A stretch of DNA of 64,000 nucleotides from an uncultured virus (IMG/VR IMGVR_UViG_3300021400_000004) (lineage: Duplodnaviria; Heunggongvirae; Uroviricota; Caudoviricetes). A model generated the notes under the pieces. That model did not search any database and had not been told where the DNA came from. It was given only the letters and a program-made list of their open reading frames with translations. Made by a program: the position numbers and the translations under genes. Positions 1 to 64,000 of this stretch are shown here, piece by piece (the stretch's first letter is position 1; every line of letters begins with the position of its first letter). Location of the stretch: IMG/VR virus record IMGVR_UViG_3300021400_000004; one strand, 5' to 3'.

Positions 1-413
1 TCAAGAATATCTTCTAATACCTCTACCTTTTTCTGATAGTAAACTGGAACTCTTTTACCATTATTACATTTAATATAATCAAAGAATTTAGTTTCTGCAA
101 AAAAATCTTCTACACCTTCAATTATAGCATCTTCATAATAGTAAACTTCAAGAGAACATAAATCATCAAGTTCTACTTCTTTATTATCTTCTTCTTCAAA
201 AGGTATCTTAAAAACAAAATCTGCATCTTTGCAAACCATTGCCGCCTTTGAAACTCCTTCACCAAAATAAATATTAATATTAATTGATTTGAGATAATCA
301 ATGGCGGGTTTTAAAAATTTATAACAGCTTTCATAATTAAGTGCTTCTTCATCAAAAATAGTATCATCAATGTGGTTTTTTATTATATCAAATAATTCTT
401 GAGGCGTAATCAT
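1..413 (-). CDS. Partial ORF (runs off the window), protein-kinase-like N-lobe
   Basis: Translated by hand from ATG at 413: ...FGEGVSKAAMVCKDADFVFKIPF...DLCSLEVYYY...PVYYQKKV; Gly-loop, VxKIP lysine and helix-C Glu pattern. Catalytic loop lies outside the window. Confidence 0.4.
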   Translation of the reverse strand, partial: MITPQELFDIIKNHIDDTIFDEEALNYESCYKFLKPAIDYLKSININIYFGEGVSKAAMVCKDADFVFKIPFEEEDNKEVELDDLCSLEVYYYEDAIIEGVEDFFAETKFFDYIKCNNGKRVPVYYQKKVEVLEDIL

Positions 414-422
414 CTTATTCTC

Positions 423-905
423 CTATATTAGATCATTTCTTCTATAAAAATCTATTAATGCAATTTGAAGTTCATTCCAAAATTTTGCAATTCTCTTTGG
501 ATATTTGCGCATATAGTCTCCCGCCCATTTAGTAGCAAAAAATTCATCTGGACAAGCGTGATACCAATCATTTCTATTGTCATCATCTGCGCAAGATGTC
601 ATATGCTCTTTCTGCTCTTCAAAATAGTCTAATTCTTCTTCAGTCCACATATCATCCGTCATGATATGGCCTACTTCGTGGAGGAGACACCAAAGCATAA
701 TATCTGCGTGAACGTCAGGGTATCTTTTCTCTGCATCTTCTTTAAAGTATCTAATATCCTCTTCATCTATGACAAGAGTATAGTTAATAAGACGATCAGG
801 ACAATAAGCAAGAAATTCATTCCCTAAATCAGCTTTAATATTAAAATTTTTAGTAAAGTTATTAATGATTCTATCTATTCTTCTAATTCCTTTTAATTTA
901 GCCAT
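423..905 (-). CDS. Putative zincin-type metallopeptidase
   Basis: LLHEVGH (HExxH) motif and a downstream DEFFA glutamate; 160 aa. Confidence 0.5.
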   Translation of the reverse strand: MAKLKGIRRIDRIINNFTKNFNIKADLGNEFLAYCPDRLINYTLVIDEEDIRYFKEDAEKRYPDVHADIMLWCLLHEVGHIMTDDMWTEEELDYFEEQKEHMTSCADDDNRNDWYHACPDEFFATKWAGDYMRKYPKRIAKFWNELQIALIDFYRRNDLI

Positions 906-1001
906 ACTCTTTCACCACTTTCTTTTTTCATTTTCTATATATATTATAATAAAAAATTTTTAAAAAATCAAATAAAGCCCCGTGAATCACGGGGCTAATT
1001 C

Positions 1002-1208
1002 TTAAGAGTTCTTTATCTCCTGAATAAAATCATCTATTGCTTCAAGAATCTTTGTATCTTCAAGATAAAACACGTCTGTTCTATGTTTCGCGCCATACCA
1101 GCTCAAAAAATTCATCCAAAACTGACCAACCCGCCAGTCAGGAAACTCTGCCTTATGGATACCATTAATAAAATGATAAATTGTATCTAATCTCTTTGGG
1201 TCTCTCAT
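1002..1208 (-). CDS. Small phage protein (MRDPKR...PDWRxGQ type)
   Basis: 68 aa, overlaps the upstream stop codon; hairpin at ~977-996 follows. Confidence 0.6.
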   Translation of the reverse strand: MRDPKRLDTIYHFINGIHKAEFPDWRVGQFWMNFLSWYGAKHRTDVFYLEDTKILEAIDDFIQEIKNS

Positions 1209-1630
1209 TTTGCTACCTCCTCAAAATCAATATATTCTAATTCATCTACAATTTTTTGATTTATAAACCAATTTGTCCACGGACTTTTTGCCAAATATTT
1301 TTTATTATAGACTTTTTTATTCCATTCATTTATATCTTTAATAAGGTCTGATCTTGATGCATCTTCATATTCACTATTAACTACTTCAATTCTTCGTTGA
1401 AGAGATTCGTATGTCATTCTATTTTGCTCTATAGTACGATTTTCTCCAATTCCTTTAAAAAGAATTTTTCCTATACATATTGTAGAAAATACAAGTCCAA
1501 AAACAATAAATAAACCACCTAATAATTCAATTTCATCGTAAAAACGACCAAAAATATTAGTTTTTTCATTTAAAATAACAAGAGTAATTCCTATTATTAA
1601 TATCCCTAAAGCAATAAGTGTAAGAATCAT
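1205..1630 (-). CDS. Membrane protein, two N-terminal TM helices
   Basis: Two hydrophobic segments; GGAGG RBS. Confidence 0.65.
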   Translation of the reverse strand: MILTLIALGILIIGITLVILNEKTNIFGRFYDEIELLGGLFIVFGLVFSTICIGKILFKGIGENRTIEQNRMTYESLQRRIEVVNSEYEDASRSDLIKDINEWNKKVYNKKYLAKSPWTNWFINQKIVDELEYIDFEEVAK

Positions 1631-1878
1631 ATTTCTATACCTCCAAAATAATCATTTTTAATTATCTCTGCAATTTTATAATTTACTGACTTGTAACCGC
1701 CAAAATGAAGCGCGAGCGCGGCAAGCATATATGGATCTGTAATGTCAGTATGATCATACCAATCTTTTATAAATAATTCTGCTCTATTCCATGAATTGCT
1801 TGTATGATAGGCTGCTTCTTGCCAATTTATATATAACTGAGTTGCTTCTCTAATTGACTTATAATCTATATGTGGCAT
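1627..1878 (-). CDS. Hypothetical protein
   Basis: 83 aa, tightly packed in an operon. Confidence 0.55.
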   Translation of the reverse strand: MPHIDYKSIREATQLYINWQEAAYHTSNSWNRAELFIKDWYDHTDITDPYMLAALALHFGGYKSVNYKIAEIIKNDYFGGIEI

Positions 1879-1882
1879 ATAA

Positions 1883-2776
1883 TCACTCTCCTTTCTTAAC
1901 TATACACCTACTAAGCTGAGTCTGTAAAATACCTCGAAATTCAGTATGTGCTTTGATAGTTCCACTTAATATAATCTTATCTCCTATTTCTATTGTATTA
2001 TCAATAGAAGACTGCGTAAACCAAGTAAATATATTATCACCTATTTTAAAAGTGTAAAGGATAGAACCGCCCCATTCACCTTCAATATATTTAATTGATT
2101 CAAGAGTAGCTTCAACTTTTCTTATTCTATCACCGATTGTACCATAATGCTGAGATTTTGATGTTGATGCGTTAGTCTTTGATATTGTTTCAGCTATATC
2201 ATTTTTTATTTCTATAAGTGCATTATCTTTAAAGTAAGGCTTTTTATTTCTATAATCCCAGTTGTATATTCCATCAAAAGTACAGTGATAGAAAAATGCG
2301 GTTGGTGGTAATGGAAGATCTTCAGGCTTGGTATTTGTATTAAAGAACCAGCCAAGTGACGCATCATAGCGGGCTCCCGCATTTTTAAGTATATCTTTAT
2401 ACTCATAAGTGTTAAATCCCGCAGGAATAAAGATATTACCATCTCCGTATCCGTACTTTTCCATATATTCTTTCTTATTCTTCTCAGAGTTAGCTTTAAG
2501 CTCTTCCTCTTTCTTTATTCTCTTGCGCTCTGCCGCAGCATCAAGTTTAGCTCTTTCATCTTCAGTATAAGCGCGAACAGTTTCATAAAACTTTCCAGCA
2601 CCCCTGCAATAGAAACAAACTCCATTATCAACATGACCATAATAAGGAATTTCTCCCTTTCCGCCACAACGAGGACAGTCTATTTTGCAGTCCGCCATCA
2701 TTTTTCCATTCTGATTATAAACTTTTATTACTTTATATCCTTTTTCCTCATAAGTTTTAGCTAATCTATATTCCAT
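1883..2776 (-). CDS. Protein with CxxCxGxG zinc finger and probable C-terminal OB fold
   Basis: CPRCGGKG...CFYCRGAG; C-terminal GDKIILSGTIKAH...TQLSR; start moved to the ATG after GAGGTG. Confidence 0.6.
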   Translation of the reverse strand: MEYRLAKTYEEKGYKVIKVYNQNGKMMADCKIDCPRCGGKGEIPYYGHVDNGVCFYCRGAGKFYETVRAYTEDERAKLDAAAERKRIKKEEELKANSEKNKKEYMEKYGYGDGNIFIPAGFNTYEYKDILKNAGARYDASLGWFFNTNTKPEDLPLPPTAFFYHCTFDGIYNWDYRNKKPYFKDNALIEIKNDIAETISKTNASTSKSQHYGTIGDRIRKVEATLESIKYIEGEWGGSILYTFKIGDNIFTWFTQSSIDNTIEIGDKIILSGTIKAHTEFRGILQTQLSRCIVKKGE

Positions 2777-2889
2777 AATCAACACCTCTTTCATTTCCTT
2801 TTTTAACTTTTCTATAATTATTATAACAAAAAATTTTAAAAAAATAAAATGGAGAATATATTATTAATATACTCTCCATTAAAGCATGA

Positions 2890-3498
2890 TTATTTCCATA
2901 TATACATATGGTTTTTTTCTTCTTCAACCATAGCATCCATATTCCAAAAATCAACAAACTCTGACTGAAGGCATGGCCCTATTAAATTACCATTAAGTAT
3001 TTCAATAGCTTTATTAGCTAATTCTTCTGTAAGTCCACTATACTCGCTTTTATCTTGAAAGTTATATAGTGTTTTTATCCAATGCTTTTTTATTCTATCT
3101 TGATCATAACCATGAAACCACTCGTCATCAAGAATTACCCAATTTTTAACTTGCGGGTTGCGGTCAAGCCAAGATAGAATTTCATCTGCTCGATCAATCC
3201 ATCTTTTTTCAATAGTCTTGCTATATACTTTTAAGCCCTGAGCGCGCAGCTTATTACTTAAATATTTTGCCATTTGATGATTCTGCTTGTACGCTCCTAC
3301 TTCAAAATATTTTCTCCAAGTAGAAATTAATACTATTTTTGCATTTGTTTCTTTTACTATCTTAGCAAGTAGTTTAACTTTTGAATTATCAACTCCTAAG
3401 TAAGAAATTTCATCATATATACAACAAGATTTTGAATGTTCCCAATTAAGAACGCCATCTATATCGAGAAAAATAATACTATTAACCTCAATATTCAT
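2890..3498 (-). CDS. HAD-superfamily phosphatase (resembles Swiss-Army-knife RNA-repair HAD type)
   Basis: FLDIDGVLN, IVLISTWR and WVILDDE motifs. Confidence 0.7.
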   Translation of the reverse strand: MNIEVNSIIFLDIDGVLNWEHSKSCCIYDEISYLGVDNSKVKLLAKIVKETNAKIVLISTWRKYFEVGAYKQNHQMAKYLSNKLRAQGLKVYSKTIEKRWIDRADEILSWLDRNPQVKNWVILDDEWFHGYDQDRIKKHWIKTLYNFQDKSEYSGLTEELANKAIEILNGNLIGPCLQSEFVDFWNMDAMVEEEKNHMYIWK

Positions 3499-3585
3499 TA
3501 AATTGTCTCCTTAATAATGATACAAAATTAAATATACGCGGTATCAAATAGACATCATGGGCGGCCGCCCCACACAAACCTATTA

Positions 3586-3852
3586 TTATATCTGTGAAGT
3601 ATCCCATTTATTTATTTCCTCCGTTTCTCTACAAGAAGCTAAGAATCCTTTTGTTTCTACTACATTTATAGACTCCTCACACCACTCAATCATTAATGAA
3701 AGTAATTCTTTTTCACCATAAACACTTACAATTTTTGTAGTAGCTTCTGTAAAAGTTTCTGCATTGACGAAACCTTCAACATATTCAACTTTATTTTCAA
3801 CTTCATCAGATATTTTAGCTTTATAAGCAAACAGATCCATCATGATAACCAT
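3586..3852 (-). CDS. Hypothetical protein
   Basis: 88-aa ORF in operon. Confidence 0.55.
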   Translation of the reverse strand: MVIMMDLFAYKAKISDEVENKVEYVEGFVNAETFTEATTKIVSVYGEKELLSLMIEWCEESINVVETKGFLASCRETEEINKWDTSQI

Positions 3853-4061
3853 TTCCTTTCTATCTTTTGTATTTCTTTATCTGTAATATCATATATTTTA
3901 TATTTTTCACATAAGGTCGTAAAAACTCCAAGCGGGACTACATTATGCGCATAGCCTGCTTCCCGCAGCTCTCTACCTATTGCATTAATCTTACCTTCAC
4001 GAGTATTTACAAGTCCTGTGCCTTCCGCTTCATTCATATATAACCAATAGTCTAATCTCAT
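3840..4061 (-). CDS. Hypothetical protein
   Basis: 73 aa with AGGAGG RBS. Confidence 0.6.
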   Translation of the reverse strand: MRLDYWLYMNEAEGTGLVNTREGKINAIGRELREAGYAHNVVPLGVFTTLCEKYKIYDITDKEIQKIERKWLS

Positions 4062-4073
4062 TCCCGCCCCTCC

Positions 4074-4574
4074 TTAATAAGAAATAAACATTGTAAGTCT
4101 TATATCATCACTGCAAAGATAATTATCTTCACTTAATTCGATCATTGATGATACCATTTTTTCAATATAATTCCAATCTATATCATCCTCATAATCTTCA
4201 TCATCTTCATTGTTATTTTCTTTTTTATGTTTTTCATCAAGAGTCTGTTTAAGTGCGAGATATTTTATATTTGCATAAGAGGTTGTATAAAAATATGTAT
4301 TATTATATGAAATATCATTAATATCATCATCATCTGGATCATAAAGTCCAAGTTCTATATACTTATCTTTAATCTCTTCTTTTGAAGTCATTCGTTTAAT
4401 TTCTCTCATCTGTCTAAGCTTTGTCCATTTTTCACGTCCGCAAAAGAAGAAATTGACAGGTTTACTGATAGATTTATCCCCTTTATCATAATAAAGTTTT
4501 ATTGGCTCAAAATCATTTGAATTATTCTTTCTTTTTTCTACAAAGCATATTATTTCAACACTCATTATTAACAC
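4074..4574 (-). CDS. Acidic hypothetical protein
   Basis: 166 aa; upstream minus-strand TTGATT/TATAAT promoter. Confidence 0.6.
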   Translation of the reverse strand: MLIMSVEIICFVEKRKNNSNDFEPIKLYYDKGDKSISKPVNFFFCGREKWTKLRQMREIKRMTSKEEIKDKYIELGLYDPDDDDINDISYNNTYFYTTSYANIKYLALKQTLDEKHKKENNNEDDEDYEDDIDWNYIEKMVSSMIELSEDNYLCSDDIRLTMFISY

Positions 4575-4647
4575 CTCTATTCTTTTTATTTTCTATAATT
4601 ATTATAATAAAATTTTTATTAAAAATCAAATAAGGTTGCGCGCAACG

Positions 4648-4676
4648 TTGACAAAGAAGAAAAAATTTAGTATAAT
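4648..4676 (+). promoter_or_regulatory. sigmaA-type promoter
   Basis: TTGACA-N17-TATAAT, divergent from a minus-strand promoter. Confidence 0.8.
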
Positions 4677-4726
4677 AAAATTAAAGAAAAATGATTAAGA
4701 AAAGACGGGGAGGTATTATAAATAAT

Positions 4727-5001
4727 ATGTCAATAGAAAATTTAAATACGGTAATTTCAATAGAGAAGGCAAGAGAGTTGACTAAAAGGCTAATGACTTT
4801 ACTCCTAATCAAAGAATTAAATATTACAATACCTTAATAGAGAGAGCAGCAAAATCAGGCAAAAATTATATACAGGTAAGGTATTGGGATGAAGATGAAT
4901 TTGTTTATGAAAAGTTGCGGGAGGCGGGCTTTAAGGTACTTCAAGGTGAAAATACTTTAATGACGATTGTAAAAATTTCATGGCGGGAAATAGAGCTTTG
5001 A
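4727..5001 (+). pseudogene. Frameshifted small gene (~91 aa if repaired)
   Basis: MSIENLNTVISIEKARELTK continues in the -1 frame as KANDFTPNQRIKYYNTLIERAAKSG...KISWREIEL if one A is added to the A4 run at 4784-4787. Confidence 0.55.
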
Positions 5002-5026
5002 GGCGTCATGAGGAGACAAATCCCGC
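4983..5026 (+). repeat. Dispersed 44-bp site, copy 1
   Basis: GCGGGA-N8-TTTGAGGCGTCATGA-N9-TCCCGC; same core at 21381-21395 and 53753-53767. Confidence 0.7.
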
Positions 5027-5106
5027 GATAGTTGCAAAAACAGTTAAAAAAGAAAGAGAGATAGAATCCGAAAGAACACGAAAAATCGGTAGTATAGGAG
5101 TGAAAT

Positions 5107-5307
5107 ATGTTAGTTTTAATATTAATTTTATTAGGGGTAATTGTTATTGGGGTTGGTATAATTATATGGGGGATTGTGCAAATTAGAGAGGATATAGAGT
5201 ATTTAGCGCTGAGTGTAGTTATAAATAAGAGGGTAGATGAATATTTGAGGGGTAATGTTGAAAAAATTAAAAGACCCCTGATTTTTAATAGGGGGTCTTG
5301 TTTTTAG
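5107..5307 (+). CDS. Small membrane protein
   Basis: N-terminal hydrophobic helix; AGGAGTG RBS. Confidence 0.55.
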   Translation: MLVLILILLGVIVIGVGIIIWGIVQIREDIEYLALSVVINKRVDEYLRGNVEKIKRPLIFNRGSCF

Positions 5308-5988
5308 TTATTTTTTTTCGGGGGTACTTTCCCAATTATAAGGTTGATACTTTTTTGTCTTTTGAGGGCGGAAACCATATTTGTCTTTAAATATATTCAT
5401 TATTGTATTATAATCATTTAATACATTATCTCCTAATAATTCGAGGAATTCTTGTTTAGAGAGGTTTCCCGCTTGGTATTCCGCGCAATATTTAAAGTTT
5501 AATTCATTGTTGCCTTTTGTTTTAAATAGCATTTTAAGATAATCAAGTTCTTCTGCAGTCAGAGGGATATAATGCAGATGATCTTCTGAAGGTCTACTCC
5601 ATCTATCATCTACTGATGTATAGAATGTACGAAGAACTTGTCTGACATAGCGCGCAACTGTTTCTTCTTGAACTTTATACTTATTATTAACTTGTATGTT
5701 TCGCGCAACATTTGAACCTGAATTATAAGGTTCTTCCGCAATGATAGTATCAGTTTTTTGTTTGTAGTATTCCATACGCTTCTCCTTTGAATTTTTTTCT
5801 TTTGGGGTTTCAAATGGTTTTAACTCTTTTGTGAGAACATAGTTACCTTTTGTTGTTAAGTACCAATTAAAATATTGAGATAAATGTTCGAGATATTTTT
5901 CTCTATTATTAGAGAAAGTTTTTGGAGTTACTTTAAAAAATGTTTCTGCTATAAATCGTGCAGGATAGGGTTTGTTTAATTCATACAT
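5308..5988 (-). CDS. Putative DNA-binding protein (possible replication initiator)
   Basis: Basic, HTH-like segments; AAAGGAG RBS before the ATG at 5988; adjacent to iteron-like repeats. Confidence 0.45.
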   Translation of the reverse strand: MYELNKPYPARFIAETFFKVTPKTFSNNREKYLEHLSQYFNWYLTTKGNYVLTKELKPFETPKEKNSKEKRMEYYKQKTDTIIAEEPYNSGSNVARNIQVNNKYKVQEETVARYVRQVLRTFYTSVDDRWSRPSEDHLHYIPLTAEELDYLKMLFKTKGNNELNFKYCAEYQAGNLSKQEFLELLGDNVLNDYNTIMNIFKDKYGFRPQKTKKYQPYNWESTPEKK

Positions 5989-6056
5989 AAATATTTTCTC
6001 CTTTCTGTTATACAATATATAAAAAATATATTATATAAATTTAATATAGTTGTCCT

Positions 6057-6514
6057 AAAAAATGGAATAAAAGTGCTTACATTTTCCTTTTCAAGTATTT
6101 TGTTCCATTTTTGAATCCAATTTTATTATATATAGAAGCGTATTTTTAGTTAGTAAAATACAAGGTTTTACTTGTATACAAGTTTTTATTTATTTTTGTT
6201 CCATTTTTGAATCCGTCTCTATATATATAATAAATCCGGATTTAGAAATGGAACAAAAATAATAGTTTTTATTAGAGTAGAAGTAAAAGTATTAGAGCAG
6301 ATAGATTTTAAAAGATTTTTTTTAAGATTCTCGGAGTTTAAGAAAATCCTTTAAAATCCTCGGAGTTTTAAAAAATCCTCGGAGTGTGGTGCCCAAACTT
6401 CCTCCCCCTATACCACCTTACTCTTCCTCATGACGTCCGTTAACAAAAGTCAGTCTCCGTAAGATTAGTTTTAAATCGAGGACCGAAGGTCCGAAGATTT
6501 AAAACTAATCTTAC
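6057..6514. repeat. Origin-like non-coding repeat region
   Basis: TTTTGTTCCATTTTTGAATCC at 6098 and 6194 with inverted variants at 6057 and 6238; three CTCGGAGT repeats (6329-6385); 56-nt inverted repeat at 6459-6514; flanking AT tracts. Confidence 0.6.
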
Positions 6515-6902
6515 TTTTCTTTCCTTTACTTTTTTAAAAATATATATTATAATTAAAGTGAATAAATATAATAAATATAATATTAAATATTTTATAAAAA
6601 ATCAAATCATCTATTTTTGGGAAGCATATGATGCGGGCGCGCGTGCGAGAAGCAAAAAACAACTATCAAACTCCCCTGGACTCCCTTAAGGCGGCCGCTG
6701 CCGCCCTGAGCATTCAAACATTCAAATAACCAGTGCATAAAGTCATATGCGGGCGCTCGTCTAATGCAGTGGTGGACGAGGGTAAAGCAGTAGAAACTTA
6801 ATAAAATTAAGATTTTTTATTAAAATATTAAGAAAATTAAGTGAAAAGGCTCATTTTTGGGAAAAAATAAAGTATTTTTTGTAAAAAAATTTCAAAAATT
6901 AA

Positions 6903-6961
6903 TTGACAAAATGAGGTTTCTGTGGTAAAATTCGGCATGGAACCGATGGTTCGCATGCCGA
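6903..6961 (+). ncRNA. Hairpin-family element 1 (variant) with sigmaA promoter
   Basis: TTGACA-N17-TAAAAT (TG-extended), then TCGGCATG-G-AACCGATGGTT-CGCATGCCGA. Confidence 0.45.
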
Positions 6962-7046
6962 CAAGCTATTTTTAGGAAAAAATAATGAAAAAATAGTAAA
7001 TAAAATGCAAAAAAATAACATTTTATAGCATTTTATTAATAAAAAA

Positions 7047-7074
7047 CGGAAGATTTGCGCACGCAAATCTTCCG
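7047..7074 (+). ncRNA. Hairpin-family element 2 (loop-less variant)
   Basis: CGGAAGATTTGCG-CA-CGCAAATCTTCCG, followed by ACAAG and a terminator hairpin. Confidence 0.45.
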
Positions 7075-7130
7075 ACAAGTAAAAAATGCGCCTTTCAGCG
7101 CATTTTTTTGTTTTTTAGGGGGCAACCGCC

Positions 7131-7514
7131 CTACTTTTTAGGTGGGCGGTGTTTGGTCAGCTTAAAGGTGTACTCTGCCCCCTCATAGCTAAAAGCTATT
7201 TCGGTTTCAGTTTTTACTGCGGTTACGTCTGCCCCGATTCCCTCTAAAAGGGTTTTTAATTCAGCGAGCAACCGCCCCTTTACCTCGTCAACCTTGCGCA
7301 CCTTTTCAGCCTTTTTTCTTGGCTTTGCGCTTTGCTCATAACGTCTTTCCCCCTTGACGTCCTGTGCCTTTTTGGTTTCCTCAGTTGGTTCAATCTTGCC
7401 CTCTTCTTCAAGGATAAGGTCGCAAGCTTCTGTGATACTGATTTCAAGGCTCTCAACGTACTTATCAATAAGTTCATCAGATACTTCAAAACCTTTGTAT
7501 TTCATTTTTATCAC
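7131..7514 (-). CDS. Hypothetical early protein
   Basis: 127 aa; own promoter, GAGGTG RBS and terminator at 7081-7109. Confidence 0.7.
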   Translation of the reverse strand: MIKMKYKGFEVSDELIDKYVESLEISITEACDLILEEEGKIEPTEETKKAQDVKGERRYEQSAKPRKKAEKVRKVDEVKGRLLAELKTLLEGIGADVTAVKTETEIAFSYEGAEYTFKLTKHRPPKK

Positions 7515-7578
7515 CTCTCTTGTTTTTCTTTATTATATCATAGGGGCTGGCGGTTCGTCAACCCCTATTTTATATTTT

Positions 7579-8280
7579 TTAAGAAAAACATTCCTTGCGC
7601 ATTGGCTTGTGCTTTGCGAAACAATATCTTAAAATTTCTTTTTCAATCAAAACGTCCTCAAGTCCAGTGTGACTTTCAACAAAATCAACATCATTTGTTA
7701 TATATTTATAAAGGACTTCCGCTTTTACTTGCGGTCTTGGTGTTTTATGCTTTGTAATAAAACCATTTTCAAAACAGAAACGTCTATAACTTGGTGTTTT
7801 TACAATAACGTCCTGAGCCATTTTCATTGTATCCCATATTTCACAACCATAAGGGAGAAAATATCTATACTTTGACTTTGTAAGCCATCTCTGTGTGTTG
7901 TTTGTTGCTCCATAGTCAAAACGCATATTGTGTGCGCAAATTGTTTTTGTATTATACTTTTTAAGAGTATCTGCAAGGTCTTTTTTAATTTCATACCAAC
8001 TTGCAACCTTGCGCTTGCCGTTTTCTATATCTTCATAATACTGTGGAAGTTTATCGGCATAATAACTTGACTTCATTAACTCTTTTTCGTCATAGAATAT
8101 ATCTCTATTTACATATGACTTTGTTTCATACACATTTCCGTGTTTATCAACAACCGCCCAACCTACATCATATACCCACATATTATTTGGGGTTACGCTC
8201 TCAATTTCTCTATCAAGTGGACAAGTTTCAGTGTCAATAACTACAATATAATGCTTTCTTCTGTCAATACTCATTTTCAT
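7579..8280 (-). CDS. DEDDh-family 3'-5' exonuclease
   Basis: VIDTET (ExoI), AHNMRFD (ExoII), ESHTGLED (ExoIII). Confidence 0.8.
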   Translation of the reverse strand: MKMSIDRRKHYIVVIDTETCPLDREIESVTPNNMWVYDVGWAVVDKHGNVYETKSYVNRDIFYDEKELMKSSYYADKLPQYYEDIENGKRKVASWYEIKKDLADTLKKYNTKTICAHNMRFDYGATNNTQRWLTKSKYRYFLPYGCEIWDTMKMAQDVIVKTPSYRRFCFENGFITKHKTPRPQVKAEVLYKYITNDVDFVESHTGLEDVLIEKEILRYCFAKHKPMRKECFS

Positions 8281-8396
8281 TTTTCCTTTCTCTAACCACT
8301 CTTTTTTGTGGTGTACTATAATATTTTACTTTGGCGGTGTTTTACAAGATTTTATTCCGTCAACTTGCGTTCCTTACATTATATATATTATCATAT

Positions 8397-8864
8397 TTAT
8401 GCTACATTGTCAAGTATTTTTTCAAGTTCTTTCAAAATATTTTCATTTGCGTTTACAGTTGCGCCTAAATTCCAACCTTTGCGTACTTTTTCATTATCAT
8501 CAAATAATATCTGAAAACCGCCCCTTTTTCTTGTACAATTAGCTTTTGTAGTTCCATATTTCACAAGATGTATCTCGTCATATGGAAAACCATATTTTGT
8601 AAGCCATTCAAGTTTAGCCTGACGAACCATGTCATCATATCTTTTTGTGCTATCTTTTGCAAGCCACGTTGTGACTACTATACGATAACCATATGCTTTC
8701 AAACTATTAAGAATTTTAGCCATATACTTCATATTATAAAGCGGCTTCGCTTCTACATATGGTCTTGTGTTTTCATTTCTTAAATCATTCAACCAACCCT
8801 CTACACCATAAAGGTCAGCGATTGTTCCGTCCATATCAAATACAAGTGTTCTGTTCATAGGCAT
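8397..8864 (-). CDS. HAD-family phosphatase / 5'-nucleotidase-like
   Basis: VFDMDGTIAD, IVVTT and ILFDD motifs. Confidence 0.75.
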   Translation of the reverse strand: MPMNRTLVFDMDGTIADLYGVEGWLNDLRNENTRPYVEAKPLYNMKYMAKILNSLKAYGYRIVVTTWLAKDSTKRYDDMVRQAKLEWLTKYGFPYDEIHLVKYGTTKANCTRKRGGFQILFDDNEKVRKGWNLGATVNANENILKELEKILDNVA

Positions 8865-9060
8865 TTACCCCTTTCCTTTACTGTATCTTTATTATATCAC
8901 TTGCGGTTGCTATTGTCAAGCACTTTTTTTATTTTTTTGTGCTTGCTTGGTGCTTACCGCTCCTTACATTATCTATTATAACAGATTGATTATAAAATGC
9001 AATATACAAAATGCACAAAGTTTCAGGAAAAAATTTGTGCAAAATTTTTTAAAATTTTAC

Positions 9061-9125
9061 TTGACAAAAAAGCTCGACGGGTGTATAATGGAAATTTGGC
9101 AAGCTGTCGGCCGACAGCTTGCCAA
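9061..9125 (+). ncRNA. Hairpin-family element 3 (loop-less) with sigmaA promoter
   Basis: TTGACA-N17-TATAAT; perfect 30-nt palindrome TTGGCAAGCTGTCGGCCGACAGCTTGCCAA starts 7 nt after the -10. Confidence 0.6.
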
Positions 9126-9193
9126 CAAGGAAAATAGCCATAGTTTTCACTATGGCTATAAGGAAAGGAGGTTTCAATTTTCATCTCGTTGAG

Positions 9194-9272
9194 TGGAGCG
9201 AACGGGACTCGAACCCGTAGCATAGGTAATAATTTGTCACCCACATGGTCTGTTCCAGTTAGTCATCGCCCC
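9194..9272 (-). tRNA. tRNA-like RNA with Ala-type acceptor (G3:U70, A73) and non-canonical D and anticodon arms
   Basis: GGGGCGA/TCGCTCC-A acceptor; ACGGG-TTCGAGT-CCCGT T-arm; ~9-bp central stem with CAAATTA loop; no D-stem; no encoded CCA. Confidence 0.6.
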
Positions 9273-9323
9273 TTATTTATTTGTGACCCCCTACCCTATT
9301 GGATAGGGGGAGTAACCTTTGGA

Positions 9324-9650
9324 CTACTCGGCAATCGCAAACCTTGTAGGTGTCTTACCCTTGCCGACAGTCTTTTCAACTGCGCCCTCTTCAACAAGCG
9401 ACTTCATCAGTGCGCTTATCTTCTGGCAAGAGTGTCCGAGTTCAACACCGATTTCTGTTGCGGTACGACCTCTTCCGTCTGCAAGGTAAGCAAGAATATC
9501 AGCCTTGATACCCTCATTAGCCACCTGAACCTTAGTTGGCTTTGAGGACTTTCTATCAAGAGAAGCAATCATCTTCTCAGCGACCTCTCTCATTTCATCT
9601 GTGCAACCCTCAAGTTCCATTGTCTTTGTAAGAAATTCTCTCTTTGTCAT
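9324..9650 (-). CDS. Winged-helix DNA-binding protein, paralog 1
   Basis: C-terminal TATEIGVELGHSCQKISALMKSLVEEGAV wHTH; clear paralog of 12628-12942. Confidence 0.7.
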   Translation of the reverse strand: MTKREFLTKTMELEGCTDEMREVAEKMIASLDRKSSKPTKVQVANEGIKADILAYLADGRGRTATEIGVELGHSCQKISALMKSLVEEGAVEKTVGKGKTPTRFAIAE

Positions 9651-10076
9651 AATACATCTACCTCTTTCTTTTTTAATATTTTTTATTTGTTATCTTATGT
9701 ACTTATTATAACTCTTTTTTATTTAGTTGTCAAGTATTTTTTTTATTTTTTTGAGATTGTTTGTAATGGGTTTTCTCTATTAACCGCCTTGCAAGGTGAT
9801 GATCTCGGTCAGAGGAGTTTTCCGCACTCGCTATTTAAACGCTCTCTTTATCTTTTGTAAGTTCATTATATCATAGTGGAAAAGGATTGTCAAGACCTTT
9901 TTTCAAATTTTTTTCAACCTTGTGTGTACCTTGACTTCCTTACGCACTTGACAGGGTTTTGTTGCAAGTTTTACCAGCCTTTTCCTATTTGATAATTAAA
10001 TTATAACAAAATTTTTTAGTATTTGCAAGTACAAGATTTTTAGGAAAATTTGTGCATTTTGCACAATAAAAAAAGC

Positions 10077-10151
10077 TTGACAAAAATGGCGCGGCGGGTG
10101 TATAATAGAAATTTGGAGCCTTGGCGTAAGGAACGCACGCCAAGGCTCCAA
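10077..10151 (+). ncRNA. Hairpin-family element 4 with sigmaA promoter
   Basis: TTGACA-N18-TATAAT, then TTGGAGCCTTG-GCG-TAAGGAACGCA-CGC-CAAGGCTCCAA. Confidence 0.65.
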
Positions 10152-10167
10152 TGAAAAGAAGAGGACT

Positions 10168-10338
10168 TTAATAGTCCTCTTCTACAAAATCTTTTACCTC
10201 TATTTTATCTATAATCCCCTCAACCGCAAGCCGCCTTGCAAATTCTAATACTTCGGGATCATCTGTAATCCAGTTTATTTCTTTATCAGCATACTGTTTT
10301 AAACGTAAATCTTTAATAGTTACAATTTTAGTATCCAT
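10168..10338 (-). CDS. Small early protein (56 aa, below the ORF-track cutoff)
   Basis: MDTKIVTIKDLRLKQY...VEEDY; GAGGT RBS; own promoter. Confidence 0.6.
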   Translation of the reverse strand: MDTKIVTIKDLRLKQYADKEINWITDDPEVLEFARRLAVEGIIDKIEVKDFVEEDY

Positions 10339-10601
10339 TTGTTATACCTCTCTTTCGTTTTCCTTTATTGTATCATAGGGTTGATTATTTGTCAACTATT
10401 TTTATGAATAAAATTCATTAATTTTTCTTTTGATTTAACCATTTCATTTATTATACATTGAGGGGTTTGTTCTTGTATGCATTGTGCAATATAGTCATTT
10501 AGCATAGTAATAATTATTAGTTCATCTATTGTATTAAAATCATCTTCCATTTTATTATATTTTTCTCCTTTTCTTTATTATACTACATTTGCGGTTGTTT
10601 G

Positions 10602-10859
10602 TCAACCGCAATATAGTAAAATTATAAAATAAATATTCAGTGCTACACTTGATAAGTGCATTACAAGCCCATTTATGTGGCGGTCAACCGCAAGGTCTTT
10701 TATAACACCGATAAACGCAATCGCAAGTCCGAACCATGCAATAGACAATCCATAAATCATAATGAGAATTACATTGATTACAGTTATTAAGCACCGCAAG
10801 TCATTGTATTCAAATCTGTATCTTCCTTCGATTTTAAAAAACTCTTTTACTTTTGTCAT
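10602..10859 (-). CDS. Small membrane protein
   Basis: Hydrophobic helices; AGAGG RBS. Confidence 0.6.
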   Translation of the reverse strand: MTKVKEFFKIEGRYRFEYNDLRCLITVINVILIMIYGLSIAWFGLAIAFIGVIKDLAVDRHINGLVMHLSSVALNIYFIILLYCG

Positions 10860-10876
10860 AGGCTTTTCCTCTCTTT

Positions 10877-11044
10877 CTATTTGATACTTATTAAACGTAA
10901 ATAGTTGTCTTTTGCTCTTTGTTTGCTTAACTGTCTTGTGTTTTTAGGTAAATGCTTTCTTTTTCTTTCGTTATTATTAAAACTGTTATAATACTTTATT
11001 AAAAACATTTTCCTTAATTTATGTATTTTCATTTTTGAACTCAT
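10877..11044 (-). CDS. Small basic protein
   Basis: Start at MSSKMK after a GAGG RBS; own promoter. Confidence 0.5.
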   Translation of the reverse strand: MSSKMKIHKLRKMFLIKYYNSFNNNERKRKHLPKNTRQLSKQRAKDNYLRLISIK

Positions 11045-11103
11045 TTTTATTTCCTCTCTTTCGTTTTTCTTTATTATATCACAGGGTTGACTAATTGTCA
11101 ACC

Positions 11104-11304
11104 CTAAACATTTTTTACTACAAGGACGGTTTCTTGAAGTCCGTCATCACTTGCAATATACATTTCAAATGCGGTATCCCATACTCTACCGAGCTTGATG
11201 AAATTAACCTGCGGTGAATTATCCATCATATCGAAAAAGAGTTTTGCATTTAAAAATGTGTTGTTGTTTGCTTTAAGCCAATTCTTAATTTCCCATGTGT
11301 ACAT
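11104..11304 (-). CDS. Hypothetical early protein
   Basis: 66 aa, GAGGT RBS, own promoter. Confidence 0.6.
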   Translation of the reverse strand: MYTWEIKNWLKANNNTFLNAKLFFDMMDNSPQVNFIKLGRVWDTAFEMYIASDDGLQETVLVVKNV

Positions 11305-11448
11305 ACGCTTTACCTCTCTTTCTCTTTTCTTGAGTTAATTATATCATGCGGTGGTGCGGTTGTCAAGCACTTTTTTGAAAAATTTTGCGGAGGCGCGCCC
11401 GGGCAAAAAATGCAAGGCGGTTCATGTCTCCATGACCGCCTTCCCGCA

Positions 11449-11616
11449 TTAATAAGTATCAAGTCCAAGCATTTCCGCTTCAAAATCACTAATTTTATCA
11501 ATCACTCTTGGAGCTTCAAAATAAAGGTTGGCAGTTGCTTTTGCTTCTTCTTTGTTAAGAGCTTCTACTATAAAATCTTCACCTGTTATATCATCTGTCA
11601 TTAAATAGTTCTTCAT
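11449..11616 (-). CDS. Small acidic protein (55 aa)
   Basis: MKNYLMTDDITGEDFIVEA...EAEMLGLDTY; GAGGT RBS. Confidence 0.6.
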   Translation of the reverse strand: MKNYLMTDDITGEDFIVEALNKEEAKATANLYFEAPRVIDKISDFEAEMLGLDTY

Positions 11617-11868
11617 TTTATTTACCTCTCTTTTCCTTTAATGATTTTATTATTTTATTCTTCCCAATGTTTTATAAGTTCTAAAGAGCCGTCCTTTTGT
11701 ATTTCATAATGTTCATATCCAAATTTTTTATACTTGACTGGAATTTTATTACACACAAGAATAGGTTCTTTATCTGCTTCACATTCCCACGGGTCACTAA
11801 GTGGTGTACATTTTACAATTAAATATTTCATTTTATTTACCTCTCTTCCTTTTGATAAATCTATTATA

Positions 11869-12054
11869 CTATAATTTCACTTTTGTGTCAAGTGCTTTTC
11901 TATAAAAATTATCTAATTCTACAAAAGTTATAGCGCCATTCAAATAACCTTTTACCATAATTCTAAAATACATAGATATTTTATGATCTTTACCAAATCT
12001 ATTTTCTATCTCTTGTGTCATCCATTTAGTTAAACGTACTCTTGAATTTTCCAT
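11869..12054 (-). CDS. Hypothetical early protein
   Basis: 61 aa with AGGGG RBS. Confidence 0.5.
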   Translation of the reverse strand: MENSRVRLTKWMTQEIENRFGKDHKISMYFRIMVKGYLNGAITFVELDNFYRKALDTKVKL

Positions 12055-12214
12055 TTTTACTACCCCTTTCTTTTGATAAACAATCTCTCATAGCTTGTTT
12101 CATTTCTTCATATTTTTTTAAGTAGTAATGTTTATTCATACGTTCTTTACTTAATTTATAATATACTTTTGCACTCTTATAATAAACGTAAAACATTAGA
12201 TATTTATTTGTCAT
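12026..12214 (-). CDS. Hypothetical early protein
   Basis: 62 aa with RBS and own promoter. Confidence 0.5.
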   Translation of the reverse strand: MTNKYLMFYVYYKSAKVYYKLSKERMNKHYYLKKYEEMKQAMRDCLSKERGSKNGKFKSTFN

Positions 12215-12359
12215 TTTTATTACCCCTTTCCTTTTTCTTTATTATAACAAATTTTTATTTTCTTGTCAACTATTTTTGCAATAGCTATAGTCAATATTTT
12301 ATTAACTTTTAAAGCAAAGTTAGAGGAAACGAACAAATTTCCGCCGGCTTAAAAAATTG

Positions 12360-12433
12360 TTGACAAAAACTTGTAAGTATAGTATAATTAAGGAAGCGGC
12401 TCTGTTGCGGAAGGGACGCCCGCAACAGAGCCG
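12360..12433 (+). ncRNA. Hairpin-family element 5 with sigmaA promoter
   Basis: TTGACA-N17-TATAAT, then CGGCTCTGTT-GCG-GAAGGGACGCC-CGC-AACAGAGCCG. Confidence 0.65.
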
Positions 12434-12512
12434 ACAAAAAGTTGAGCCAAAGGCGGTAAACCTTTGGCTCATTTAGGAAAGGAGGATTTTATATCAAACC
12501 TTGTCTGTATTA

Positions 12513-12585
12513 GTAGGGTAAAGCGGAATCGAACCGCTTATCAGCTCGCAACTTCTTGGAGATTTTACCTTTAAACTATACCCTA
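12513..12585 (-). tRNA. tRNA-like RNA with disrupted anticodon arm
   Basis: TAGGGTA/TACCCTA acceptor; TAGTTTAAAGGTAAAA D region; AAGCGG-TTCGATT-CCGCTT T-arm; central CTCCAA-GAAG-TTGCGAG lacks a 5-bp stem with 7-nt loop. Confidence 0.55.
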
Positions 12586-12627
12586 ACCCCCACCCCAACC
12601 TTGCGGAGTGGGGGAGTAACTCACAGA

Positions 12628-12942
12628 TTACTCTGCGAGGTGGTAGGTTGCAGGGTTCTTGCCCTTACCCTCTACCTTTACGACACTCTCAATCTGCTTG
12701 AGGAGTGCGGCTACCTTTGCGGTTGAGTAGCCAACCTCATCAGCGATTTCCTTTGCGGTCATCGGCTCTGCGCCCATAACCTCAACAATCTTCGCCTTAA
12801 TACCCTCGTTCTCAATCTGCGCCTTTGTCGGCTTTGAGGACTTTCTATCAAGACTTGCAATAGCCTTTGCCATTACCTCTCTCTCTTCTGAATCCTCTGC
12901 AAACATTTCCATAGCCTTTGTGAAAACTTCTCTCTTTGTCAT
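12628..12942 (-). CDS. Winged-helix DNA-binding protein, paralog 2
   Basis: Shares MTKRE...IASLDRKSSKPTK...NEGIKA...GKGK with 9324-9650. Confidence 0.7.
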   Translation of the reverse strand: MTKREVFTKAMEMFAEDSEEREVMAKAIASLDRKSSKPTKAQIENEGIKAKIVEVMGAEPMTAKEIADEVGYSTAKVAALLKQIESVVKVEGKGKNPATYHLAE

Positions 12943-13628
12943 AGTACATCTACCTCTTTCTTTTTATTTTGTAAGTTAATTATAACAAATCTTTTTTATT
13001 TTGTCAATAGTTTTTTTATTTTTTTCGGTTGCGCAACCTTTCGTTTCGGTTTTGTTTTCGTATAACCTGTGGAAGAATATCCTACCCTGAAGTACGCCAG
13101 TCCGCCATTTTTTTAGTTTCGTATTGAACTCAGAGTGAACACTGGACTGCTCTAAAGTCAACCAATCTCACGAGTTTGGTAGCCGATGTATGACACAAAA
13201 CCATACATAGAGGAGTTTTTATGACTTTGCTTTGTCATTTTCTATATTTATTATATCATAGATTTTCTAATCTGTCAAGCATTTTTTTAAAATCTTTTTT
13301 GATTTTATTTCTTGAAGGGTGTTTAGCATCTTTATGCACCCTCGTACCTGTATTCATATTGTACCATACTCTTTGACTTTTGTCAAGTAGTTTTTTCTTA
13401 TTTTTTTCAACCATTTTTTTATCCTCTTTCCATTTGGTATTTATATTATAACAAATTTTTATTTATTTGTCAACTATTTTTTTATTTTTTCTGTGCTTTT
13501 TCGGTTTAGCACAGAGAACCGTGGGAGGTTCTTGCCTCACTTTCTATAATGATTATAGCAAAATTTTATTTGTATGTCAAGCACAAATTTTGGGAAAATT
13601 TTTGGTTATTTTGCACAAAAAATTTTAC

Positions 13629-13702
13629 TTGACAAAAACTTGGCGGTATGATATAATGGAATTTTGGCGCGAGCACGAGAAAGGGCACCCGTGCTCGCGC
13701 CA
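13629..13702 (+). ncRNA. Hairpin-family element 6 with sigmaA promoter
   Basis: TTGACA-N17-TATAAT (TG-extended), then TGGCGCGAGC-ACG-N12-CGT-GCTCGCGCCA. Confidence 0.65.
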
Positions 13703-13730
13703 TCAAAAAAAGAGGGCGGATATCCGCCCT

Positions 13731-13925
13731 CTACTCTCCAAAAATCTTATCCTGACAAGTAGGACACATACCTGAAATAATACACTCTCTATCTGTTGCG
13801 GACAGATAAGGGAAAGCGTTCTGCACAAGTGCGCCACTCTCATATTTTTCAAGGTCAGTCTGATTAACTTCAACTGCCCAACCCTTGTTACAAAATACAC
13901 AATTTCCGATAAGATTAACTCTCAT
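13731..13925 (-). CDS. Small zinc-binding protein
   Basis: CVFC...CPTC; GAGGT RBS. Confidence 0.6.
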   Translation of the reverse strand: MRVNLIGNCVFCNKGWAVEVNQTDLEKYESGALVQNAFPYLSATDRECIISGMCPTCQDKIFGE

Positions 13926-13994
13926 ATTATTTACCTCTCTTTCTTTTGATATACTTATTATATCATGTAATGGGTTGTTTGTCAACCCCTTATT

Positions 13995-14294
13995 TTAAAT
14001 TTTTTCAAGAATATCATCTGCGGTAAGCCAACCGATAACATCATCTTCGTCATCATCACCCATCTTACTTACTTTTTTAACAATAGCTGAACCCATAATC
14101 TCAAGTAGTCCTCTCTCAGAGCCATAGCTACCTTTGTTAATTACCGCATCCCAAAGTCTATTACCCTCGTCATCATAGACGATAACCTGAGCGCCCCAAT
14201 TAGTAATTAACTCTGTACTTATCTTGAGACCTTTCTGATTAAGACCAACTACAAGCTTTGTAAATTCATTAAGATTAAGTTTTGTATCTACCAT
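13995..14294 (-). CDS. Hypothetical early protein
   Basis: 99 aa (GSYG..GLLEIMG...VIGWLTA), RBS and own promoter. Confidence 0.65.
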   Translation of the reverse strand: MVDTKLNLNEFTKLVVGLNQKGLKISTELITNWGAQVIVYDDEGNRLWDAVINKGSYGSERGLLEIMGSAIVKKVSKMGDDDEDDVIGWLTADDILEKI

Positions 14295-14430
14295 ATTTGT
14301 TTACCTCTTTCCTTTCATTACTCTTTTGTTTGTTTCTATAATAATATTATCAAAAATTTTAGCAAAAGTCAAGTAAAATATTGCACAAAGTTTCGGGCAG
14401 TTGGTGATTAAAATTTGTTCAACTTTTCTC

Positions 14431-14503
14431 TTGACAAAAAAACTGTGATGTGGTATAATGGATTTTTGGGGCGCGTGCGGAAGGTACGCGCGCACGCGCC
14501 CCA
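14431..14503 (+). ncRNA. Hairpin-family element 7 with sigmaA promoter
   Basis: TTGACA-N17-TATAAT (TG-extended), then TGGGGCGCGT-GCG-GAAGGTACGCG-CGC-ACGCGCCCCA. Confidence 0.65.
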
Positions 14504-14860
14504 TCAAATAAAAAAGAGCGATTAATCGCTCTTTTTTGCTCTTGCAAGCTCTCTGAGCTTTGCAACTTTTTTTGCGTTATACTTTGGTTTCTCACCCTTG
14601 ACATTTTCAAGGATTACCTTTGCGTCCTTGGGGGCTTCCGCCCTTGTCTTGTAAACCTGACCATTATACTCATATCTTACTTTTCTCATACTCGTTTCCT
14701 CTCTTTCTTTATCTTTTGTAATTTTATTATAACATATTTAATTAGGGCTGTCAACTATTTTTTTTAAGAAAATGCCTGTTTTAAAAATGCGGACTTGCTT
14801 TTTAAACTATGCAAGTCCGCCAAAGGAAAGAAAGGCATATCAAATTATATCTACTACGAA

Positions 14861-14933
<73 letters not shown>

Positions 14934-15131
14934 CTATTTATCACCATTTTGTGCGGTTTGGTGATTTTCTCTTGCGTTCCTCTCTGAGTTCGTCATACCA
15001 ATCAATGAACCCAGCAATTCCGCAACCTATAACTACTACACAATTAACCATTCCAAGAATTATTATACTATTCATACCTTTTACCTCTCTTTCATTTTCT
15101 ATATATATTATAGCAAAAAATTTTTAATTTG

Positions 15132-15317
15132 TCAACAATTATTTTTTGCGCCACAATTTTCACAATAATTTGGATATATACCTTGTGTTGACATCATTGA
15201 CCTGCGGTAATTACAAAATGGACATTCAATTTGCCATGTATATGATTGACAATCAATATCAATCCATTTCCCCTCTAATCTTGAGTTTTCAGTTTTATTA
15301 ATTGTTATTCTTTCCAT
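15132..15317 (-). CDS. Small zinc-ribbon protein
   Basis: CPFC...YCENCGAK. Confidence 0.6.
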   Translation of the reverse strand: MERITINKTENSRLEGKWIDIDCQSYTWQIECPFCNYRRSMMSTQGIYPNYCENCGAKNNC

Positions 15318-15438
15318 TCTTTTGTCCTCTCTTTCATTTTCTATATATAGAATAGCAAAAAATTTTTATTTTGTCAACAATTATTTTTTGCACAAAATTT
15401 CAGGAATTTTTTTGTGCAAAATTTTGCGCAAAAAACAC

Positions 15439-15513
15439 TTGACAAATTCCGCGATCTGTGCATACAAATAAAGAGCGGTGCGGCTGCGGATAATGCAGTC
15501 GCAGCCGCACCGC
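15439..15513 (+). ncRNA. Hairpin-family element 8
   Basis: TTGACA with a weak -10 (TACAAA), then GCGGTGCGGCT-GCG-GATAATGCAGT-CGC-AGCCGCACCGC. Confidence 0.6.
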
Positions 15514-15528
15514 CCAAGACGAGGAGAT

Positions 15529-15720
15529 TTACTCCTCGTCCTCTTCAAAAACCGCTACGAGATCTGAGCTGTCACCAGCTACCGCCCACACATCCCACCA
15601 ACCGCCATTAGCTTCAATGGAGGTTATATGAGTATCAATTCGTGGGTTGATGTCTCCGCGCTCAACCTCTGTACAATTAAGTTCCATAAGACCCATTTCT
15701 GAAAAATAATGAAGTATCAT
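15529..15720 (-). CDS. Small acidic protein
   Basis: Start MILHYF after a GAGG RBS; own promoter. Confidence 0.55.
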   Translation of the reverse strand: MILHYFSEMGLMELNCTEVERGDINPRIDTHITSIEANGGWWDVWAVAGDSSDLVAVFEEDEE

Positions 15721-15809
15721 ATTTTTTTCCTCTCTTTCCTTTTTCTGATTATATATTATCATATTAAGAGTTGTTTGTCAACAACTATTTTTATTTTTCA
15801 TATATGACC

Positions 15810-16118
15810 TTAGCAATATGCTAAGGTCATATTTGCCCACTTTAAAACTGAGATCTGATTGCAAGCCCGCCCGATTGTAAGGGCTTCTTTTTTCGTATTT
15901 ACTCTTTTGCTTTTATCTATATACCATATGCCATTAGCAAACCATAAACCACAGTTTCCGCCGTATGCTTTTATAAGACCTATAACTTTTGTTATATCAG
16001 TAGTTTCTACACCTTCAGTTGCTACTTGCCAACCGGATTTATAAACAATCGGCTTTCCATTCTTTAAAGTTAAACCACCATTATTATTAATTTTGCGGAG
16101 GGTTCTAATATTTATCAT
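15810..16118 (-). CDS. Hypothetical early protein
   Basis: 102 aa; hairpin-split SD leader. Confidence 0.65.
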   Translation of the reverse strand: MINIRTLRKINNNGGLTLKNGKPIVYKSGWQVATEGVETTDITKVIGLIKAYGGNCGLWFANGIWYIDKSKRVNTKKEALTIGRACNQISVLKWANMTLAYC

Positions 16119-16274
16119 AATCTTTTACCTTTAGCCTTTCGGCTTCCTTTCCTTAACTCTGATATAATATTAACACATACTAATATAAAATGCAAGCGTT
16201 TTGAATAAAAAAGTTGTACAAAAAATCAGGAGGATTCTGGATTTTATTTGTGCAAAATAACTATAAAAAAGTGC

Positions 16275-16456
16275 TTGACAAAATGTCCACCAAGGGTGTA
16301 TAATAGTTTGCCGGCACTTCGAGGAGCGCCGGCAACAACGGATCCGGGCGTGTCCTCGAACATCTGTTTTGCGCGCAACCGGTTGCGCAAAGTCGAACAC
16401 CTGTTCAAACAGACAAAGCGGCAGGCTGGCGGTTAAAGCCTTCGCCAGCCTGCCGC
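16275..16456 (+). ncRNA. Longer structured RNA ending in hairpin-family element 9
   Basis: TTGACA-N18-TATAAT; hairpin at 16308-16335; multibranch segment; then GCGGCAGGCTG-GCG-GTTAAAGCCTT-CGC-CAGCCTGCCGC (16418-16456). Confidence 0.55.
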
Positions 16457-16824
16457 CCAACACAAAAAAAGAGAGCTTTCCCCAAGCTCCCGTGGGCGCA
16501 TAATAAGTCTGCGACTCTTGACATTCGTTCCTATGGCTGAACACCGTAAATTTGCCCCCAATATCTTTTAGGCGAGACACCTTTGGGAAAGGTCCACCGT
16601 ACTTCATGTCCATCACTGTTATTAATCGGGCGAGGTTTCAAGACCCTTACACCGCCCCCGGACTGTAGGCTCGGTCGTCTTCCTTAACTTTGTAAACTCA
16701 TTATACCACCTAAAAATGAATATTGCAATAGGCAGAATACACAAATATATCGGGATCTGTTTGTGCAGGTTGCACAATAACAAACAACGAATAAAAAAAC
16801 TGCCTCCTATATATAAAACAATCA

Positions 16825-16863
16825 GCGGCGCGTCGCGGTACAAACCACGCGTCGACGCGCCGC
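16825..16863 (+). ncRNA. Hairpin-family element 10
   Basis: 39 nt, GCGGCGCGTCG...CGACGCGCCGC arms; core spacing off by one. Confidence 0.5.
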
Positions 16864-16938
16864 GCCCGCCTTTTATATTTTATAAGAGCATTTTTATAGG
16901 GCGGTCAGCCATATCAACCGCCCTATTGTATTTTTTTA

Positions 16939-17136
16939 TCAGTAATTTGAGTACCAACCGCCAAATTCTGCTCGTCCTTTGACTTCGGTATCAATTAATA
17001 CCGTTGAGCCTATACGGCGGTATACCTCAGGCATAGAACACATCAAAATGTATTCTTTCCGGGCTTCTTCCCAAGATTCTTGGGTAACGGTATCTCTATA
17101 TTCTTCTTTTGTTGTAGGGAATAATATTTTGTACAT
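16939..17136 (-). CDS. Hypothetical early protein
   Basis: 65 aa, GAGGT RBS. Confidence 0.55.
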   Translation of the reverse strand: MYKILFPTTKEEYRDTVTQESWEEARKEYILMCSMPEVYRRIGSTVLIDTEVKGRAEFGGWYSNY

Positions 17137-17178
17137 AATTTTTACCTCTCTTTCCTTATCGCTATATACCTTGAGGCT

Positions 17179-17337
17179 TTAAGCCTCAAGGTAAAACTTC
17201 TCTTCTCTGTTCATTATGATTACAGCGTCAAGATTGAAAAACCTTTTCTCTTTTGCATAGAAGTTAAAAACATCCATAGCCTGCTTATAACCTCTAACCT
17301 CAATTACTTCCTTATTACCTAATAAAATTTCATACAT
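17179..17337 (-). CDS. Small early protein (52 aa)
   Basis: MYEILLGNKEVIEVRGYKQAM...FYLEA; hairpin-split SD. Confidence 0.55.
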   Translation of the reverse strand: MYEILLGNKEVIEVRGYKQAMDVFNFYAKEKRFFNLDAVIIMNREEKFYLEA

Positions 17338-17540
17338 AACCTTTTACCTTTGCACCGTTGCGGTGCCCCTTTCCTTTTGATACCCTAATGATACTACTTT
17401 ATTTTCTACTTGTCAATACCTTTTTTTAAAAAATTTTTTTGTGGCGGATCACTTATAAAAATAAAAATGGGAATAGGAAAAAATAAACAATCAGCAAAAA
17501 AGTGCTTTAAGTTTTTTTGAGCATATGGAACAATCATTTA

Positions 17541-17579
17541 GCGGGCTGCAGGCGACTTAGACTGTCGCCACCAGCCCGC
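17541..17579 (+). ncRNA. Hairpin-family element 11 (internal-loop subfamily)
   Basis: GCGGGCTG-CAG-GCG-ACTTAGACTGT-CGC-CAC-CAGCCCGC. Confidence 0.6.
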
Positions 17580-17634
17580 CCGCCCAGCTCTTAAAAATTA
17601 GGGCGGTAGTGAGTATCTACCGCCCTTTATTGTC

Positions 17635-17901
17635 TTATAGGGCTATCTCTATGCTCTGATACTGATTATCAAGACATATATAGACGATAACTTTGTAACA
17701 CTCAACACCATATCTGGCGTGAGTATTGTTGAAGTAGTCCCAAAAAGCTGGGGCTAAATCCTCATACTCGTCAGATACGTTATTTATATCTGATACGAGA
17801 TAGTCCTCATACCAACACTCGTCAAGACCTACAGTAGTCTTAAAGAATGCTCTAATCGGTGCAGCGTAAGTATCCATCTTAATCATAACATCGTTATTCA
17901 T
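17635..17901 (-). CDS. Acidic hypothetical protein
   Basis: 88 aa with RBS. Confidence 0.6.
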   Translation of the reverse strand: MNNDVMIKMDTYAAPIRAFFKTTVGLDECWYEDYLVSDINNVSDEYEDLAPAFWDYFNNTHARYGVECYKVIVYICLDNQYQSIEIAL

Positions 17902-17984
17902 AATAAACCACCCTTCCGCCTTTAAAGGCTAAAAACTTTATTTTTCATTATAGGGCGGTCGGTTGAACCAACCGCCCTTATTTG

Positions 17985-18266
17985 TTAGTGAATAGATACG
18001 TTATTATTGTATAAATCTATATCTATCCAATCATAATCGTGTTTACTGTCGGAAAGCTCAACAGATGACACGTTGTATGTTGAACACATTACGTTAATAA
18101 AATCCGCCATATCCTCAACCGGAATTTCCCAGTCCTCAAAACCGCAACTTGTCGGTAAATCATCAGCGTAAATAGTAACGCAAATCTTTTCCCAACAACT
18201 AACCTCTTCGGCTCTTCTCATAAGTTCTCTGTACTCTCTCATAGAATAATTTGTTTTTCTTGACAT
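17985..18266 (-). CDS. Acidic hypothetical protein
   Basis: 93 aa with RBS and promoter. Confidence 0.6.
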   Translation of the reverse strand: MSRKTNYSMREYRELMRRAEEVSCWEKICVTIYADDLPTSCGFEDWEIPVEDMADFINVMCSTYNVSSVELSDSKHDYDWIDIDLYNNNVSIH

Positions 18267-18519
18267 AGGCTTTTTCCTCTCTTCCTTAAAACAAGTTTTT
18301 TAGTTCCGCAAGTCACCTTGCAAGTGTAGAATATCAAATTGCGGTTATAATGTCAACACTTTTTTTAAAAATTTTTTTTACTTTTTGAAAAATGACGTTT
18401 TTGCGTTGTTTTTAAGGGTATTGTTTTTTTAAGGTCCACAATAAAAGGAAAAACAACAAACAATCAAAAAATCAAAACTCAATTTTAGAAGATTTGAACC
18501 ACTATATACAAACATATGG

Positions 18520-18556
18520 CGGCCTGCAAGCGAAGTGAACTGTCGCCACCAGGCCG
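18520..18556 (+). ncRNA. Hairpin-family element 12
   Basis: CGGCCTG-CAA-GCG-AAGTGAACTGT-CGC-CAC-CAGGCCG; identical to 19550-19586. Confidence 0.6.
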
Positions 18557-18630
18557 ACGTTCAACCATTTATATTTTCATACTTAAAGGGTATGGATATT
18601 ATCCATACCCTTTTTATTTAGGGGACTGCT

Positions 18631-18924
18631 TTAGTAGAAGCAGTCCCAATCCATATCCCCGTATCCCATACCCAATCCGCTGAATGGGATTGAAGAGTAC
18701 TTCCTCTCAAGGAAGCATCTTGATTCAGGTCCATAGATGCTTTCCCATACCGCCTGAAGCTTGCGGTTGGTTTCCTGCTCCCATACAAGGAATGCATACC
18801 ACATAGCGGTATCATTTTCGTCAAAGTCAGGAAAAGTATATTCCTGCTCAAGTTCTGGAGCACCATATGCTCTCATGTCATCACCAAGTTCATTTCTTAC
18901 CATAACTACATATACTCTACTCAT
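18631..18924 (-). CDS. Acidic hypothetical protein
   Basis: Start MSRVYVV after a split SD. Confidence 0.6.
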   Translation of the reverse strand: MSRVYVVMVRNELGDDMRAYGAPELEQEYTFPDFDENDTAMWYAFLVWEQETNRKLQAVWESIYGPESRCFLERKYSSIPFSGLGMGYGDMDWDCFY

Positions 18925-19004
18925 AAAATTCACCTTTCCGCCTTAAGGCGTCCTTTCCTTTTTTTGATATTCGGGCGGCGGCTCTGACCACCGCCCATTG
19001 TGTT

Positions 19005-19223
19005 CTACCAGTCTAAATCCTTGGAGAGAATAACCTCTCCAAGCTTCTCAAGTAGGGTCTCAAGAGTTATCCATGTATTGATAGAGATAACTTTTGTCTG
19101 AAGAGCCATATGGCTCATTCCACGAAGTCTTCCTAAACGGTACTGGTATTCACAGAACCTCTTACTTGTTTTGGCTTCTTCAAACCACCACCTGAAATCC
19201 TCAAAAAACTCTTTAACGTCCAT
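19005..19223 (-). CDS. Hypothetical early protein
   Basis: Start MDVKEFF after GAAAGGTGG. Confidence 0.55.
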   Translation of the reverse strand: MDVKEFFEDFRWWFEEAKTSKRFCEYQYRLGRLRGMSHMALQTKVISINTWITLETLLEKLGEVILSKDLDW

Positions 19224-19533
19224 AAAAAACCACCTTTCCCCTTGCCTTGCAAGGAATATAAAATTATCAAAGTACCCTGTCAAGTCGTCCTTGACAATAC
19301 CCACTTTAAACCATTACAAAAAATTTGTCAATACCTTTTTTCAAAAATTTTTCAAAAAATTTTTTTTGTTGTTTTTCAATCTTTTAAAACCTTTAAAAAC
19401 AATAATTATTTGTTGTTATAAAAAATTTAAAAAAAATAAAAATTGATCTTTTTTTTTACTGTGAAAGATCTTTTTTGTGAAAACAAAAAACAACAAATAA
19501 ACAGAAAAATCAAAATTTAATTTTTTAGAATAG

Positions 19534-19586
19534 TGTTATAATCATTTAGCGGCCTGCAAGCGAAGTGAACTGTCGCCACCAGGCCG
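19534..19586 (+). ncRNA. Hairpin-family element 13 with extended -10 promoter
   Basis: TGTTATAAT followed 7 nt later by an exact copy of element 12. Confidence 0.6.
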
Positions 19587-19860
19587 ACAAATTCCTAAGA
19601 ACTCATATATACTTGTTTATGGTAACGCGAACCTGCTTCGCGCAATTCTTTTCTCTTAAAAACAAGAAAACTGAAAAACTTATTTATTTCAAAGTTTTTC
19701 AGTTTTCCTTTTGTTTGGCTTTACAGTAAAACTACTGTAAAGCCTTCCTTCTGAAGTTTTGTTATCTCTTCAGTAGAGAAAATCTCTACTAAACCGATAA
19801 CCATTCCATTTAAACTAATTCTTGCCATTTTTTATTTACCTCTTCTTTCCTTTTATATTC

Positions 19861-20139
19861 ACTCTTGCAAGTCTTTAAATTAAACTTGCAAGAGTTTTTT
19901 AATTTATTTATTGCTTGTAAATATTTCTACATTTGTTACCTTTATTTCACTGTTAAAATAGTGTTCAGTAATAAGTTTACCTATTGCTTGATAAACTGTA
20001 ATTTCTGTTAAAGGAAAAACATTCGTTACAATTGATTCATCTTCAAACTTAATTCTGTAATTATATTTCATAATTTTTTCTCCTTTTTATTTAAAAAATT
20101 TTTTCTTTACTCTTGCAAGTCTTAAAGACTTGCAAGAGT
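19861..20139. repeat. Twin hairpins ACTCTTGCAAGT...ACTTGCAAGAGT
   Basis: Near-identical stems at ~19861-19895 and ~20109-20139, each followed by a T-run on the + strand. Confidence 0.6.
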
Positions 20140-20156
20140 TTTTATTTTGTTAGAGC

Positions 20157-20333
20157 TTACAGAGTCTCTACTCTGTAAACTCTGCCGCCCTTAAGGTAGG
20201 CGATAACATCAGGCTCGCCAACCTTTGCGAACTCTATTGAGTTCTTTGTCTCAACTATCGGGTAGAAGCCAAGGCACTCTGCCCAAATCTTCAACGTAAC
20301 GCTATTCATTTTCTCAATAACTCCTAATTCCAT
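20157..20333 (-). CDS. Small early protein
   Basis: Start MELGVIEK after a split SD. Confidence 0.55.
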   Translation of the reverse strand: MELGVIEKMNSVTLKIWAECLGFYPIVETKNSIEFAKVGEPDVIAYLKGGRVYRVETL

Positions 20334-20606
20334 AATGTTCACCCTTGCGGTTGCCTTACAACCGCCCTTTCCTAAAAAATTTTCCGTTCCTTTCGGAACT
20401 GTCTTTACTATACACCCATTCAAAAAATGTGTCAACACTTTTTTTAAAAATTTTTCAAAAAATTTTTTTGCTTTTAAAAATAACAGTTTTTCGTCATTCT
20501 GAAAACAATAAAAAAAGATTGTTTTGCCTTTTTGTGATCTGATCAGCAAAACAATCTGTCAAGAGTTGAAACTAAAGTTTTTCAAACCTAATTCTATTAT
20601 GTCTAG

Positions 20607-20643
20607 CGGTGTACCAACGAGCAAAGCTGTCGTCGCCACGCCG
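20607..20643 (+). ncRNA. Hairpin-family element 14 (diverged)
   Basis: CGGTGT-ACCA-ACG-AGCAAAGCTGT-CGT-CGCC-ACGCCG; 37 nt. Confidence 0.5.
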
Positions 20644-20742
20644 AGCTAAATTGACGTACATAAAAAATTTTTTAAGTAGGTAGCAGGGGGTGTATTATGT
20701 GAATATAAAGAATGTACGTTCTATTTATCCTTTTGGCACCCC

Positions 20743-20837
20743 AATTCTCAGAGAAAATAATTTTTGAATTGAAATAACGAAAGTAATTCTTAAATCTGAA
20801 TTCTCAGAGAAAATATTTTTTTTAATCGAATAACGAA
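20743..20837. repeat. Imperfect 39-bp direct repeat
   Basis: AATTCTCAGAGAAAATA...TAACGAA at 20743 and 20799. Confidence 0.6.
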
Positions 20838-20880
20838 TCCTCTAAAAAATTACACACCTACCCTCTATTCCAATTACGAA

Positions 20881-21366
20881 TTAAACGTATTTCTTACTTA
20901 GTTCTTTGTCCTTCTCTTTTTCATAATTAATCTTCTCCATATCTGGATCTTCAATACTCCCTTCCAATCCCTCATCTTCAATAACTAAAATATCAAATTG
21001 AGTTTCTCCAAAAACATAAAATAATAATTCATAAATTTCATTCCATTCAAACTCTTCAAAATCTTTCTCTGCAAAAAGTAATTTACAAGGTCGAAATGTA
21101 TTTCTTATATTTATTAACCCTTCAAGTAATCTATTTTTAGTAACAGTTTTCTGATAACCGCATACAATTAAAAAAATCAAATTCTTCAAAAGAAAATGCG
21201 CAAACCCATGTCCGTTCCATCCATCGAGCGCTTGCGGATTCACCTTATATTTTTCCTTTATGCGCGGACCGACCCCTCTTTCCATGCTACACTTATTATC
21301 ACTTAAATAAACTAAAATCCTATCATCATAATCAAATATATTTCCTTCTCTTTTATTATAAACCAT
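20881..21366 (-). CDS. Degenerate macrodomain-like protein
   Basis: EGNIFD...SDNKCSMERGVGPRIKEKY...LIFLIV...EWNEIYELL matches the TARG1/Poa1p-type layout. Confidence 0.45.
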   Translation of the reverse strand: MVYNKREGNIFDYDDRILVYLSDNKCSMERGVGPRIKEKYKVNPQALDGWNGHGFAHFLLKNLIFLIVCGYQKTVTKNRLLEGLINIRNTFRPCKLLFAEKDFEEFEWNEIYELLFYVFGETQFDILVIEDEGLEGSIEDPDMEKINYEKEKDKELSKKYV

Positions 21367-21408
21367 GCGCGAACGCGGCCTCATGACGCCTCAAAGCTCG
21401 CCTGCCGC
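21367..21408 (-). repeat. Dispersed site, copy 2
   Basis: 21-bp exact match to copy 1 (GAGCTTTGAGGCGTCATGAGG) in inverted orientation. Confidence 0.7.
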
Positions 21409-21482
21409 ATCTCCTTTCTAAATATTTTCTAATATAATTATATATTATTTTTTCTTTTTTGTCAAATTTGCCCAAAAAGACC

Positions 21483-21511
21483 TTGACAAAAGAAAAATTT
21501 TTTAGTATAAT
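21483..21511 (+). promoter_or_regulatory. sigmaA-type promoter
   Basis: TTGACA-N17-TATAAT upstream of 21542. Confidence 0.8.
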
Positions 21512-21541
21512 GAATATATAAAATAAGAAAGGAGATTTCCA

Positions 21542-22669
21542 ATGCAAAGTACAAAAGAAAAGCAAGAAGATTCTGAAAGAATTAAACTTGATTATACAAT
21601 TACAGACCCTTCAGAAAGAATTGCATTAGTTAATCAAATTATTGAGAATACTCCTTCAGAAAAAATGACTAATAAATATTTAGATGTTTTAGCTGATTAT
21701 ATCATTTTTACTATGAATAAAAAAGAAAATGATAAAAAGATTATTACTAAAAATAGAAAAAATGCTACCATAGACAAACGGGAAACAAGCTTAGAAGGTT
21801 TAGCTATGATTTTTAGTAATGATGAAGGAAATAGTAATTCTTTAAGAGAAGATAGTCTTTATAATTTAATTATAGATAATGATAAAAATATTATTCTCAC
21901 ACCAAAAATTTCTATTACAGAAGAAGATATTGAAGAAGTTCCAGGGTTGCGCGAACTGGTAGATGAAATTCATAGATTAGAAAGCTGTCTTCAAACAGCA
22001 ACAGGGCGCGCCCGCTATTCAATTAAAAAGAACATAATAGAATTAAGAAAAGATCAATATGTTCTTAAAATGTCTTATAAAAAACCTATCGCGTGTATTA
22101 ACGCAACTAAATCCGCATCAAAACTAAATCTTTATGAAAATATATCTATAAATGAAGATGATCTTACTATTGATGCAAATGTTTCGTTACTCATTCCCGC
22201 GCACGTTTCCGCAATTTTATGTAATTATTCAAAAATAAAACAAGAATGTTATGGAAAGTTTGAATCAGATATGTATTATCTTATTCTTTCTCTTGAAGAA
22301 TTAATATTGCGCGCGCTTGAAGATTATCCTCTTTATTATGACTTATTAGTTTATAAAATTGATGGATTACAAAATACTGATATTCAAAGAGAATTAGAGA
22401 TGACTTTTGGAATTAGATATTCTGTTGAATATATATCATCTTTATGGAGAAATAAAATACCTAAATTAATAGCTGAACAAGCTCAAAAAGAATGGCTTGA
22501 ATGGCATTATACAGAAAAAGAAAAAGGACATTGGAAAAAATGTAGTAGATGTGGACAAATTAAATTAGGACATACAAAGTTTTTTTCAAAAAATAAGACT
22601 TCAAAAGACGGATGGTATAGTATCTGTAAAGATTGTCGAAATAAAAAAGTAGGGGCGGTGAAAGATTAA
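21542..22669 (+). CDS. Phage protein with HTH-like region and C-terminal Cys4 zinc finger
   Basis: CSRC...CKDC; first gene of the packaging cluster. Confidence 0.6.
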   Translation: MQSTKEKQEDSERIKLDYTITDPSERIALVNQIIENTPSEKMTNKYLDVLADYIIFTMNKKENDKKIITKNRKNATIDKRETSLEGLAMIFSNDEGNSNSLREDSLYNLIIDNDKNIILTPKISITEEDIEEVPGLRELVDEIHRLESCLQTATGRARYSIKKNIIELRKDQYVLKMSYKKPIACINATKSASKLNLYENISINEDDLTIDANVSLLIPAHVSAILCNYSKIKQECYGKFESDMYYLILSLEELILRALEDYPLYYDLLVYKIDGLQNTDIQRELEMTFGIRYSVEYISSLWRNKIPKLIAEQAQKEWLEWHYTEKEKGHWKKCSRCGQIKLGHTKFFSKNKTSKDGWYSICKDCRNKKVGAVKD

Positions 22670-23958
22670 TGGCAACATTAAAAGATGGCGCGACTCCAAA
22701 ACAAAAATACACTTGTTCAAGATGTAAAAAAACTATGTCTGAAATTAAATTTTATAAGCATAGAGATGGAACGCATGATGAAATGTGTAAAGATTGCCTT
22801 TGCGCGCACATAAATAATTTTGAACCAGATACTTTTACTTGGATTCTTCAAAGAATGGATGTTCCTTATATTCCTCCTGAATGGAATATATTAAGAGATA
22901 AAAAATTTCAAGAAGATCCTAAAGGCGGGACTGGGGGATCCGCAGTTATGGGCAAGTATTTGGCGAAAATGAAGCTCAAACAGTGGTATGATAAAGAAAC
23001 GGGAAAACCTTATACTTGGGCGGATTCTGAAAGAATTATGAAAGAAAAGTATTCAGATGTTGAAGCAGAAATGACAGAAGAAGATAAAGCTGAAGAAGAA
23101 GCACGTAACGAAGAACTAAAAAAAGCTTTTGCAGAAGGAGTTATTTCAGAAGCAGAATATAAAACTTTAGCTTCAACAGAAAGTCAAAAAGAAAATCTTC
23201 AAAGTCCATCTAATCCTAGTGGAGTAGATGTTTTTAATCTACCTGGCGGCGGGCAGGTGGTTGGAGATACATTTGACGCAGGATATATATCTGAAGACGA
23301 GCTTCCAGACCCCGCAGCTGAATTAACTGACGAAGATAAAATTTATTTAGCTATGAAATGGGGCAGATTATATAAACCTAATGAGTGGATTGAACTTGAA
23401 AAGAAGTACACTGAAATGATGGATTCATTTGATATTCAAGATGCGGACTCCCGCAATACATTAATTCTAATGTGCAAAACTGACTTAAAAATGAATCAGG
23501 CTATTGATTGTGGAGACGTAGATGGCTATCAAAAGCTTGCGCGAGTTAGTGATGGATTAAGAAAATCTGGTAAGTTTACTGCCGCACAGAATAAAGATAA
23601 AGATAATGATCAAATTTCATGTGTAGGACAAATTGTTGCTTTCTGTGAAAGAGAAGAAGGTTTTATCCCAAGATTTGTAACAGATGTTCCTCAAGATATA
23701 ATTGATGTAATAATTCAAGATAATCAAAAATATCTATATAATTTAGTAACAAAAGATTTAGGTTTTGGTCAACAGATAGAAAATTATTTAAAGAAAATAC
23801 AATTAGAACATGAAGCTCTTGAAGGAGAAGTTGGAGTAGAAGATGATGAAATCCAAGATGAAGATATTGCAAAATATTATGAAAGAATTGAAGAAGAACG
23901 AAAAGAAGATAGTTTAGTAACTCAAGAGTCAAATGCATATGAAAAGGAAGGTGATTAA
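22669..23958 (+). CDS. Zinc-finger protein, possible terminase small subunit
   Basis: N-terminal CSRC...CKDC; directly upstream of TerL. Confidence 0.45.
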   Translation: MATLKDGATPKQKYTCSRCKKTMSEIKFYKHRDGTHDEMCKDCLCAHINNFEPDTFTWILQRMDVPYIPPEWNILRDKKFQEDPKGGTGGSAVMGKYLAKMKLKQWYDKETGKPYTWADSERIMKEKYSDVEAEMTEEDKAEEEARNEELKKAFAEGVISEAEYKTLASTESQKENLQSPSNPSGVDVFNLPGGGQVVGDTFDAGYISEDELPDPAAELTDEDKIYLAMKWGRLYKPNEWIELEKKYTEMMDSFDIQDADSRNTLILMCKTDLKMNQAIDCGDVDGYQKLARVSDGLRKSGKFTAAQNKDKDNDQISCVGQIVAFCEREEGFIPRFVTDVPQDIIDVIIQDNQKYLYNLVTKDLGFGQQIENYLKKIQLEHEALEGEVGVEDDEIQDEDIAKYYERIEEERKEDSLVTQESNAYEKEGD

Positions 23959-24564
23959 ATGGGGTTAGCAGATTTAATCGCCTTATCAACAAATAAAGCT
24001 AATCAAAAGATAGGTGTTTCTGAAGAGCGGTTGCGGGCTTGTTTGCCTGAATTAAGAAAAGCAATAAGTTTTTATAGAGAATATCCTGACATGTATATAG
24101 ATTTTTGTGTCGAATGCAGTGGCGGAAAAGGTAAAGTTTTACATTTATATACTTATCAAAGAGTTTTTTTAAGACAAGCTATGCGTTATCGACACGTATA
24201 TGCAGTTTATCCGCGTGCTTATTCTAAATCATTTTTATCAGTATTAGTTTTAATGCTTAGATGTATCTTTTATCCAGGATGTCATTTGTTTGTTACTACT
24301 GGCGGTAAGGAGCAAGCTACAGGAATTGTTCGAGAGAAAGCTGAGGAATTATGTAAACTTGTTCCAGGGTTAGCGAATGAAGTAAATTTTGATAGAGGTA
24401 AATCTAAATCTTCAAAAGAAGAATTTAGTTATTTATTTAAAAATGGAAGTATTCTTGATGTTATGGCCGCAAGACAAAGTTCGAGAGGTCGAAGAGCGAC
24501 TGGTGGACTTATAGAAGAGGTTATACTGGTAGATGGAACCTTACTTAATGAAGTAATAATCCCT
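23959..24564 (+). CDS. terL: Terminase large subunit, exon 1
   Basis: YQRVFL, PRAYSKS Walker-A variant, RGRR, LIEEV Walker-B; ends EVIIP. Confidence 0.85.
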
Positions 24565-25591
24565 AGATTTTGGGGCGCAGCAGCGTGAGTTGCTGATGAA
24601 AACGGCGTGAACCTAAGAAAAAAGGGTGTGCCTAAAAGGTGCTAACGGTGAAGAGTCAAGAACACCGTGCTAAGCTCTAGCAATAGAGAAAGTGTAGAGA
24701 CTATGGGTGATGAGTGTAGCCCAGTAGGATGGATTTTATCACCATCCCAAGTGCGCCGCAACTATAATTTTTTGGACATTTTTAGTAAAATTTATTATTA
24801 AATTTTTCAATATTAATAGAAGGAATAATTTGGTAATAATGGAGGTACTAAAAATGTGGAAAAAATACATTTATAATGAAAAAGAAACTGATTACAGTAT
24901 TTCAACAGAAGGAGAAGTAAGAAAAGACAGTACTAATCATATGTTATCTCAATCTACTCAACAGCAATATAAATTTGTTACTTTACTATTAGAAGATAAA
25001 AAACAAAAGAGAATGAGAGTACATAGACTAGTTGCTGAAACTTTTATTCCTAATCCTGAAAATAAACCTTATGTAAATCATAAAGATGGTAATAGAAGTA
25101 ATAATAATGTTGAGAATTTAGAATGGGTTACTCCTTCTGAAAATACTCAACATGCATTTGACACAGGTTTAATTAAACCTGGAAGAGGTAGACAAGTTAC
25201 TCAATATGATTTACAAGGTAATGAAATGATGACTTTCTCAAGTTTAGCAGAAGCAGCAAGAGAGACAAACAGTAATCAGGCAAAAATAACTTTATGTTGT
25301 CAAAAGAAACGTAATACTCATAACGATTATCAATGGAGATATACTGACGACCCTGATAAAAACATAAAAGCCGTACCTAAGCAAGTCTATACAGGGAAAA
25401 AAGTTGCTCAATGTGATGAAGAAGGTAATATTCTTAATATATATAATAGTTTTAAAGAAGCTGCAAGAGCAGTTGATGGTACTTCTTCTGCAATTAGTCG
25501 AGTATGCAGCGGAACTAATATAAGACATAAAGGTTATAAATGGAAAATAGTTGAAGAGATAGTCCAAGAAGATATTTAAAATATCTTCTTG
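24565..25591 (+). mobile_element. Group I intron in terL
   Basis: Exon ends in U and can pair with GGGG (P1); ACACCGTGCTAAG, TGTAGAGACTA and GAAGAGATAGTCC core elements; P9 hairpin; terminal G at 25591; splicing restores EVIIP|TMNVDR. Confidence 0.85.
24854..25579 (+). CDS. Intron-encoded HNH homing endonuclease with NUMOD-type repeats
   Basis: VHRLVAETF...VNHKDGNRSNNNVENLEW; two C-terminal F.S..EAAR repeats. Confidence 0.9.
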   Translation: MWKKYIYNEKETDYSISTEGEVRKDSTNHMLSQSTQQQYKFVTLLLEDKKQKRMRVHRLVAETFIPNPENKPYVNHKDGNRSNNNVENLEWVTPSENTQHAFDTGLIKPGRGRQVTQYDLQGNEMMTFSSLAEAARETNSNQAKITLCCQKKRNTHNDYQWRYTDDPDKNIKAVPKQVYTGKKVAQCDEEGNILNIYNSFKEAARAVDGTSSAISRVCSGTNIRHKGYKWKIVEEIVQEDI

Positions 25592-26731
25592 ACTATGAAC
25601 GTAGATAGACTTCTTCCTGATGGTACTAGACGAGAGGAAGAAATCATTAATAAGAGTCAGATATATGTGACGACAGCAGGCTGGAAAAATACTTTCCCTT
25701 ATGAAAAATTAATGATGATTTTACTTGAACAAGTAACAAATAGTGAAAGTTCAGTGGTAATGGGGGGAACATGGCGGATTCCGGTTGCAGAAGGCTTGCT
25801 AGCTAAAAACTTTATTCAACAGTTAAAACTTGATGGTACATATAATGATAGTTCATTTGGAAGAGAATATGAATCTGAATGGAGCGGAGATGCGGAAAAT
25901 GCTTATTTCTCGTCAGAGATTTTTGATAAATATCGTATTCTTTTACAGCCAGAATATGAATTTAGCGGAAGAAGTAGTAAAACCGCATATTATGTGCTTG
26001 GTATAGACGTTGGTAGAAAAGGTTGTACTACAGAATGTGTAGTAATTAAAGTAACGCCGCAACCGCAAGGAACCTCACTGAAGTCTGTTGTAAATATATA
26101 TTCCTGGGAAGAAGAACATTTTGAACAGCAAGCTATAAATATTAAAAAATTATTTTATAAATATAAAGCAAGAGTTTGTGCTATTGATGCAAATGGTCTT
26201 GGTATTGGACTCATAGACTATATGATTAAAACTCAAATAGATCCCGAAACTGGAGATGTGTTACCGCCTTTTGGGATTGATAATATTGCAGATTATCCAG
26301 AGTATAAAAAATATAAAACTCCTGAAACTGAGAAAGATGCTATGTATCTTATTAAGGCGAATGCTCCTATTAACACAGAAGCACATAGTTATGTACAAAC
26401 TCAATTATCAAGTGGAAAAGTTAAGTTTTTAATAGATGAAACTACTGCAAAATTAAAATTAATGGATACTAAATTAGGACAAGGAATGACTCCTGAAAAG
26501 AGAGCAGAATATTTAATGCCTTTTACTCTTACTACTTCATTAAGAGAACAAATGCTAAATTTAGTAGAAGATAATGAAGGTGTTAATATTATATTAAAAC
26601 AATCTTCAAGAGGTACTCCTAAAGATAAGTTTTCTGCTTTTGAATATGGGATGTTGTTTATAAAGAAAGAAGAAGAAAAGAAACATAGAAGAAAAGGTCT
26701 TGGTATAGCTGATTTAATGTTATTTAATTAA
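25592..26731 (+). CDS. terL: Terminase large subunit, exon 2 (spliced product ~581 aa)
   Basis: YVTTAG motif III, REYESEW, LGIDVGR nuclease, IDANGLG, KDKFSAF. Confidence 0.85.
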   Translation, partial: TMNVDRLLPDGTRREEEIINKSQIYVTTAGWKNTFPYEKLMMILLEQVTNSESSVVMGGTWRIPVAEGLLAKNFIQQLKLDGTYNDSSFGREYESEWSGDAENAYFSSEIFDKYRILLQPEYEFSGRSSKTAYYVLGIDVGRKGCTTECVVIKVTPQPQGTSLKSVVNIYSWEEEHFEQQAINIKKLFYKYKARVCAIDANGLGIGLIDYMIKTQIDPETGDVLPPFGIDNIADYPEYKKYKTPETEKDAMYLIKANAPINTEAHSYVQTQLSSGKVKFLIDETTAKLKLMDTKLGQGMTPEKRAEYLMPFTLTTSLREQMLNLVEDNEGVNIILKQSSRGTPKDKFSAFEYGMLFIKKEEEKKHRRKGLGIADLMLFN

Positions 26732-26740
26732 AAAATTTTT

Positions 26741-26780
26741 GGTCAAAGTTTGTTAAAGTTAATTTATTAATTTTTATATA
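26741..26780 (+). promoter_or_regulatory. Candidate phage-specific promoter GGWCA-N29-TATAWA
   Basis: Same motif and spacing at 39356, 47886 and 6055 (minus strand); variant at 24774. Confidence 0.55.
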
Positions 26781-26806
26781 TATTATAGAGAAAGGAGAGC
26801 TTTGAT

Positions 26807-27163
26807 ATGAGAGCAAGTAGAGGTGAAATAACAATAGAAGAAATATTAACTGAAGCTGGATTAGAATTTCAAGAAGAATATAGTTTTAAAGATCTCCTGT
26901 CTAATACCGGACGCCCGCTTCGATTTGACTTTGCAGTTTTTGATGATGATGGAGCTTTAGATTTTCTTATTGAATATCAAGGTATTCAGCATTATCAACC
27001 AAAAGAAAAATTTGGTGGTTGGAGCGGTTTACGGAAACAGCAATTTAATGATTTGAAAAAAAGAGAATATTGTAAAAAACATAATCTTAAATTAGTTATA
27101 ATTCCTTATACTGATGAACCTATTTTAAGTTATGATTATATAATGAATTTAGCAGGATATTAA
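26807..27163 (+). CDS. PD-(D/E)xK / Vsr-like endonuclease-domain protein
   Basis: LRFDFAV...LIEYQGIQHY...DLKKREYC. Confidence 0.7.
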   Translation: MRASRGEITIEEILTEAGLEFQEEYSFKDLLSNTGRPLRFDFAVFDDDGALDFLIEYQGIQHYQPKEKFGGWSGLRKQQFNDLKKREYCKKHNLKLVIIPYTDEPILSYDYIMNLAGY

Positions 27164-27180
27164 AAAGGAGGATTAAGATT

Positions 27181-28839
27181 ATGCGAGCAAAAAGATTTGA
27201 TCGAGAATCATCTCGTAATCTTAATATGCGAATTTCCTCTAATAATCAAGATGATTTTCCTATTAGTCCATCATCTGGACAGATCGACTTTTCAAAGATA
27301 AAAGTTGGTGCAAAAATTCTTGAAGATGCAACAATTACTACTCCATTAAAAAAGATAAATGGTAATTATTGCGATAAAGAGTATGTATTAAGAGCTATTT
27401 ATAATAATAATGTAAATCAACTAAGAGAAATATCAGATTTTTATTATAAAGCAAGTGGTATATATGGTCGCCTTTGTAGATATTTAGCTTATTTATATAG
27501 ATATGATTGGTATATAGTTCCTTATATTTATGGTGGTGATACTTACCCCGTAGATGATAAAGACAAAAAAGGCGATTTAGGAGCTAAGAATGTAAATAAA
27601 ATATTAGATAGTTTCTTTAAGGCTATGACCTATCTTGATAATTTTAATGCCAAACAAATTTTAGGCGATATTGCATTAAGAGTAGTAAGATATGGATGTT
27701 ATTATGGATATATTATACATTCTGCTACTGGACCGAGTATTCAAGAGTTACCACCATTATATTGTCGTTCAAGATATAAAAAATTTGGCAAGCCTGTTGT
27801 CGAATTAAATATGAAATATTTTGATGATTTTTATCCTGATAAAGAGTATCGTAAAAGAGTTTTAAAATCTTTTCCTGAAGATATTCAAAAGGGATATAAA
27901 TTATTTTCAAATGGAAAATTAAAAGGTGATTATCAGGGTGATTCTGCAGGTTGGTATATGTTAGATCCAGACTATGGATTTAAAATTAATATTAATGATA
28001 GTGATATTCCTATCATGGCATCAGTTATACCAGCAATTATAGATTTAAATGAAGCTCAAGAGTTAGATAGGAAAAAGATGGCTCAGAAACTTCTTAAAAT
28101 ATTGATTCAAAAATTACCTTTAGATAAAAATGGTGATTTAATTTTTGATATGGATGAAGCACAACAGCTTCATAATAATGCAGTTAAAATGCTATCAAGA
28201 GCTATTGGTATTGATGTATTGACAACTTTTGCAGATGTAGAAGTTGCGGACATGGCAGATAGAAATACTACTACTACAGTTGATGATTTGGAAAAAGTAG
28301 AAAGAACAGTATTCAACGAAGCTGGTGTTTCTCAAATGCAGTTTAATACAGATGGTAATATTGCTTTAGAGAAATCTATTGCTAATGATAGTGCAATGAT
28401 GAGTAATTTAGTTCAACAACTTGAATGGTTAATGAATAAATTATTATTAAACTTTAATAAAACTCCTAAAAAAGTTTTTTATAAAGTTCAAATTTTACCA
28501 ACTACAATTTATGATTATAAAGAATTATCAAAGATGTATAAAGAGCAGACTCAAATGGGTTATAGTAAAATGCTTCCGCAAATTGCGATGGGTCTTGCGC
28601 AAAGCACAATATTAGCAAATGCGTTCTTTGAAAATGATCTATTAAATCTTGTTACTGTATTTGTTCCTCCACTTACTTCTAATACTATGAATGCAGACGC
28701 GCTTGCGCAACAGCAAACTGGACGAAGAAGAACTGGAATTACAATGGTAACAGGAGAAGAGAATCAGGGCGGCCGCCCTGAAAAGCCAGATGAAGAAAAA
28801 TCTGCCAAAACTCTTCAAAATATAGAAAGTAAAAATTAA
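27181..28839 (+). CDS. Portal protein
   Basis: 552 aa after TerL; C-terminal GGRP motif; synteny. Confidence 0.75.
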   Translation: MRAKRFDRESSRNLNMRISSNNQDDFPISPSSGQIDFSKIKVGAKILEDATITTPLKKINGNYCDKEYVLRAIYNNNVNQLREISDFYYKASGIYGRLCRYLAYLYRYDWYIVPYIYGGDTYPVDDKDKKGDLGAKNVNKILDSFFKAMTYLDNFNAKQILGDIALRVVRYGCYYGYIIHSATGPSIQELPPLYCRSRYKKFGKPVVELNMKYFDDFYPDKEYRKRVLKSFPEDIQKGYKLFSNGKLKGDYQGDSAGWYMLDPDYGFKININDSDIPIMASVIPAIIDLNEAQELDRKKMAQKLLKILIQKLPLDKNGDLIFDMDEAQQLHNNAVKMLSRAIGIDVLTTFADVEVADMADRNTTTTVDDLEKVERTVFNEAGVSQMQFNTDGNIALEKSIANDSAMMSNLVQQLEWLMNKLLLNFNKTPKKVFYKVQILPTTIYDYKELSKMYKEQTQMGYSKMLPQIAMGLAQSTILANAFFENDLLNLVTVFVPPLTSNTMNADALAQQQTGRRRTGITMVTGEENQGGRPEKPDEEKSAKTLQNIESKN

Positions 28840-28862
28840 ATATATAAAGGGAGGATTTATAA

Positions 28863-30290
28863 ATGAATAATTATCAGTCTATTGCAACAATAAATGGACC
28901 GGAATTTATTAATTTACAGCCTCTTGACTTAAATCCTATGATGTCTAAATGTGAAATAAAAGTTTTATATTTAGGTAAAAATAGAAATGGAACGAGTATT
29001 AGTAAAGAAGCTGCTACGGAGATGTCAAAAACTCTTCGTGGCGCTCCTATTGTTGGGTATTATAGAAAAGATAAAGAAGATTTCTTTGATCATGGTGACC
29101 AAGTTATTGTAGATGGAGAGGGTATTCATTTTAATGTTTTAACTAGGCCTTATGGTTTTGTATCTCCAGATGCTGAAGTATGGTTTCAAGAGTTTGAAGA
29201 GTTCGATGAAAATGGCGAAAGTACAACAAGAACTTATCTTATGACTACTGGATATTTATGGACTGGTCAATATGAAGAAGCTCAACAATTATTCATGGAA
29301 GGCGGGAAACCGCAATCTATGGAACTTGATGAAAATTCTATGAGTGGATTTTGGTCAAAAGAAGCAAATTCAGATTGTGAATTTTTTATAATAAATGACG
29401 CAATATTTTCAAAATTATGTATTTTAGGTGATGATGTTGAACCTTGTTTTGAAGGGGCTTCAATAACTGCACCTAATGTAAGTAAAAATTTTACTTTAGA
29501 TGAAAGTTTTAAGAAAACTTTATTTAGTATGATGAAAGAATTGCAATATACTTTACAAGGAGGTAATCATACAGTGGAAAACGAAATTAAGAAGCCAGTT
29601 GGTGATGATGCTGTTGTAGAAGAGACTGTAACAGTTGAAGAACCAGCAGAGAATACCTCTTCTGAAAACAATAATTCTTCAAATACTGAAGATAACAACA
29701 ACTCTACTGAAAATACTTCAGGTGAGTCTACTGATTCAACGAATGAATCTGAGAGTGGTTCTGATTTAACTGATGGAGCTGATAATGGAGAAAGCGGTTC
29801 TGCAGATTATGTAAAAGATGATGAAGAAGAGAAAAAAGATGAAGAAGATTCTAAAGAGGATTCAGACGGAGATGAAGATAAAAAGACTGAGGAAGATGAT
29901 GAAAAAGAAAAGAAATATGCTTTAGTTGTTCAGCAACTTGAAGAAATTCAAACATCTTATAAAGCTTTACAGGAAGAAAATGAGAAGCTTGTAAATGAAT
30001 TAACTCAGTTTAAGAAGAAGGCAAAAGAAGCAGAAATGAAAGAAAAAGATGCTTTAATTGCTGAATTTTCAATGCTTTCAGAAGAAGATAAGAAAAATGT
30101 TATTGAGCATAAAGCTGAATATAGTTTACAGCAAATTAAAGCTGAATTAGCAGTTTTATGTTATGATAAGAAAGTAAGTTATACCATACAAGAAGATTCT
30201 GAAAAGGGTATAACAGTAGATATTGAACCAGGTGTTAATAGCAAGCCTGAATGGTTACAAGCTGTTGATAATAGAATAAAAGAACAATAA
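28863..30290 (+). CDS. Prohead protease / scaffold fusion
   Basis: NRNG...PIVG...QSMEL...LCILG..VEPCF domain, then an acidic linker and coiled coil. Confidence 0.65.
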   Translation: MNNYQSIATINGPEFINLQPLDLNPMMSKCEIKVLYLGKNRNGTSISKEAATEMSKTLRGAPIVGYYRKDKEDFFDHGDQVIVDGEGIHFNVLTRPYGFVSPDAEVWFQEFEEFDENGESTTRTYLMTTGYLWTGQYEEAQQLFMEGGKPQSMELDENSMSGFWSKEANSDCEFFIINDAIFSKLCILGDDVEPCFEGASITAPNVSKNFTLDESFKKTLFSMMKELQYTLQGGNHTVENEIKKPVGDDAVVEETVTVEEPAENTSSENNNSSNTEDNNNSTENTSGESTDSTNESESGSDLTDGADNGESGSADYVKDDEEEKKDEEDSKEDSDGDEDKKTEEDDEKEKKYALVVQQLEEIQTSYKALQEENEKLVNELTQFKKKAKEAEMKEKDALIAEFSMLSEEDKKNVIEHKAEYSLQQIKAELAVLCYDKKVSYTIQEDSEKGITVDIEPGVNSKPEWLQAVDNRIKEQ

Positions 30291-30310
30291 TATAAAGGAG
30301 GAAATCCAAA

Positions 30311-30853
30311 ATGGCTACAATAAAGAGAAAAGGTTTTGGACAGGTAGAGCCTAATCACCTTTCTGCTCAAAGAACAGGTCAGATTTATGCTCAGCTTATT
30401 GCTGATTCAAGCCTTAATATAATTGAGAATGGAATGTTCTTAAAATATGATTATGAGAATAGAAAAGCTGTTGCTAATGCTTCTGTTCCAGGTGAATGGC
30501 TTTTAGTTTATAATGAAGAAAAATTATATGACCCTCGTAGACAGTCTCATAAAGATTTTGCTATGAAGAAGACTGATTATGTTGATGGTGAAATGGTTCC
30601 TAGATTATTTAAGACAAATATCGGTGATATTTTTACAACAAACACACTTGGACCTAATACATCTGAAACTGCTGAAACTACAGCTGTAACTGTCAACGAA
30701 GGAGATACACTTGTTGTTGGAAGTACAGGTTATCTTGAAGTACTTGGAGCTAGTGCAACTGCAACTGCACCTGCATTTAAGGTAGTTGCTATAACAACAA
30801 TGCCTGATGCTGATGCTAATTATCCGGCTGTTAAGTTACAACGTGTATTATAA
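30311..30853 (+). CDS. Head decoration / minor capsid protein
   Basis: 180 aa between scaffold and major capsid genes. Confidence 0.55.
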   Translation: MATIKRKGFGQVEPNHLSAQRTGQIYAQLIADSSLNIIENGMFLKYDYENRKAVANASVPGEWLLVYNEEKLYDPRRQSHKDFAMKKTDYVDGEMVPRLFKTNIGDIFTTNTLGPNTSETAETTAVTVNEGDTLVVGSTGYLEVLGASATATAPAFKVVAITTMPDADANYPAVKLQRVL

Positions 30854-30873
30854 TATAAAGGAGGATTAAGGTC

Positions 30874-31959
30874 ATGGCATTACAAAAGAAAGAACTTTTT
30901 ACACTTGCTAAGACAGTAGCAAAGGCTAATCCTTCTGCGGCTGTTGCTTATAGTTTTGGTGATAGTAAATATTCTTATAAAGAGCTTGATGATACTCTTC
31001 GTGCAGAACTTAGAGAAATTGCTGGAACATATGCTCTTTATAGAGAGAATAAAAATATTCTTTTTGAATTAATTGAACAAGTTATAGATGAGGTTCTTCC
31101 TCAGAGAGTTATTGAGCAGTATGGTCAGTTCGCTGATATTCGTACTTTTGCTCAGGGCGACAAGCCTGTCTTCTCAGTAAAAGCTTCTCAAGCTTCTAAG
31201 GCTAGAGCAAAGAAGTTTGTTACTAAAGTAGGTCTCGCTGGTGTTTATGAAGTATTCAAGCTTGATGGATATACATTAGAGGTTCCTACAGAGGCATGGG
31301 GCGGAGCTGCTCAGATTGGCTTTGAGGAATATCTTGATGGCAGAATAGATATGGCTGACGTTGTTGAGATTATCAATGATGGTCTTAATGAGTGCGTATT
31401 TAGAGAGATTGCTAAGGCTCTTAAGAGCGCAGTTGGTCAGATTGCAAATACAAATAAGAAGAGTGATAATACATTCGTTCAGACAAAGATGGATCAGCTT
31501 CTTCAGATAGCAGATGCTTATGGAAAGGCTACTATTTATTGTACTTTTGAATTTGCAGCAACAATGGTTCCTGATAATAACTGGATTTCTAATGAACAGA
31601 AGAATACAATGTGGAATGTTGGCTATCTTGCTAACTATAAAGGACATAATGTAGTAATTCTTCCTAACTCATTTGAAGATACTGGAAATACTGTAAAAGT
31701 TATGGATCCTTCATATGCTTACATTATACCAACAGGTGCAGATAAGCCTATTAAGGTTGCATTTGAAGGTGATGCCGCAGTTAGAGAGTGGGAAAACAAA
31801 GACTGGTCAAGAGAAATCCAAACATATAAGAAGTTTGGTATCGGTATGGTAGGTCTTAATGCTGGTATCTGTGTATATCAGAATACATCTCTTACTCAAG
31901 GTACACCTTCAGGAACAATAACTAAGAAGGCAGCTCCTGGACTTTCAGTTGAGTATTAA
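30874..31959 (+). CDS. Major capsid protein
   Basis: 361 aa, strong RBS, biased codons, followed by a terminator. Confidence 0.75.
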   Translation: MALQKKELFTLAKTVAKANPSAAVAYSFGDSKYSYKELDDTLRAELREIAGTYALYRENKNILFELIEQVIDEVLPQRVIEQYGQFADIRTFAQGDKPVFSVKASQASKARAKKFVTKVGLAGVYEVFKLDGYTLEVPTEAWGGAAQIGFEEYLDGRIDMADVVEIINDGLNECVFREIAKALKSAVGQIANTNKKSDNTFVQTKMDQLLQIADAYGKATIYCTFEFAATMVPDNNWISNEQKNTMWNVGYLANYKGHNVVILPNSFEDTGNTVKVMDPSYAYIIPTGADKPIKVAFEGDAAVREWENKDWSREIQTYKKFGIGMVGLNAGICVYQNTSLTQGTPSGTITKKAAPGLSVEY

Positions 31960-31970
31960 TAAACAATTAA

Positions 31971-32002
31971 ATAAAGGGAGATTTTTTTAAATCTCCCTTT
32001 AT
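31971..32002 (+). terminator. Intrinsic terminator
   Basis: ATAAAGGGAGATTT/AAATCTCCCTTTAT hairpin. Confidence 0.7.
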
Positions 32003-32034
32003 ATTTTTATATGGAGATAAAAGGAGATAATAAT

Positions 32035-32610
32035 ATGATAGATAATAACACTTTAATAAAGGTTCAAAATAGAGATTTTGGTTCTGTTGGATATACAATT
32101 CCTGATTTAAACAATTTACATAGGGAGTTTCAGCCAGGTGAAGTAAAAGAGATTCCTTTTGATGAACTCTTTAAACTTTATCAAGTTCCTGGTGGAGAGT
32201 ATATAATTAATAATTATTTAATAATTTATAATGAAGATGCGGTTAATGAGCTTATGGGTGGAGTTGAGCCAGAGTATTTTTATTCAGAAACTCAAATTGT
32301 TGATTTAATGAAAAATGGTACTTTAGATCAGTTTGAAGACTGCTTAAATTTTGCTCCTAAAGGAGTTTTAGATTTAATTAAAGAAATAAGTGTTAAGCTT
32401 CCTCTCAATGATGTTGCTAAAAGAGATTTAATTTTAAGAAAACTTAATTTTAATGTAGCAAGCGCTATTGAATTAGCTAAAAATGATGAAGTTGTTGAAG
32501 ACACAAAGCCAGTTAGAAAAGCAGGCACTCCAACGATAAAGAAGACAACTACAGCTGTAACAAGGAAAGCATCAATACCGCAGAAGAAAACTGAACCTGA
32601 TGCTGAATAA
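32035..32610 (+). CDS. Hypothetical virion-module protein
   Basis: AAGGAG RBS before MIDNNT. Confidence 0.6.
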   Translation: MIDNNTLIKVQNRDFGSVGYTIPDLNNLHREFQPGEVKEIPFDELFKLYQVPGGEYIINNYLIIYNEDAVNELMGGVEPEYFYSETQIVDLMKNGTLDQFEDCLNFAPKGVLDLIKEISVKLPLNDVAKRDLILRKLNFNVASAIELAKNDEVVEDTKPVRKAGTPTIKKTTTAVTRKASIPQKKTEPDAE

Positions 32611-32627
32611 GAAAAGGAGGGTTAAAA

Positions 32628-33182
32628 GTGACACCTCTTTCAACAGTTTATAATTACTTTTTAAGAAAAATTACTGATGATATGTACATGGAATTTACAA
32701 AAGAAGATACTATGTCTATGTTAAATGAATTATTGATGTCAGCTATTCATTCTTTTGAATTTCCACGAAAATCACTTGAAATAACGCCTCCTGATTCAGA
32801 TGAAGATAGCGAGGACGGTTATTTCATAAATGATTTAACTGATGAAGAATGTAATATTTTAGCTACTTATATGGTTGAAGAGTGGATTGGACAACAGCTT
32901 GCAAGTGTTGAAAATACACGAATGAAGTATAGCGGTTCTGATTTTAAATTTACTTCTCAGGCGAATCATATGTCTAAACTTCAATCTATGAAGAAAGAAT
33001 ATGAAAGAAAAGGCTTCCATCTTCAAAGATTATATAAACGTAGAAAAGTAGATTCTAATGGAATATATCGTTCTACAATGCATATATTATCAGAAACTCC
33101 AGTATATCCTTTTTCTTTAGGAAATGAGGATCCTGCTGAAGATAGCGGAGAGGAGGGTTTCTGGTATGATGACAAAGTATAA
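32628..33182 (+). CDS. Putative head-tail adaptor
   Basis: Synteny and size. Confidence 0.45.
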   Translation: MTPLSTVYNYFLRKITDDMYMEFTKEDTMSMLNELLMSAIHSFEFPRKSLEITPPDSDEDSEDGYFINDLTDEECNILATYMVEEWIGQQLASVENTRMKYSGSDFKFTSQANHMSKLQSMKKEYERKGFHLQRLYKRRKVDSNGIYRSTMHILSETPVYPFSLGNEDPAEDSGEEGFWYDDKV

Positions 33183-33492
33183 TTTAGATATAAATTCAGA
33201 AACTATTAATAATAATTTTAAAAGAATTATTAATTTAACATATGCTTTATTACCTACCCGAGAAGAGGGTAATGATTGGCAAAAGCCGCTTGAAACTATT
33301 TTAGAAGAATTATGTGGATTGTATAGATTGGTTATCGACTTACCTTTCAATCATACTACATTATTTTGTTTGATATGTAAATTAGAAGGACTATTTACTT
33401 TAGTTGAAGAAAAAGATTTTGGTCTTTATAGAAGAACTATATTTGAATGTTTAGCCCTTCTAAATAATATAAAAGATGAATGCATTGGATAA
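33124..33492 (+). CDS. Hypothetical protein
   Basis: Overlapping gene in the neck cluster; true start probably ~33166. Confidence 0.55.
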   Translation: MRILLKIAERRVSGMMTKYNLDINSETINNNFKRIINLTYALLPTREEGNDWQKPLETILEELCGLYRLVIDLPFNHTTLFCLICKLEGLFTLVEEKDFGLYRRTIFECLALLNNIKDECIG

Positions 33493-34462
33493 TATGTCTA
33501 AAAGACTTAACTATGGGGGCGGCGCCCGCCAGCAAAGTCGAATGATAGAAGATAAATTGAGAAGTTTAAAAAAAGCTTTATTATATTCTTATCAGGCTGG
33601 CACTATGATTATTGAGCAAGATGATTCTACTCTTGAATTTAGATGTTTAATTAATCCAGATAAATTAACTTATGATTCTGATAAAAAAATGTTGTCAGTA
33701 CCTTTTCGAGACATTTGTCTAAACATGCCTCGAATTGGAAAAACGACAGAAGGGGTCATAGATGTTCCAATCAAGTGTGGAGATACTTTTATTTGGAAAG
33801 AAACTAATACTCGCTGGTTAGTCACTCTACAATATTTAGAAGAATTAGCTTATTTTAGAGCGGATATTAGAAAATGTTTTTCATATCCTCTTGAAATAGA
33901 TGGAGTAAAATATTGGTTTTCTAACATTGGAGAAAATCAACAAACCATTGAATGGAGAATGAAGAATTTAGAAGAGTGGAATAAAATTAATTATACAAGA
34001 ACTTTATATATAAAACGTAATCAAGATACTATAAATTATTTTAAAAGATTTAAAATAGTTAAACTTCCAAATATCAATGGTGAATTAGAACCTTGGGAAG
34101 TTCAAGCAGTTACTCCTAATTCAGTAGAAGATATATTAATAGTTCATCTTAAAGAATATTTTAATAATGAATTTGAAGATTTAAGTAATAAAATTCAAGA
34201 AGAGATTCAAGAAGATCATGAACTAAATGAAGAGCAGGTAGTCTATCCTTATGATAAAATTATTTTAACTTGTCCATATGTTGAGAATGCATTATGGGAA
34301 ATTAAAAATAAAGATTTTGGATTAGATATGGCTATGGATGCTATCGTTATAGAAAAAGAAGATACTACTGTTACTATTCAACTTTTAAATGGTAAGACTG
34401 GTAAATTTGATGTGTTTTATAATAATAAATTAGTAAAACATATTGTGATAAAAGCAATATAA
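33476..34462 (+). CDS. Putative neck / head-closure protein
   Basis: Synteny only. Confidence 0.4.
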   Translation: MNALDNMSKRLNYGGGARQQSRMIEDKLRSLKKALLYSYQAGTMIIEQDDSTLEFRCLINPDKLTYDSDKKMLSVPFRDICLNMPRIGKTTEGVIDVPIKCGDTFIWKETNTRWLVTLQYLEELAYFRADIRKCFSYPLEIDGVKYWFSNIGENQQTIEWRMKNLEEWNKINYTRTLYIKRNQDTINYFKRFKIVKLPNINGELEPWEVQAVTPNSVEDILIVHLKEYFNNEFEDLSNKIQEEIQEDHELNEEQVVYPYDKIILTCPYVENALWEIKNKDFGLDMAMDAIVIEKEDTTVTIQLLNGKTGKFDVFYNNKLVKHIVIKAI

Positions 34463-34484
34463 AGAGATAAAAGGAGAGATAAAA

Positions 34485-35075
34485 ATGCAACGAAACGCAT
34501 TACCACCAACTTTGCAATCATCATTTTTATCTTGTGAAAAAGATACAGAAATTATTTTAAATAAATTATTTATGGAAAGTAATCCATATAGTAATCGTCT
34601 AAAAAAATTATTAGTAATAAATACTCCTGATTGTTTAGATAATAATATTACTAAATATAATGATATTGTTTCACATTATAGTGTTAAAGATTTAATAGAT
34701 AAAAAATATATTAGATTAACCCCTCGATTAGAATTTGAGGAACATGAAGATGTAAAATCTTATATACATATTTCTTTCGATGATTTTAAAACTAATAGAA
34801 TTAATGAAAGATTTAGAGATTGCATTGTTCATTTTGATATAATGTGTCATACTAAACAATGGGATTTACAAGGGTTTGAATTAAGACCTTTAATGATTGC
34901 GGGTTATATAGATGGAATTTTAAATTTTAATAAATTATCTGGAGTTGGCGAGTTTGTGTTTTTAGGTTGTCAAGAAGTTGTATTTGATGCTAATTTAGCT
35001 GGATATGTTTTAACATATGAAGCTATTCATTTTACAGAAGATGATGCTAAACTAGAGGCGCTATCAAGTAAATGA
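34485..35075 (+). CDS. Putative tail terminator / completion protein
   Basis: Synteny and size. Confidence 0.4.
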   Translation: MQRNALPPTLQSSFLSCEKDTEIILNKLFMESNPYSNRLKKLLVINTPDCLDNNITKYNDIVSHYSVKDLIDKKYIRLTPRLEFEEHEDVKSYIHISFDDFKTNRINERFRDCIVHFDIMCHTKQWDLQGFELRPLMIAGYIDGILNFNKLSGVGEFVFLGCQEVVFDANLAGYVLTYEAIHFTEDDAKLEALSSK

Positions 35076-35851
35076 AAAGAGAACAGTCTGTAAATGCACT
35101 TCTATTAGACACTAAAGTTAATATACCTTTTCCGCCAGCACAGGTTACTATATATCAACCTTCGATAAAAGAAATAGCTATGATTGGAGAAGATACTCAA
35201 ATGATTGCGGTTAGAGCAATTACTAAAAATTATGAGACTCTTCAGGACAAAAATAATTCAATTCAATTATCGAATTTTGAAATATTTATGAAAGTAATTC
35301 ACGATAAGAGTGAGCAGAGTAAAAAAATTATTCAAGCAATAGAAGATTTTTTTGTTTTAATATTTCCAAATTATAAAGTTACTTTTACTCCTCGTTCTAT
35401 TATTCTTCAAGATGAATTTAGTCAAATTCATATGATTGATGAAAGTAGTTTTAATGATTTTACAAATATTATTTACGATGCTTTTTGTTTGGATTTATTA
35501 GATTCTGAACAAGGTACAGAATATAATCCACAAGGGGCTCGCGCGCAAGCGCTCGTAGATAAGTTTATGGCTAAAAGAAAACTTTTAGCTGAATTAAAGC
35601 GGGAACGAGGTCATGATCCATCAAAAGATAGCTTATATGGTCGATATATTGATATATTGGCTGTTGGAGAACAAAAAGATAAGAATAGTTTAAAAGAATA
35701 TTCTGTTTATCAACTTATTGAAGAATTTAAAAGATTTCAATTAAAAACTACCTTTGATTATACGCTTCGCGCAAAACTTGCAGGAGCAACAAAAATAAAG
35801 GACGCAAAAGATTGGATGGGCGACATCCAATTTAATTCTGAAAACGAATAA
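35072..35851 (+). CDS. Hypothetical virion-module protein
   Basis: 259-aa ORF. Confidence 0.55.
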   Translation: MKREQSVNALLLDTKVNIPFPPAQVTIYQPSIKEIAMIGEDTQMIAVRAITKNYETLQDKNNSIQLSNFEIFMKVIHDKSEQSKKIIQAIEDFFVLIFPNYKVTFTPRSIILQDEFSQIHMIDESSFNDFTNIIYDAFCLDLLDSEQGTEYNPQGARAQALVDKFMAKRKLLAELKRERGHDPSKDSLYGRYIDILAVGEQKDKNSLKEYSVYQLIEEFKRFQLKTTFDYTLRAKLAGATKIKDAKDWMGDIQFNSENE

Positions 35852-35872
35852 TTTTTTAAGGAGGAAAACACA

Positions 35873-37162
35873 ATGAAATTTGGTATTCGTGAATGTGCGA
35901 ACATGGTGTTCAGAGCTAAGACTCCTACTAATATAGGTAAATATAAGTTTAAAGCTGGACAGCCTGTTCTTTATATTGATACTGCTACAACTTCTACTCT
36001 TGAGCAAGCTACAACCGCTGTATATGCACAAGGTGGTAGAGGTAACGTTCGTCTTATTTCTTGGGAAGGTGAAAAAACTCTTACTTTCACTGTAGAAGAC
36101 GCACTCCTTTCACCAATCTCTCTTGCAATGCTCTCTGGTGCAGATCTTTTCCAGGGATCTAAGTCTGTATCTGAAGTACATTTCCATACTACAAGTACAG
36201 CTACAATGAGTGTAAAAACTGAAAATAGTACAACAACAGCAACTATTGACTTAAGTCCAGTCCTTGGTGCCGGTGAAGTAATTTGTCCAACAAATGATGC
36301 ACCTATTTATGTTATCTTTACAGATGGCTCAGGAGACTTAACAGGTGAAATGGTAGAAGGTACTGTTGTCGTTGACTCTGCTACAAAACAGAAGATTACA
36401 ATTACCTCACCTTCTATCGTAGGTTTACAGGATTTTGTTAAGAGTGAACATATTGGAGCTAATGGATATGTAGCAAATGGTGATTATACGGTATTCGTAG
36501 ATTATTATCTTGATAAGCCGGCTGCAAAAGTTGATGAACTTCAGATTGCTGCTGACAACTTTGCTGGTAACTATTATGTAGAAGCTGATACATTATTCAG
36601 ACGTAAGAGTGATGGTGTAGATATGCCTGCTAACTTAACATTCCCTAATGTTAAGATTCAGTCTAACTTTACATTCTCTCTTTCAGGAACTGGAGATCCT
36701 TCAACATTTACTTTCACAATGGATGCTCTTCCAGGATATACTTACTTTGATAAGACAAGAGAAGTTCTTTGTGTAATTCAGGTAATTGAAGACCAGACAA
36801 ATGCTGATAAGGTTATTCAGCCAGTAATGCCTCATGATGCAAGTCTTCAACATGAAAATGATGAAATAGATGATTCAAATTATATTGGTTATGGAACATC
36901 TCCAGCAACCGCAGGAAACAAGAAAATCACTATTGCTGGTAATGGACATGACGTAGAAGTAGAAGGAACTCTTGCTTTAACAGCTAATTCACTTCCTTCA
37001 GGAGCAAGCGTAACCTGGAAGTCAAGTAACGAAAGCGTTGCTACGGTATCTAATGGTACTGTAACTGGTGTTGCTGAAGGTGAAGCAATAATTACTGCTA
37101 GTGCAACAGGATACCCTGATGCTACTTATACAGTATTTGTATCTGCCGCTGAACAAGGTTAA
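35873..37162 (+). CDS. Major tail tube protein with C-terminal Ig-like (Big_2) domain
   Basis: VTWKSSNESVATVSNGTVTGVAEGEAIITA; strong RBS; terminator follows. Confidence 0.75.
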   Translation: MKFGIRECANMVFRAKTPTNIGKYKFKAGQPVLYIDTATTSTLEQATTAVYAQGGRGNVRLISWEGEKTLTFTVEDALLSPISLAMLSGADLFQGSKSVSEVHFHTTSTATMSVKTENSTTTATIDLSPVLGAGEVICPTNDAPIYVIFTDGSGDLTGEMVEGTVVVDSATKQKITITSPSIVGLQDFVKSEHIGANGYVANGDYTVFVDYYLDKPAAKVDELQIAADNFAGNYYVEADTLFRRKSDGVDMPANLTFPNVKIQSNFTFSLSGTGDPSTFTFTMDALPGYTYFDKTREVLCVIQVIEDQTNADKVIQPVMPHDASLQHENDEIDDSNYIGYGTSPATAGNKKITIAGNGHDVEVEGTLALTANSLPSGASVTWKSSNESVATVSNGTVTGVAEGEAIITASATGYPDATYTVFVSAAEQG

Positions 37163-37186
37163 TTAAATTAATATAAAAATAGATTT

Positions 37187-37222
37187 GGGAAGCACTAAAG
37201 AAAGTGCTTCCCGCTATTTTTT
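37187..37222 (+). terminator. Intrinsic terminator
   Basis: GGGAAGCACT/AGTGCTTCCC plus T-run. Confidence 0.7.
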
Positions 37223-37241
37223 TATCTTCTATTGAAAGAAG

Positions 37242-38720
37242 GTGAAATACAATATGTATTATTCTTTAGCGCCATCTATAAAAGGAAAAAGAGGAGAACC
37301 TATTAAAAGAGGAGATCACTATGACGTTACCCGATATTTAAGCATTATTCATGATGATATACGCAAAAAATATCTTTTAAGAAATGGAGAACCAGCAAAT
37401 ACTCAAAAAGCTTATAATATTGAATATGCTTTAAATATGATTTATAATCCTCCGGAGTTAAATAAAAAAAATGCCATAGATTTAATGATTAGAAATCAAA
37501 TTATCGAACAGTATATTCCAAAAGAAGTACAAGAAAAAATTGCAACTTTTAAAACTCGTTATCAAGATATAATAAAAAATAATGAAAATTATTCTACAAA
37601 ATTAGGCAAAGCTCTCGAAGAAGATTTAAGTTCTTTTACAGATTCTATTTTTTCAGGAAAATCTCTTCGTGGTTCAGATAAAATTTTTGGTCCTGAACAA
37701 GCAAATATATGGCTTGGGAAATTAAAAAAAGAATATAAAATATTACAAGATTATATTGCTTATAGAGTAGGACATATAATAGCTGGTAGTAGTGATATAA
37801 AAAAGAATCATTCACCAAGTGATGAAATTAGAAAATATGCTAGTTATGAATTAGGTCTTGAGATAAAAGGAGCAAAGTATATATCAGGAGACAAACAAGA
37901 ATTAATAGATTATAGACAAGGAATTTCTGATTATATGAAAAATTTTTTTAAGGATTTTCCTATCTCTGGAAAAGAAAAAGAAGAATTTTTATTATTGCTA
38001 TCTACTGCTCCAGGTAAAATGACAATAAATGATAGCGCACAAGGAAAAATAGATTTATCAGTGGATAACAATAGCTTAAATATATTAGGTAGTTTTGATA
38101 TAACAGCGCAAGCAAGCTCTCGTTTATTAAAAGGACTTCAAGCTATGCAAGGTGCAAATTTTTCTTTAAAAGTAACAAACAAAATAAAATCTGTAAAGTT
38201 AGGTAATACTAATTTTATGAGAGTATATTTTGATTTTTTACCAACCTTCAGAAGTCATGGAGGATCTGAGAGTCTTGTTTCTGGATATAGCCATTTATTA
38301 TATTTAATGAGAAAAAGTGTTCGTAGTCCTGGGCAAATAAGTAAAAATAGATGGTATTATAATCAATATGGAGGAAAAAATGAAACCGTTAAAGAAAGAT
38401 GGGACATTATAAGAGAAAAAGTATATTATATAAGATTGATGTATGAATTAACAGGTTCTGGTCAGATATATAGTTCAGGTCCTTTTACAGGACTTAAAAA
38501 ATCAAATGATTATTTAATTTATACGTCTTTTAATTGGGATAAAAAGAATAAAAAAACATCAATTACAAGCACTAATATAAAAGTGCGTTCTGCTTCCCAA
38601 ATCTTATTTAAAATGATGCAATATGCAAATCAAAGAGCGCAAGGAGATAAAGGATTTCAAGAAGTTGGACAAAATCCTTTTGTAGATCCTATTGAGGTTG
38701 ATCCAAGCGCTTTCTTTTGA
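37242..38720 (+). CDS. Hypothetical 492-aa protein
   Basis: Long ORF, no recognisable motif. Confidence 0.6.
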   Translation: MKYNMYYSLAPSIKGKRGEPIKRGDHYDVTRYLSIIHDDIRKKYLLRNGEPANTQKAYNIEYALNMIYNPPELNKKNAIDLMIRNQIIEQYIPKEVQEKIATFKTRYQDIIKNNENYSTKLGKALEEDLSSFTDSIFSGKSLRGSDKIFGPEQANIWLGKLKKEYKILQDYIAYRVGHIIAGSSDIKKNHSPSDEIRKYASYELGLEIKGAKYISGDKQELIDYRQGISDYMKNFFKDFPISGKEKEEFLLLLSTAPGKMTINDSAQGKIDLSVDNNSLNILGSFDITAQASSRLLKGLQAMQGANFSLKVTNKIKSVKLGNTNFMRVYFDFLPTFRSHGGSESLVSGYSHLLYLMRKSVRSPGQISKNRWYYNQYGGKNETVKERWDIIREKVYYIRLMYELTGSGQIYSSGPFTGLKKSNDYLIYTSFNWDKKNKKTSITSTNIKVRSASQILFKMMQYANQRAQGDKGFQEVGQNPFVDPIEVDPSAFF

Positions 38721-38745
38721 CATTTTTAAAATTTTTTGTTATAAT
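38717..38745 (+). promoter_or_regulatory. sigmaA-type promoter
   Basis: TTGACA-N17-TATAAT, TG-extended. Confidence 0.75.
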
Positions 38746-38774
38746 ATAAAAAAGAGAAAAAAGGAGAATAGACA

Positions 38775-39356
38775 ATGAAATTTGAAGATTTACAATTAAA
38801 AGATTTTCAAAAGGAAGAACCAATGTTTAAAACAATTTCTTTTAAAATTGGAGAAGTAGAAAAAGAAGTTAAGGTTAAACAATATCTTCCAGTTAGCGAT
38901 AAAATTGATTTAGTTCAAATTGCTCTTCAGCAATCGCAAGAAGATGGAGTCTACAATGAAATTCTTTTAGATATGTATTTTAATCTTTATCTCGCAGTTT
39001 TTTATACTGATATAGAATTTGATAAAGAAAAATTCCAAGAAAATACAATGGAAATTTATGATGATTTAAAATCATGTGGCTTATTAGATACAATTATATC
39101 TGCTATGCCTGAAGAAGAATATCGTGATTTATTTGATTTTTTAACAGCTCAAAGAAAAGCTTATTTAGATTATAAAACTACAGCTGCTTATATACTTACA
39201 GATTTCTTTGAAAATTTACCTATGCAGATGGAACAAGTTTCAGAAATTTTAAATAATTTTGATCCAAATAAATTTCAAGCCGTTAAGAATTTTGCAGAAG
39301 CTGCAAATGGAAATAGAGATATTCAAACTAATCAACCTATCAAGACAGTAAAATAG
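38775..39356 (+). CDS. Putative tail assembly chaperone
   Basis: Acidic 193 aa immediately before the tape measure gene. Confidence 0.5.
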   Translation: MKFEDLQLKDFQKEEPMFKTISFKIGEVEKEVKVKQYLPVSDKIDLVQIALQQSQEDGVYNEILLDMYFNLYLAVFYTDIEFDKEKFQENTMEIYDDLKSCGLLDTIISAMPEEEYRDLFDFLTAQRKAYLDYKTTAAYILTDFFENLPMQMEQVSEILNNFDPNKFQAVKNFAEAANGNRDIQTNQPIKTVK

Positions 39357-39466
39357 GTCAATTTTAATTAATTATAATGCTCTTATTATTATAAATAATA
39401 AGAGCATTTTTTTATTTTGCGCAAAATAAAAAATCGAAAAATTTGGAATCAAGGAGGAATAAGGAT

Positions 39467-42400
39467 ATGGCTCAGACAATAAATGCCGGTAAAATTCAAT
39501 ATGGACTTGGCTTTACTGTTGATTCATCTAGTCTTAATAAATTACAAAATGAGCTTCAAAAAATAAGAAATTTAGGTCGAGCTGAAATAATGGACTTAAA
39601 CCCTAATTTAGACAAAAATCAAGCTCAAAGCGTAATGCAATCTTTAAGACATGATATTGATAATATAAATAAAGCTTTTAGTAACGCTTTTAATTCAACC
39701 ACTGGAATTACAAATGTAACGAAATTAAATCAAGCTTTTAAAAATATGGATTTAGCTAAAATCAGAAATGATTTTGCTGCAATTGGAACTCAAGGTACAC
39801 AAGCTTTTACTCAAATTACCGCTCAAGCAATGTCCACATCTTTTAAATTAAAAGAAACTAATAATTTCTTACAAGAGATGGGAAAAACTTTTATGAATAC
39901 AATTAGATGGAAAATATCATCTACTGTAGTCAATGGGTTTGCAAGTAGTGTACAAAGGGCTTATGGATATGTAAAACATTTAGATAGTTCTTTAAATGAT
40001 ATTCGTATAGTTACAAATAAATCTGCTGATGAAATGGAGCGTTTTGCGCGAAGTGCAAACAAAGCTGCAAAGGAACTAGGTGCTTCTACTACAGATTATA
40101 CTGAAGCAGCTTTAATTTACTATCAGCAAGGTCTTAGTGATGAAGATGTTAAAGCTCGTGCAGAAACAACTCTTAAAACTGCAAATGTTACTGGTCAATC
40201 AGGACGAGCAGTATCTGAGGAGTTAACCGCAGTTTGGAATGGTTATAGAATAACTGCTGAAGAAACTGAAGCTGCTGTTGATAAATTAGCTGCGGTTGCT
40301 GCAACCACAGCATCAGACTTGCAAGAATTATCAACAGGTATGAGTAAAGTTGCCTCTGCTGCAAGTAATATGGGCGTTGATATGGATCAATTAAACGCTC
40401 AGATAGCTACAATTATTTCTGTTACTCGTCAAGCACCAGAGTCAGTTGGTACTGCATTGAAGACAATTTATGCTCGTATGGCAGATTTAAAACTTGGTGA
40501 AACTGATGAAGATGGTTTAAAACTTGGTGATGTATCAGGTACTCTTGATAAAGTTGGTATTTCTGTTTTAGATACTAATGGTGATTTAAGAGAAATGGGT
40601 GATGTCATTGAAGAGGTTGCTGCAAAATGGGATACTTGGACTAAGGCTCAACAAGCGGCAATCGCGCAATCTTTAGCCGGTAAACGCCAGTATAATAACC
40701 TTGTTGCTTTATTTGATAACTGGGATATATATACTTCCGCTCTTGAGACTTCTAAAAACTCAGTTGGTACTTTGCAACATCAACAAGATATATATATGGA
40801 ATCTACAGAAGCTCATTTGCAGCAATTATCTACTCAATGGGAAGATCTTTATGATTCTATATTAGATACAAAAACACTTAATTCATTAATTGATTTTTTA
40901 AAAGGTATAGTATCACTTTTTACTACTATTGCAGATTCTGTTGGTGGCATGAAGGGTGTTTTTCTTGGACTTGGAACTTTAGTAACGACATTATTCAATA
41001 AACAAATTTCAGACGCTCTTTCAGGTTTTATTATAAAATTACAAAATGCACGTTTTAATGCACAACAAGTGAGAGCTGATCTTGAATTAACTAGAGAATA
41101 TACTGCTAAGTTAGGCGGAAGTCAGCAGGCTATTGATGATATTCTTGATTTAAAACGTTTTACTCAAGATTATTATAAAGTTATGTCTGACGAAGAAAAA
41201 CAATATTATGCTGATTTAGTTAAAAGAGCTGCTGAGTATAGAGTTATAAAAGAACAAATAGATAATGAAGCACAAGCTTATGAAAAAATGATGAAAGCTC
41301 GTGCTCAAGCTCAAAGTAGTTATAATGGTGGGCAAGGAATAACAAATAGTAAACAATCTGAAAGACGAGATCAAGTCTTAAAGATGAATGTGAATGATCC
41401 TTCATCAATTAATCAGCAAGCTATTGAAAGTGTTTTAAAAGAAGGAAATAGACAGGCTGATAAAACAACTTCAGAATTTGGTCAAGTTGAAAAGCAGTAT
41501 GAAAAAAGAAAGAATGAAGTTGAAGAATATCAAGAAGTATTAGATAAAACTTTAAAGAAGCATGAAGAGTTCAGAGACACTGAACTAAATATGATTAATG
41601 CTAATAATTTAGATATAGAAACTCAACAACGTCTGTGGAAAGCTTATAAAGCTACAAAAGATCAACTTGAAAAATTAATTCAAGCTAATCAAGATTATGA
41701 AAAAAAAGCTCATCAAAAATATTTATTAGTTAATTATGATGCTATACAGGAAGAACATAATGCGAAGAGTTGGGAGTGGAGAGAAAAAAAAGAACAATAT
41801 CGTAATGGACAACTTTCGCAAGAAGAATTAGATGCTTATACTAATAATGAATATTTACCAATTCATAACAGAGCTGTTGAAGCTTACAATCTGAAAAACT
41901 CTTTTGCCGATCAAGGAGAGATAGATGCTTTTATAGCTAGTGTAAATGAGGCTGAAAAAAGTTTAAGTTCTTATAAAGGTAATGTTACAAAAGCTTTTGA
42001 TAATGAGAAACAAACTATAAAAGAAGTTGCTGATGAAATTAAAGATCAAAATAAAGATCTTGAAAATTTTGGTGAAACAGTAGGACAAAAAGTTGATGAA
42101 GCAAATAAAAATTATGAAGATTTAGCTGAAACTATTAAAGGTAATGAACAAGATCTAGATACAAGAGATTTTACACAAAAACTTACTGAATTAGCTAGTG
42201 GTTTTTCTTCTGTAATGTTTAGTATTCAAGGAGCAGAAGCTGCTGGAAAATCATTTGCCGATGGAGATCTTAAAGCTAGTTTAATATCATTAGCAACAAC
42301 AGTAATTCCTATGGTAGCTAGATCTATAGTAGGCATGGTAACAGCTATAAAGACAGGTGAAAAAGGTTCTGCAATTTTACAAGGTATAGCAGCTGCATTT

Positions 42401-45400
42401 CAAGTAGTTTCTCTTGTTGGAGAATTTTTTACTGCGGAAAGACAAAAAGATTCTCAGATAAGATTAGAAGCTTTACAAAAAGAACAAGAAAAACAAGAAG
42501 AAAAAATTCAAAAAGATAAAGAAGAAATTGAAAGTATTGATAAATTAAATCAAGCTTATCAAAATATATATAATCAAAGAGATTCAAGTGGGAAATTATC
42601 TGAAGAACAAAAGAGTCAAATAGAAGATCTTATAAAACAATATGATGATGAACATTTAAGACTATTATCATTAATTGAAGATTATCAAGGACTTGAAAAA
42701 GCTATAAGAGATAAACAAAAAGCTGAAAGAGATGAATATGCAGAAGATAATAAAACATCTGTAGATACTTCTTTAGCGGTTATTTCAGAAAATCTTTCTA
42801 ACGCAGCTGATCTTGGAGAAGAATTTTTCGATGATTTAGGTATATCAACAAATGATTATACAGAATTTTTAAAGTTTGCGGGAAGAGAACTTGGAATTGG
42901 TGATCCAGATGGTTTCTTTGCTCAAATACCTTCTTTAGATGAATTAGAAGAATATTTATTAAATCCTGAAAATCTTCAACGATCTATAGCCTTTTTAGGT
43001 AAGGTCGCAGCAGATGATACTTATTCCGCCGTAAAAGATCAATTCCAAAAAATTAGTCAAGTAATTACTGAAAATGCAAAAAATTATGATGTCAATAAAA
43101 TCCTTGATAATGTTAATTTTGAAGATATTAATACCGTAGAAGATATTACAAAAGCCATAGATGAAGCAAGTAATCTTGTAGGCACAAATGGTAAAATAAT
43201 TGGAGAAGAGTTAGCAGAAGAAGTTATTTTTGGTTTTTCTGATAAAATGAAAGAGTTAGGAGAACAAAAAACTATTCAAGATGAAATTTTTGAAGTAGTA
43301 ACTCCTAGTGAAGATAATTTAAACTTCTTTAATAATTTAACAGAAGATCAAAAAATGTTCTTATATGGGAATAAAGAACTTGCAGCAGATGAAAAAAATC
43401 TTGAAGAATTTTTTGAAAAATATGAAACTACTTATAATAGAGTTGAAAATGAAAAAAATAAAAGAGCAGTAGAAGATTTATTTGAACATATAAAAACTAC
43501 TAAAAAAGGTGAAGCAAGTTTTAAACTTAATACCAAAGAGGGAAAAGAACTTGTTTCAGCTTTATATAGGTCAGAAGATTTTGAAAATTTTTCAGGATAT
43601 AATCAAGAAGATTTTTTGAATTTAGATTTTAGTTTACAACAACAAGCTTTATCGGAATTTTATAATAGTCTTTATGAAGAGGAAGAAAATTTTAGAGCTT
43701 TTCAACAAGAAAAAACTAGAGAAGACGTTGAAACAGATAAAGATGCTATTAAAAGTAAGCAAGAAGCCTTTAATCAATATGTAACTGATTTTGAAGCTAA
43801 ATATCAAAAATTATATGGTCTTTCTCAAGAACAAGTAGAAGATATAATGAAGAATATGGGCGAAATTTCTACTGATGAACTTGATAAAATGCCTTTTACA
43901 GACCCTCATATATCTAAAATGATAGCTGATTATCAACAAGGGGTAGAAGATTTAGGTCTTAAAATGATACCTGTAAATAAACAAAATGAAATTTTTGATA
44001 ATGAACTTAATTCTCTTGACAAAATATTAGAGAATACAGAAGATGCATTATATGATTTTTCTGCTCAAGTAGCATCGTATAAAGGTACTATGCATGAAAT
44101 AAATGGTGAGATAGATGATCTTCAATCTTCTTATCAGACATTGACTGATGTAGTAAATGATTATAATGATGATCAAAAATTAACTTTAGATAATCTTCAA
44201 AAAGTTCTTGAAATGGATACTGCTTATTTAGCTACTTTAGAGTTTGAAAATGGACAATTAAAAATTAATAATAATTCTTATCAAGCCATGATTCAAGCTA
44301 AAATTAAAGAAGCTCAAATGACAGCTACTCAGACTTTCTTAACAGAATTATTAGCTATTAAGAATGGCGAGGCTGGTGAAGCAGGAATAGTAATGGCGGA
44401 GCGAACCTATGCAGAGGCAGCAGCTTTAGAGACTATGGCAGGCGCCGCCCAAAAAGGTATTGCTTCATTAATGGCTTTAAAAGAAGTTCAAGATGCAAGC
44501 GCAGTTGATGCTACTGCTACCGAAAATGCAGTAAAAGCTTACTATGCTAAAATGCAATTAATTGGGAATGTTGCTTCACAGAGTGTTGAATCAGGACTAT
44601 TAGATAAAACAAGCAAAAAACAACAAAAGCATGAAAAACATTTAGAGTATGAAGTTGATTTATATAGAGAAGTTAATCAAGAACTTGAAGATATTGAAAG
44701 TCAGCTTAAAAGAATAGAAGAGGTTGAAAGCCATAGTTGGGGAGTAAGCGCACTCGATGCAATTCAAAAAGAAAATGAACTTCTTGATAAACAACTTGAA
44801 AAGCTTCAAAAGAAAAAATCTATTCAAGAAGGAGACCTTTCAGCTCGTAGAAAACAGCTTGAAGATGTAGGTATTGCTTTTGCGGAAGACGGCTCTCCAA
44901 TGATGAATACTGAAGCAGTTATTAATAGCTACTATGATGCTTATAACCAAATGGTTGATAAATATAATGCCATGACTCCTGAAGCTCAAGATGATTATAA
45001 ACTTACTCTTGAGGCAGAAGAAGATAAGGTTAAGAAGATTGAAAAAGCTGTCGATGACTATGAAAAACTTTATTCAGATTATCAGTCTATCATTGATGAA
45101 ATTCAAGAAAACTATTTTAAGCAAATTGAAAAAGAAGTTGATGAATTTAATTTTGAAGTTGATTTACATCTTGAATTAAGTGATGCTCGAAAAGAATGGA
45201 AAGACTTTTGGCATGATGTAGTACAAGATATTGAAAGTGATGATTTTGGTGGACAAATTGCAAAGAGTTTATCAAAACTGGGAACATTGATCGGAACCGC
45301 TGGTAATAATGCTGCTAGCGATATTTCAGTTTTGACGAATCATTTAAATGACACTATCAATGAAGTTACTACTCAAATTGGTTCTCATGGTCTTGAAGGT

Positions 45401-47845
45401 TTATTTGGTACTGATACAGCTTTATCAAAAGAAAATCTTAAAAATTATAGAGATCAACTTATGGAAGCGCTTAAAAGTGCAAAAGAAGAAATTGAGAGTA
45501 TTTCTGATAATTACCTTAAAATGCTTGATAGTGCAAAAGATCTTATAAAAGAGCAAGTTGATGATTGGAATACTATTGGAGATCAAATCGCGCATAATAT
45601 TGAGTTAATTAAGTTACTTGATGGCGATACTGCTTATAATCCACTTAATACTCAATATGAACAACAATATCAAAATAATTTGAATTTACTTCAAGTTCAA
45701 AAAGTTGCTCAAGATAATTTCGCTAATGATATTAAACATTATAAAGAGTTAATGGATTCTGTTGAACAAGGTAGTCAACAATGGAAGACTTATGAAGAAG
45801 CTTATAATAAATCAGTTACTAATTATAAAGAAGCTGTTAAAGATTTAGATAGCACAGTTGAAAAATCTATTAAAGATATTCAAACTTGGAGAAAAAATAA
45901 TGTTGATTCTATTATTGATACTCTTGATAAGGCTATGAGCGGCGGACTTGGTACAGATTTACTTGAGAAAGAATGGAAACTCATTAATGATTATGCAGAT
46001 AAGTATTATGACAATGTTGAACGTGCTTACAATATGGAAGATTATACTAATCTGTTAAATGATGCGGCAAACGCAACAGGCTTAACAGCTGCAAATCAAG
46101 CTAAATTAAATGCTTTTAGAGACAAAGAGCTTAAGCAACTTAATGAGAAAGAAAAACTTACTCAATATGATATAGATGAATCAAAAGCAAGATTAGAGAT
46201 TCTTAAACAAGAAATTGCTCTTCAAGATGCTCAGCGTAATAAGAGTAATATGCGTTTAAGAAGAGATAATCAAGGTAATTATGTATATCAATATACGGGT
46301 GATGAAGAAGCTATTGATCAAGCTGAAAATGGAGTTTTAACAGCAAAGAAAGCATGGTATGATTTAGTTAAGAAAAGATATAAAGAAACTTCTGAATATA
46401 TTATGCAACTTGAAAAAGAAAATGTTGATTTTCATAAGCAACTTGCGGACGCTATGGCTGCGGGAGATGAGGTCCGCGCAAATAAAATCCGTGAAATGCT
46501 TGCAAGAAATCAAGAACAAATTAATTTTGCATATGAGCAAGCTGAAAAGAATAAACGAGATTTATTTGATGGAACTGCTCAATATTTTGCAAATGTTGAA
46601 AATGCCAATATTCTTCCTCAATCAGAAGCTACTGTTAGAACTTTAGTAGATCAATGGGCGGGAAGCGGTAAAGATAGTTTTATTACTGCTATAAAGACAG
46701 CATTTAGTGATTTAGAATCTACTCAAGAAGAATATAATATTAAGACTCAACAAGTACTTCAAACTGCAGGAGTTTACTATGAAAGATTAAGAGATAATGG
46801 CATTGATCCTGTAAAAGACTCTTTAGAAGATTTAATGGATACTAATGAAGATTTTGGAAATCAATTAGATGATATTAATGATAAATTAAGAGAAGAGGAA
46901 GATGTTCTTAGAGATGTTGAAAATGCTTATAATAGCTTAAAAGATAGTGCGGTTTCCGCAATTCAAGAAGCTAATAGTGCATTAGAGACGTTAGCTCGTA
47001 CTCATATGCAGATGCAAAATTATGCTAATAATATCCCTGCCGTGGGTAATCGGCCAGCAATCACTGGTACTAGTACAAGTGAAAAGAGTAATAGTGGAGG
47101 AGGCGGAAGTTCTTATCTTGGAGAGACAGACCCTGAAAAACTTTTTGCAGGATATAATCCAAATAAGACTAATAAAAATACTGGTCAAATTAATATGGTA
47201 TTAATGTATGATATAGATCCAAAATCAGGAAGAATTATTCCTTATTCAGGTGGCAATCAACAAAACACAGCCGTTCTTCGAGAGGGAGCCAAATTAGGAT
47301 ATTTACATCAAAACGGACCTATTTTTACAATAAATCCAACTCAGGCAACCATTGATTGGCTTCAAAGTCAAAAGTTATTATTCTTAAGAAACTTTCAAAG
47401 AGGTTCAACAGGATATGTCATGAATACTCTTCTAAAGTTTAAATCAGGTGGATATACTGGTGATTGGTCAGGTCCAGGTGTAGATGGCGTCGGCGGTCGC
47501 GCTGCAATCCTTCACCAAAAAGAACTTGTTTTAAATGAGCAAGATACTTCTAATATGTTAAAAGCTGTTTCCGCATTAAGAGGTTTAAGTTTAAGTAATA
47601 TTGCTAATTCAATACTTGCCGCAACTCAAATCTCAGCTGGACTTATTTCTCAGATTAGTGGTTTAGGATTATCTTCTATTGCGGGAAGTACTTCTACAAC
47701 TGAAAATTATAGAAATATGACTGTTAATGCAGACTTTAGTGGAGTAAGAAGTGCAGATCAAATTTATCAAGCTATTATGGAACTTGAAAATTATGGTTTA
47801 CAAAATTCTTATTCTTCTTCTCCTCTTGCAAATAGAAGTTATTAA
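39467..47845 (+). CDS. Tail tape measure protein (~2792 aa)
   Basis: TP901-type core (AKELGASTTDY...VGTALKTIYAR...AGKRQYN), long helical body, C-terminal GGYTG...LHQKELVLN. Confidence 0.9.
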   Translation: MAQTINAGKIQYGLGFTVDSSSLNKLQNELQKIRNLGRAEIMDLNPNLDKNQAQSVMQSLRHDIDNINKAFSNAFNSTTGITNVTKLNQAFKNMDLAKIRNDFAAIGTQGTQAFTQITAQAMSTSFKLKETNNFLQEMGKTFMNTIRWKISSTVVNGFASSVQRAYGYVKHLDSSLNDIRIVTNKSADEMERFARSANKAAKELGASTTDYTEAALIYYQQGLSDEDVKARAETTLKTANVTGQSGRAVSEELTAVWNGYRITAEETEAAVDKLAAVAATTASDLQELSTGMSKVASAASNMGVDMDQLNAQIATIISVTRQAPESVGTALKTIYARMADLKLGETDEDGLKLGDVSGTLDKVGISVLDTNGDLREMGDVIEEVAAKWDTWTKAQQAAIAQSLAGKRQYNNLVALFDNWDIYTSALETSKNSVGTLQHQQDIYMESTEAHLQQLSTQWEDLYDSILDTKTLNSLIDFLKGIVSLFTTIADSVGGMKGVFLGLGTLVTTLFNKQISDALSGFIIKLQNARFNAQQVRADLELTREYTAKLGGSQQAIDDILDLKRFTQDYYKVMSDEEKQYYADLVKRAAEYRVIKEQIDNEAQAYEKMMKARAQAQSSYNGGQGITNSKQSERRDQVLKMNVNDPSSINQQAIESVLKEGNRQADKTTSEFGQVEKQYEKRKNEVEEYQEVLDKTLKKHEEFRDTELNMINANNLDIETQQRLWKAYKATKDQLEKLIQANQDYEKKAHQKYLLVNYDAIQEEHNAKSWEWREKKEQYRNGQLSQEELDAYTNNEYLPIHNRAVEAYNLKNSFADQGEIDAFIASVNEAEKSLSSYKGNVTKAFDNEKQTIKEVADEIKDQNKDLENFGETVGQKVDEANKNYEDLAETIKGNEQDLDTRDFTQKLTELASGFSSVMFSIQGAEAAGKSFADGDLKASLISLATTVIPMVARSIVGMVTAIKTGEKGSAILQGIAAAFQVVSLVGEFFTAERQKDSQIRLEALQKEQEKQEEKIQKDKEEIESIDKLNQAYQNIYNQRDSSGKLSEEQKSQIEDLIKQYDDEHLRLLSLIEDYQGLEKAIRDKQKAERDEYAEDNKTSVDTSLAVISENLSNAADLGEEFFDDLGISTNDYTEFLKFAGRELGIGDPDGFFAQIPSLDELEEYLLNPENLQRSIAFLGKVAADDTYSAVKDQFQKISQVITENAKNYDVNKILDNVNFEDINTVEDITKAIDEASNLVGTNGKIIGEELAEEVIFGFSDKMKELGEQKTIQDEIFEVVTPSEDNLNFFNNLTEDQKMFLYGNKELAADEKNLEEFFEKYETTYNRVENEKNKRAVEDLFEHIKTTKKGEASFKLNTKEGKELVSALYRSEDFENFSGYNQEDFLNLDFSLQQQALSEFYNSLYEEEENFRAFQQEKTREDVETDKDAIKSKQEAFNQYVTDFEAKYQKLYGLSQEQVEDIMKNMGEISTDELDKMPFTDPHISKMIADYQQGVEDLGLKMIPVNKQNEIFDNELNSLDKILENTEDALYDFSAQVASYKGTMHEINGEIDDLQSSYQTLTDVVNDYNDDQKLTLDNLQKVLEMDTAYLATLEFENGQLKINNNSYQAMIQAKIKEAQMTATQTFLTELLAIKNGEAGEAGIVMAERTYAEAAALETMAGAAQKGIASLMALKEVQDASAVDATATENAVKAYYAKMQLIGNVASQSVESGLLDKTSKKQQKHEKHLEYEVDLYREVNQELEDIESQLKRIEEVESHSWGVSALDAIQKENELLDKQLEKLQKKKSIQEGDLSARRKQLEDVGIAFAEDGSPMMNTEAVINSYYDAYNQMVDKYNAMTPEAQDDYKLTLEAEEDKVKKIEKAVDDYEKLYSDYQSIIDEIQENYFKQIEKEVDEFNFEVDLHLELSDARKEWKDFWHDVVQDIESDDFGGQIAKSLSKLGTLIGTAGNNAASDISVLTNHLNDTINEVTTQIGSHGLEGLFGTDTALSKENLKNYRDQLMEALKSAKEEIESISDNYLKMLDSAKDLIKEQVDDWNTIGDQIAHNIELIKLLDGDTAYNPLNTQYEQQYQNNLNLLQVQKVAQDNFANDIKHYKELMDSVEQGSQQWKTYEEAYNKSVTNYKEAVKDLDSTVEKSIKDIQTWRKNNVDSIIDTLDKAMSGGLGTDLLEKEWKLINDYADKYYDNVERAYNMEDYTNLLNDAANATGLTAANQAKLNAFRDKELKQLNEKEKLTQYDIDESKARLEILKQEIALQDAQRNKSNMRLRRDNQGNYVYQYTGDEEAIDQAENGVLTAKKAWYDLVKKRYKETSEYIMQLEKENVDFHKQLADAMAAGDEVRANKIREMLARNQEQINFAYEQAEKNKRDLFDGTAQYFANVENANILPQSEATVRTLVDQWAGSGKDSFITAIKTAFSDLESTQEEYNIKTQQVLQTAGVYYERLRDNGIDPVKDSLEDLMDTNEDFGNQLDDINDKLREEEDVLRDVENAYNSLKDSAVSAIQEANSALETLARTHMQMQNYANNIPAVGNRPAITGTSTSEKSNSGGGGSSYLGETDPEKLFAGYNPNKTNKNTGQINMVLMYDIDPKSGRIIPYSGGNQQNTAVLREGAKLGYLHQNGPIFTINPTQATIDWLQSQKLLFLRNFQRGSTGYVMNTLLKFKSGGYTGDWSGPGVDGVGGRAAILHQKELVLNEQDTSNMLKAVSALRGLSLSNIANSILAATQISAGLISQISGLGLSSIAGSTSTTENYRNMTVNADFSGVRSADQIYQAIMELENYGLQNSYSSSPLANRSY

Positions 47846-47851
47846 AAATAT

Positions 47852-47885
47852 GGGAGCTACTTTTAGTAGCTCCCTATATTTTTTT
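47852..47885 (+). terminator. Intrinsic terminator
   Basis: GGGAGCTACT/AGTAGCTCCC plus T-run. Confidence 0.7.
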
Positions 47886-47957
47886 GGTCAATTTTAATTA
47901 AATATAAATGCAAGTTTTTTATATATTTTATAAAGAGAAACAAGGAGGTTTGCTAAA

Positions 47958-50900
47958 ATGGCAACACATATTGATAATTCGCAAACTATGTCTGCAACTG
48001 ACATAAAAAATGCTTTAATCAATACTTTTAAACGAAGTGCTGAAAAGTCTGTAAATGAAGCAGCTTATGATAAGACTATTTTAGCAACAATACAGACTTG
48101 TACTGATGCTACTATTGGTCAGTATAAAATTAAATATCAAAATGGTTATTTTACTGCTTATGCACAAGATACTTCAGTAATTTATAATAACCAAGCTTCT
48201 GTTTATGTACAAGTTCCAAAAAATGACATGAATAATAAGATGTTTATTATTGGACTTGCGACGGATGATACTTCACAGAAAAGTTATATTAATAATCTTG
48301 AAGGCGATCAAATTTTTATGAAAGTTAGTCCTAACTTATTAACAGTTAATGATAATATAGATATGGCTAGCTATTGGAGCGCGCCAAATACATATATAAG
48401 AGTTCTTTATGATTCAAAGAAAAATTCTGGCAATCTAATATCTGTTAATACAAACGTATTAGAATATATGAAAAATAAAGGCGCTACTGCGATTCGTTTT
48501 GGAGCAGAGTTTAAAACTAATTTAATAGAAGAAAGAAAGACTGGAAATTATGGTATTAGATTAAGATTAAAATTTGCAAAACGTAATAGCAATAATGAAA
48601 TAACAGAAGAATATACAAAAGATTATGAACTTGATACTTTTAGAATGTCAGGTTCTCCTTTTAATTTTAATGTATATATACCTCAATATCAATATTGGGA
48701 CGTCCCTTTAGAAGATTTTGAAGGTGTTGAAACAATATATGAATTTATGACAGGGTTCCCACAAGGAACTATTCCAAGTGAAAGTTTTAGAGATATTTTT
48801 ATTAAAAATTTAACTTTGCATTCAGCAATTAAACTTTATAACACTAATAATGATAAATATAAAGTTGAAATAATCGCAGAGAGAGGTACAATTTTTGAAA
48901 CTGATGATAGTGCTAATACAAGTTTAAGTTTACTTGGTAATTTAAGAGTTGATGGTAACATTATACCAAATCCCGCATCTCAAGGACTTAAATGCTATTG
49001 GGGTAAAGAAGATGTATCTATTAATACTATAAAGAACCCTCGATATAATGAGCATTTAGGTAAAGGATGGTATTGTTTAAATACTGCTAATAAAAAGAAA
49101 AATGATGGTGAAACAGTAGAGCAATTAAAAAATCCTGATGTATATACATATCAGGCTGATGAAGTTATTCAGAATGCATCTGATATAAGTGGATGGAATA
49201 GTCAGTTCTTAATTAATTTATTAAAGAAAATGTGTCCAGGTAAAACTACTCGAATTAAATGTGTAATTGTCTATCAAAATGTCCCTTATGAACAGATTAT
49301 TGAAATAACTAATAAAGGTGGATACTATATAGTATTAAATACTACTGATAAAGCTACTAATTTTTATAATGGTGCTGGTTTTACTAATATTTTAGCTGGT
49401 CTATTTAGAGATAATAATGGTAGTTTGGATGTTTCAAAAACTCTTCAAGCACATTTTGTATGGAGTGAAATTGACGAAGTTGGATTAGAGAAAAGTCTAC
49501 CTTTAACTTCTGCGGAAGATATATTATTATCTTATCCTGAATGGGATGTCTCAAAGGATAATGAAACAAAAACTGATACTGAAGTTGAAAATTACTTAAA
49601 TACGCACCCTGAGGCAAGTTTATGTAGAGAAAGATATAATTATTATTTAGATAAATATAGTACATATTTAGCTGATGGCGAAGATATTGATACTTCTATT
49701 GAAATGCAAAGAAGTTTAAATAGAGAAGAAAATATTATTAATACTAAAATTAATAATATTGAACAAATGTATGTATCTAATAATAAAAATGATGCTGGAT
49801 ATTATATATTTGGACCAAGCGCTGTTACAGGTAGTTATATTAGCAGTAATGTTGCGGCTGGCGCACAAATAGATTCTTCAACTCAATATTTTTATGGTAC
49901 TACCCAATATAATACTTATAAAAATGTAAATAATACGTTGTATCATTTAAGAATTAAAAATATTGGTAATAGAGCAACTTATAAAGTAACTGCTTTTATT
50001 ACTGAGAATGGAATTACTCAAGCAATAGAAACAAGAGAGATAACGTTAGTAAATACCGCAGCTTCCATGAAATATAATCTTGAAATTGTCAATGGAGACC
50101 AAGTATTCATGTATAATGTGGCGGGGCTCGCGCCAACTATATCTTCAGGCTCTACTACTCCTATTGCTTTAAGACCTTTATATTTTAAACTTTATGGATC
50201 TGATGGAGGTTTATTATATGACAGTCAAGATCCAAATAATGAGTTATTTAAAACTAATATTACTGAATTATCTCCAAAATGGTCTTATAATACTAAATCT
50301 TTAATAAAAACAAGTTTTAGTGCAGATAATCCTATTTGTGAGATTGATTCTAATAATGGAAATATTTTAATTGTTAATGGACAAGCCTTATTCAAATATG
50401 ACATACAAGAGCAGTTTGATAATACAAAACGAGATAATAGTAATATACAACTTCAAGTTACATATAATAAAGAACAGATAATTGCTTCAACTCATTTTAC
50501 TTTTGCTAAACAAGGTGAGTTGGGAACTAATGGTACTGATATGTATCTTGATATAGACGATAATACATACGAACAGTATAGAAGTGACGTATTATCAAGG
50601 TCAGATTATTCAGAATTTAATAACACAAATGGAAATAATAATACAATAGATTATTTCTATCCTGATCAAAGACATTTGAAAAATACTTATTTATATGCAA
50701 CAAAAGGATATTCTGCTTCTCAAACTGAGGTTAATGATATTAACGAGGCTAGATATGTAAATTTAAAATTTGCAAACTCTGGAACAGTAGATGCATCTAC
50801 AGGAAAAATAAGTCTTCAAGGAAGTGATTCAGCTACTATTGTTGGATATTGGTATGAAGATGGAAATAGAGAAATTGTTAATGCCGATTCTGAATGGAGT

Positions 50901-53549
50901 ACTGAATTAGACTCTGGATGGATTAAAACTGATAATGATAATCAACAAGACGGTGTTGACACTAAGAAGAAAGTGTATATGACACCTTCTTTTACTTTAA
51001 CTCAAAGTAAAGGACAACAAACTACTTTAAAAATTACTTATTTAAACGATGATCCTCAATATGGATATAAACCAAGTTTAATATCTAATTATGTGGTTGA
51101 TAATGTAGAATACGAACATATTGCTAATAATGTAGTTAGAGTTAAATCTGAGAGAGAAGTAGCTTCTCAAATAGATCCGATAACTGGAAATCCAATTAAA
51201 AGAGTGAATTATGGATATTATACAATTCCTTTTTATTATTTTAATTATGGTTCAAATACTTCAGAGTTAATAGATCCAGCCCGTCATATTGTTATTACAG
51301 GAGGATATGATGAAGTTGTCTATGATAGTTCAGGTCTTAATCCTGAATATAATAAGCAAACTCCTTTTAAATTTTACTTATTTGATGAAAATGGTAAAGA
51401 TATAACTCAAGATGTTATTACAGCTGCAAAGAATGGTACTAGTGGAACAGTAATTGAATGGAAATGTTCTGGCGGTTTCCGCAAGCAGCAATATTCTCCA
51501 TCAGTTACAGCTTATAGTTCTTTTGGAGCTAATGAACAATTATATGGAAAATATTGTTCATATAATGGTTCTTATTATAAATGTAATACAAAGCATACTA
51601 AAGCAAAAAGTATTACACTTAATGGAAAGACATATGCGGCTGGCGCATTTGTAACACCATATTGGGATAAAGTTGATTATCCAAGTATGATATATCAACA
51701 ATGTAATTTTATTCCAAATTCAACTTATAATTCATTAGTTACAAGTAATTTATTTAATTCATGGATTGAATTAGATATTCATTATAAAGATAAAACTAAT
51801 AAAACATATATTGCTCAAGCTTTAATTCCAATAAATGTTATCTGTAATAAATATGGCTCTGAAGAAATTAATGGTTGGGACGGCAAAAAGACTAAAGTAG
51901 ATGATGCTTATATTATCTCTAACAAGGTCGCTGCAGGAGTTAAGAATAACGATAATACTTTTACAGGTGTTACTATTGGACAAAGCTTTTATGCAGAAAA
52001 TAGTACAAAAAAATCAGAAATAGGTATTTTTGGTTATGGTCATACTGATTGTGATGTAAATAATCCTAATTCATGGGCAAGAACTTTATTCATAGATGCT
52101 AATACTGGTTTAGGTATATTTGGACCAAGCGGCGGCGCGCAAATAGTCTTAAACCCGCGTGTTTCAGATAATCAGGAACAATGGTCTCGATTAGCTGGAT
52201 GGTATATGAGTCCAAATTATTTTTATAAGCCTATTGGAGAAGGAGATGACTTTAATCCTCCAAGTTTTAATGATTTGGCTCAAGGACGGAATTTCAGACC
52301 TTCTCAAACCAATAAAGGCTCTGCTGGTATGTATGTACCATATAAAGGACAAGCTAATGATGATGATACTTTTATATGGGCAAGTAATACTAATATTACT
52401 TATCAGAACCCTCAAAACGCAAAATTTAGAGTAACTTATGGTGGTAAATTATATGCACAAAATGCTGATATAACTGGTACAGTAAGAGCTAATTCAGGAT
52501 TCTTTGGTAATAATTCAACTGGAATAAAAATTAATTATACAGATACAAATAATGATAATTATATTCTATGGAATAAGAATTTTTGGGTTAAGAACATTCA
52601 AGGTCAACATAATGAAGACATAGCTGTATATGTGGATGGTAGAATCATGGCACGTTCTGGTCAATTTGGTCAGGTAGGTGAAGATAAAGATGGTACTTCA
52701 AGCAATACAGTATTTATTGAATATGCTTGGTATCCTTGGCATCTACCAGCAGATGACGAACCTTGGGATAGTGATCATATGTATCTTGATACTTCTCAAG
52801 GTAAAACAAAAACTTATGCTTTATATCATAAGAATTTTTATATAGATAATACAGGAGATGTGTTTTTCAATGGTAAAATATTTACTGAGACAGGACGTAT
52901 CGGTAACTGGGTTATTACAAGAAGTAAACTTAAATCTGTTGACGGAGGAGTTGAGGTTGGCCCATCTCAAATTAAACTTGGTGCCTTTACCGCAACTGCC
53001 GCAGGTCGATTAGAGGGGCCAAACTGGTACATTACTCCTGATGGAGTAGCAAGTTTTACAAGTCCTCAAAATGTCTTCACCGCAAAAGAACTTAATATTA
53101 CTCAAGGAATATTAAGAATACCAACAGGTAGTAGATTATATATTGGTGATGGTAATGATAATTATTTATATGCGGATGGTGTTAATGGATCTTTCCATGG
53201 ACCAAAGTTTAGTTTTAGTGACACAGTAGAAGTTACAAATACATTACAATTTGGTGCAGCTCAAGGTAATTATGGAGCTATGGCATTAAGTAAAGACAGC
53301 GGTCTCAGAATGGATTATCAAGGAGATCAATATTATTTCTCGTTAGGTGGAAATATATATTGCAGTACTTTAGAAGTAAAAACAGGTGGAAGAGTGACTG
53401 TAGAAGGAATGTCATTAGATACCTATATTCAACAAATAATTTATAATAATTTAAGTTCTTTAGGAATTGTAACCAAAAGTGATTTACATAGTTATAATGT
53501 TTCTGAAACTGGATTAGTTCAAAATACAAGGGTTGTTTATGGACCTTAA
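47958..53549 (+). CDS. Large tail-tip / host-specificity protein
   Basis: 1863 aa, beta-rich, after the tape measure; ADITGTVRANSG-type repeats. Confidence 0.6.
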   Translation: MATHIDNSQTMSATDIKNALINTFKRSAEKSVNEAAYDKTILATIQTCTDATIGQYKIKYQNGYFTAYAQDTSVIYNNQASVYVQVPKNDMNNKMFIIGLATDDTSQKSYINNLEGDQIFMKVSPNLLTVNDNIDMASYWSAPNTYIRVLYDSKKNSGNLISVNTNVLEYMKNKGATAIRFGAEFKTNLIEERKTGNYGIRLRLKFAKRNSNNEITEEYTKDYELDTFRMSGSPFNFNVYIPQYQYWDVPLEDFEGVETIYEFMTGFPQGTIPSESFRDIFIKNLTLHSAIKLYNTNNDKYKVEIIAERGTIFETDDSANTSLSLLGNLRVDGNIIPNPASQGLKCYWGKEDVSINTIKNPRYNEHLGKGWYCLNTANKKKNDGETVEQLKNPDVYTYQADEVIQNASDISGWNSQFLINLLKKMCPGKTTRIKCVIVYQNVPYEQIIEITNKGGYYIVLNTTDKATNFYNGAGFTNILAGLFRDNNGSLDVSKTLQAHFVWSEIDEVGLEKSLPLTSAEDILLSYPEWDVSKDNETKTDTEVENYLNTHPEASLCRERYNYYLDKYSTYLADGEDIDTSIEMQRSLNREENIINTKINNIEQMYVSNNKNDAGYYIFGPSAVTGSYISSNVAAGAQIDSSTQYFYGTTQYNTYKNVNNTLYHLRIKNIGNRATYKVTAFITENGITQAIETREITLVNTAASMKYNLEIVNGDQVFMYNVAGLAPTISSGSTTPIALRPLYFKLYGSDGGLLYDSQDPNNELFKTNITELSPKWSYNTKSLIKTSFSADNPICEIDSNNGNILIVNGQALFKYDIQEQFDNTKRDNSNIQLQVTYNKEQIIASTHFTFAKQGELGTNGTDMYLDIDDNTYEQYRSDVLSRSDYSEFNNTNGNNNTIDYFYPDQRHLKNTYLYATKGYSASQTEVNDINEARYVNLKFANSGTVDASTGKISLQGSDSATIVGYWYEDGNREIVNADSEWSTELDSGWIKTDNDNQQDGVDTKKKVYMTPSFTLTQSKGQQTTLKITYLNDDPQYGYKPSLISNYVVDNVEYEHIANNVVRVKSEREVASQIDPITGNPIKRVNYGYYTIPFYYFNYGSNTSELIDPARHIVITGGYDEVVYDSSGLNPEYNKQTPFKFYLFDENGKDITQDVITAAKNGTSGTVIEWKCSGGFRKQQYSPSVTAYSSFGANEQLYGKYCSYNGSYYKCNTKHTKAKSITLNGKTYAAGAFVTPYWDKVDYPSMIYQQCNFIPNSTYNSLVTSNLFNSWIELDIHYKDKTNKTYIAQALIPINVICNKYGSEEINGWDGKKTKVDDAYIISNKVAAGVKNNDNTFTGVTIGQSFYAENSTKKSEIGIFGYGHTDCDVNNPNSWARTLFIDANTGLGIFGPSGGAQIVLNPRVSDNQEQWSRLAGWYMSPNYFYKPIGEGDDFNPPSFNDLAQGRNFRPSQTNKGSAGMYVPYKGQANDDDTFIWASNTNITYQNPQNAKFRVTYGGKLYAQNADITGTVRANSGFFGNNSTGIKINYTDTNNDNYILWNKNFWVKNIQGQHNEDIAVYVDGRIMARSGQFGQVGEDKDGTSSNTVFIEYAWYPWHLPADDEPWDSDHMYLDTSQGKTKTYALYHKNFYIDNTGDVFFNGKIFTETGRIGNWVITRSKLKSVDGGVEVGPSQIKLGAFTATAAGRLEGPNWYITPDGVASFTSPQNVFTAKELNITQGILRIPTGSRLYIGDGNDNYLYADGVNGSFHGPKFSFSDTVEVTNTLQFGAAQGNYGAMALSKDSGLRMDYQGDQYYFSLGGNIYCSTLEVKTGGRVTVEGMSLDTYIQQIIYNNLSSLGIVTKSDLHSYNVSETGLVQNTRVVYGP

Positions 53550-53579
53550 AGACAAAAGAGATAAAAGGAGATAATAAAA

Positions 53580-53819
53580 ATGAATCAAGATATTAATTTA
53601 GTTATTGAAAATTTTAAAAATAGTATAATTTCACAAATAAACAATTCCGGTTTACCAGCCGGAGTTGTTTATTATGTTATAAAAGATGTATTTCAGAATA
53701 CTGAAACTTCTTATTATAATTATATTGGTCAATTAAGGCGGGAAGCTGAGCTTCATGACGCCTCAAAACAAGCAGTCCCGCAAGAAAATGTTATAGAGGA
53801 CGAAACAGATAAATCTTAA
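53580..53819 (+). CDS. Small hypothetical protein
   Basis: 79 aa, AAGGAG RBS. Confidence 0.6.
   Translation: MNQDINLVIENFKNSIISQINNSGLPAGVVYYVIKDVFQNTETSYYNYIGQLRREAELHDASKQAVPQENVIEDETDKS
53738..53781 (-). repeat. Dispersed 44-bp site, copy 3 (inside a CDS)
   Basis: Reverse complement is GCGGGA-N8-TTTGAGGCGTCATGA-N9-TCCCGC, the same geometry as copy 1. Confidence 0.7.
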
Positions 53820-53872
53820 TATAAACTTTTTTAAACTATAATATAGGATTTTAAAGTAGGAGGACTTAACCT

Positions 53873-54334
53873 ATGTTAGAGTTATTATCAAGTTTCTCTA
53901 TTGCTCAAATACTTATTTTTACAGTTTTGTTAGCAATAGCTTTTAAAAAAGTCTCTGATTTTATGGATTGGCTTCAATTAAAAATTTCTAAAAAAAATAA
54001 AACTAAACAATCAGAAGAAGAGTGGAAAACAGAAGTAAAAAATCAAATGAATGATTTCAAAGCTTCTTTAACAAAAATAGACGAATCAGTCACTAAAGTA
54101 ACTGACAAAGTAAATGTTTTAATGGATTCAGATAAAGATGACATAAAAGCTTTTATAACTCAGCAGCATCATTTTTTTGTTTATCAAAAGAAATGGATAG
54201 ATGATTATAGTCTTGATTGTTTAGAACATAGATTTCTTCATTATAAAGAAGAAAATGGAAACAGCTTTATTGAACAATTAATGAATGAAATTAGAGCTTT
54301 ACCAAAGCAACCAACAAATGGGGAGTCAGAGTAA
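53873..54334 (+). CDS. Holin-like membrane protein
   Basis: Single N-terminal TM helix plus coiled coil, in the late region. Confidence 0.4.
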   Translation: MLELLSSFSIAQILIFTVLLAIAFKKVSDFMDWLQLKISKKNKTKQSEEEWKTEVKNQMNDFKASLTKIDESVTKVTDKVNVLMDSDKDDIKAFITQQHHFFVYQKKWIDDYSLDCLEHRFLHYKEENGNSFIEQLMNEIRALPKQPTNGESE

Positions 54335-54380
54335 TCTGTACTCCCCGTAAAATTATATAGAGATAAAAGGAGGTTTAAGT

Positions 54381-56081
54381 ATGAGTAGCGTTGCAGAAAG
54401 TGGATTATTTCCACCTATTATAAATGCTTATATACCTGCTTTAAACATAAAAGAGGTATGGGATCAAGGCTATTTACCTGTTACTTTTAATTTATCTGAG
54501 TATAATACTTTATCAGATATAATAAGCTATCATATTTCTATTACTAGACAGAGTAATTATCATTCTCTATTAAACAGTCAAAATTATCCATTAGGAATTT
54601 ATGGTCATAATTTTAGTCCTGCTTTAACTGATAATAGTCCTTTAGAGCAGACCATTAATATTCCCATTTCAATTTTAAATCAAAATGAATTATCTTATAA
54701 TGAATATTATAAATTCCAAATAAGGTTATCAAAAATTTCAATAGATAGTTCTTTAACTGGAGCTAACTTATCTAAATACTTAAATGATAACTTAGAGTCT
54801 TTTTCAGAATGGTCAACAGTTTGTTTAATTAGATTTATCTCTCCAGCGACTTTTAATTTAAGCGGCGGCGGAATTACAAGTTTTACAAGTTCTATTAATA
54901 CTATTCATCAAACTTCATTAATTATTAATGGAGAGTATATAAAGACAAAATCAATAGCAAATCCAATTCCCGCATTAATGAAGAATGGAACTCAAGATAA
55001 TGAATACTTATCTTCATATAAGATTCAAATTTTAAATGATTCAAAAGAAGAAGTCTTATTTGATAGCGGAGAGCAATCATTAAATATACATAACCCTAAT
55101 CATTTTAGTTATAGGATACCTTATTATTTTGAAAATGGATTTGATGGTTATTTAAGATTATCCTACATTACTGCAAATTTATATGAAAATCAAATAGATT
55201 ATAGATTACAAGCAACTTACTCAAGAGATTCTTGGGCTAGTCAAAGTGATATTATAGAAATAACTTCAATAGATTCTGTAATAGGTAAAGTAAATATATC
55301 GTTTGAACCTGGAGAAGATATAGATGCGGTTCCCGCGAGTACAATCACAATACGAAGAGCTTCGGATGAAGATAATTTTACTGTTTGGGATACTATATGG
55401 ATAAAAACTTTAAAAGAAAATGAACTTACTACTTCATTAAGCTATGATGATTTCACTATTGAAAGTGGTGTTTTATATAAATATGAAATTACTTATACAA
55501 AAAATAATACTTCTTATTTTATTGTAGAAGGTCCAATTATATCAGTTTTTGATTATTCTTTTTTAACAGGCGAAGGAACTCAACTGTGTATTAAATTTAA
55601 TCCAAATGTTAGTTCTTTTAAAAGAAATGTTTCAGATAATATAGTTACAACAATAGGAAGTCAATTTCCTTTCATTACAAGAAATGGTAGTATGAATTAT
55701 AGAACTTTCTCTTTAAGTGGTACTATTGCATATGAAATGGATGCACGACATCAATTTGCAAGTCGTAGTACAATATATGGTGATTGGATTAATGTTTATG
55801 GTTCTTATTTTGTAAATAGATATATAAATCAATCTAACGACCGCATAACTCAACGGAAATTTAGAGAAATAGTAATGGATTATTTATACAACGATATTCC
55901 AAAATTGTTTAGATCTACTCCAGAGGGAAATATTTTAGTTAGAATTACTGATGTGAATTTAACTCCTAAACAAGAATTAAGTAGAATGATTTACGATTTC
56001 TCTTGTACTGCTACTGAAATTGGAGAACCTACAATAGAGAATATGAAAATGTATAAAGTACAAGATTTTGGAGAAGCTTAA
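54381..56081 (+). CDS. Tail / baseplate protein
   Basis: 566 aa beta-rich; position. Confidence 0.5.
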   Translation: MSSVAESGLFPPIINAYIPALNIKEVWDQGYLPVTFNLSEYNTLSDIISYHISITRQSNYHSLLNSQNYPLGIYGHNFSPALTDNSPLEQTINIPISILNQNELSYNEYYKFQIRLSKISIDSSLTGANLSKYLNDNLESFSEWSTVCLIRFISPATFNLSGGGITSFTSSINTIHQTSLIINGEYIKTKSIANPIPALMKNGTQDNEYLSSYKIQILNDSKEEVLFDSGEQSLNIHNPNHFSYRIPYYFENGFDGYLRLSYITANLYENQIDYRLQATYSRDSWASQSDIIEITSIDSVIGKVNISFEPGEDIDAVPASTITIRRASDEDNFTVWDTIWIKTLKENELTTSLSYDDFTIESGVLYKYEITYTKNNTSYFIVEGPIISVFDYSFLTGEGTQLCIKFNPNVSSFKRNVSDNIVTTIGSQFPFITRNGSMNYRTFSLSGTIAYEMDARHQFASRSTIYGDWINVYGSYFVNRYINQSNDRITQRKFREIVMDYLYNDIPKLFRSTPEGNILVRITDVNLTPKQELSRMIYDFSCTATEIGEPTIENMKMYKVQDFGEA

Positions 56082-56097
56082 GAGAGGAGGTAATTTT

Positions 56098-58314
56098 ATG
56101 ATTAAAAAATATCCTTATTTAAAAGATATTTCATTTCTTAATAAAATATATGGATTACATAATAAAACAGTTCATGTATTGATTACCTCTTTAGACTGGC
56201 AAGAGAGAAAACTTCAAGAAATTCAAGGTCGAGTAATTTCATCTTCAATTTCTGTAAATGGAGATTCTGCGGTTAGGCGAACCGCAAACTTATCTATAAA
56301 AATATTAGATAATACTGAATTGTATAATAATATAGATAGTTTATTTTCTATTAATAAGAAGATTTATCTTGAGACTGGACTTCAAAATAGTTATGCTCAT
56401 TTAGGAGAATATTCTGATTATCCTATTATATGGTTTCCTTTTGGAGTATATATTATTCAAAATTATTCAATTAATCATGATCCTTCAGGGATTACCATTA
56501 ATTTAAGCCTTGGGGATAAAATGTGCTTATTAAACGGAGATGCTGGTGGAACTATTCCCGCGTCAGTTAATTTTGAGTCTATTGATGTATTGGGACCTGA
56601 TGGTGATTTACATACTGAATGGCAAAGAATTAATTCTATTATACCTGAAATGGTTCATCATTTTGGTGGTGAAAATATTGAAAAAATAATAGTTAATGAT
56701 ATAGATGATAAAATAAAACAACCTTTAAAGTGGAGAGGAAGCAACCCTCTTTATTTATGGGACAATAATAATATTTCTAATAGAAATATTTTTTATACCA
56801 CTATTGATACAACATCAATTCCAAATTATACTAAGAAAAAAATAATTTATAATTATGATGCAGGATATACTTATACTGATTTTGTATATCCTGGTGAATT
56901 AGTTGCGGGAGCTGGAGATACCGTGTGTACAGTTCTTGATAAAATTAAAAATACTTTAGGCAATTATGAATATTATTATGATGTTTTTGGTAATTTTATA
57001 TTTCAAGAGATTAAAAACTATATAAATGTTTCTGAGTGGAGAACCGCCTGGCAAGATTTTACAGAAGATCCATTAAGTTATTTACCTTATGTTTATAATA
57101 CAAGATTAAATACTGCTGTATATAGATTTGATAATTCTGATTTTATTATAAGTTATAGTAACGCCCCGCAATTCAATATGATTAAAAATGATTTTGTTGT
57201 ATGGGGAAAGAGAAAAAATGACGCTGGACTTGAATTACCTTGTCGTTATCATTTAGTAATTGATAAAAGACCTCAATTAGATGAAGATTTATTATTACAT
57301 CAATTATGTTTTGATATAAGTGTTGATGACCATATTAAAAGAGCTAACTTTATATCAAATAAATTTACAGAATTAGCTCAGTTAATAGAATATAAACCAC
57401 AGGGAGAAGTTGGAAAATACTATTATATCAGTAGTGAAAATGCAATTTATACATGGATTAATGATATAGATAATTATTATATGTTATTAAATAACTATTT
57501 AGCTACAAATGAAAATATTGAATCTTCAGGAACTAATTATCAAAGAAACCCAGACGAACCTAATAATGGATATATTAAAATGCCATTAGCAACATACTAT
57601 GAAAATTTTACTGTTAGTAAGAATACTGATTGGAGAAATATTTTATATTATAGAGGATTACAAGATTGGTTAAGAGGTTTAACTGATAATAATCGTACTA
57701 ATGCGGAAGCTGGATATTATTGGGCTGAAATGTGCAATGAATGGCCTAAGTTATATGATGTAGAAAACGATCATTGGATTGAAGGTGTTTTAGAAGCTCC
57801 ATCTTCTTTTGATTGGTGGATAGATTTTATAGATAATGAGCCTGAGCTTAATAAATTTTCAGTAGATGCTATTGGAAGAAGAAGCTATTCTACAACAGAT
57901 GAAACTTGTAACTGCGTTTTTGAACCTGATATTCCTGATGTTATTATAGTGAATGTTGGAGACGAAGAAGGCGTTGTTGATTCACGAAGTGGGTTAACTC
58001 AAGCTAGGTTTAAAGAATTGGGGTTATATCCTACACAAGTATCTGAACCGATTTATGATTCATTAAGCGCAGGAGGTACTTTTAATTCATGTTATCAGCA
58101 TGTAAGACAGCTATTAACAAATTATACAAACTATAATGAAAATATTAATGTCACTTGTTTACCAATTTATCATTTAGAGCCTAATACAAGGGTATTCTTT
58201 AATGATCCTGAATCTGGTATCTATGGTGATTATATTATAAACTCTATTTCTTTTAACTTAGGAAATACAGGAACTATGAGTATTTCTGCAAGAAAAGTTA
58301 TAGAAAAAATTTAA
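56098..58314 (+). CDS. Tail / baseplate hub-like protein
   Basis: AGGAGG RBS before MIKKYPYL; last gene of the virion module. Confidence 0.5.
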   Translation: MIKKYPYLKDISFLNKIYGLHNKTVHVLITSLDWQERKLQEIQGRVISSSISVNGDSAVRRTANLSIKILDNTELYNNIDSLFSINKKIYLETGLQNSYAHLGEYSDYPIIWFPFGVYIIQNYSINHDPSGITINLSLGDKMCLLNGDAGGTIPASVNFESIDVLGPDGDLHTEWQRINSIIPEMVHHFGGENIEKIIVNDIDDKIKQPLKWRGSNPLYLWDNNNISNRNIFYTTIDTTSIPNYTKKKIIYNYDAGYTYTDFVYPGELVAGAGDTVCTVLDKIKNTLGNYEYYYDVFGNFIFQEIKNYINVSEWRTAWQDFTEDPLSYLPYVYNTRLNTAVYRFDNSDFIISYSNAPQFNMIKNDFVVWGKRKNDAGLELPCRYHLVIDKRPQLDEDLLLHQLCFDISVDDHIKRANFISNKFTELAQLIEYKPQGEVGKYYYISSENAIYTWINDIDNYYMLLNNYLATNENIESSGTNYQRNPDEPNNGYIKMPLATYYENFTVSKNTDWRNILYYRGLQDWLRGLTDNNRTNAEAGYYWAEMCNEWPKLYDVENDHWIEGVLEAPSSFDWWIDFIDNEPELNKFSVDAIGRRSYSTTDETCNCVFEPDIPDVIIVNVGDEEGVVDSRSGLTQARFKELGLYPTQVSEPIYDSLSAGGTFNSCYQHVRQLLTNYTNYNENINVTCLPIYHLEPNTRVFFNDPESGIYGDYIINSISFNLGNTGTMSISARKVIEKI

Positions 58315-58341
58315 GGGAGTGCTTTATTATAAGCACTCCCT
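58314..58341. terminator. Terminator between convergent modules
   Basis: AGGGAGTGCTT/AAGCACTCCCT. Confidence 0.7.
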
Positions 58342-58347
58342 ATTTTT

Positions 58348-58866
58348 TTATTCCCAATTAAAAGCTTGAGGTTCAGGTTCTGTATGTGTTTTTGCCCATC
58401 CTATACATATGGCATCCGCAATATCATCATTTACTATAATATTAAATTTATCTTTTACAAATTCAACGTCACGAATTTTTAAGATTTTTCTATCGGCATT
58501 GCCTTGCTTTATTCCACATCTCTTTCTCCAAGAGCTAGCTCCAATTAATTCCGGTTCTATATTAAAATTATGAAACATTAATAGTAATGCGGCTTGCAAA
58601 TACATTAAAGGTTTAAAAGTATTTTTATTCCTAATCCATTGCTCATTATCTCCAAGATTGTCAGGTAAGACATCTTCTATAATAACTTCACATGGTAGCG
58701 GAATATTAATATATATTTTTTGTATCTCATCAACCATATACTTAATACGTTCTAATACATTTTTTGAATTATTTATAATACATTTATATTCTTTTAATTC
58801 TTTACCTTCATATATCGCTATTCCAGTGCTCTTTGTAGAAGCATCAATAGCTAAAGTTACATTCAT
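58348..58866 (-). CDS. RuvC-like Holliday junction resolvase
   Basis: LAIDASTKSTG, VIIED, SSWRK, DDIADAICIG. Confidence 0.75.
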   Translation of the reverse strand: MNVTLAIDASTKSTGIAIYEGKELKEYKCIINNSKNVLERIKYMVDEIQKIYINIPLPCEVIIEDVLPDNLGDNEQWIRNKNTFKPLMYLQAALLLMFHNFNIEPELIGASSWRKRCGIKQGNADRKILKIRDVEFVKDKFNIIVNDDIADAICIGWAKTHTEPEPQAFNWE

Positions 58867-59061
58867 TAAAAACACCTCCTATATTATCTTCAGTATATCA
58901 AAATTTTTATTTTTTGTCAAGCGCGCTTGGTGCTAAAATTTAGTCAACGATTTTTTAAAAATAATGAATAAATTATCGTTTTTTCTATTTCTGCTTTAAA
59001 AGTTAATTAATAATTAACAGTACAAAAAATAAAATGGCTGACAAAAGTCAGCCATTTTTTA

Positions 59062-59526
59062 TTAATTAATTCCGGTAGAACCAAAACCGCCCTCACCACG
59101 AGATGTATTATCTAATTCTTCAACTTCTTCAAACTCATAAGGAGTAAATTCATGTACTACTAACTGAGCTATTCTATCACCTTGATGAATCATTTGTGTG
59201 TATCCACTCTGATTATAAAGTGCCACAATAAGCGGTCCCCGGTAATCTGAATCAATTACCCCTACTTTATTAGCTGGCGCTAACCCCTGCTTAATACTAA
59301 GTCCAGATCTTGCATAAACGCCACCCCACGTATTTTCAGGCAGGGCAACCGCAATCCCAGTATTTATTTTTACAGTTTCATTAGGTAAGATCATTAAAGT
59401 CCAATCTTTACTGCTTTTAAAATCACCAAAATTATCTGCATATAAATCAAATCCCGCAGCATATTCACTACCTTTTGTAGGTATTTTTGCAGTTTCTGTT
59501 AATCTCTTAATCTTAATAGTTTCCAT
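59062..59526 (-). CDS. dut: dUTPase (trimeric)
   Basis: AGFDL, ARSGL, GVIDSDYRG, GDRIAQLV, RGEGGFGSTG. Confidence 0.95.
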   Translation of the reverse strand: METIKIKRLTETAKIPTKGSEYAAGFDLYADNFGDFKSSKDWTLMILPNETVKINTGIAVALPENTWGGVYARSGLSIKQGLAPANKVGVIDSDYRGPLIVALYNQSGYTQMIHQGDRIAQLVVHEFTPYEFEEVEELDNTSRGEGGFGSTGIN

Positions 59527-59528
59527 TT

Positions 59529-59768
59529 TTACTCTCCATAAGTGATAGTTGCTGTTGCATCAGGCTCTTTTTCATCACAAAATTGCTTAGTTAAACTTAC
59601 TTTATACCAAGCATCAATAACTTCACCTTGCTTTTTTCTTTCTTTATATTGAGAAGTATGTTTTACTAAAGTAAAACGATTATCTTTTTTTGCTTCATCA
59701 ATCATTTCAAGAACTTGATCCTCACTATCGACTCTATAAGTTTCAGTTACTTGAGTAAGATATTTCAT
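59529..59768 (-). CDS. Hypothetical protein
   Basis: 79 aa in operon. Confidence 0.6.
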   Translation of the reverse strand: MKYLTQVTETYRVDSEDQVLEMIDEAKKDNRFTLVKHTSQYKERKKQGEVIDAWYKVSLTKQFCDEKEPDATATITYGE

Positions 59769-59770
59769 AA

Positions 59771-60040
59771 TTATTCTCCTTTTATCTCTATATTTAATTT
59801 ATTTTTTTCATATTTTACATATTCTTTTGCTTGAATATCTTTTTTAGCCTTTTCAGCAAAAATTGTATTTCCATGTAACTCTACATCATTAATTTTGTAG
59901 GCTTCAGCCATAAACAAAATTTCATCAGCAAAATTTTTAAGACTTGTAAGTGATAAATCTATTGCATCTTTATTTTTTTCATCTAATACATATATTTTTT
60001 GTTTTGCATCAAAAGGTCTGATATAACTAACCAAAATCAT
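59771..60040 (-). CDS. Hypothetical protein
   Basis: 89 aa in operon. Confidence 0.6.
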   Translation of the reverse strand: MILVSYIRPFDAKQKIYVLDEKNKDAIDLSLTSLKNFADEILFMAEAYKINDVELHGNTIFAEKAKKDIQAKEYVKYEKNKLNIEIKGE

Positions 60041-60054
60041 AATGATCTCTCCTT

Positions 60055-60432
60055 TTATACATCACATTTGATGACTGCTTTATCATATGGGAAAAGATAA
60101 TAACAATAAGCTTCGCCATCTATCATAATCCATATTTCATAAGCTAAACCATCTTCCGTTTTGTCTATTCCTACAACCTCTCCTCTTTCTACGCAGCATA
60201 AAATAGTTTCTTTTGCGGCGGTCGCGCATGAAGTTGAATGTTTACCAATCTGAAAAATTGTATAATCTCGTTGTTCATGACAAAGCATCATAGCAAATTC
60301 TACTACATTATTTTCAAAGAAATCTTCTATAAGTTCTTGTTTGCGAGCAAGTTCCATATGAGTAAGAGGTTTCTCATATTTTTTAACCAATTCTTTATTA
60401 TAATCATATAAATTACCAGCGTTTATATCCAT
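60055..60432 (-). CDS. Hypothetical protein
   Basis: 125 aa, AAGGAG RBS, own promoter. Confidence 0.6.
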   Translation of the reverse strand: MDINAGNLYDYNKELVKKYEKPLTHMELARKQELIEDFFENNVVEFAMMLCHEQRDYTIFQIGKHSTSCATAAKETILCCVERGEVVGIDKTEDGLAYEIWIMIDGEAYCYYLFPYDKAVIKCDV

Positions 60433-60497
60433 TATTAATTCTCCTTAAAATTCTTATATAAATATTATAATAAAAATTTTAAAAAAAATCAAGGGAA

Positions 60498-62351
60498 TTA
60501 ATTCCCTTGATTAAATTTAATATGTTTAACTCTCATTTCAGTTTCTTGTATCTTACCTTTATTAAATGCTGTAAGATAATCACCTGTTAAATATCCTGTT
60601 ACTCTACGAAGTCTCTGAATATGATCGCTTCCACAATTAGGACAAACCTTGTCTAATTCTACCTCACCTTGGAAACCGCAATCTAAGCAAGTATCTGCTG
60701 GAACATTGATTGCAAAATAAGGTATATCATGATCCATCGCGTAGTTTACAATAGTTTCAAGAGCATCAAGATTTTGCTGCGCACCTGAATCAAGCTCTAT
60801 GTAAGTTATACAACCTGCAGAACTATATCCTGTAAGCTGAGATTCAATATCAATTTTTTCAAATGGATTAACATTAACCCATACTGGTACATGAATTGAA
60901 TTAGTGAAAAAGTCTTTATCTGATACGTGCGGGATGACGCCATATTTAGCCTTGAACTTGTCCATAGCAGTCTTACACAGGTTCTCCGCCGGAGTGTAGT
61001 AAACCCCAAAGTTAAGTTTATACTTCTTCTTAAAATCCGCACAGTTGTCTTTAAATAATTTTTCTATTTCTTTTGCAAGCTCCATACCTTCTGGTGTAGT
61101 ATGGTCTTTGCCTATAAGTATTTGTAAGGTTTCCGCAAGACCAATTTGACCAATAGCTAGAGTGCCATGCTTAAGCGCTGACCTAATTCCTTCTTCTGGC
61201 TTATATCCAATCATAGTTCCATTTTCATACATAAATTTTGCGGAAGATGGAGATTGCGAACAGATATAATCAAATCTTTCAATTAGCATATCTTTTGCTT
61301 CATGAATCTTATCATCAAGTAAGTCTAAGAAAGTTTCTACATAACTATATAAATTAACATTGTTACAATTTGATTCATCTATAATTGCTAAAGGCGTATA
61401 TTTATTTTCTTTATCCACTTTTTCTTTTGCTTCCATGGCTAAAGTCGGCATAATAATTGTTACAGGACAAATATTACCTCTACCATCTTTAGTCTGCGGG
61501 TTAACGCCTGGTTCAGCGTTGATGTCAGCCCCGTTCGCCGTTCTGCAACCCATCGTGGAAAAATAGGTCTTAGGGTCGTTACGATCATATCCTGCGTTCC
61601 CACTCCAATCAACATTAGCATAATTAGGATATAATCTTTTTGCTGTTGATTTTAATGCAAGCTTATATAAATCATAATTAGGTGTGCCTGGTCTGTCATT
61701 CACACCTTTCATATATTGAAAAATTCCACAAGGAAATATACTTGTTTTATGTAATTTACCTACTCCTTTAATACATCCTTCAAGAAGAGATTTTATAACC
61801 ATTCGTCCTTCTGGTAAAGTACAAGTACCATAATTTATTGAAGTGAATGGTAATTGGTTCCCAGACCTCGATTGAAGAGTATTAAGATTGTGATACATAC
61901 CTTCAACCGCTTGCTTGATTTCTTTAAGAGTCATATCCCAAGCATAATCATAAGCAGCTGACCATTCTCCATGATTACCATAGATAGGATCTTCAATAGA
62001 TGGATGTTCAGTAAAATAATATTTATCATCATTACTTATTAAATCTGCCATCTTTTGAAAATGTTCATCATCACCTCGTTCAGCTTCAATGTATTGCATC
62101 CCAATTTTCCAATGCTTAATAAAACTTTTTCTTACATAAGGAACCATTGTCCAATCTAAGTGTGTAGCAGAAACGCCACCAAACTGTTGTAAACTCTGTA
62201 ATTGAAAAATAACAGCAACTAATTGAAAAGCTGTATTAATACTATTTGCAGGACGAACATCAGTTTGTCTTGTATTAAATCCATTTGCAAGTAAATCATC
62301 AAAAGGTATTGATAGGCAATTATGCATACCAACCGCATATGAATCTAAATC
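60498..62351 (-). CDS. nrdD: Anaerobic ribonucleoside-triphosphate reductase, exon 2
   Basis: DLD...HNC, TMGCR, TPAENL, CxxC...CxxC and the RRVTGYL glycyl-radical motif. Confidence 0.92.
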   Translation of the reverse strand, partial: DLDSYAVGMHNCLSIPFDDLLANGFNTRQTDVRPANSINTAFQLVAVIFQLQSLQQFGGVSATHLDWTMVPYVRKSFIKHWKIGMQYIEAERGDDEHFQKMADLISNDDKYYFTEHPSIEDPIYGNHGEWSAAYDYAWDMTLKEIKQAVEGMYHNLNTLQSRSGNQLPFTSINYGTCTLPEGRMVIKSLLEGCIKGVGKLHKTSIFPCGIFQYMKGVNDRPGTPNYDLYKLALKSTAKRLYPNYANVDWSGNAGYDRNDPKTYFSTMGCRTANGADINAEPGVNPQTKDGRGNICPVTIIMPTLAMEAKEKVDKENKYTPLAIIDESNCNNVNLYSYVETFLDLLDDKIHEAKDMLIERFDYICSQSPSSAKFMYENGTMIGYKPEEGIRSALKHGTLAIGQIGLAETLQILIGKDHTTPEGMELAKEIEKLFKDNCADFKKKYKLNFGVYYTPAENLCKTAMDKFKAKYGVIPHVSDKDFFTNSIHVPVWVNVNPFEKIDIESQLTGYSSAGCITYIELDSGAQQNLDALETIVNYAMDHDIPYFAINVPADTCLDCGFQGEVELDKVCPNCGSDHIQRLRRVTGYLTGDYLTAFNKGKIQETEMRVKHIKFNQGN

Positions 62352-63443
62352 CGTTTACTCTTATATTTCTATAAGAACTGACTATCTCTTCATCCTATAT
62401 AATAGGATGCTATGCACTTCGAGTAGTGCTAATCTCTACTCTACGGGGCTACACTCATCACCCCTAGTCGATACACCTTTCTATTTTTAAAATTTCTAAT
62501 GTTTCTAACCATTTATGTTTATTATAAGTAGGTTTCCAAGTTTTTGCTATTATTTTATCTATAATAGTTCTTGAAATACTAAATTTTTCTTTACAATAAG
62601 ACCACAATTCAGTATGTCCTAAACAAGTATATTGTAATTCATTGTTTAAATAAATTTGATATTCATATGGACAAAGACTATTCATCATTTTTTCTTTAAC
62701 TTCTTTAGGCATTGGTTTTCCTAAATTTAAGTTTTTTATTCTTTCTAATTCAGCTTCAGTTTTTTGCCTTCCGCGATTAGCTTCTTTTAATTTTTCAATG
62801 TGTTCAGGAGTTAATTTTTTACCTAAATTTTTTTCTCTTATTTTTTGTTTAGTTTCTTCTGTGTGGTGTTTGCCATACATAGGATTTAATTTACCAACTC
62901 TTTTTTTAGCAGCTTCACTTATTTTACGACTTCTCTCTGGATCATCATATTTTCCAGTATTTCCTCCGCAGCCGCCTTCATGAAAGTTTGTTTTGCATTC
63001 TCCTTTTGCTTTATATTCAGCAATAAGTTTCTTTTCTAAATCCCATGCTTCTTGTTCAGTTAAATTATCAACAAGAATTTCAGAAGTAACATTTTCTTTT
63101 TCTTTATTAACTATGCTTTTAAAAAAATCATTTCTACTTTGTACTTTTTCTTTATATCTTTGTCCCTTGCCTTTTCCAATATGAAAAGTTTCATTAGTAT
63201 CTTTATAATACCATCTATAAACATAAAATTCTTTTTCCATGTTTTCTCCTTTCTAGGTAGAAAACATTCATTTTAAAAATAGACTTGGCTCGGTATTACC
63301 TTATCCTAGAAGGACTTAGGCTCTCTTACTCATATTGATATTACTATCTTCTGAACCGATAGCCAGATTAAATCTGACACCCCTTTTGCTTGGGTTCACA
63401 TAGTACACTAATATTGTTACCAATATTAGGCACAATTTAACTT
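62352..63443 (-). mobile_element. Group I intron in nrdD
   Basis: Exon ends CAU pairing with GUG (P1); AATACCGAGCCAAG, GTGTATCGACTA and GAAGAGATAGTC core; terminal G; splicing restores IYIH|DLD. Confidence 0.85.
62464..63240 (-). CDS. Intron-encoded GIY-YIG-type homing endonuclease with NUMOD3 repeats
   Basis: FYVY...FHIGKG..R; NPMYGKHHTEETKQKI repeats. Confidence 0.8.
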   Translation of the reverse strand: MEKEFYVYRWYYKDTNETFHIGKGKGQRYKEKVQSRNDFFKSIVNKEKENVTSEILVDNLTEQEAWDLEKKLIAEYKAKGECKTNFHEGGCGGNTGKYDDPERSRKISEAAKKRVGKLNPMYGKHHTEETKQKIREKNLGKKLTPEHIEKLKEANRGRQKTEAELERIKNLNLGKPMPKEVKEKMMNSLCPYEYQIYLNNELQYTCLGHTELWSYCKEKFSISRTIIDKIIAKTWKPTYNKHKWLETLEILKIERCID

Positions 63444-63935
63444 ATGAATATAAATTTCATTATTTAGATGATTCTCTTTAGACTTTTTACTCATACAATA
63501 GTCTAAAGCAAAATTTTTCATAATAACAGAATCTGCTTCACCCTTACGCCCGCCAAAACTATGCTCATCAACATTTGCATTTTGGTTATCAATAATTTCT
63601 CCTAATAATTTGCGTTTCATCTGTTGTGTAATTTCACTATTTAAGTTACGTTCTCTATTACGTTGTTCTCTATATAAAACATAAGCTTTAGCCACATCTT
63701 TTCTTTTTGTAGCCATAAGTCCTTTCTCAACCATATTTTGAATTTCTTCAACTGTATATGGTTCTTCAGTTTCTATTGCAGCTTCTTCAATAAAGTCTGC
63801 AATTTTTTCAGCTTTTTGTATTGCGTAATCAGATACGTCTCCATCAACAGAAACAAAAGCTTTAATGATAGCCTCCTCAATTTTATTTTTATTAAAATTA
63901 ACTTGTCTACCATCTCTTTTAATTATTTTTTCCAT
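63444..63935 (-). CDS. nrdD: NrdD exon 1 (ATP-cone); spliced product ~781 aa
   Basis: IIKRDGRQVNFNKNKI ATP-cone; NQNANVDE; GGAGG RBS. Confidence 0.9.
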
Positions 63936-64000
63936 ATCTTGTGCCTCCAATTATTTATAAATATTTTAGGAATACTATATATATGAAAAAAGTTACATTA

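Follow-up and report, generated by a model that had tools for sequence, protein, structure and literature searches.

Backward promoters with GC-rich hairpins at the ends of small early operons in an uncultured Caudoviricetes virus

The window analyzed here is a stretch of 64,000 nucleotides from an uncultured virus (IMG/VR IMGVR_UViG_3300021400_000004). Genes between 5.3 and 21.4 kb lie on the minus strand and carry ribosome sites of the AGGAGG type. Almost every small operon in this early region ends with a strong promoter aimed backwards into the operon. Between 5 and 22.5 kb, 23 promoters match the consensus at 12/12 positions; the gene strand carries 16 of them and the plus strand 7. Five on the plus strand (9061, 10077, 12360, 13629 and 14431) have the sigma-70 form TTGACA-17/18-TATAAT and match at 12/12 positions; an additional 12/12 promoter is found at 16275, and the promoter at 6903 matches at 11/12. 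An earlier note on this DNA had placed five hairpins at the +1 of consensus promoters directed against the local genes, with a second hairpin following each and no credible ORF behind the promoters. All of these points were borne out, and inspection of the plus-strand ORFs behind the backward promoters revealed none that is credible. In these five units 6-8 nt separate the -10 from the stem, placing the start of the stem at the 7th-9th nucleotide; elsewhere the distance is mostly 5-8 nt. Because this spacing is fixed, the hairpin appears to be tied to the 5' end of an RNA.

All 14 hairpins of the earlier note (6932, 7047, 9096, 10113, 12397, 13665, 14467, 15475, 16418, 16825, 17541, 18520, 19550 and 20607) are present. 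When their RNA folding was compared with dinucleotide shuffles, 13 of the 14 were equaled by 0/200 shuffles (z -3.65 to -7.60); only 20607 folds weakly (z -1.58; 17/200 shuffles as good). The proposed family of 14 stands in the main, but 7047, with its T-run, is a minus-strand terminator of the ordinary kind. A length of 37-39 nt, claimed for eleven hairpins, was counted in 10/14 with stems as drawn, the others being 6932 (30-33 nt), 7047 (28), 9096 (30, a perfect palindrome with a loop of 4 nt) and 17541 (39-41). The core RCG-N11-CGY has 25 matches in the window versus 4.76 +/- 1.87 in shuffles, with 0/100 shuffles reaching 25, and 20 of the 25 fall within 7.9-21.4 kb. The core and loops described for nine copies, with R at the fifth and seventh loop positions and C at the eighth, were recovered exactly as matched strings. 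At 9-13 nt the loops are long, and they have a semi-conserved, oriented motif in common, purine-rich and then G/A-C-G-C (RC, often CGC). Among the four units 10113-14467, loop identity is 0.71 and 5' arm identity 0.49. The left arms had been said to have almost no sequence in common; conservation of structure over sequence was upheld by the pairing test described below, but GC-rich arm ends are shared (TTGG/TGG/GCGG...CCAA/CCA/CCGC). The description of uniformly perfect stems fails for 16825 and the four copies from 17541 to 20607, which are interrupted. Nor is there a true period near 1 kb, as the distance between hairpins tracks operon length (407-2284 bp). An Rfam search of the hairpins matched no family, in agreement with the earlier note, which had recognized none.

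The order of parts in a module is an inverted repeat of host type, TGCACAAA-N-TTTGTGCA, a promoter, a GC-rich hairpin of 12-16 bp starting 7-9 nt past the -10, an A-rich spacer and T1, the actual terminator of the minus-strand operon upstream. The hairpin always lies just past T1, ahead of the next promoter region. Unless stated otherwise, units below are on the plus strand and T1 hairpins on the minus strand. Unit 0 (6903..6964) consists of the backward promoter TTGACA-17-TAAAAT (11/12) and hairpin 6932-6961 (z -5.30); its T1 (7047..7074), which is outside the hairpin family, is an ordinary terminator with a 12-bp stem followed by TTTTTTATTA. Between a backward promoter and the gene promoter that comes next (minus strand, 8919-8891) is an inverted repeat TGCACAAA-N14-TTTGTGCA (9012..9041, no strand assigned). 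Unit 1 (9061..9125) contains the 12/12 promoter 9061-9089, a GGAAAT spacer and hairpin 9096-9125, a palindrome of 13 bp with loop GGCC, which is swapped in the relative L009 while the flanks are 238/240 identical. The T1 of the operon upstream of unit 1 (9134..9159), with a U-tract in gene sense only, is 25/26 identical in L009; the operon ending there holds a wHTH gene (9324-9650) and a tRNA-like element (9194-9272). Unit 2 (10050..10151) has the repeat TTGTGCA-TTT-TGCACAA (10050-10066), the 12/12 promoter 10077-10106 and hairpin 10113-10151 with loop TAAGGAACGCA, next to the T1 (10157..10183) of gene 10168-10338. Unit 3 (12360..12433) has the 12/12 promoter 12360-12388 and hairpin 12397-12433 with loop GAAGGGACGCC. 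The operon upstream of it, ending at T1 12443..12471, again holds a wHTH gene (12628-12942) and a tRNA-like element (12514-12584). In unit 4 (13612..13702), a TGCACAAA half-site precedes the 12/12 promoter 13629-13657 and hairpin 13665-13702; its T1 (13711..13732) is AGAGGGCGG-ATAT-CCGCCCTCT, then TTTTTTT in gene sense.

Further along the array, unit 5 (14382..14503) combines a TGCACAAA site, the 12/12 promoter 14431-14459 and hairpin 14467-14503 with loop GAAGGTACGCG, and the T1 of gene 14522-14689 (14510..14537, no strand assigned), with an A-run and a T-run, looks bidirectional. Unit 6 (15386..15513) has an inverted repeat (15386-15421), a -35 TTGACA at 15439, a poor -10 and hairpin 15475-15513 with loop GATAATGCAGT, followed by a T1-type hairpin (15518..15540) at the stop of gene 15529-15762. 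In unit 7 (16275..16456), the 12/12 promoter 16275-16304 is followed by a +1 hairpin of its own (~16308-16335) and by ~75 nt of conserved core (16335-16415) that include a palindrome and two boxes of the GAAC-N4-GTTC type; last comes the variable hairpin 16418-16456, which is ~110 nt downstream of the promoter and not at +1. Its T1 (16471..16491) is GGGAGCTT...AAGCTCTC, then TTTTTTT. Unit 8 (16760..16863) has the inverted repeat TTTGTGCA-GG-TTGCACAA (16760-16777), a weak promoter and the imperfect hairpin 16825-16863 (z -3.65). The interrupted-stem copies follow: hairpin 17541-17581 with a bidirectional terminator at 17600-17626 (17541..17626), hairpin 18520-18558 with a plus-strand terminator at 18585-18613 (18520..18613), a hairpin identical to the 18520 copy placed 6 nt past the extended -10 TGTTATAAT (19550..19588), and the weakest copy (20607..20645, z -1.58), which has CTGTCG.C..CC in common with the other three. 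The promoters of units 15475 and 16825 and of the copies 17541-20607 are poor.

The hairpins are not merely terminators of minus-strand genes, an outcome the earlier note had considered, since a separate T1 hairpin with a U-tract lies between gene and unit hairpin for 12 of the 13 non-T1 hairpins; as plain minus-strand terminators the unit hairpins were rejected. By a rough count, the second hairpins have a U-tract in gene sense in 11/26 and in unit sense in 3/26. The discrete decoy RNAs of 40-80 nt suggested earlier are accordingly not supported, as most second hairpins carry the U-tract in gene sense only. Because most units have no plus-strand terminator, plus-strand transcripts should run on as antisense RNA.

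The module was found again in related gut-phage contigs. Across seven phage loci, a strong hairpin (MFE <= -15 kcal/mol within the first 50 nt) follows 31/52 backward promoters versus 3/141 gene-direction promoters. The backward promoters with a hairpin represent a distinct promoter class, TTGACAAAA...TATAAT-GGAA: compared with the 141 gene-direction promoters, TTGACAAAA is present in 24/31 versus 21, GG directly after the -10 in 14/31 versus 5, and TGCACA/TGTGCA within 90 nt upstream in 25/31 versus 18. Among IMG/VR loci with TATAATGGAAATTYGG (n=115), a strong hairpin is present in 9/9 of those having a -35, compared with only 10/120 host-type promoters that share the upstream element.

In the covariation set, 96.8% of the cells are paired versus 61.2% in shuffles, a percentage inflated because the set was chosen as hairpins, and the observed score was reached by 0/500 shuffles. 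Two-sided changes occur at 12/12 stem pairs with pairing kept, in accordance with the earlier claim that structure rather than sequence is conserved. Stem pairing is evidently under selection. The interior of the hairpin turns over quickly. In relatives of ~97% identity, the hairpin is identical at 114/144 positions and T1 at 101/104, so that the hairpin is a divergence hotspot, changing ~7 times faster than the adjoining T1. Between 16418 and its orthologs in L001 and L002, the loop is wholly replaced and the stem kept. Loop identity is 0.481 within genomes versus 0.451 between them (permutation p = 0.07). The fraction of G-U pairs is 3.7% in unit sense and 5.6% in gene sense; with no strand signal, the hairpin could be required as DNA or on either strand alike. 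In some relatives, two promoters stand face to face across one hairpin (L015, 4283/4320; L008, 2169/2192).

The array is best explained as a module that recurs at the ends of operons in the early region, of host-takeover type, of a large phage whose host is of the low-GC Firmicute type. Our tentative reading, to which we give somewhat less than an even chance, is that the units are non-coding convergent transcription units producing an RNA with a 5'-terminal stabilizing stem-loop, which reaches in antisense orientation into the early operon's end. Each minus-strand early operon stops at its own T1, with the GC-rich hairpin a few bases beyond. Behind the hairpin, on the opposite strand, a full-consensus sigma-A promoter aims back into the operon and would make a non-coding RNA having the hairpin as its first 30-40 nt. 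In Firmicutes, a 5' stem-loop blocks 5'-end-dependent decay, and a strong Shine-Dalgarno is a known RNA stabilizer. A 5' end buried in the stem-loop may thus be protected from such decay, and the orphan strong Shine-Dalgarno GGAAAGGAGG in some units could be a second stabilizer. Because most T1 hairpins terminate in the gene direction only, the RNA would read on through T1 as cis-antisense and enter the operon's 3' end. Here it may pair with early mRNA or run into polymerases coming the other way, thereby restricting, insulating or switching off early expression. The arrangement of the parts, its conservation in related phages, the selection on pairing and the quick turnover of the hairpin interior are observed; transcription start, RNA stability, antisense reach and effect on early genes are predicted.

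The consistent place of the hairpin just beyond T1, before the next promoter region, would also suit a barrier to polymerase traffic, with the hairpin as back-up terminator against read-through from very strong gene promoters and the plus-strand RNA as a by-product. The backward promoter would mainly hold a very stable open complex or fire polymerases head-on, keeping the promoter and upstream site of the next operon from being occluded. Such promoters have the full consensus, an extended -10 and a GG following the -10, features that favor very stable open complexes through sigma region 1.2 contacts. The about equal rarity of G-U pairs on both strands is expected if both must fold, and the face-to-face promoter pairs across a single hairpin also fit. 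Gene-sense tails are U-rich at 15475 (unit 6), 16418, 16825 and 10113 (5-6 T in 8 nt); however, those of the five consensus-promoter units start AAA/AAAA or C-rich (AAATTTCC, AAAATTCC, AAAAATCC, CTTCCTTA), which makes a poor intrinsic terminator. Moreover, judging from known footprints, an open complex should cover the first ~20 bp of hairpin DNA, leaving a stalled polymerase not yet past the hairpin. With the tight -10-to-stem spacing given no role and the long loops unexplained, we regard a barrier as rather unlikely. Long loops with a common oriented motif, more alike than the arms in units 10113-14467, would be expected if each unit made an abundant 5'-hairpin RNA with its loop read by a factor. 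This factor could be a phage RNA-binding regulator, the hairpins being nut/boxB-like sites on nascent RNA, or a host protein titrated away by a decoy or sponge. Promoters among the strongest possible, the plus-strand terminators after 17541 and 18520, and a hairpin interior evolving fastest in the module, as an arms race predicts, point the same way. Most units nevertheless have no such terminator, a whole loop could be replaced with the stem kept, loops are not significantly genome-specific, and a Pfam scan of 47 early-region and neighboring proteins found no RNA-binding family; we consider a trans-acting or protein-bound RNA quite unlikely.

The backward promoters all aim toward the rest of the genome, occur in the early region only and have no ORFs behind them, and a non-coding, repeat-rich stretch (6015-6900) borders the array on the left. 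E. coli polymerase pulls in T7 DNA, and by analogy host polymerase starting from inward-pointing backward promoters might pull in the next segment, assuming entry from the left of the region with early genes pointing outward. One promoter per operon would be needed because head-on collisions remove polymerases. Since the contigs of relatives run straight through 5-8.3 kb, and the need for a +1 hairpin and its loops is unexplained, such a role in DNA entry is highly improbable. PeSL-like cassettes, raised in the earlier note, would use the promoter-hairpin repeats mainly as homology for shuffling small early genes among related phages. In partial agreement, the ends of homology blocks shared with the closest relative fall at repeated promoter regions (8268/8389, 11346, 14033 and 15387). 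In contigs of co-occurring relatives, these promoter repeats are also where different stretches of the region are joined; this evidence is weak, since the runs consist of contigs matched at 85% likeness. The breakpoints, however, are located in 5' leaders and gene-direction promoters rather than at hairpins; the hairpins, conserved less than any other part of the module, offer poor homology; and backward orientation, fixed -10-to-stem spacing and selection for pairing are not accounted for. Shuffling as the main function is therefore improbable.

Several observations also count against the antisense reading. Loops of 9-13 nt with a semi-conserved motif are needless for a pure 5' cap, and the ~7-fold faster divergence of the hairpin is left unexplained. 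Hairpin 16418, at the 3' end of a ~150-nt plus-strand stretch, fits poorly, as do the poor promoters at 15475, 16825 and 17541-20607, and the face-to-face promoter pairs in L015 and L008 are unpredicted by a simple antisense model. Among known systems, passages of PMC2839356 describe PeSLs as promoter and stem-loop repeats that bound indels, the promoter driving the next gene. The backward promoters here do not drive the next gene, and membership of the PeSLs was rejected. In the relevant passages of PMC5869508, lambda OOP RNA has a 52-nt overlap with the 3' end of cII, and part of its action is via RNase III. The proposed units would act in the manner of OOP RNA against cII, except that they recur with each operon.

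The window is phage DNA, with genes for a portal, a terminase-like protein, a 2800-aa tape measure, a sigma factor (21542-22669) and an anaerobic ribonucleotide reductase. Even the nearest named phages are distant; they include the human-gut phage phAss-1, whose portal is 39.7% identical, and the Enterococcus phages EF1 and VRE9 (about 140 kb), with about 30% identity for the portal and about 38% for the sigma factor. Public DNA runs containing the window come from animal gut metagenomes, and no RNA run is among those listed for it. Across 5.3-21.4 kb, the minus-strand genes are small ORFans with AGGAGG-type ribosome sites, and a plus-strand gene block begins at 21542. Between 5 and 22.5 kb, 106 promoter-like sites (65.1 +/- 8.4 in shuffles) and 37 terminator-like sites (10.7 +/- 3.5 in shuffles) were found, and TTGACA-17/18-TATAAT is matched at 12/12 positions by 23 sites, the gene strand carrying 16 of these and the plus strand 7. 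This is an early region of the host-takeover type, read by the main sigma factor of the host. The density of perfect consensus promoters at 8900-21500 is extraordinary (23 at 12/12 in 17.5 kb), nearly every small early gene having its own, and in relatives the promoter pattern gives 9-35 exact matches per record on one strand versus 0-1 for a reversed control pattern.

Several features elsewhere in the window were also observed. HNH/NUMOD homing-endonuclease genes (24830-25579 and 62464-63240) are inserted among structural genes and beside the nrdD gene. Near the phage tRNA-Lys, 2890-3498 and 8397-8864 encode an RNA-repair HAD domain ('Swiss Army Knife' type) and a protein like polynucleotide kinase or deoxyribonucleotidase, a combination which hints at a counter-measure to tRNA cleavage. 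The non-coding stretch 6015-6900 is rich in repeats. It holds three AATCCTCGGAGT-like words, a recurring GTTCCATTTTTGAATCC and, at 6459-6514, an inverted repeat of 18 bp; 6620-6790 is a GC-rich island. This stretch could function as an origin or in packaging, or be related to an end.

Within the early region, 8-13 units can be seen, approximately one per early operon. In plus-strand order, the reversed gene promoter of the next operon is followed by an inverted repeat, TGCACAAA-N14-16-TTTGTGCA centred on TTTcaGGAA, and by a backward promoter of a distinct class (TTGACAAAA, a GC-richer spacer, often GTGG before TATAAT, and GGAA behind). Then come a GC-rich hairpin of 12-16 bp with a loop mostly of 8-13 nt, an A-rich spacer CAAAAAAG, and T1, the terminator of the upstream minus-strand operon. 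The distinction from gene-direction promoters is seen in GG directly after the -10 (14/31 backward promoters with a hairpin versus 5/141), in TTGACAAAA (24/31 versus 21/141) and in TGCACA/TGTGCA no more than 90 nt upstream (25/31 versus 18/141). The stem starts at the 7th-9th nt after the -10, and this spacing of 6-8 nt fits a predicted RNA start at or just before the stem, a 5' stabiliser being taken here as a stem that starts about 0-3 nt from the RNA 5' end and prolongs RNA half-life in dependence on RNase J1 or RppH. Poor promoters are found at units 15475 and 16825 and at copies 17541-20607.

As for the lambda RNA OOP, the backward promoters converge with the upstream gene and have no ORF of their own. 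Plus-strand ORFs behind them (e.g. 9189-9545) were rejected; these are antisense to conserved genes, have no proper starts and are unconserved at the paralogous unit. The terminator that OOP possesses is lacking on the plus strand of most units. At least 5 T in the 8 nt after the second hairpin were counted in 3/26 cases in unit sense versus 11/26 in gene sense, both rough figures from an automated parse of 120-nt folds that is noisy, with helix calls spoiled by long-range pairs. The exceptions lie at 14510-14537, 17600-17626 and 18585-18613.

The pattern TTTGTGCA-N8-30-TTGACAAA-N14-16-TATAAT has at least 120 matches in bacterial genomes and MAGs. Those listed are mostly from Clostridia (Oscillospiraceae, Ruminococcus, Acutalibacteraceae), several precede tRNA genes, and a strong hairpin follows in only 10 of the 120 listed. 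The upstream inverted repeat of the units is thus of host type. These matches hint at an Oscillospirales-type host, short of proof.

All 14 hairpins reported in the earlier note (6932, 7047, 9096, 10113, 12397, 13665, 14467, 15475, 16418, 16825, 17541, 18520, 19550 and 20607) were recovered, and 13 of them fold better than all 200 shuffles, leaving only 20607 as a weak case. The hairpin core proposed there, RCG-N11-CGY, occurs 25 times versus 4.76 expected, with the nine named cores exact, and the five 12/12 plus-strand promoters indeed end 6-8 nt ahead of their stems. Placement at the promoter start does not extend to 16418, which lies about 110 nt behind its promoter (16275), and 7047, counted as a family member, is instead an ordinary minus-strand terminator. 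Only 7047 combines a short loop with a U-tract directly after the stem; the other hairpins are not mere terminators of minus-strand genes. U-rich gene-sense tails are present at 10113, 15475, 16418 and 16825; in the remaining consensus-promoter units, these tails begin with A-runs or are C-rich. Loops measure 9-12 nt in 10 of the 14 hairpins, 9096 is perfectly palindromic around 4 central nt, and stems are interrupted in 16825 and in the four copies 17541-20607.

The Rfam search proposed in the earlier note matched no family to the hairpins at the gathering score, which only the tRNA-Lys (14861-14933) passes. At E <= 5 on 6000-21600, nothing credible fell on the hairpins, and weak matches to miRNA, snoRNA and the SR6 antitoxin family were taken as chance. 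By eye, the hairpins were also compared with a CCA-bearing tRNA minihelix, the sarcin-ricin loop, the GGA loop bound by CsrA and the SRP hairpin; mimicry of any of these was set aside, as the copies do not agree in the motifs concerned. RNA anti-CRISPRs mimic the CRISPR repeat of the host, and typical repeat hairpins are shorter than these 12-16 bp stems.

Several elements adjoin individual units. Just past T1, GGAAAGGAGG or GAGAGGAGG without a conserved ORF is found in units 9096 and 12397 and in units of three related contigs (L015, L016 and L017); in units 9096 and 12397, it is an orphan GGAAAGGAGG without a start codon (9160-9175 and 12472-12486). On the gene strand, GGAAAGGAGG reads CCTCCTTTCC, which resembles the 3' end of 16S rRNA; the site lies between a tRNA-like element and T1, with no conserved start codon behind. 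On the backward RNA, GGAAAGGAGG could serve as an orphan Shine-Dalgarno stabiliser; alternatively, the gene-sense RNA would carry it as a mimic of the anti-SD. With 27.1 and 27.0 bits, the tRNA-like elements (9194-9272 and 12514-12584, both minus strand) fall just short of the Rfam gathering score for tRNA (29), and ARAGORN misses them. Each lies downstream of one member of a paralogous pair of winged-helix (MarR-like) genes (9324-9650 and 12628-12942), and relatives have tRNA-like 3' ends at the matching module position. The sole clear tRNA is the tRNA-Lys(UUU) at 14861-14933 on the minus strand. Ahead of hairpin 16418, a core of about 75 nt (16335-16415) hardly differs among three phages, unlike the variable hairpin behind it. 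In this core, two GAAC-N4-GTTC/GTTT boxes, which resemble the Firmicute LexA (Cheo) box, flank the palindrome TTGCGC.CAACCGGTTGCGCAA. A 148-aa minus-strand ORF (16170-16616) is probably not real because it reads through T1, hairpin and backward promoter. Between a 10/12 promoter (16728-16700) and T1 (16491-16471) lies a GC-rich minus-strand stretch of about 220 nt (within 16470-16700) which found no Rfam match and may be a non-coding RNA.

Matching units are carried by related IMG/VR contigs. In seven non-redundant early regions, a strong hairpin (MFE <= -15 kcal/mol) lies in the first 50 nt of 31/52 backward promoters, a set that includes some merely starting oppositely oriented gene blocks, versus 3/141 gene-direction promoters. 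The strict promoter pattern matched only 4 loci in IMG/VR. A looser scan gave 115 loci with TATAATGGAAATTYGG, of which 9 have a -35; a strong hairpin is present in all 9, adding about seven contigs. In a 146-kb related record (G004), every backward promoter of the unit class falls inside the early region, with neighbours separated by 1.1-2.1 kb. Backward promoters number only two in Enterococcus phage EF1, a cultured but distant relative whose sigma factor is 38.6% identical; both are weak, and their hairpins are short. The interrupted-stem motif is absent from the 141 loci compared. Its 14-mer has at least 120 matches in IMG/VR, and 36 of those listed fold to <= -14 kcal/mol; the matches were taken as chance because none of these 36 has the interrupted-stem architecture of the window copies. 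In relatives, face-to-face consensus promoters stand across one short perfect-palindrome hairpin (L015 4283-4320, L008 2169-2192, and L019 at about 5484 and 6420). Since they flank a single palindrome, both RNAs of a pair would start with the same hairpin. Contigs of co-occurring relatives from the same gut samples, matched at 85% likeness, join distant parts of 8839-20430 at promoter repeats, which weakly suggests frequent module shuffling there.

The hairpins are conserved as structure and replaced as sequence. Across eight records, 26 hairpins align readily, with changes on both sides in 12/12 stem pairs. Paired cells amount to 96.8% versus 61.2% in shuffles, and the observed score was reached by 0/500 shuffles, the 26 aligned sequences having been chosen as hairpins; slid registers are 30-45% paired. 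In 36 promoter-defined units, G-U pairs are rare on both strands of the hairpin (3.7% in unit sense and 5.6% in gene sense, compared to 8.1% and 6.0% in T1), and their asymmetry gave no clear signal as to the folding strand. A comparison of four units with L009, the closest relative of the window, indicates where change is concentrated. Summed over these units, the hairpin is identical at 114/144 positions with indels uncounted, as compared to 392/400 in the 100 nt upstream, 138/144 in the promoter, 101/104 in T1 and 388/400 in the 100 nt downstream. Hairpins 9096 and 10113 were swapped wholesale between identical flanks, the TTGG(C)...(G)CCAA base alone being retained. In 16418 the stem was kept with an A-T to T-A swap and the loop is new; gene conversion is suggested because the loop at this position in another related contig (L001) equals that of a paralogue. 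Hairpin 12397 is identical in both phages. T1, only 8 nt from the hairpin and likewise conserved as structure alone, shows no such turnover. In several copies the palindrome is perfect about a centre of 4 nt that is itself palindromic (GGCC, GCGC, CGCG), and such copies look newly made by inverted duplication. A metagenome scan for 9096 hairpin alleles between fixed flanks gave one match, identical to the window, and four contig-type DNA runs placed on the window gave no usable view of hairpin-internal variation.

Our preferred reading, tentative and held at somewhat less than an even chance, is that these are capped convergent antisense units restraining, insulating or timing the early operons. 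From each backward promoter, a non-coding plus-strand RNA would be made, beginning with the hairpin and so capped at its 5' end. It would run through T1 into the upstream operon as antisense, like OOP into cII (PMC5869508). Such run-on should occur because most T1 U-tracts stand in the gene sense only. A role for the plus-strand RNA is argued for by the fixed distance of the hairpin from the backward promoter, the non-coding sequence behind, and the position of T1 between hairpin and gene. The capped-antisense reading does not account for the long loops with a shared motif or for how fast hairpins are replaced, nor for the face-to-face promoters of relatives and the poor promoters of 15475, 16825 and 17541-20607.

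It is fairly unlikely that the units serve as a barrier to polymerase traffic. Somewhat less probable still is that the hairpins themselves are the working part, as abundant 5'-hairpin RNAs, one capping each early operon, with a long oriented loop read by a trans-acting protein; the rapid turnover of hairpin interiors between phages about 97% identical would in that case reflect an arms race and not palindrome instability. The loop might be read by a phage regulator that works on nascent RNA (multi-copy and nut-like, against the genes) or by a titrated host defence or RNA-decay factor. Pfam and PHROGs searches of the early proteins found no RNA-binding or RNase family, and loops were not significantly genome-specific (p = 0.07). 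Recombination cassettes like the promoter-stem-loop (PeSL) elements of T4-type phages, which the composite make-up of the units recalls, are improbable; homology blocks shared with a close relative end at gene-direction promoter repeats, not at hairpins. A function as DNA-entry motors is scarcely to be credited.

If the capped-antisense reading is true, this phage clade controls its host-takeover genes by a convergent promoter and a capped antisense RNA for each early operon, so that antisense transcription would be systematic and modular; to our knowledge, the known phage antisense examples are single cases such as OOP. If instead the hairpins are bound by protein or act as decoys, they would represent a new class of RNA-based phage counter-measure. 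The module is systematic, conserved across a phage clade and open to direct testing. It offers a natural test bed for 5'-hairpin RNA stabilisation, head-on polymerase traffic and the evolution of a structural element several-fold faster than its neighbours, as well as very strong, compact promoter, hairpin and terminator parts for the poorly studied gut Clostridia.

No comparable module was found in the open-access literature on PeSL, SPO1 host-takeover antisense, convergent promoter-hairpin antisense in phage early genes, or OOP. OOP RNA is 77 nt long, and P22 sar is a similar phage cis-antisense RNA. RNAs of this type pair with the target message and reduce its expression, and OOP has a dedicated ORF-less promoter facing the 3' end of a phage gene. 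OOP overlaps cII by 52 nt and acts partly via RNase III (PMC5869508). The units likewise have an ORF-less promoter facing the 3' end of a phage gene, and their RNA would overlap the end of the target message. Unlike OOP, a single unit with its own terminator, they number 8-13 and appear mostly terminator-less; each starts with a 12-16 bp hairpin at the predicted +1, and the setting is a lytic-type host-takeover region. Lambda nut/boxB sites also form RNA hairpins close to the promoter, have loops rich in purines and occur several times in a genome. However, boxB has a 5-bp stem, a pentaloop and an adjoining boxA and serves downstream genes, whereas the stems here are of 12-16 bp with nothing coding downstream. 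Intrinsic terminators, including bidirectional ones, share the GC-rich stems at operon ends, and the 7047 and T1 hairpins are ordinary terminators. The unit hairpins differ in lying beyond T1, in loops mostly of 9-13 nt, and, in consensus-promoter units, in having no proper U-tract on either strand.

For Bacilli, a 5' stem-loop and a STAB-SD are named as the two stabilising determinants (PMC3997798). As in the Firmicute aprE, ermC and cryIIIA leaders, the units have a stem-loop a few nt from the predicted 5' end, and some have an orphan GGAAAGGAGG. Those stabilisers act on coding mRNAs, whereas the units would cap non-coding antisense RNAs and have much longer stems and long loops with a shared motif. 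PeSL elements combine an early promoter of the sigma-70 type with a stable GC-rich stem-loop and recur in intergenic regions, densely among small ORFans (PMC2839356 and PMC4122927); the units here are built similarly. PeSLs bound the insertions, deletions and replacements by which close relatives differ, and promoter repeats may likewise mark mosaic boundaries among the relatives here. The PeSL promoter drives the gene behind it, and the element runs up to the Shine-Dalgarno sequence and start codon of that gene (PMC2839356). The units have the composite structure and no such downstream gene, since their promoters oppose all local genes and no credible ORF lies behind. The PeSL promoter follows the gene direction and its stem-loop overlaps or flanks the promoter boxes; none of the window promoters concerned follows the genes. 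Also unlike PeSL, the stem here begins at the fixed 7th-9th nt after the -10, and the hairpin is the most variable part of the module.
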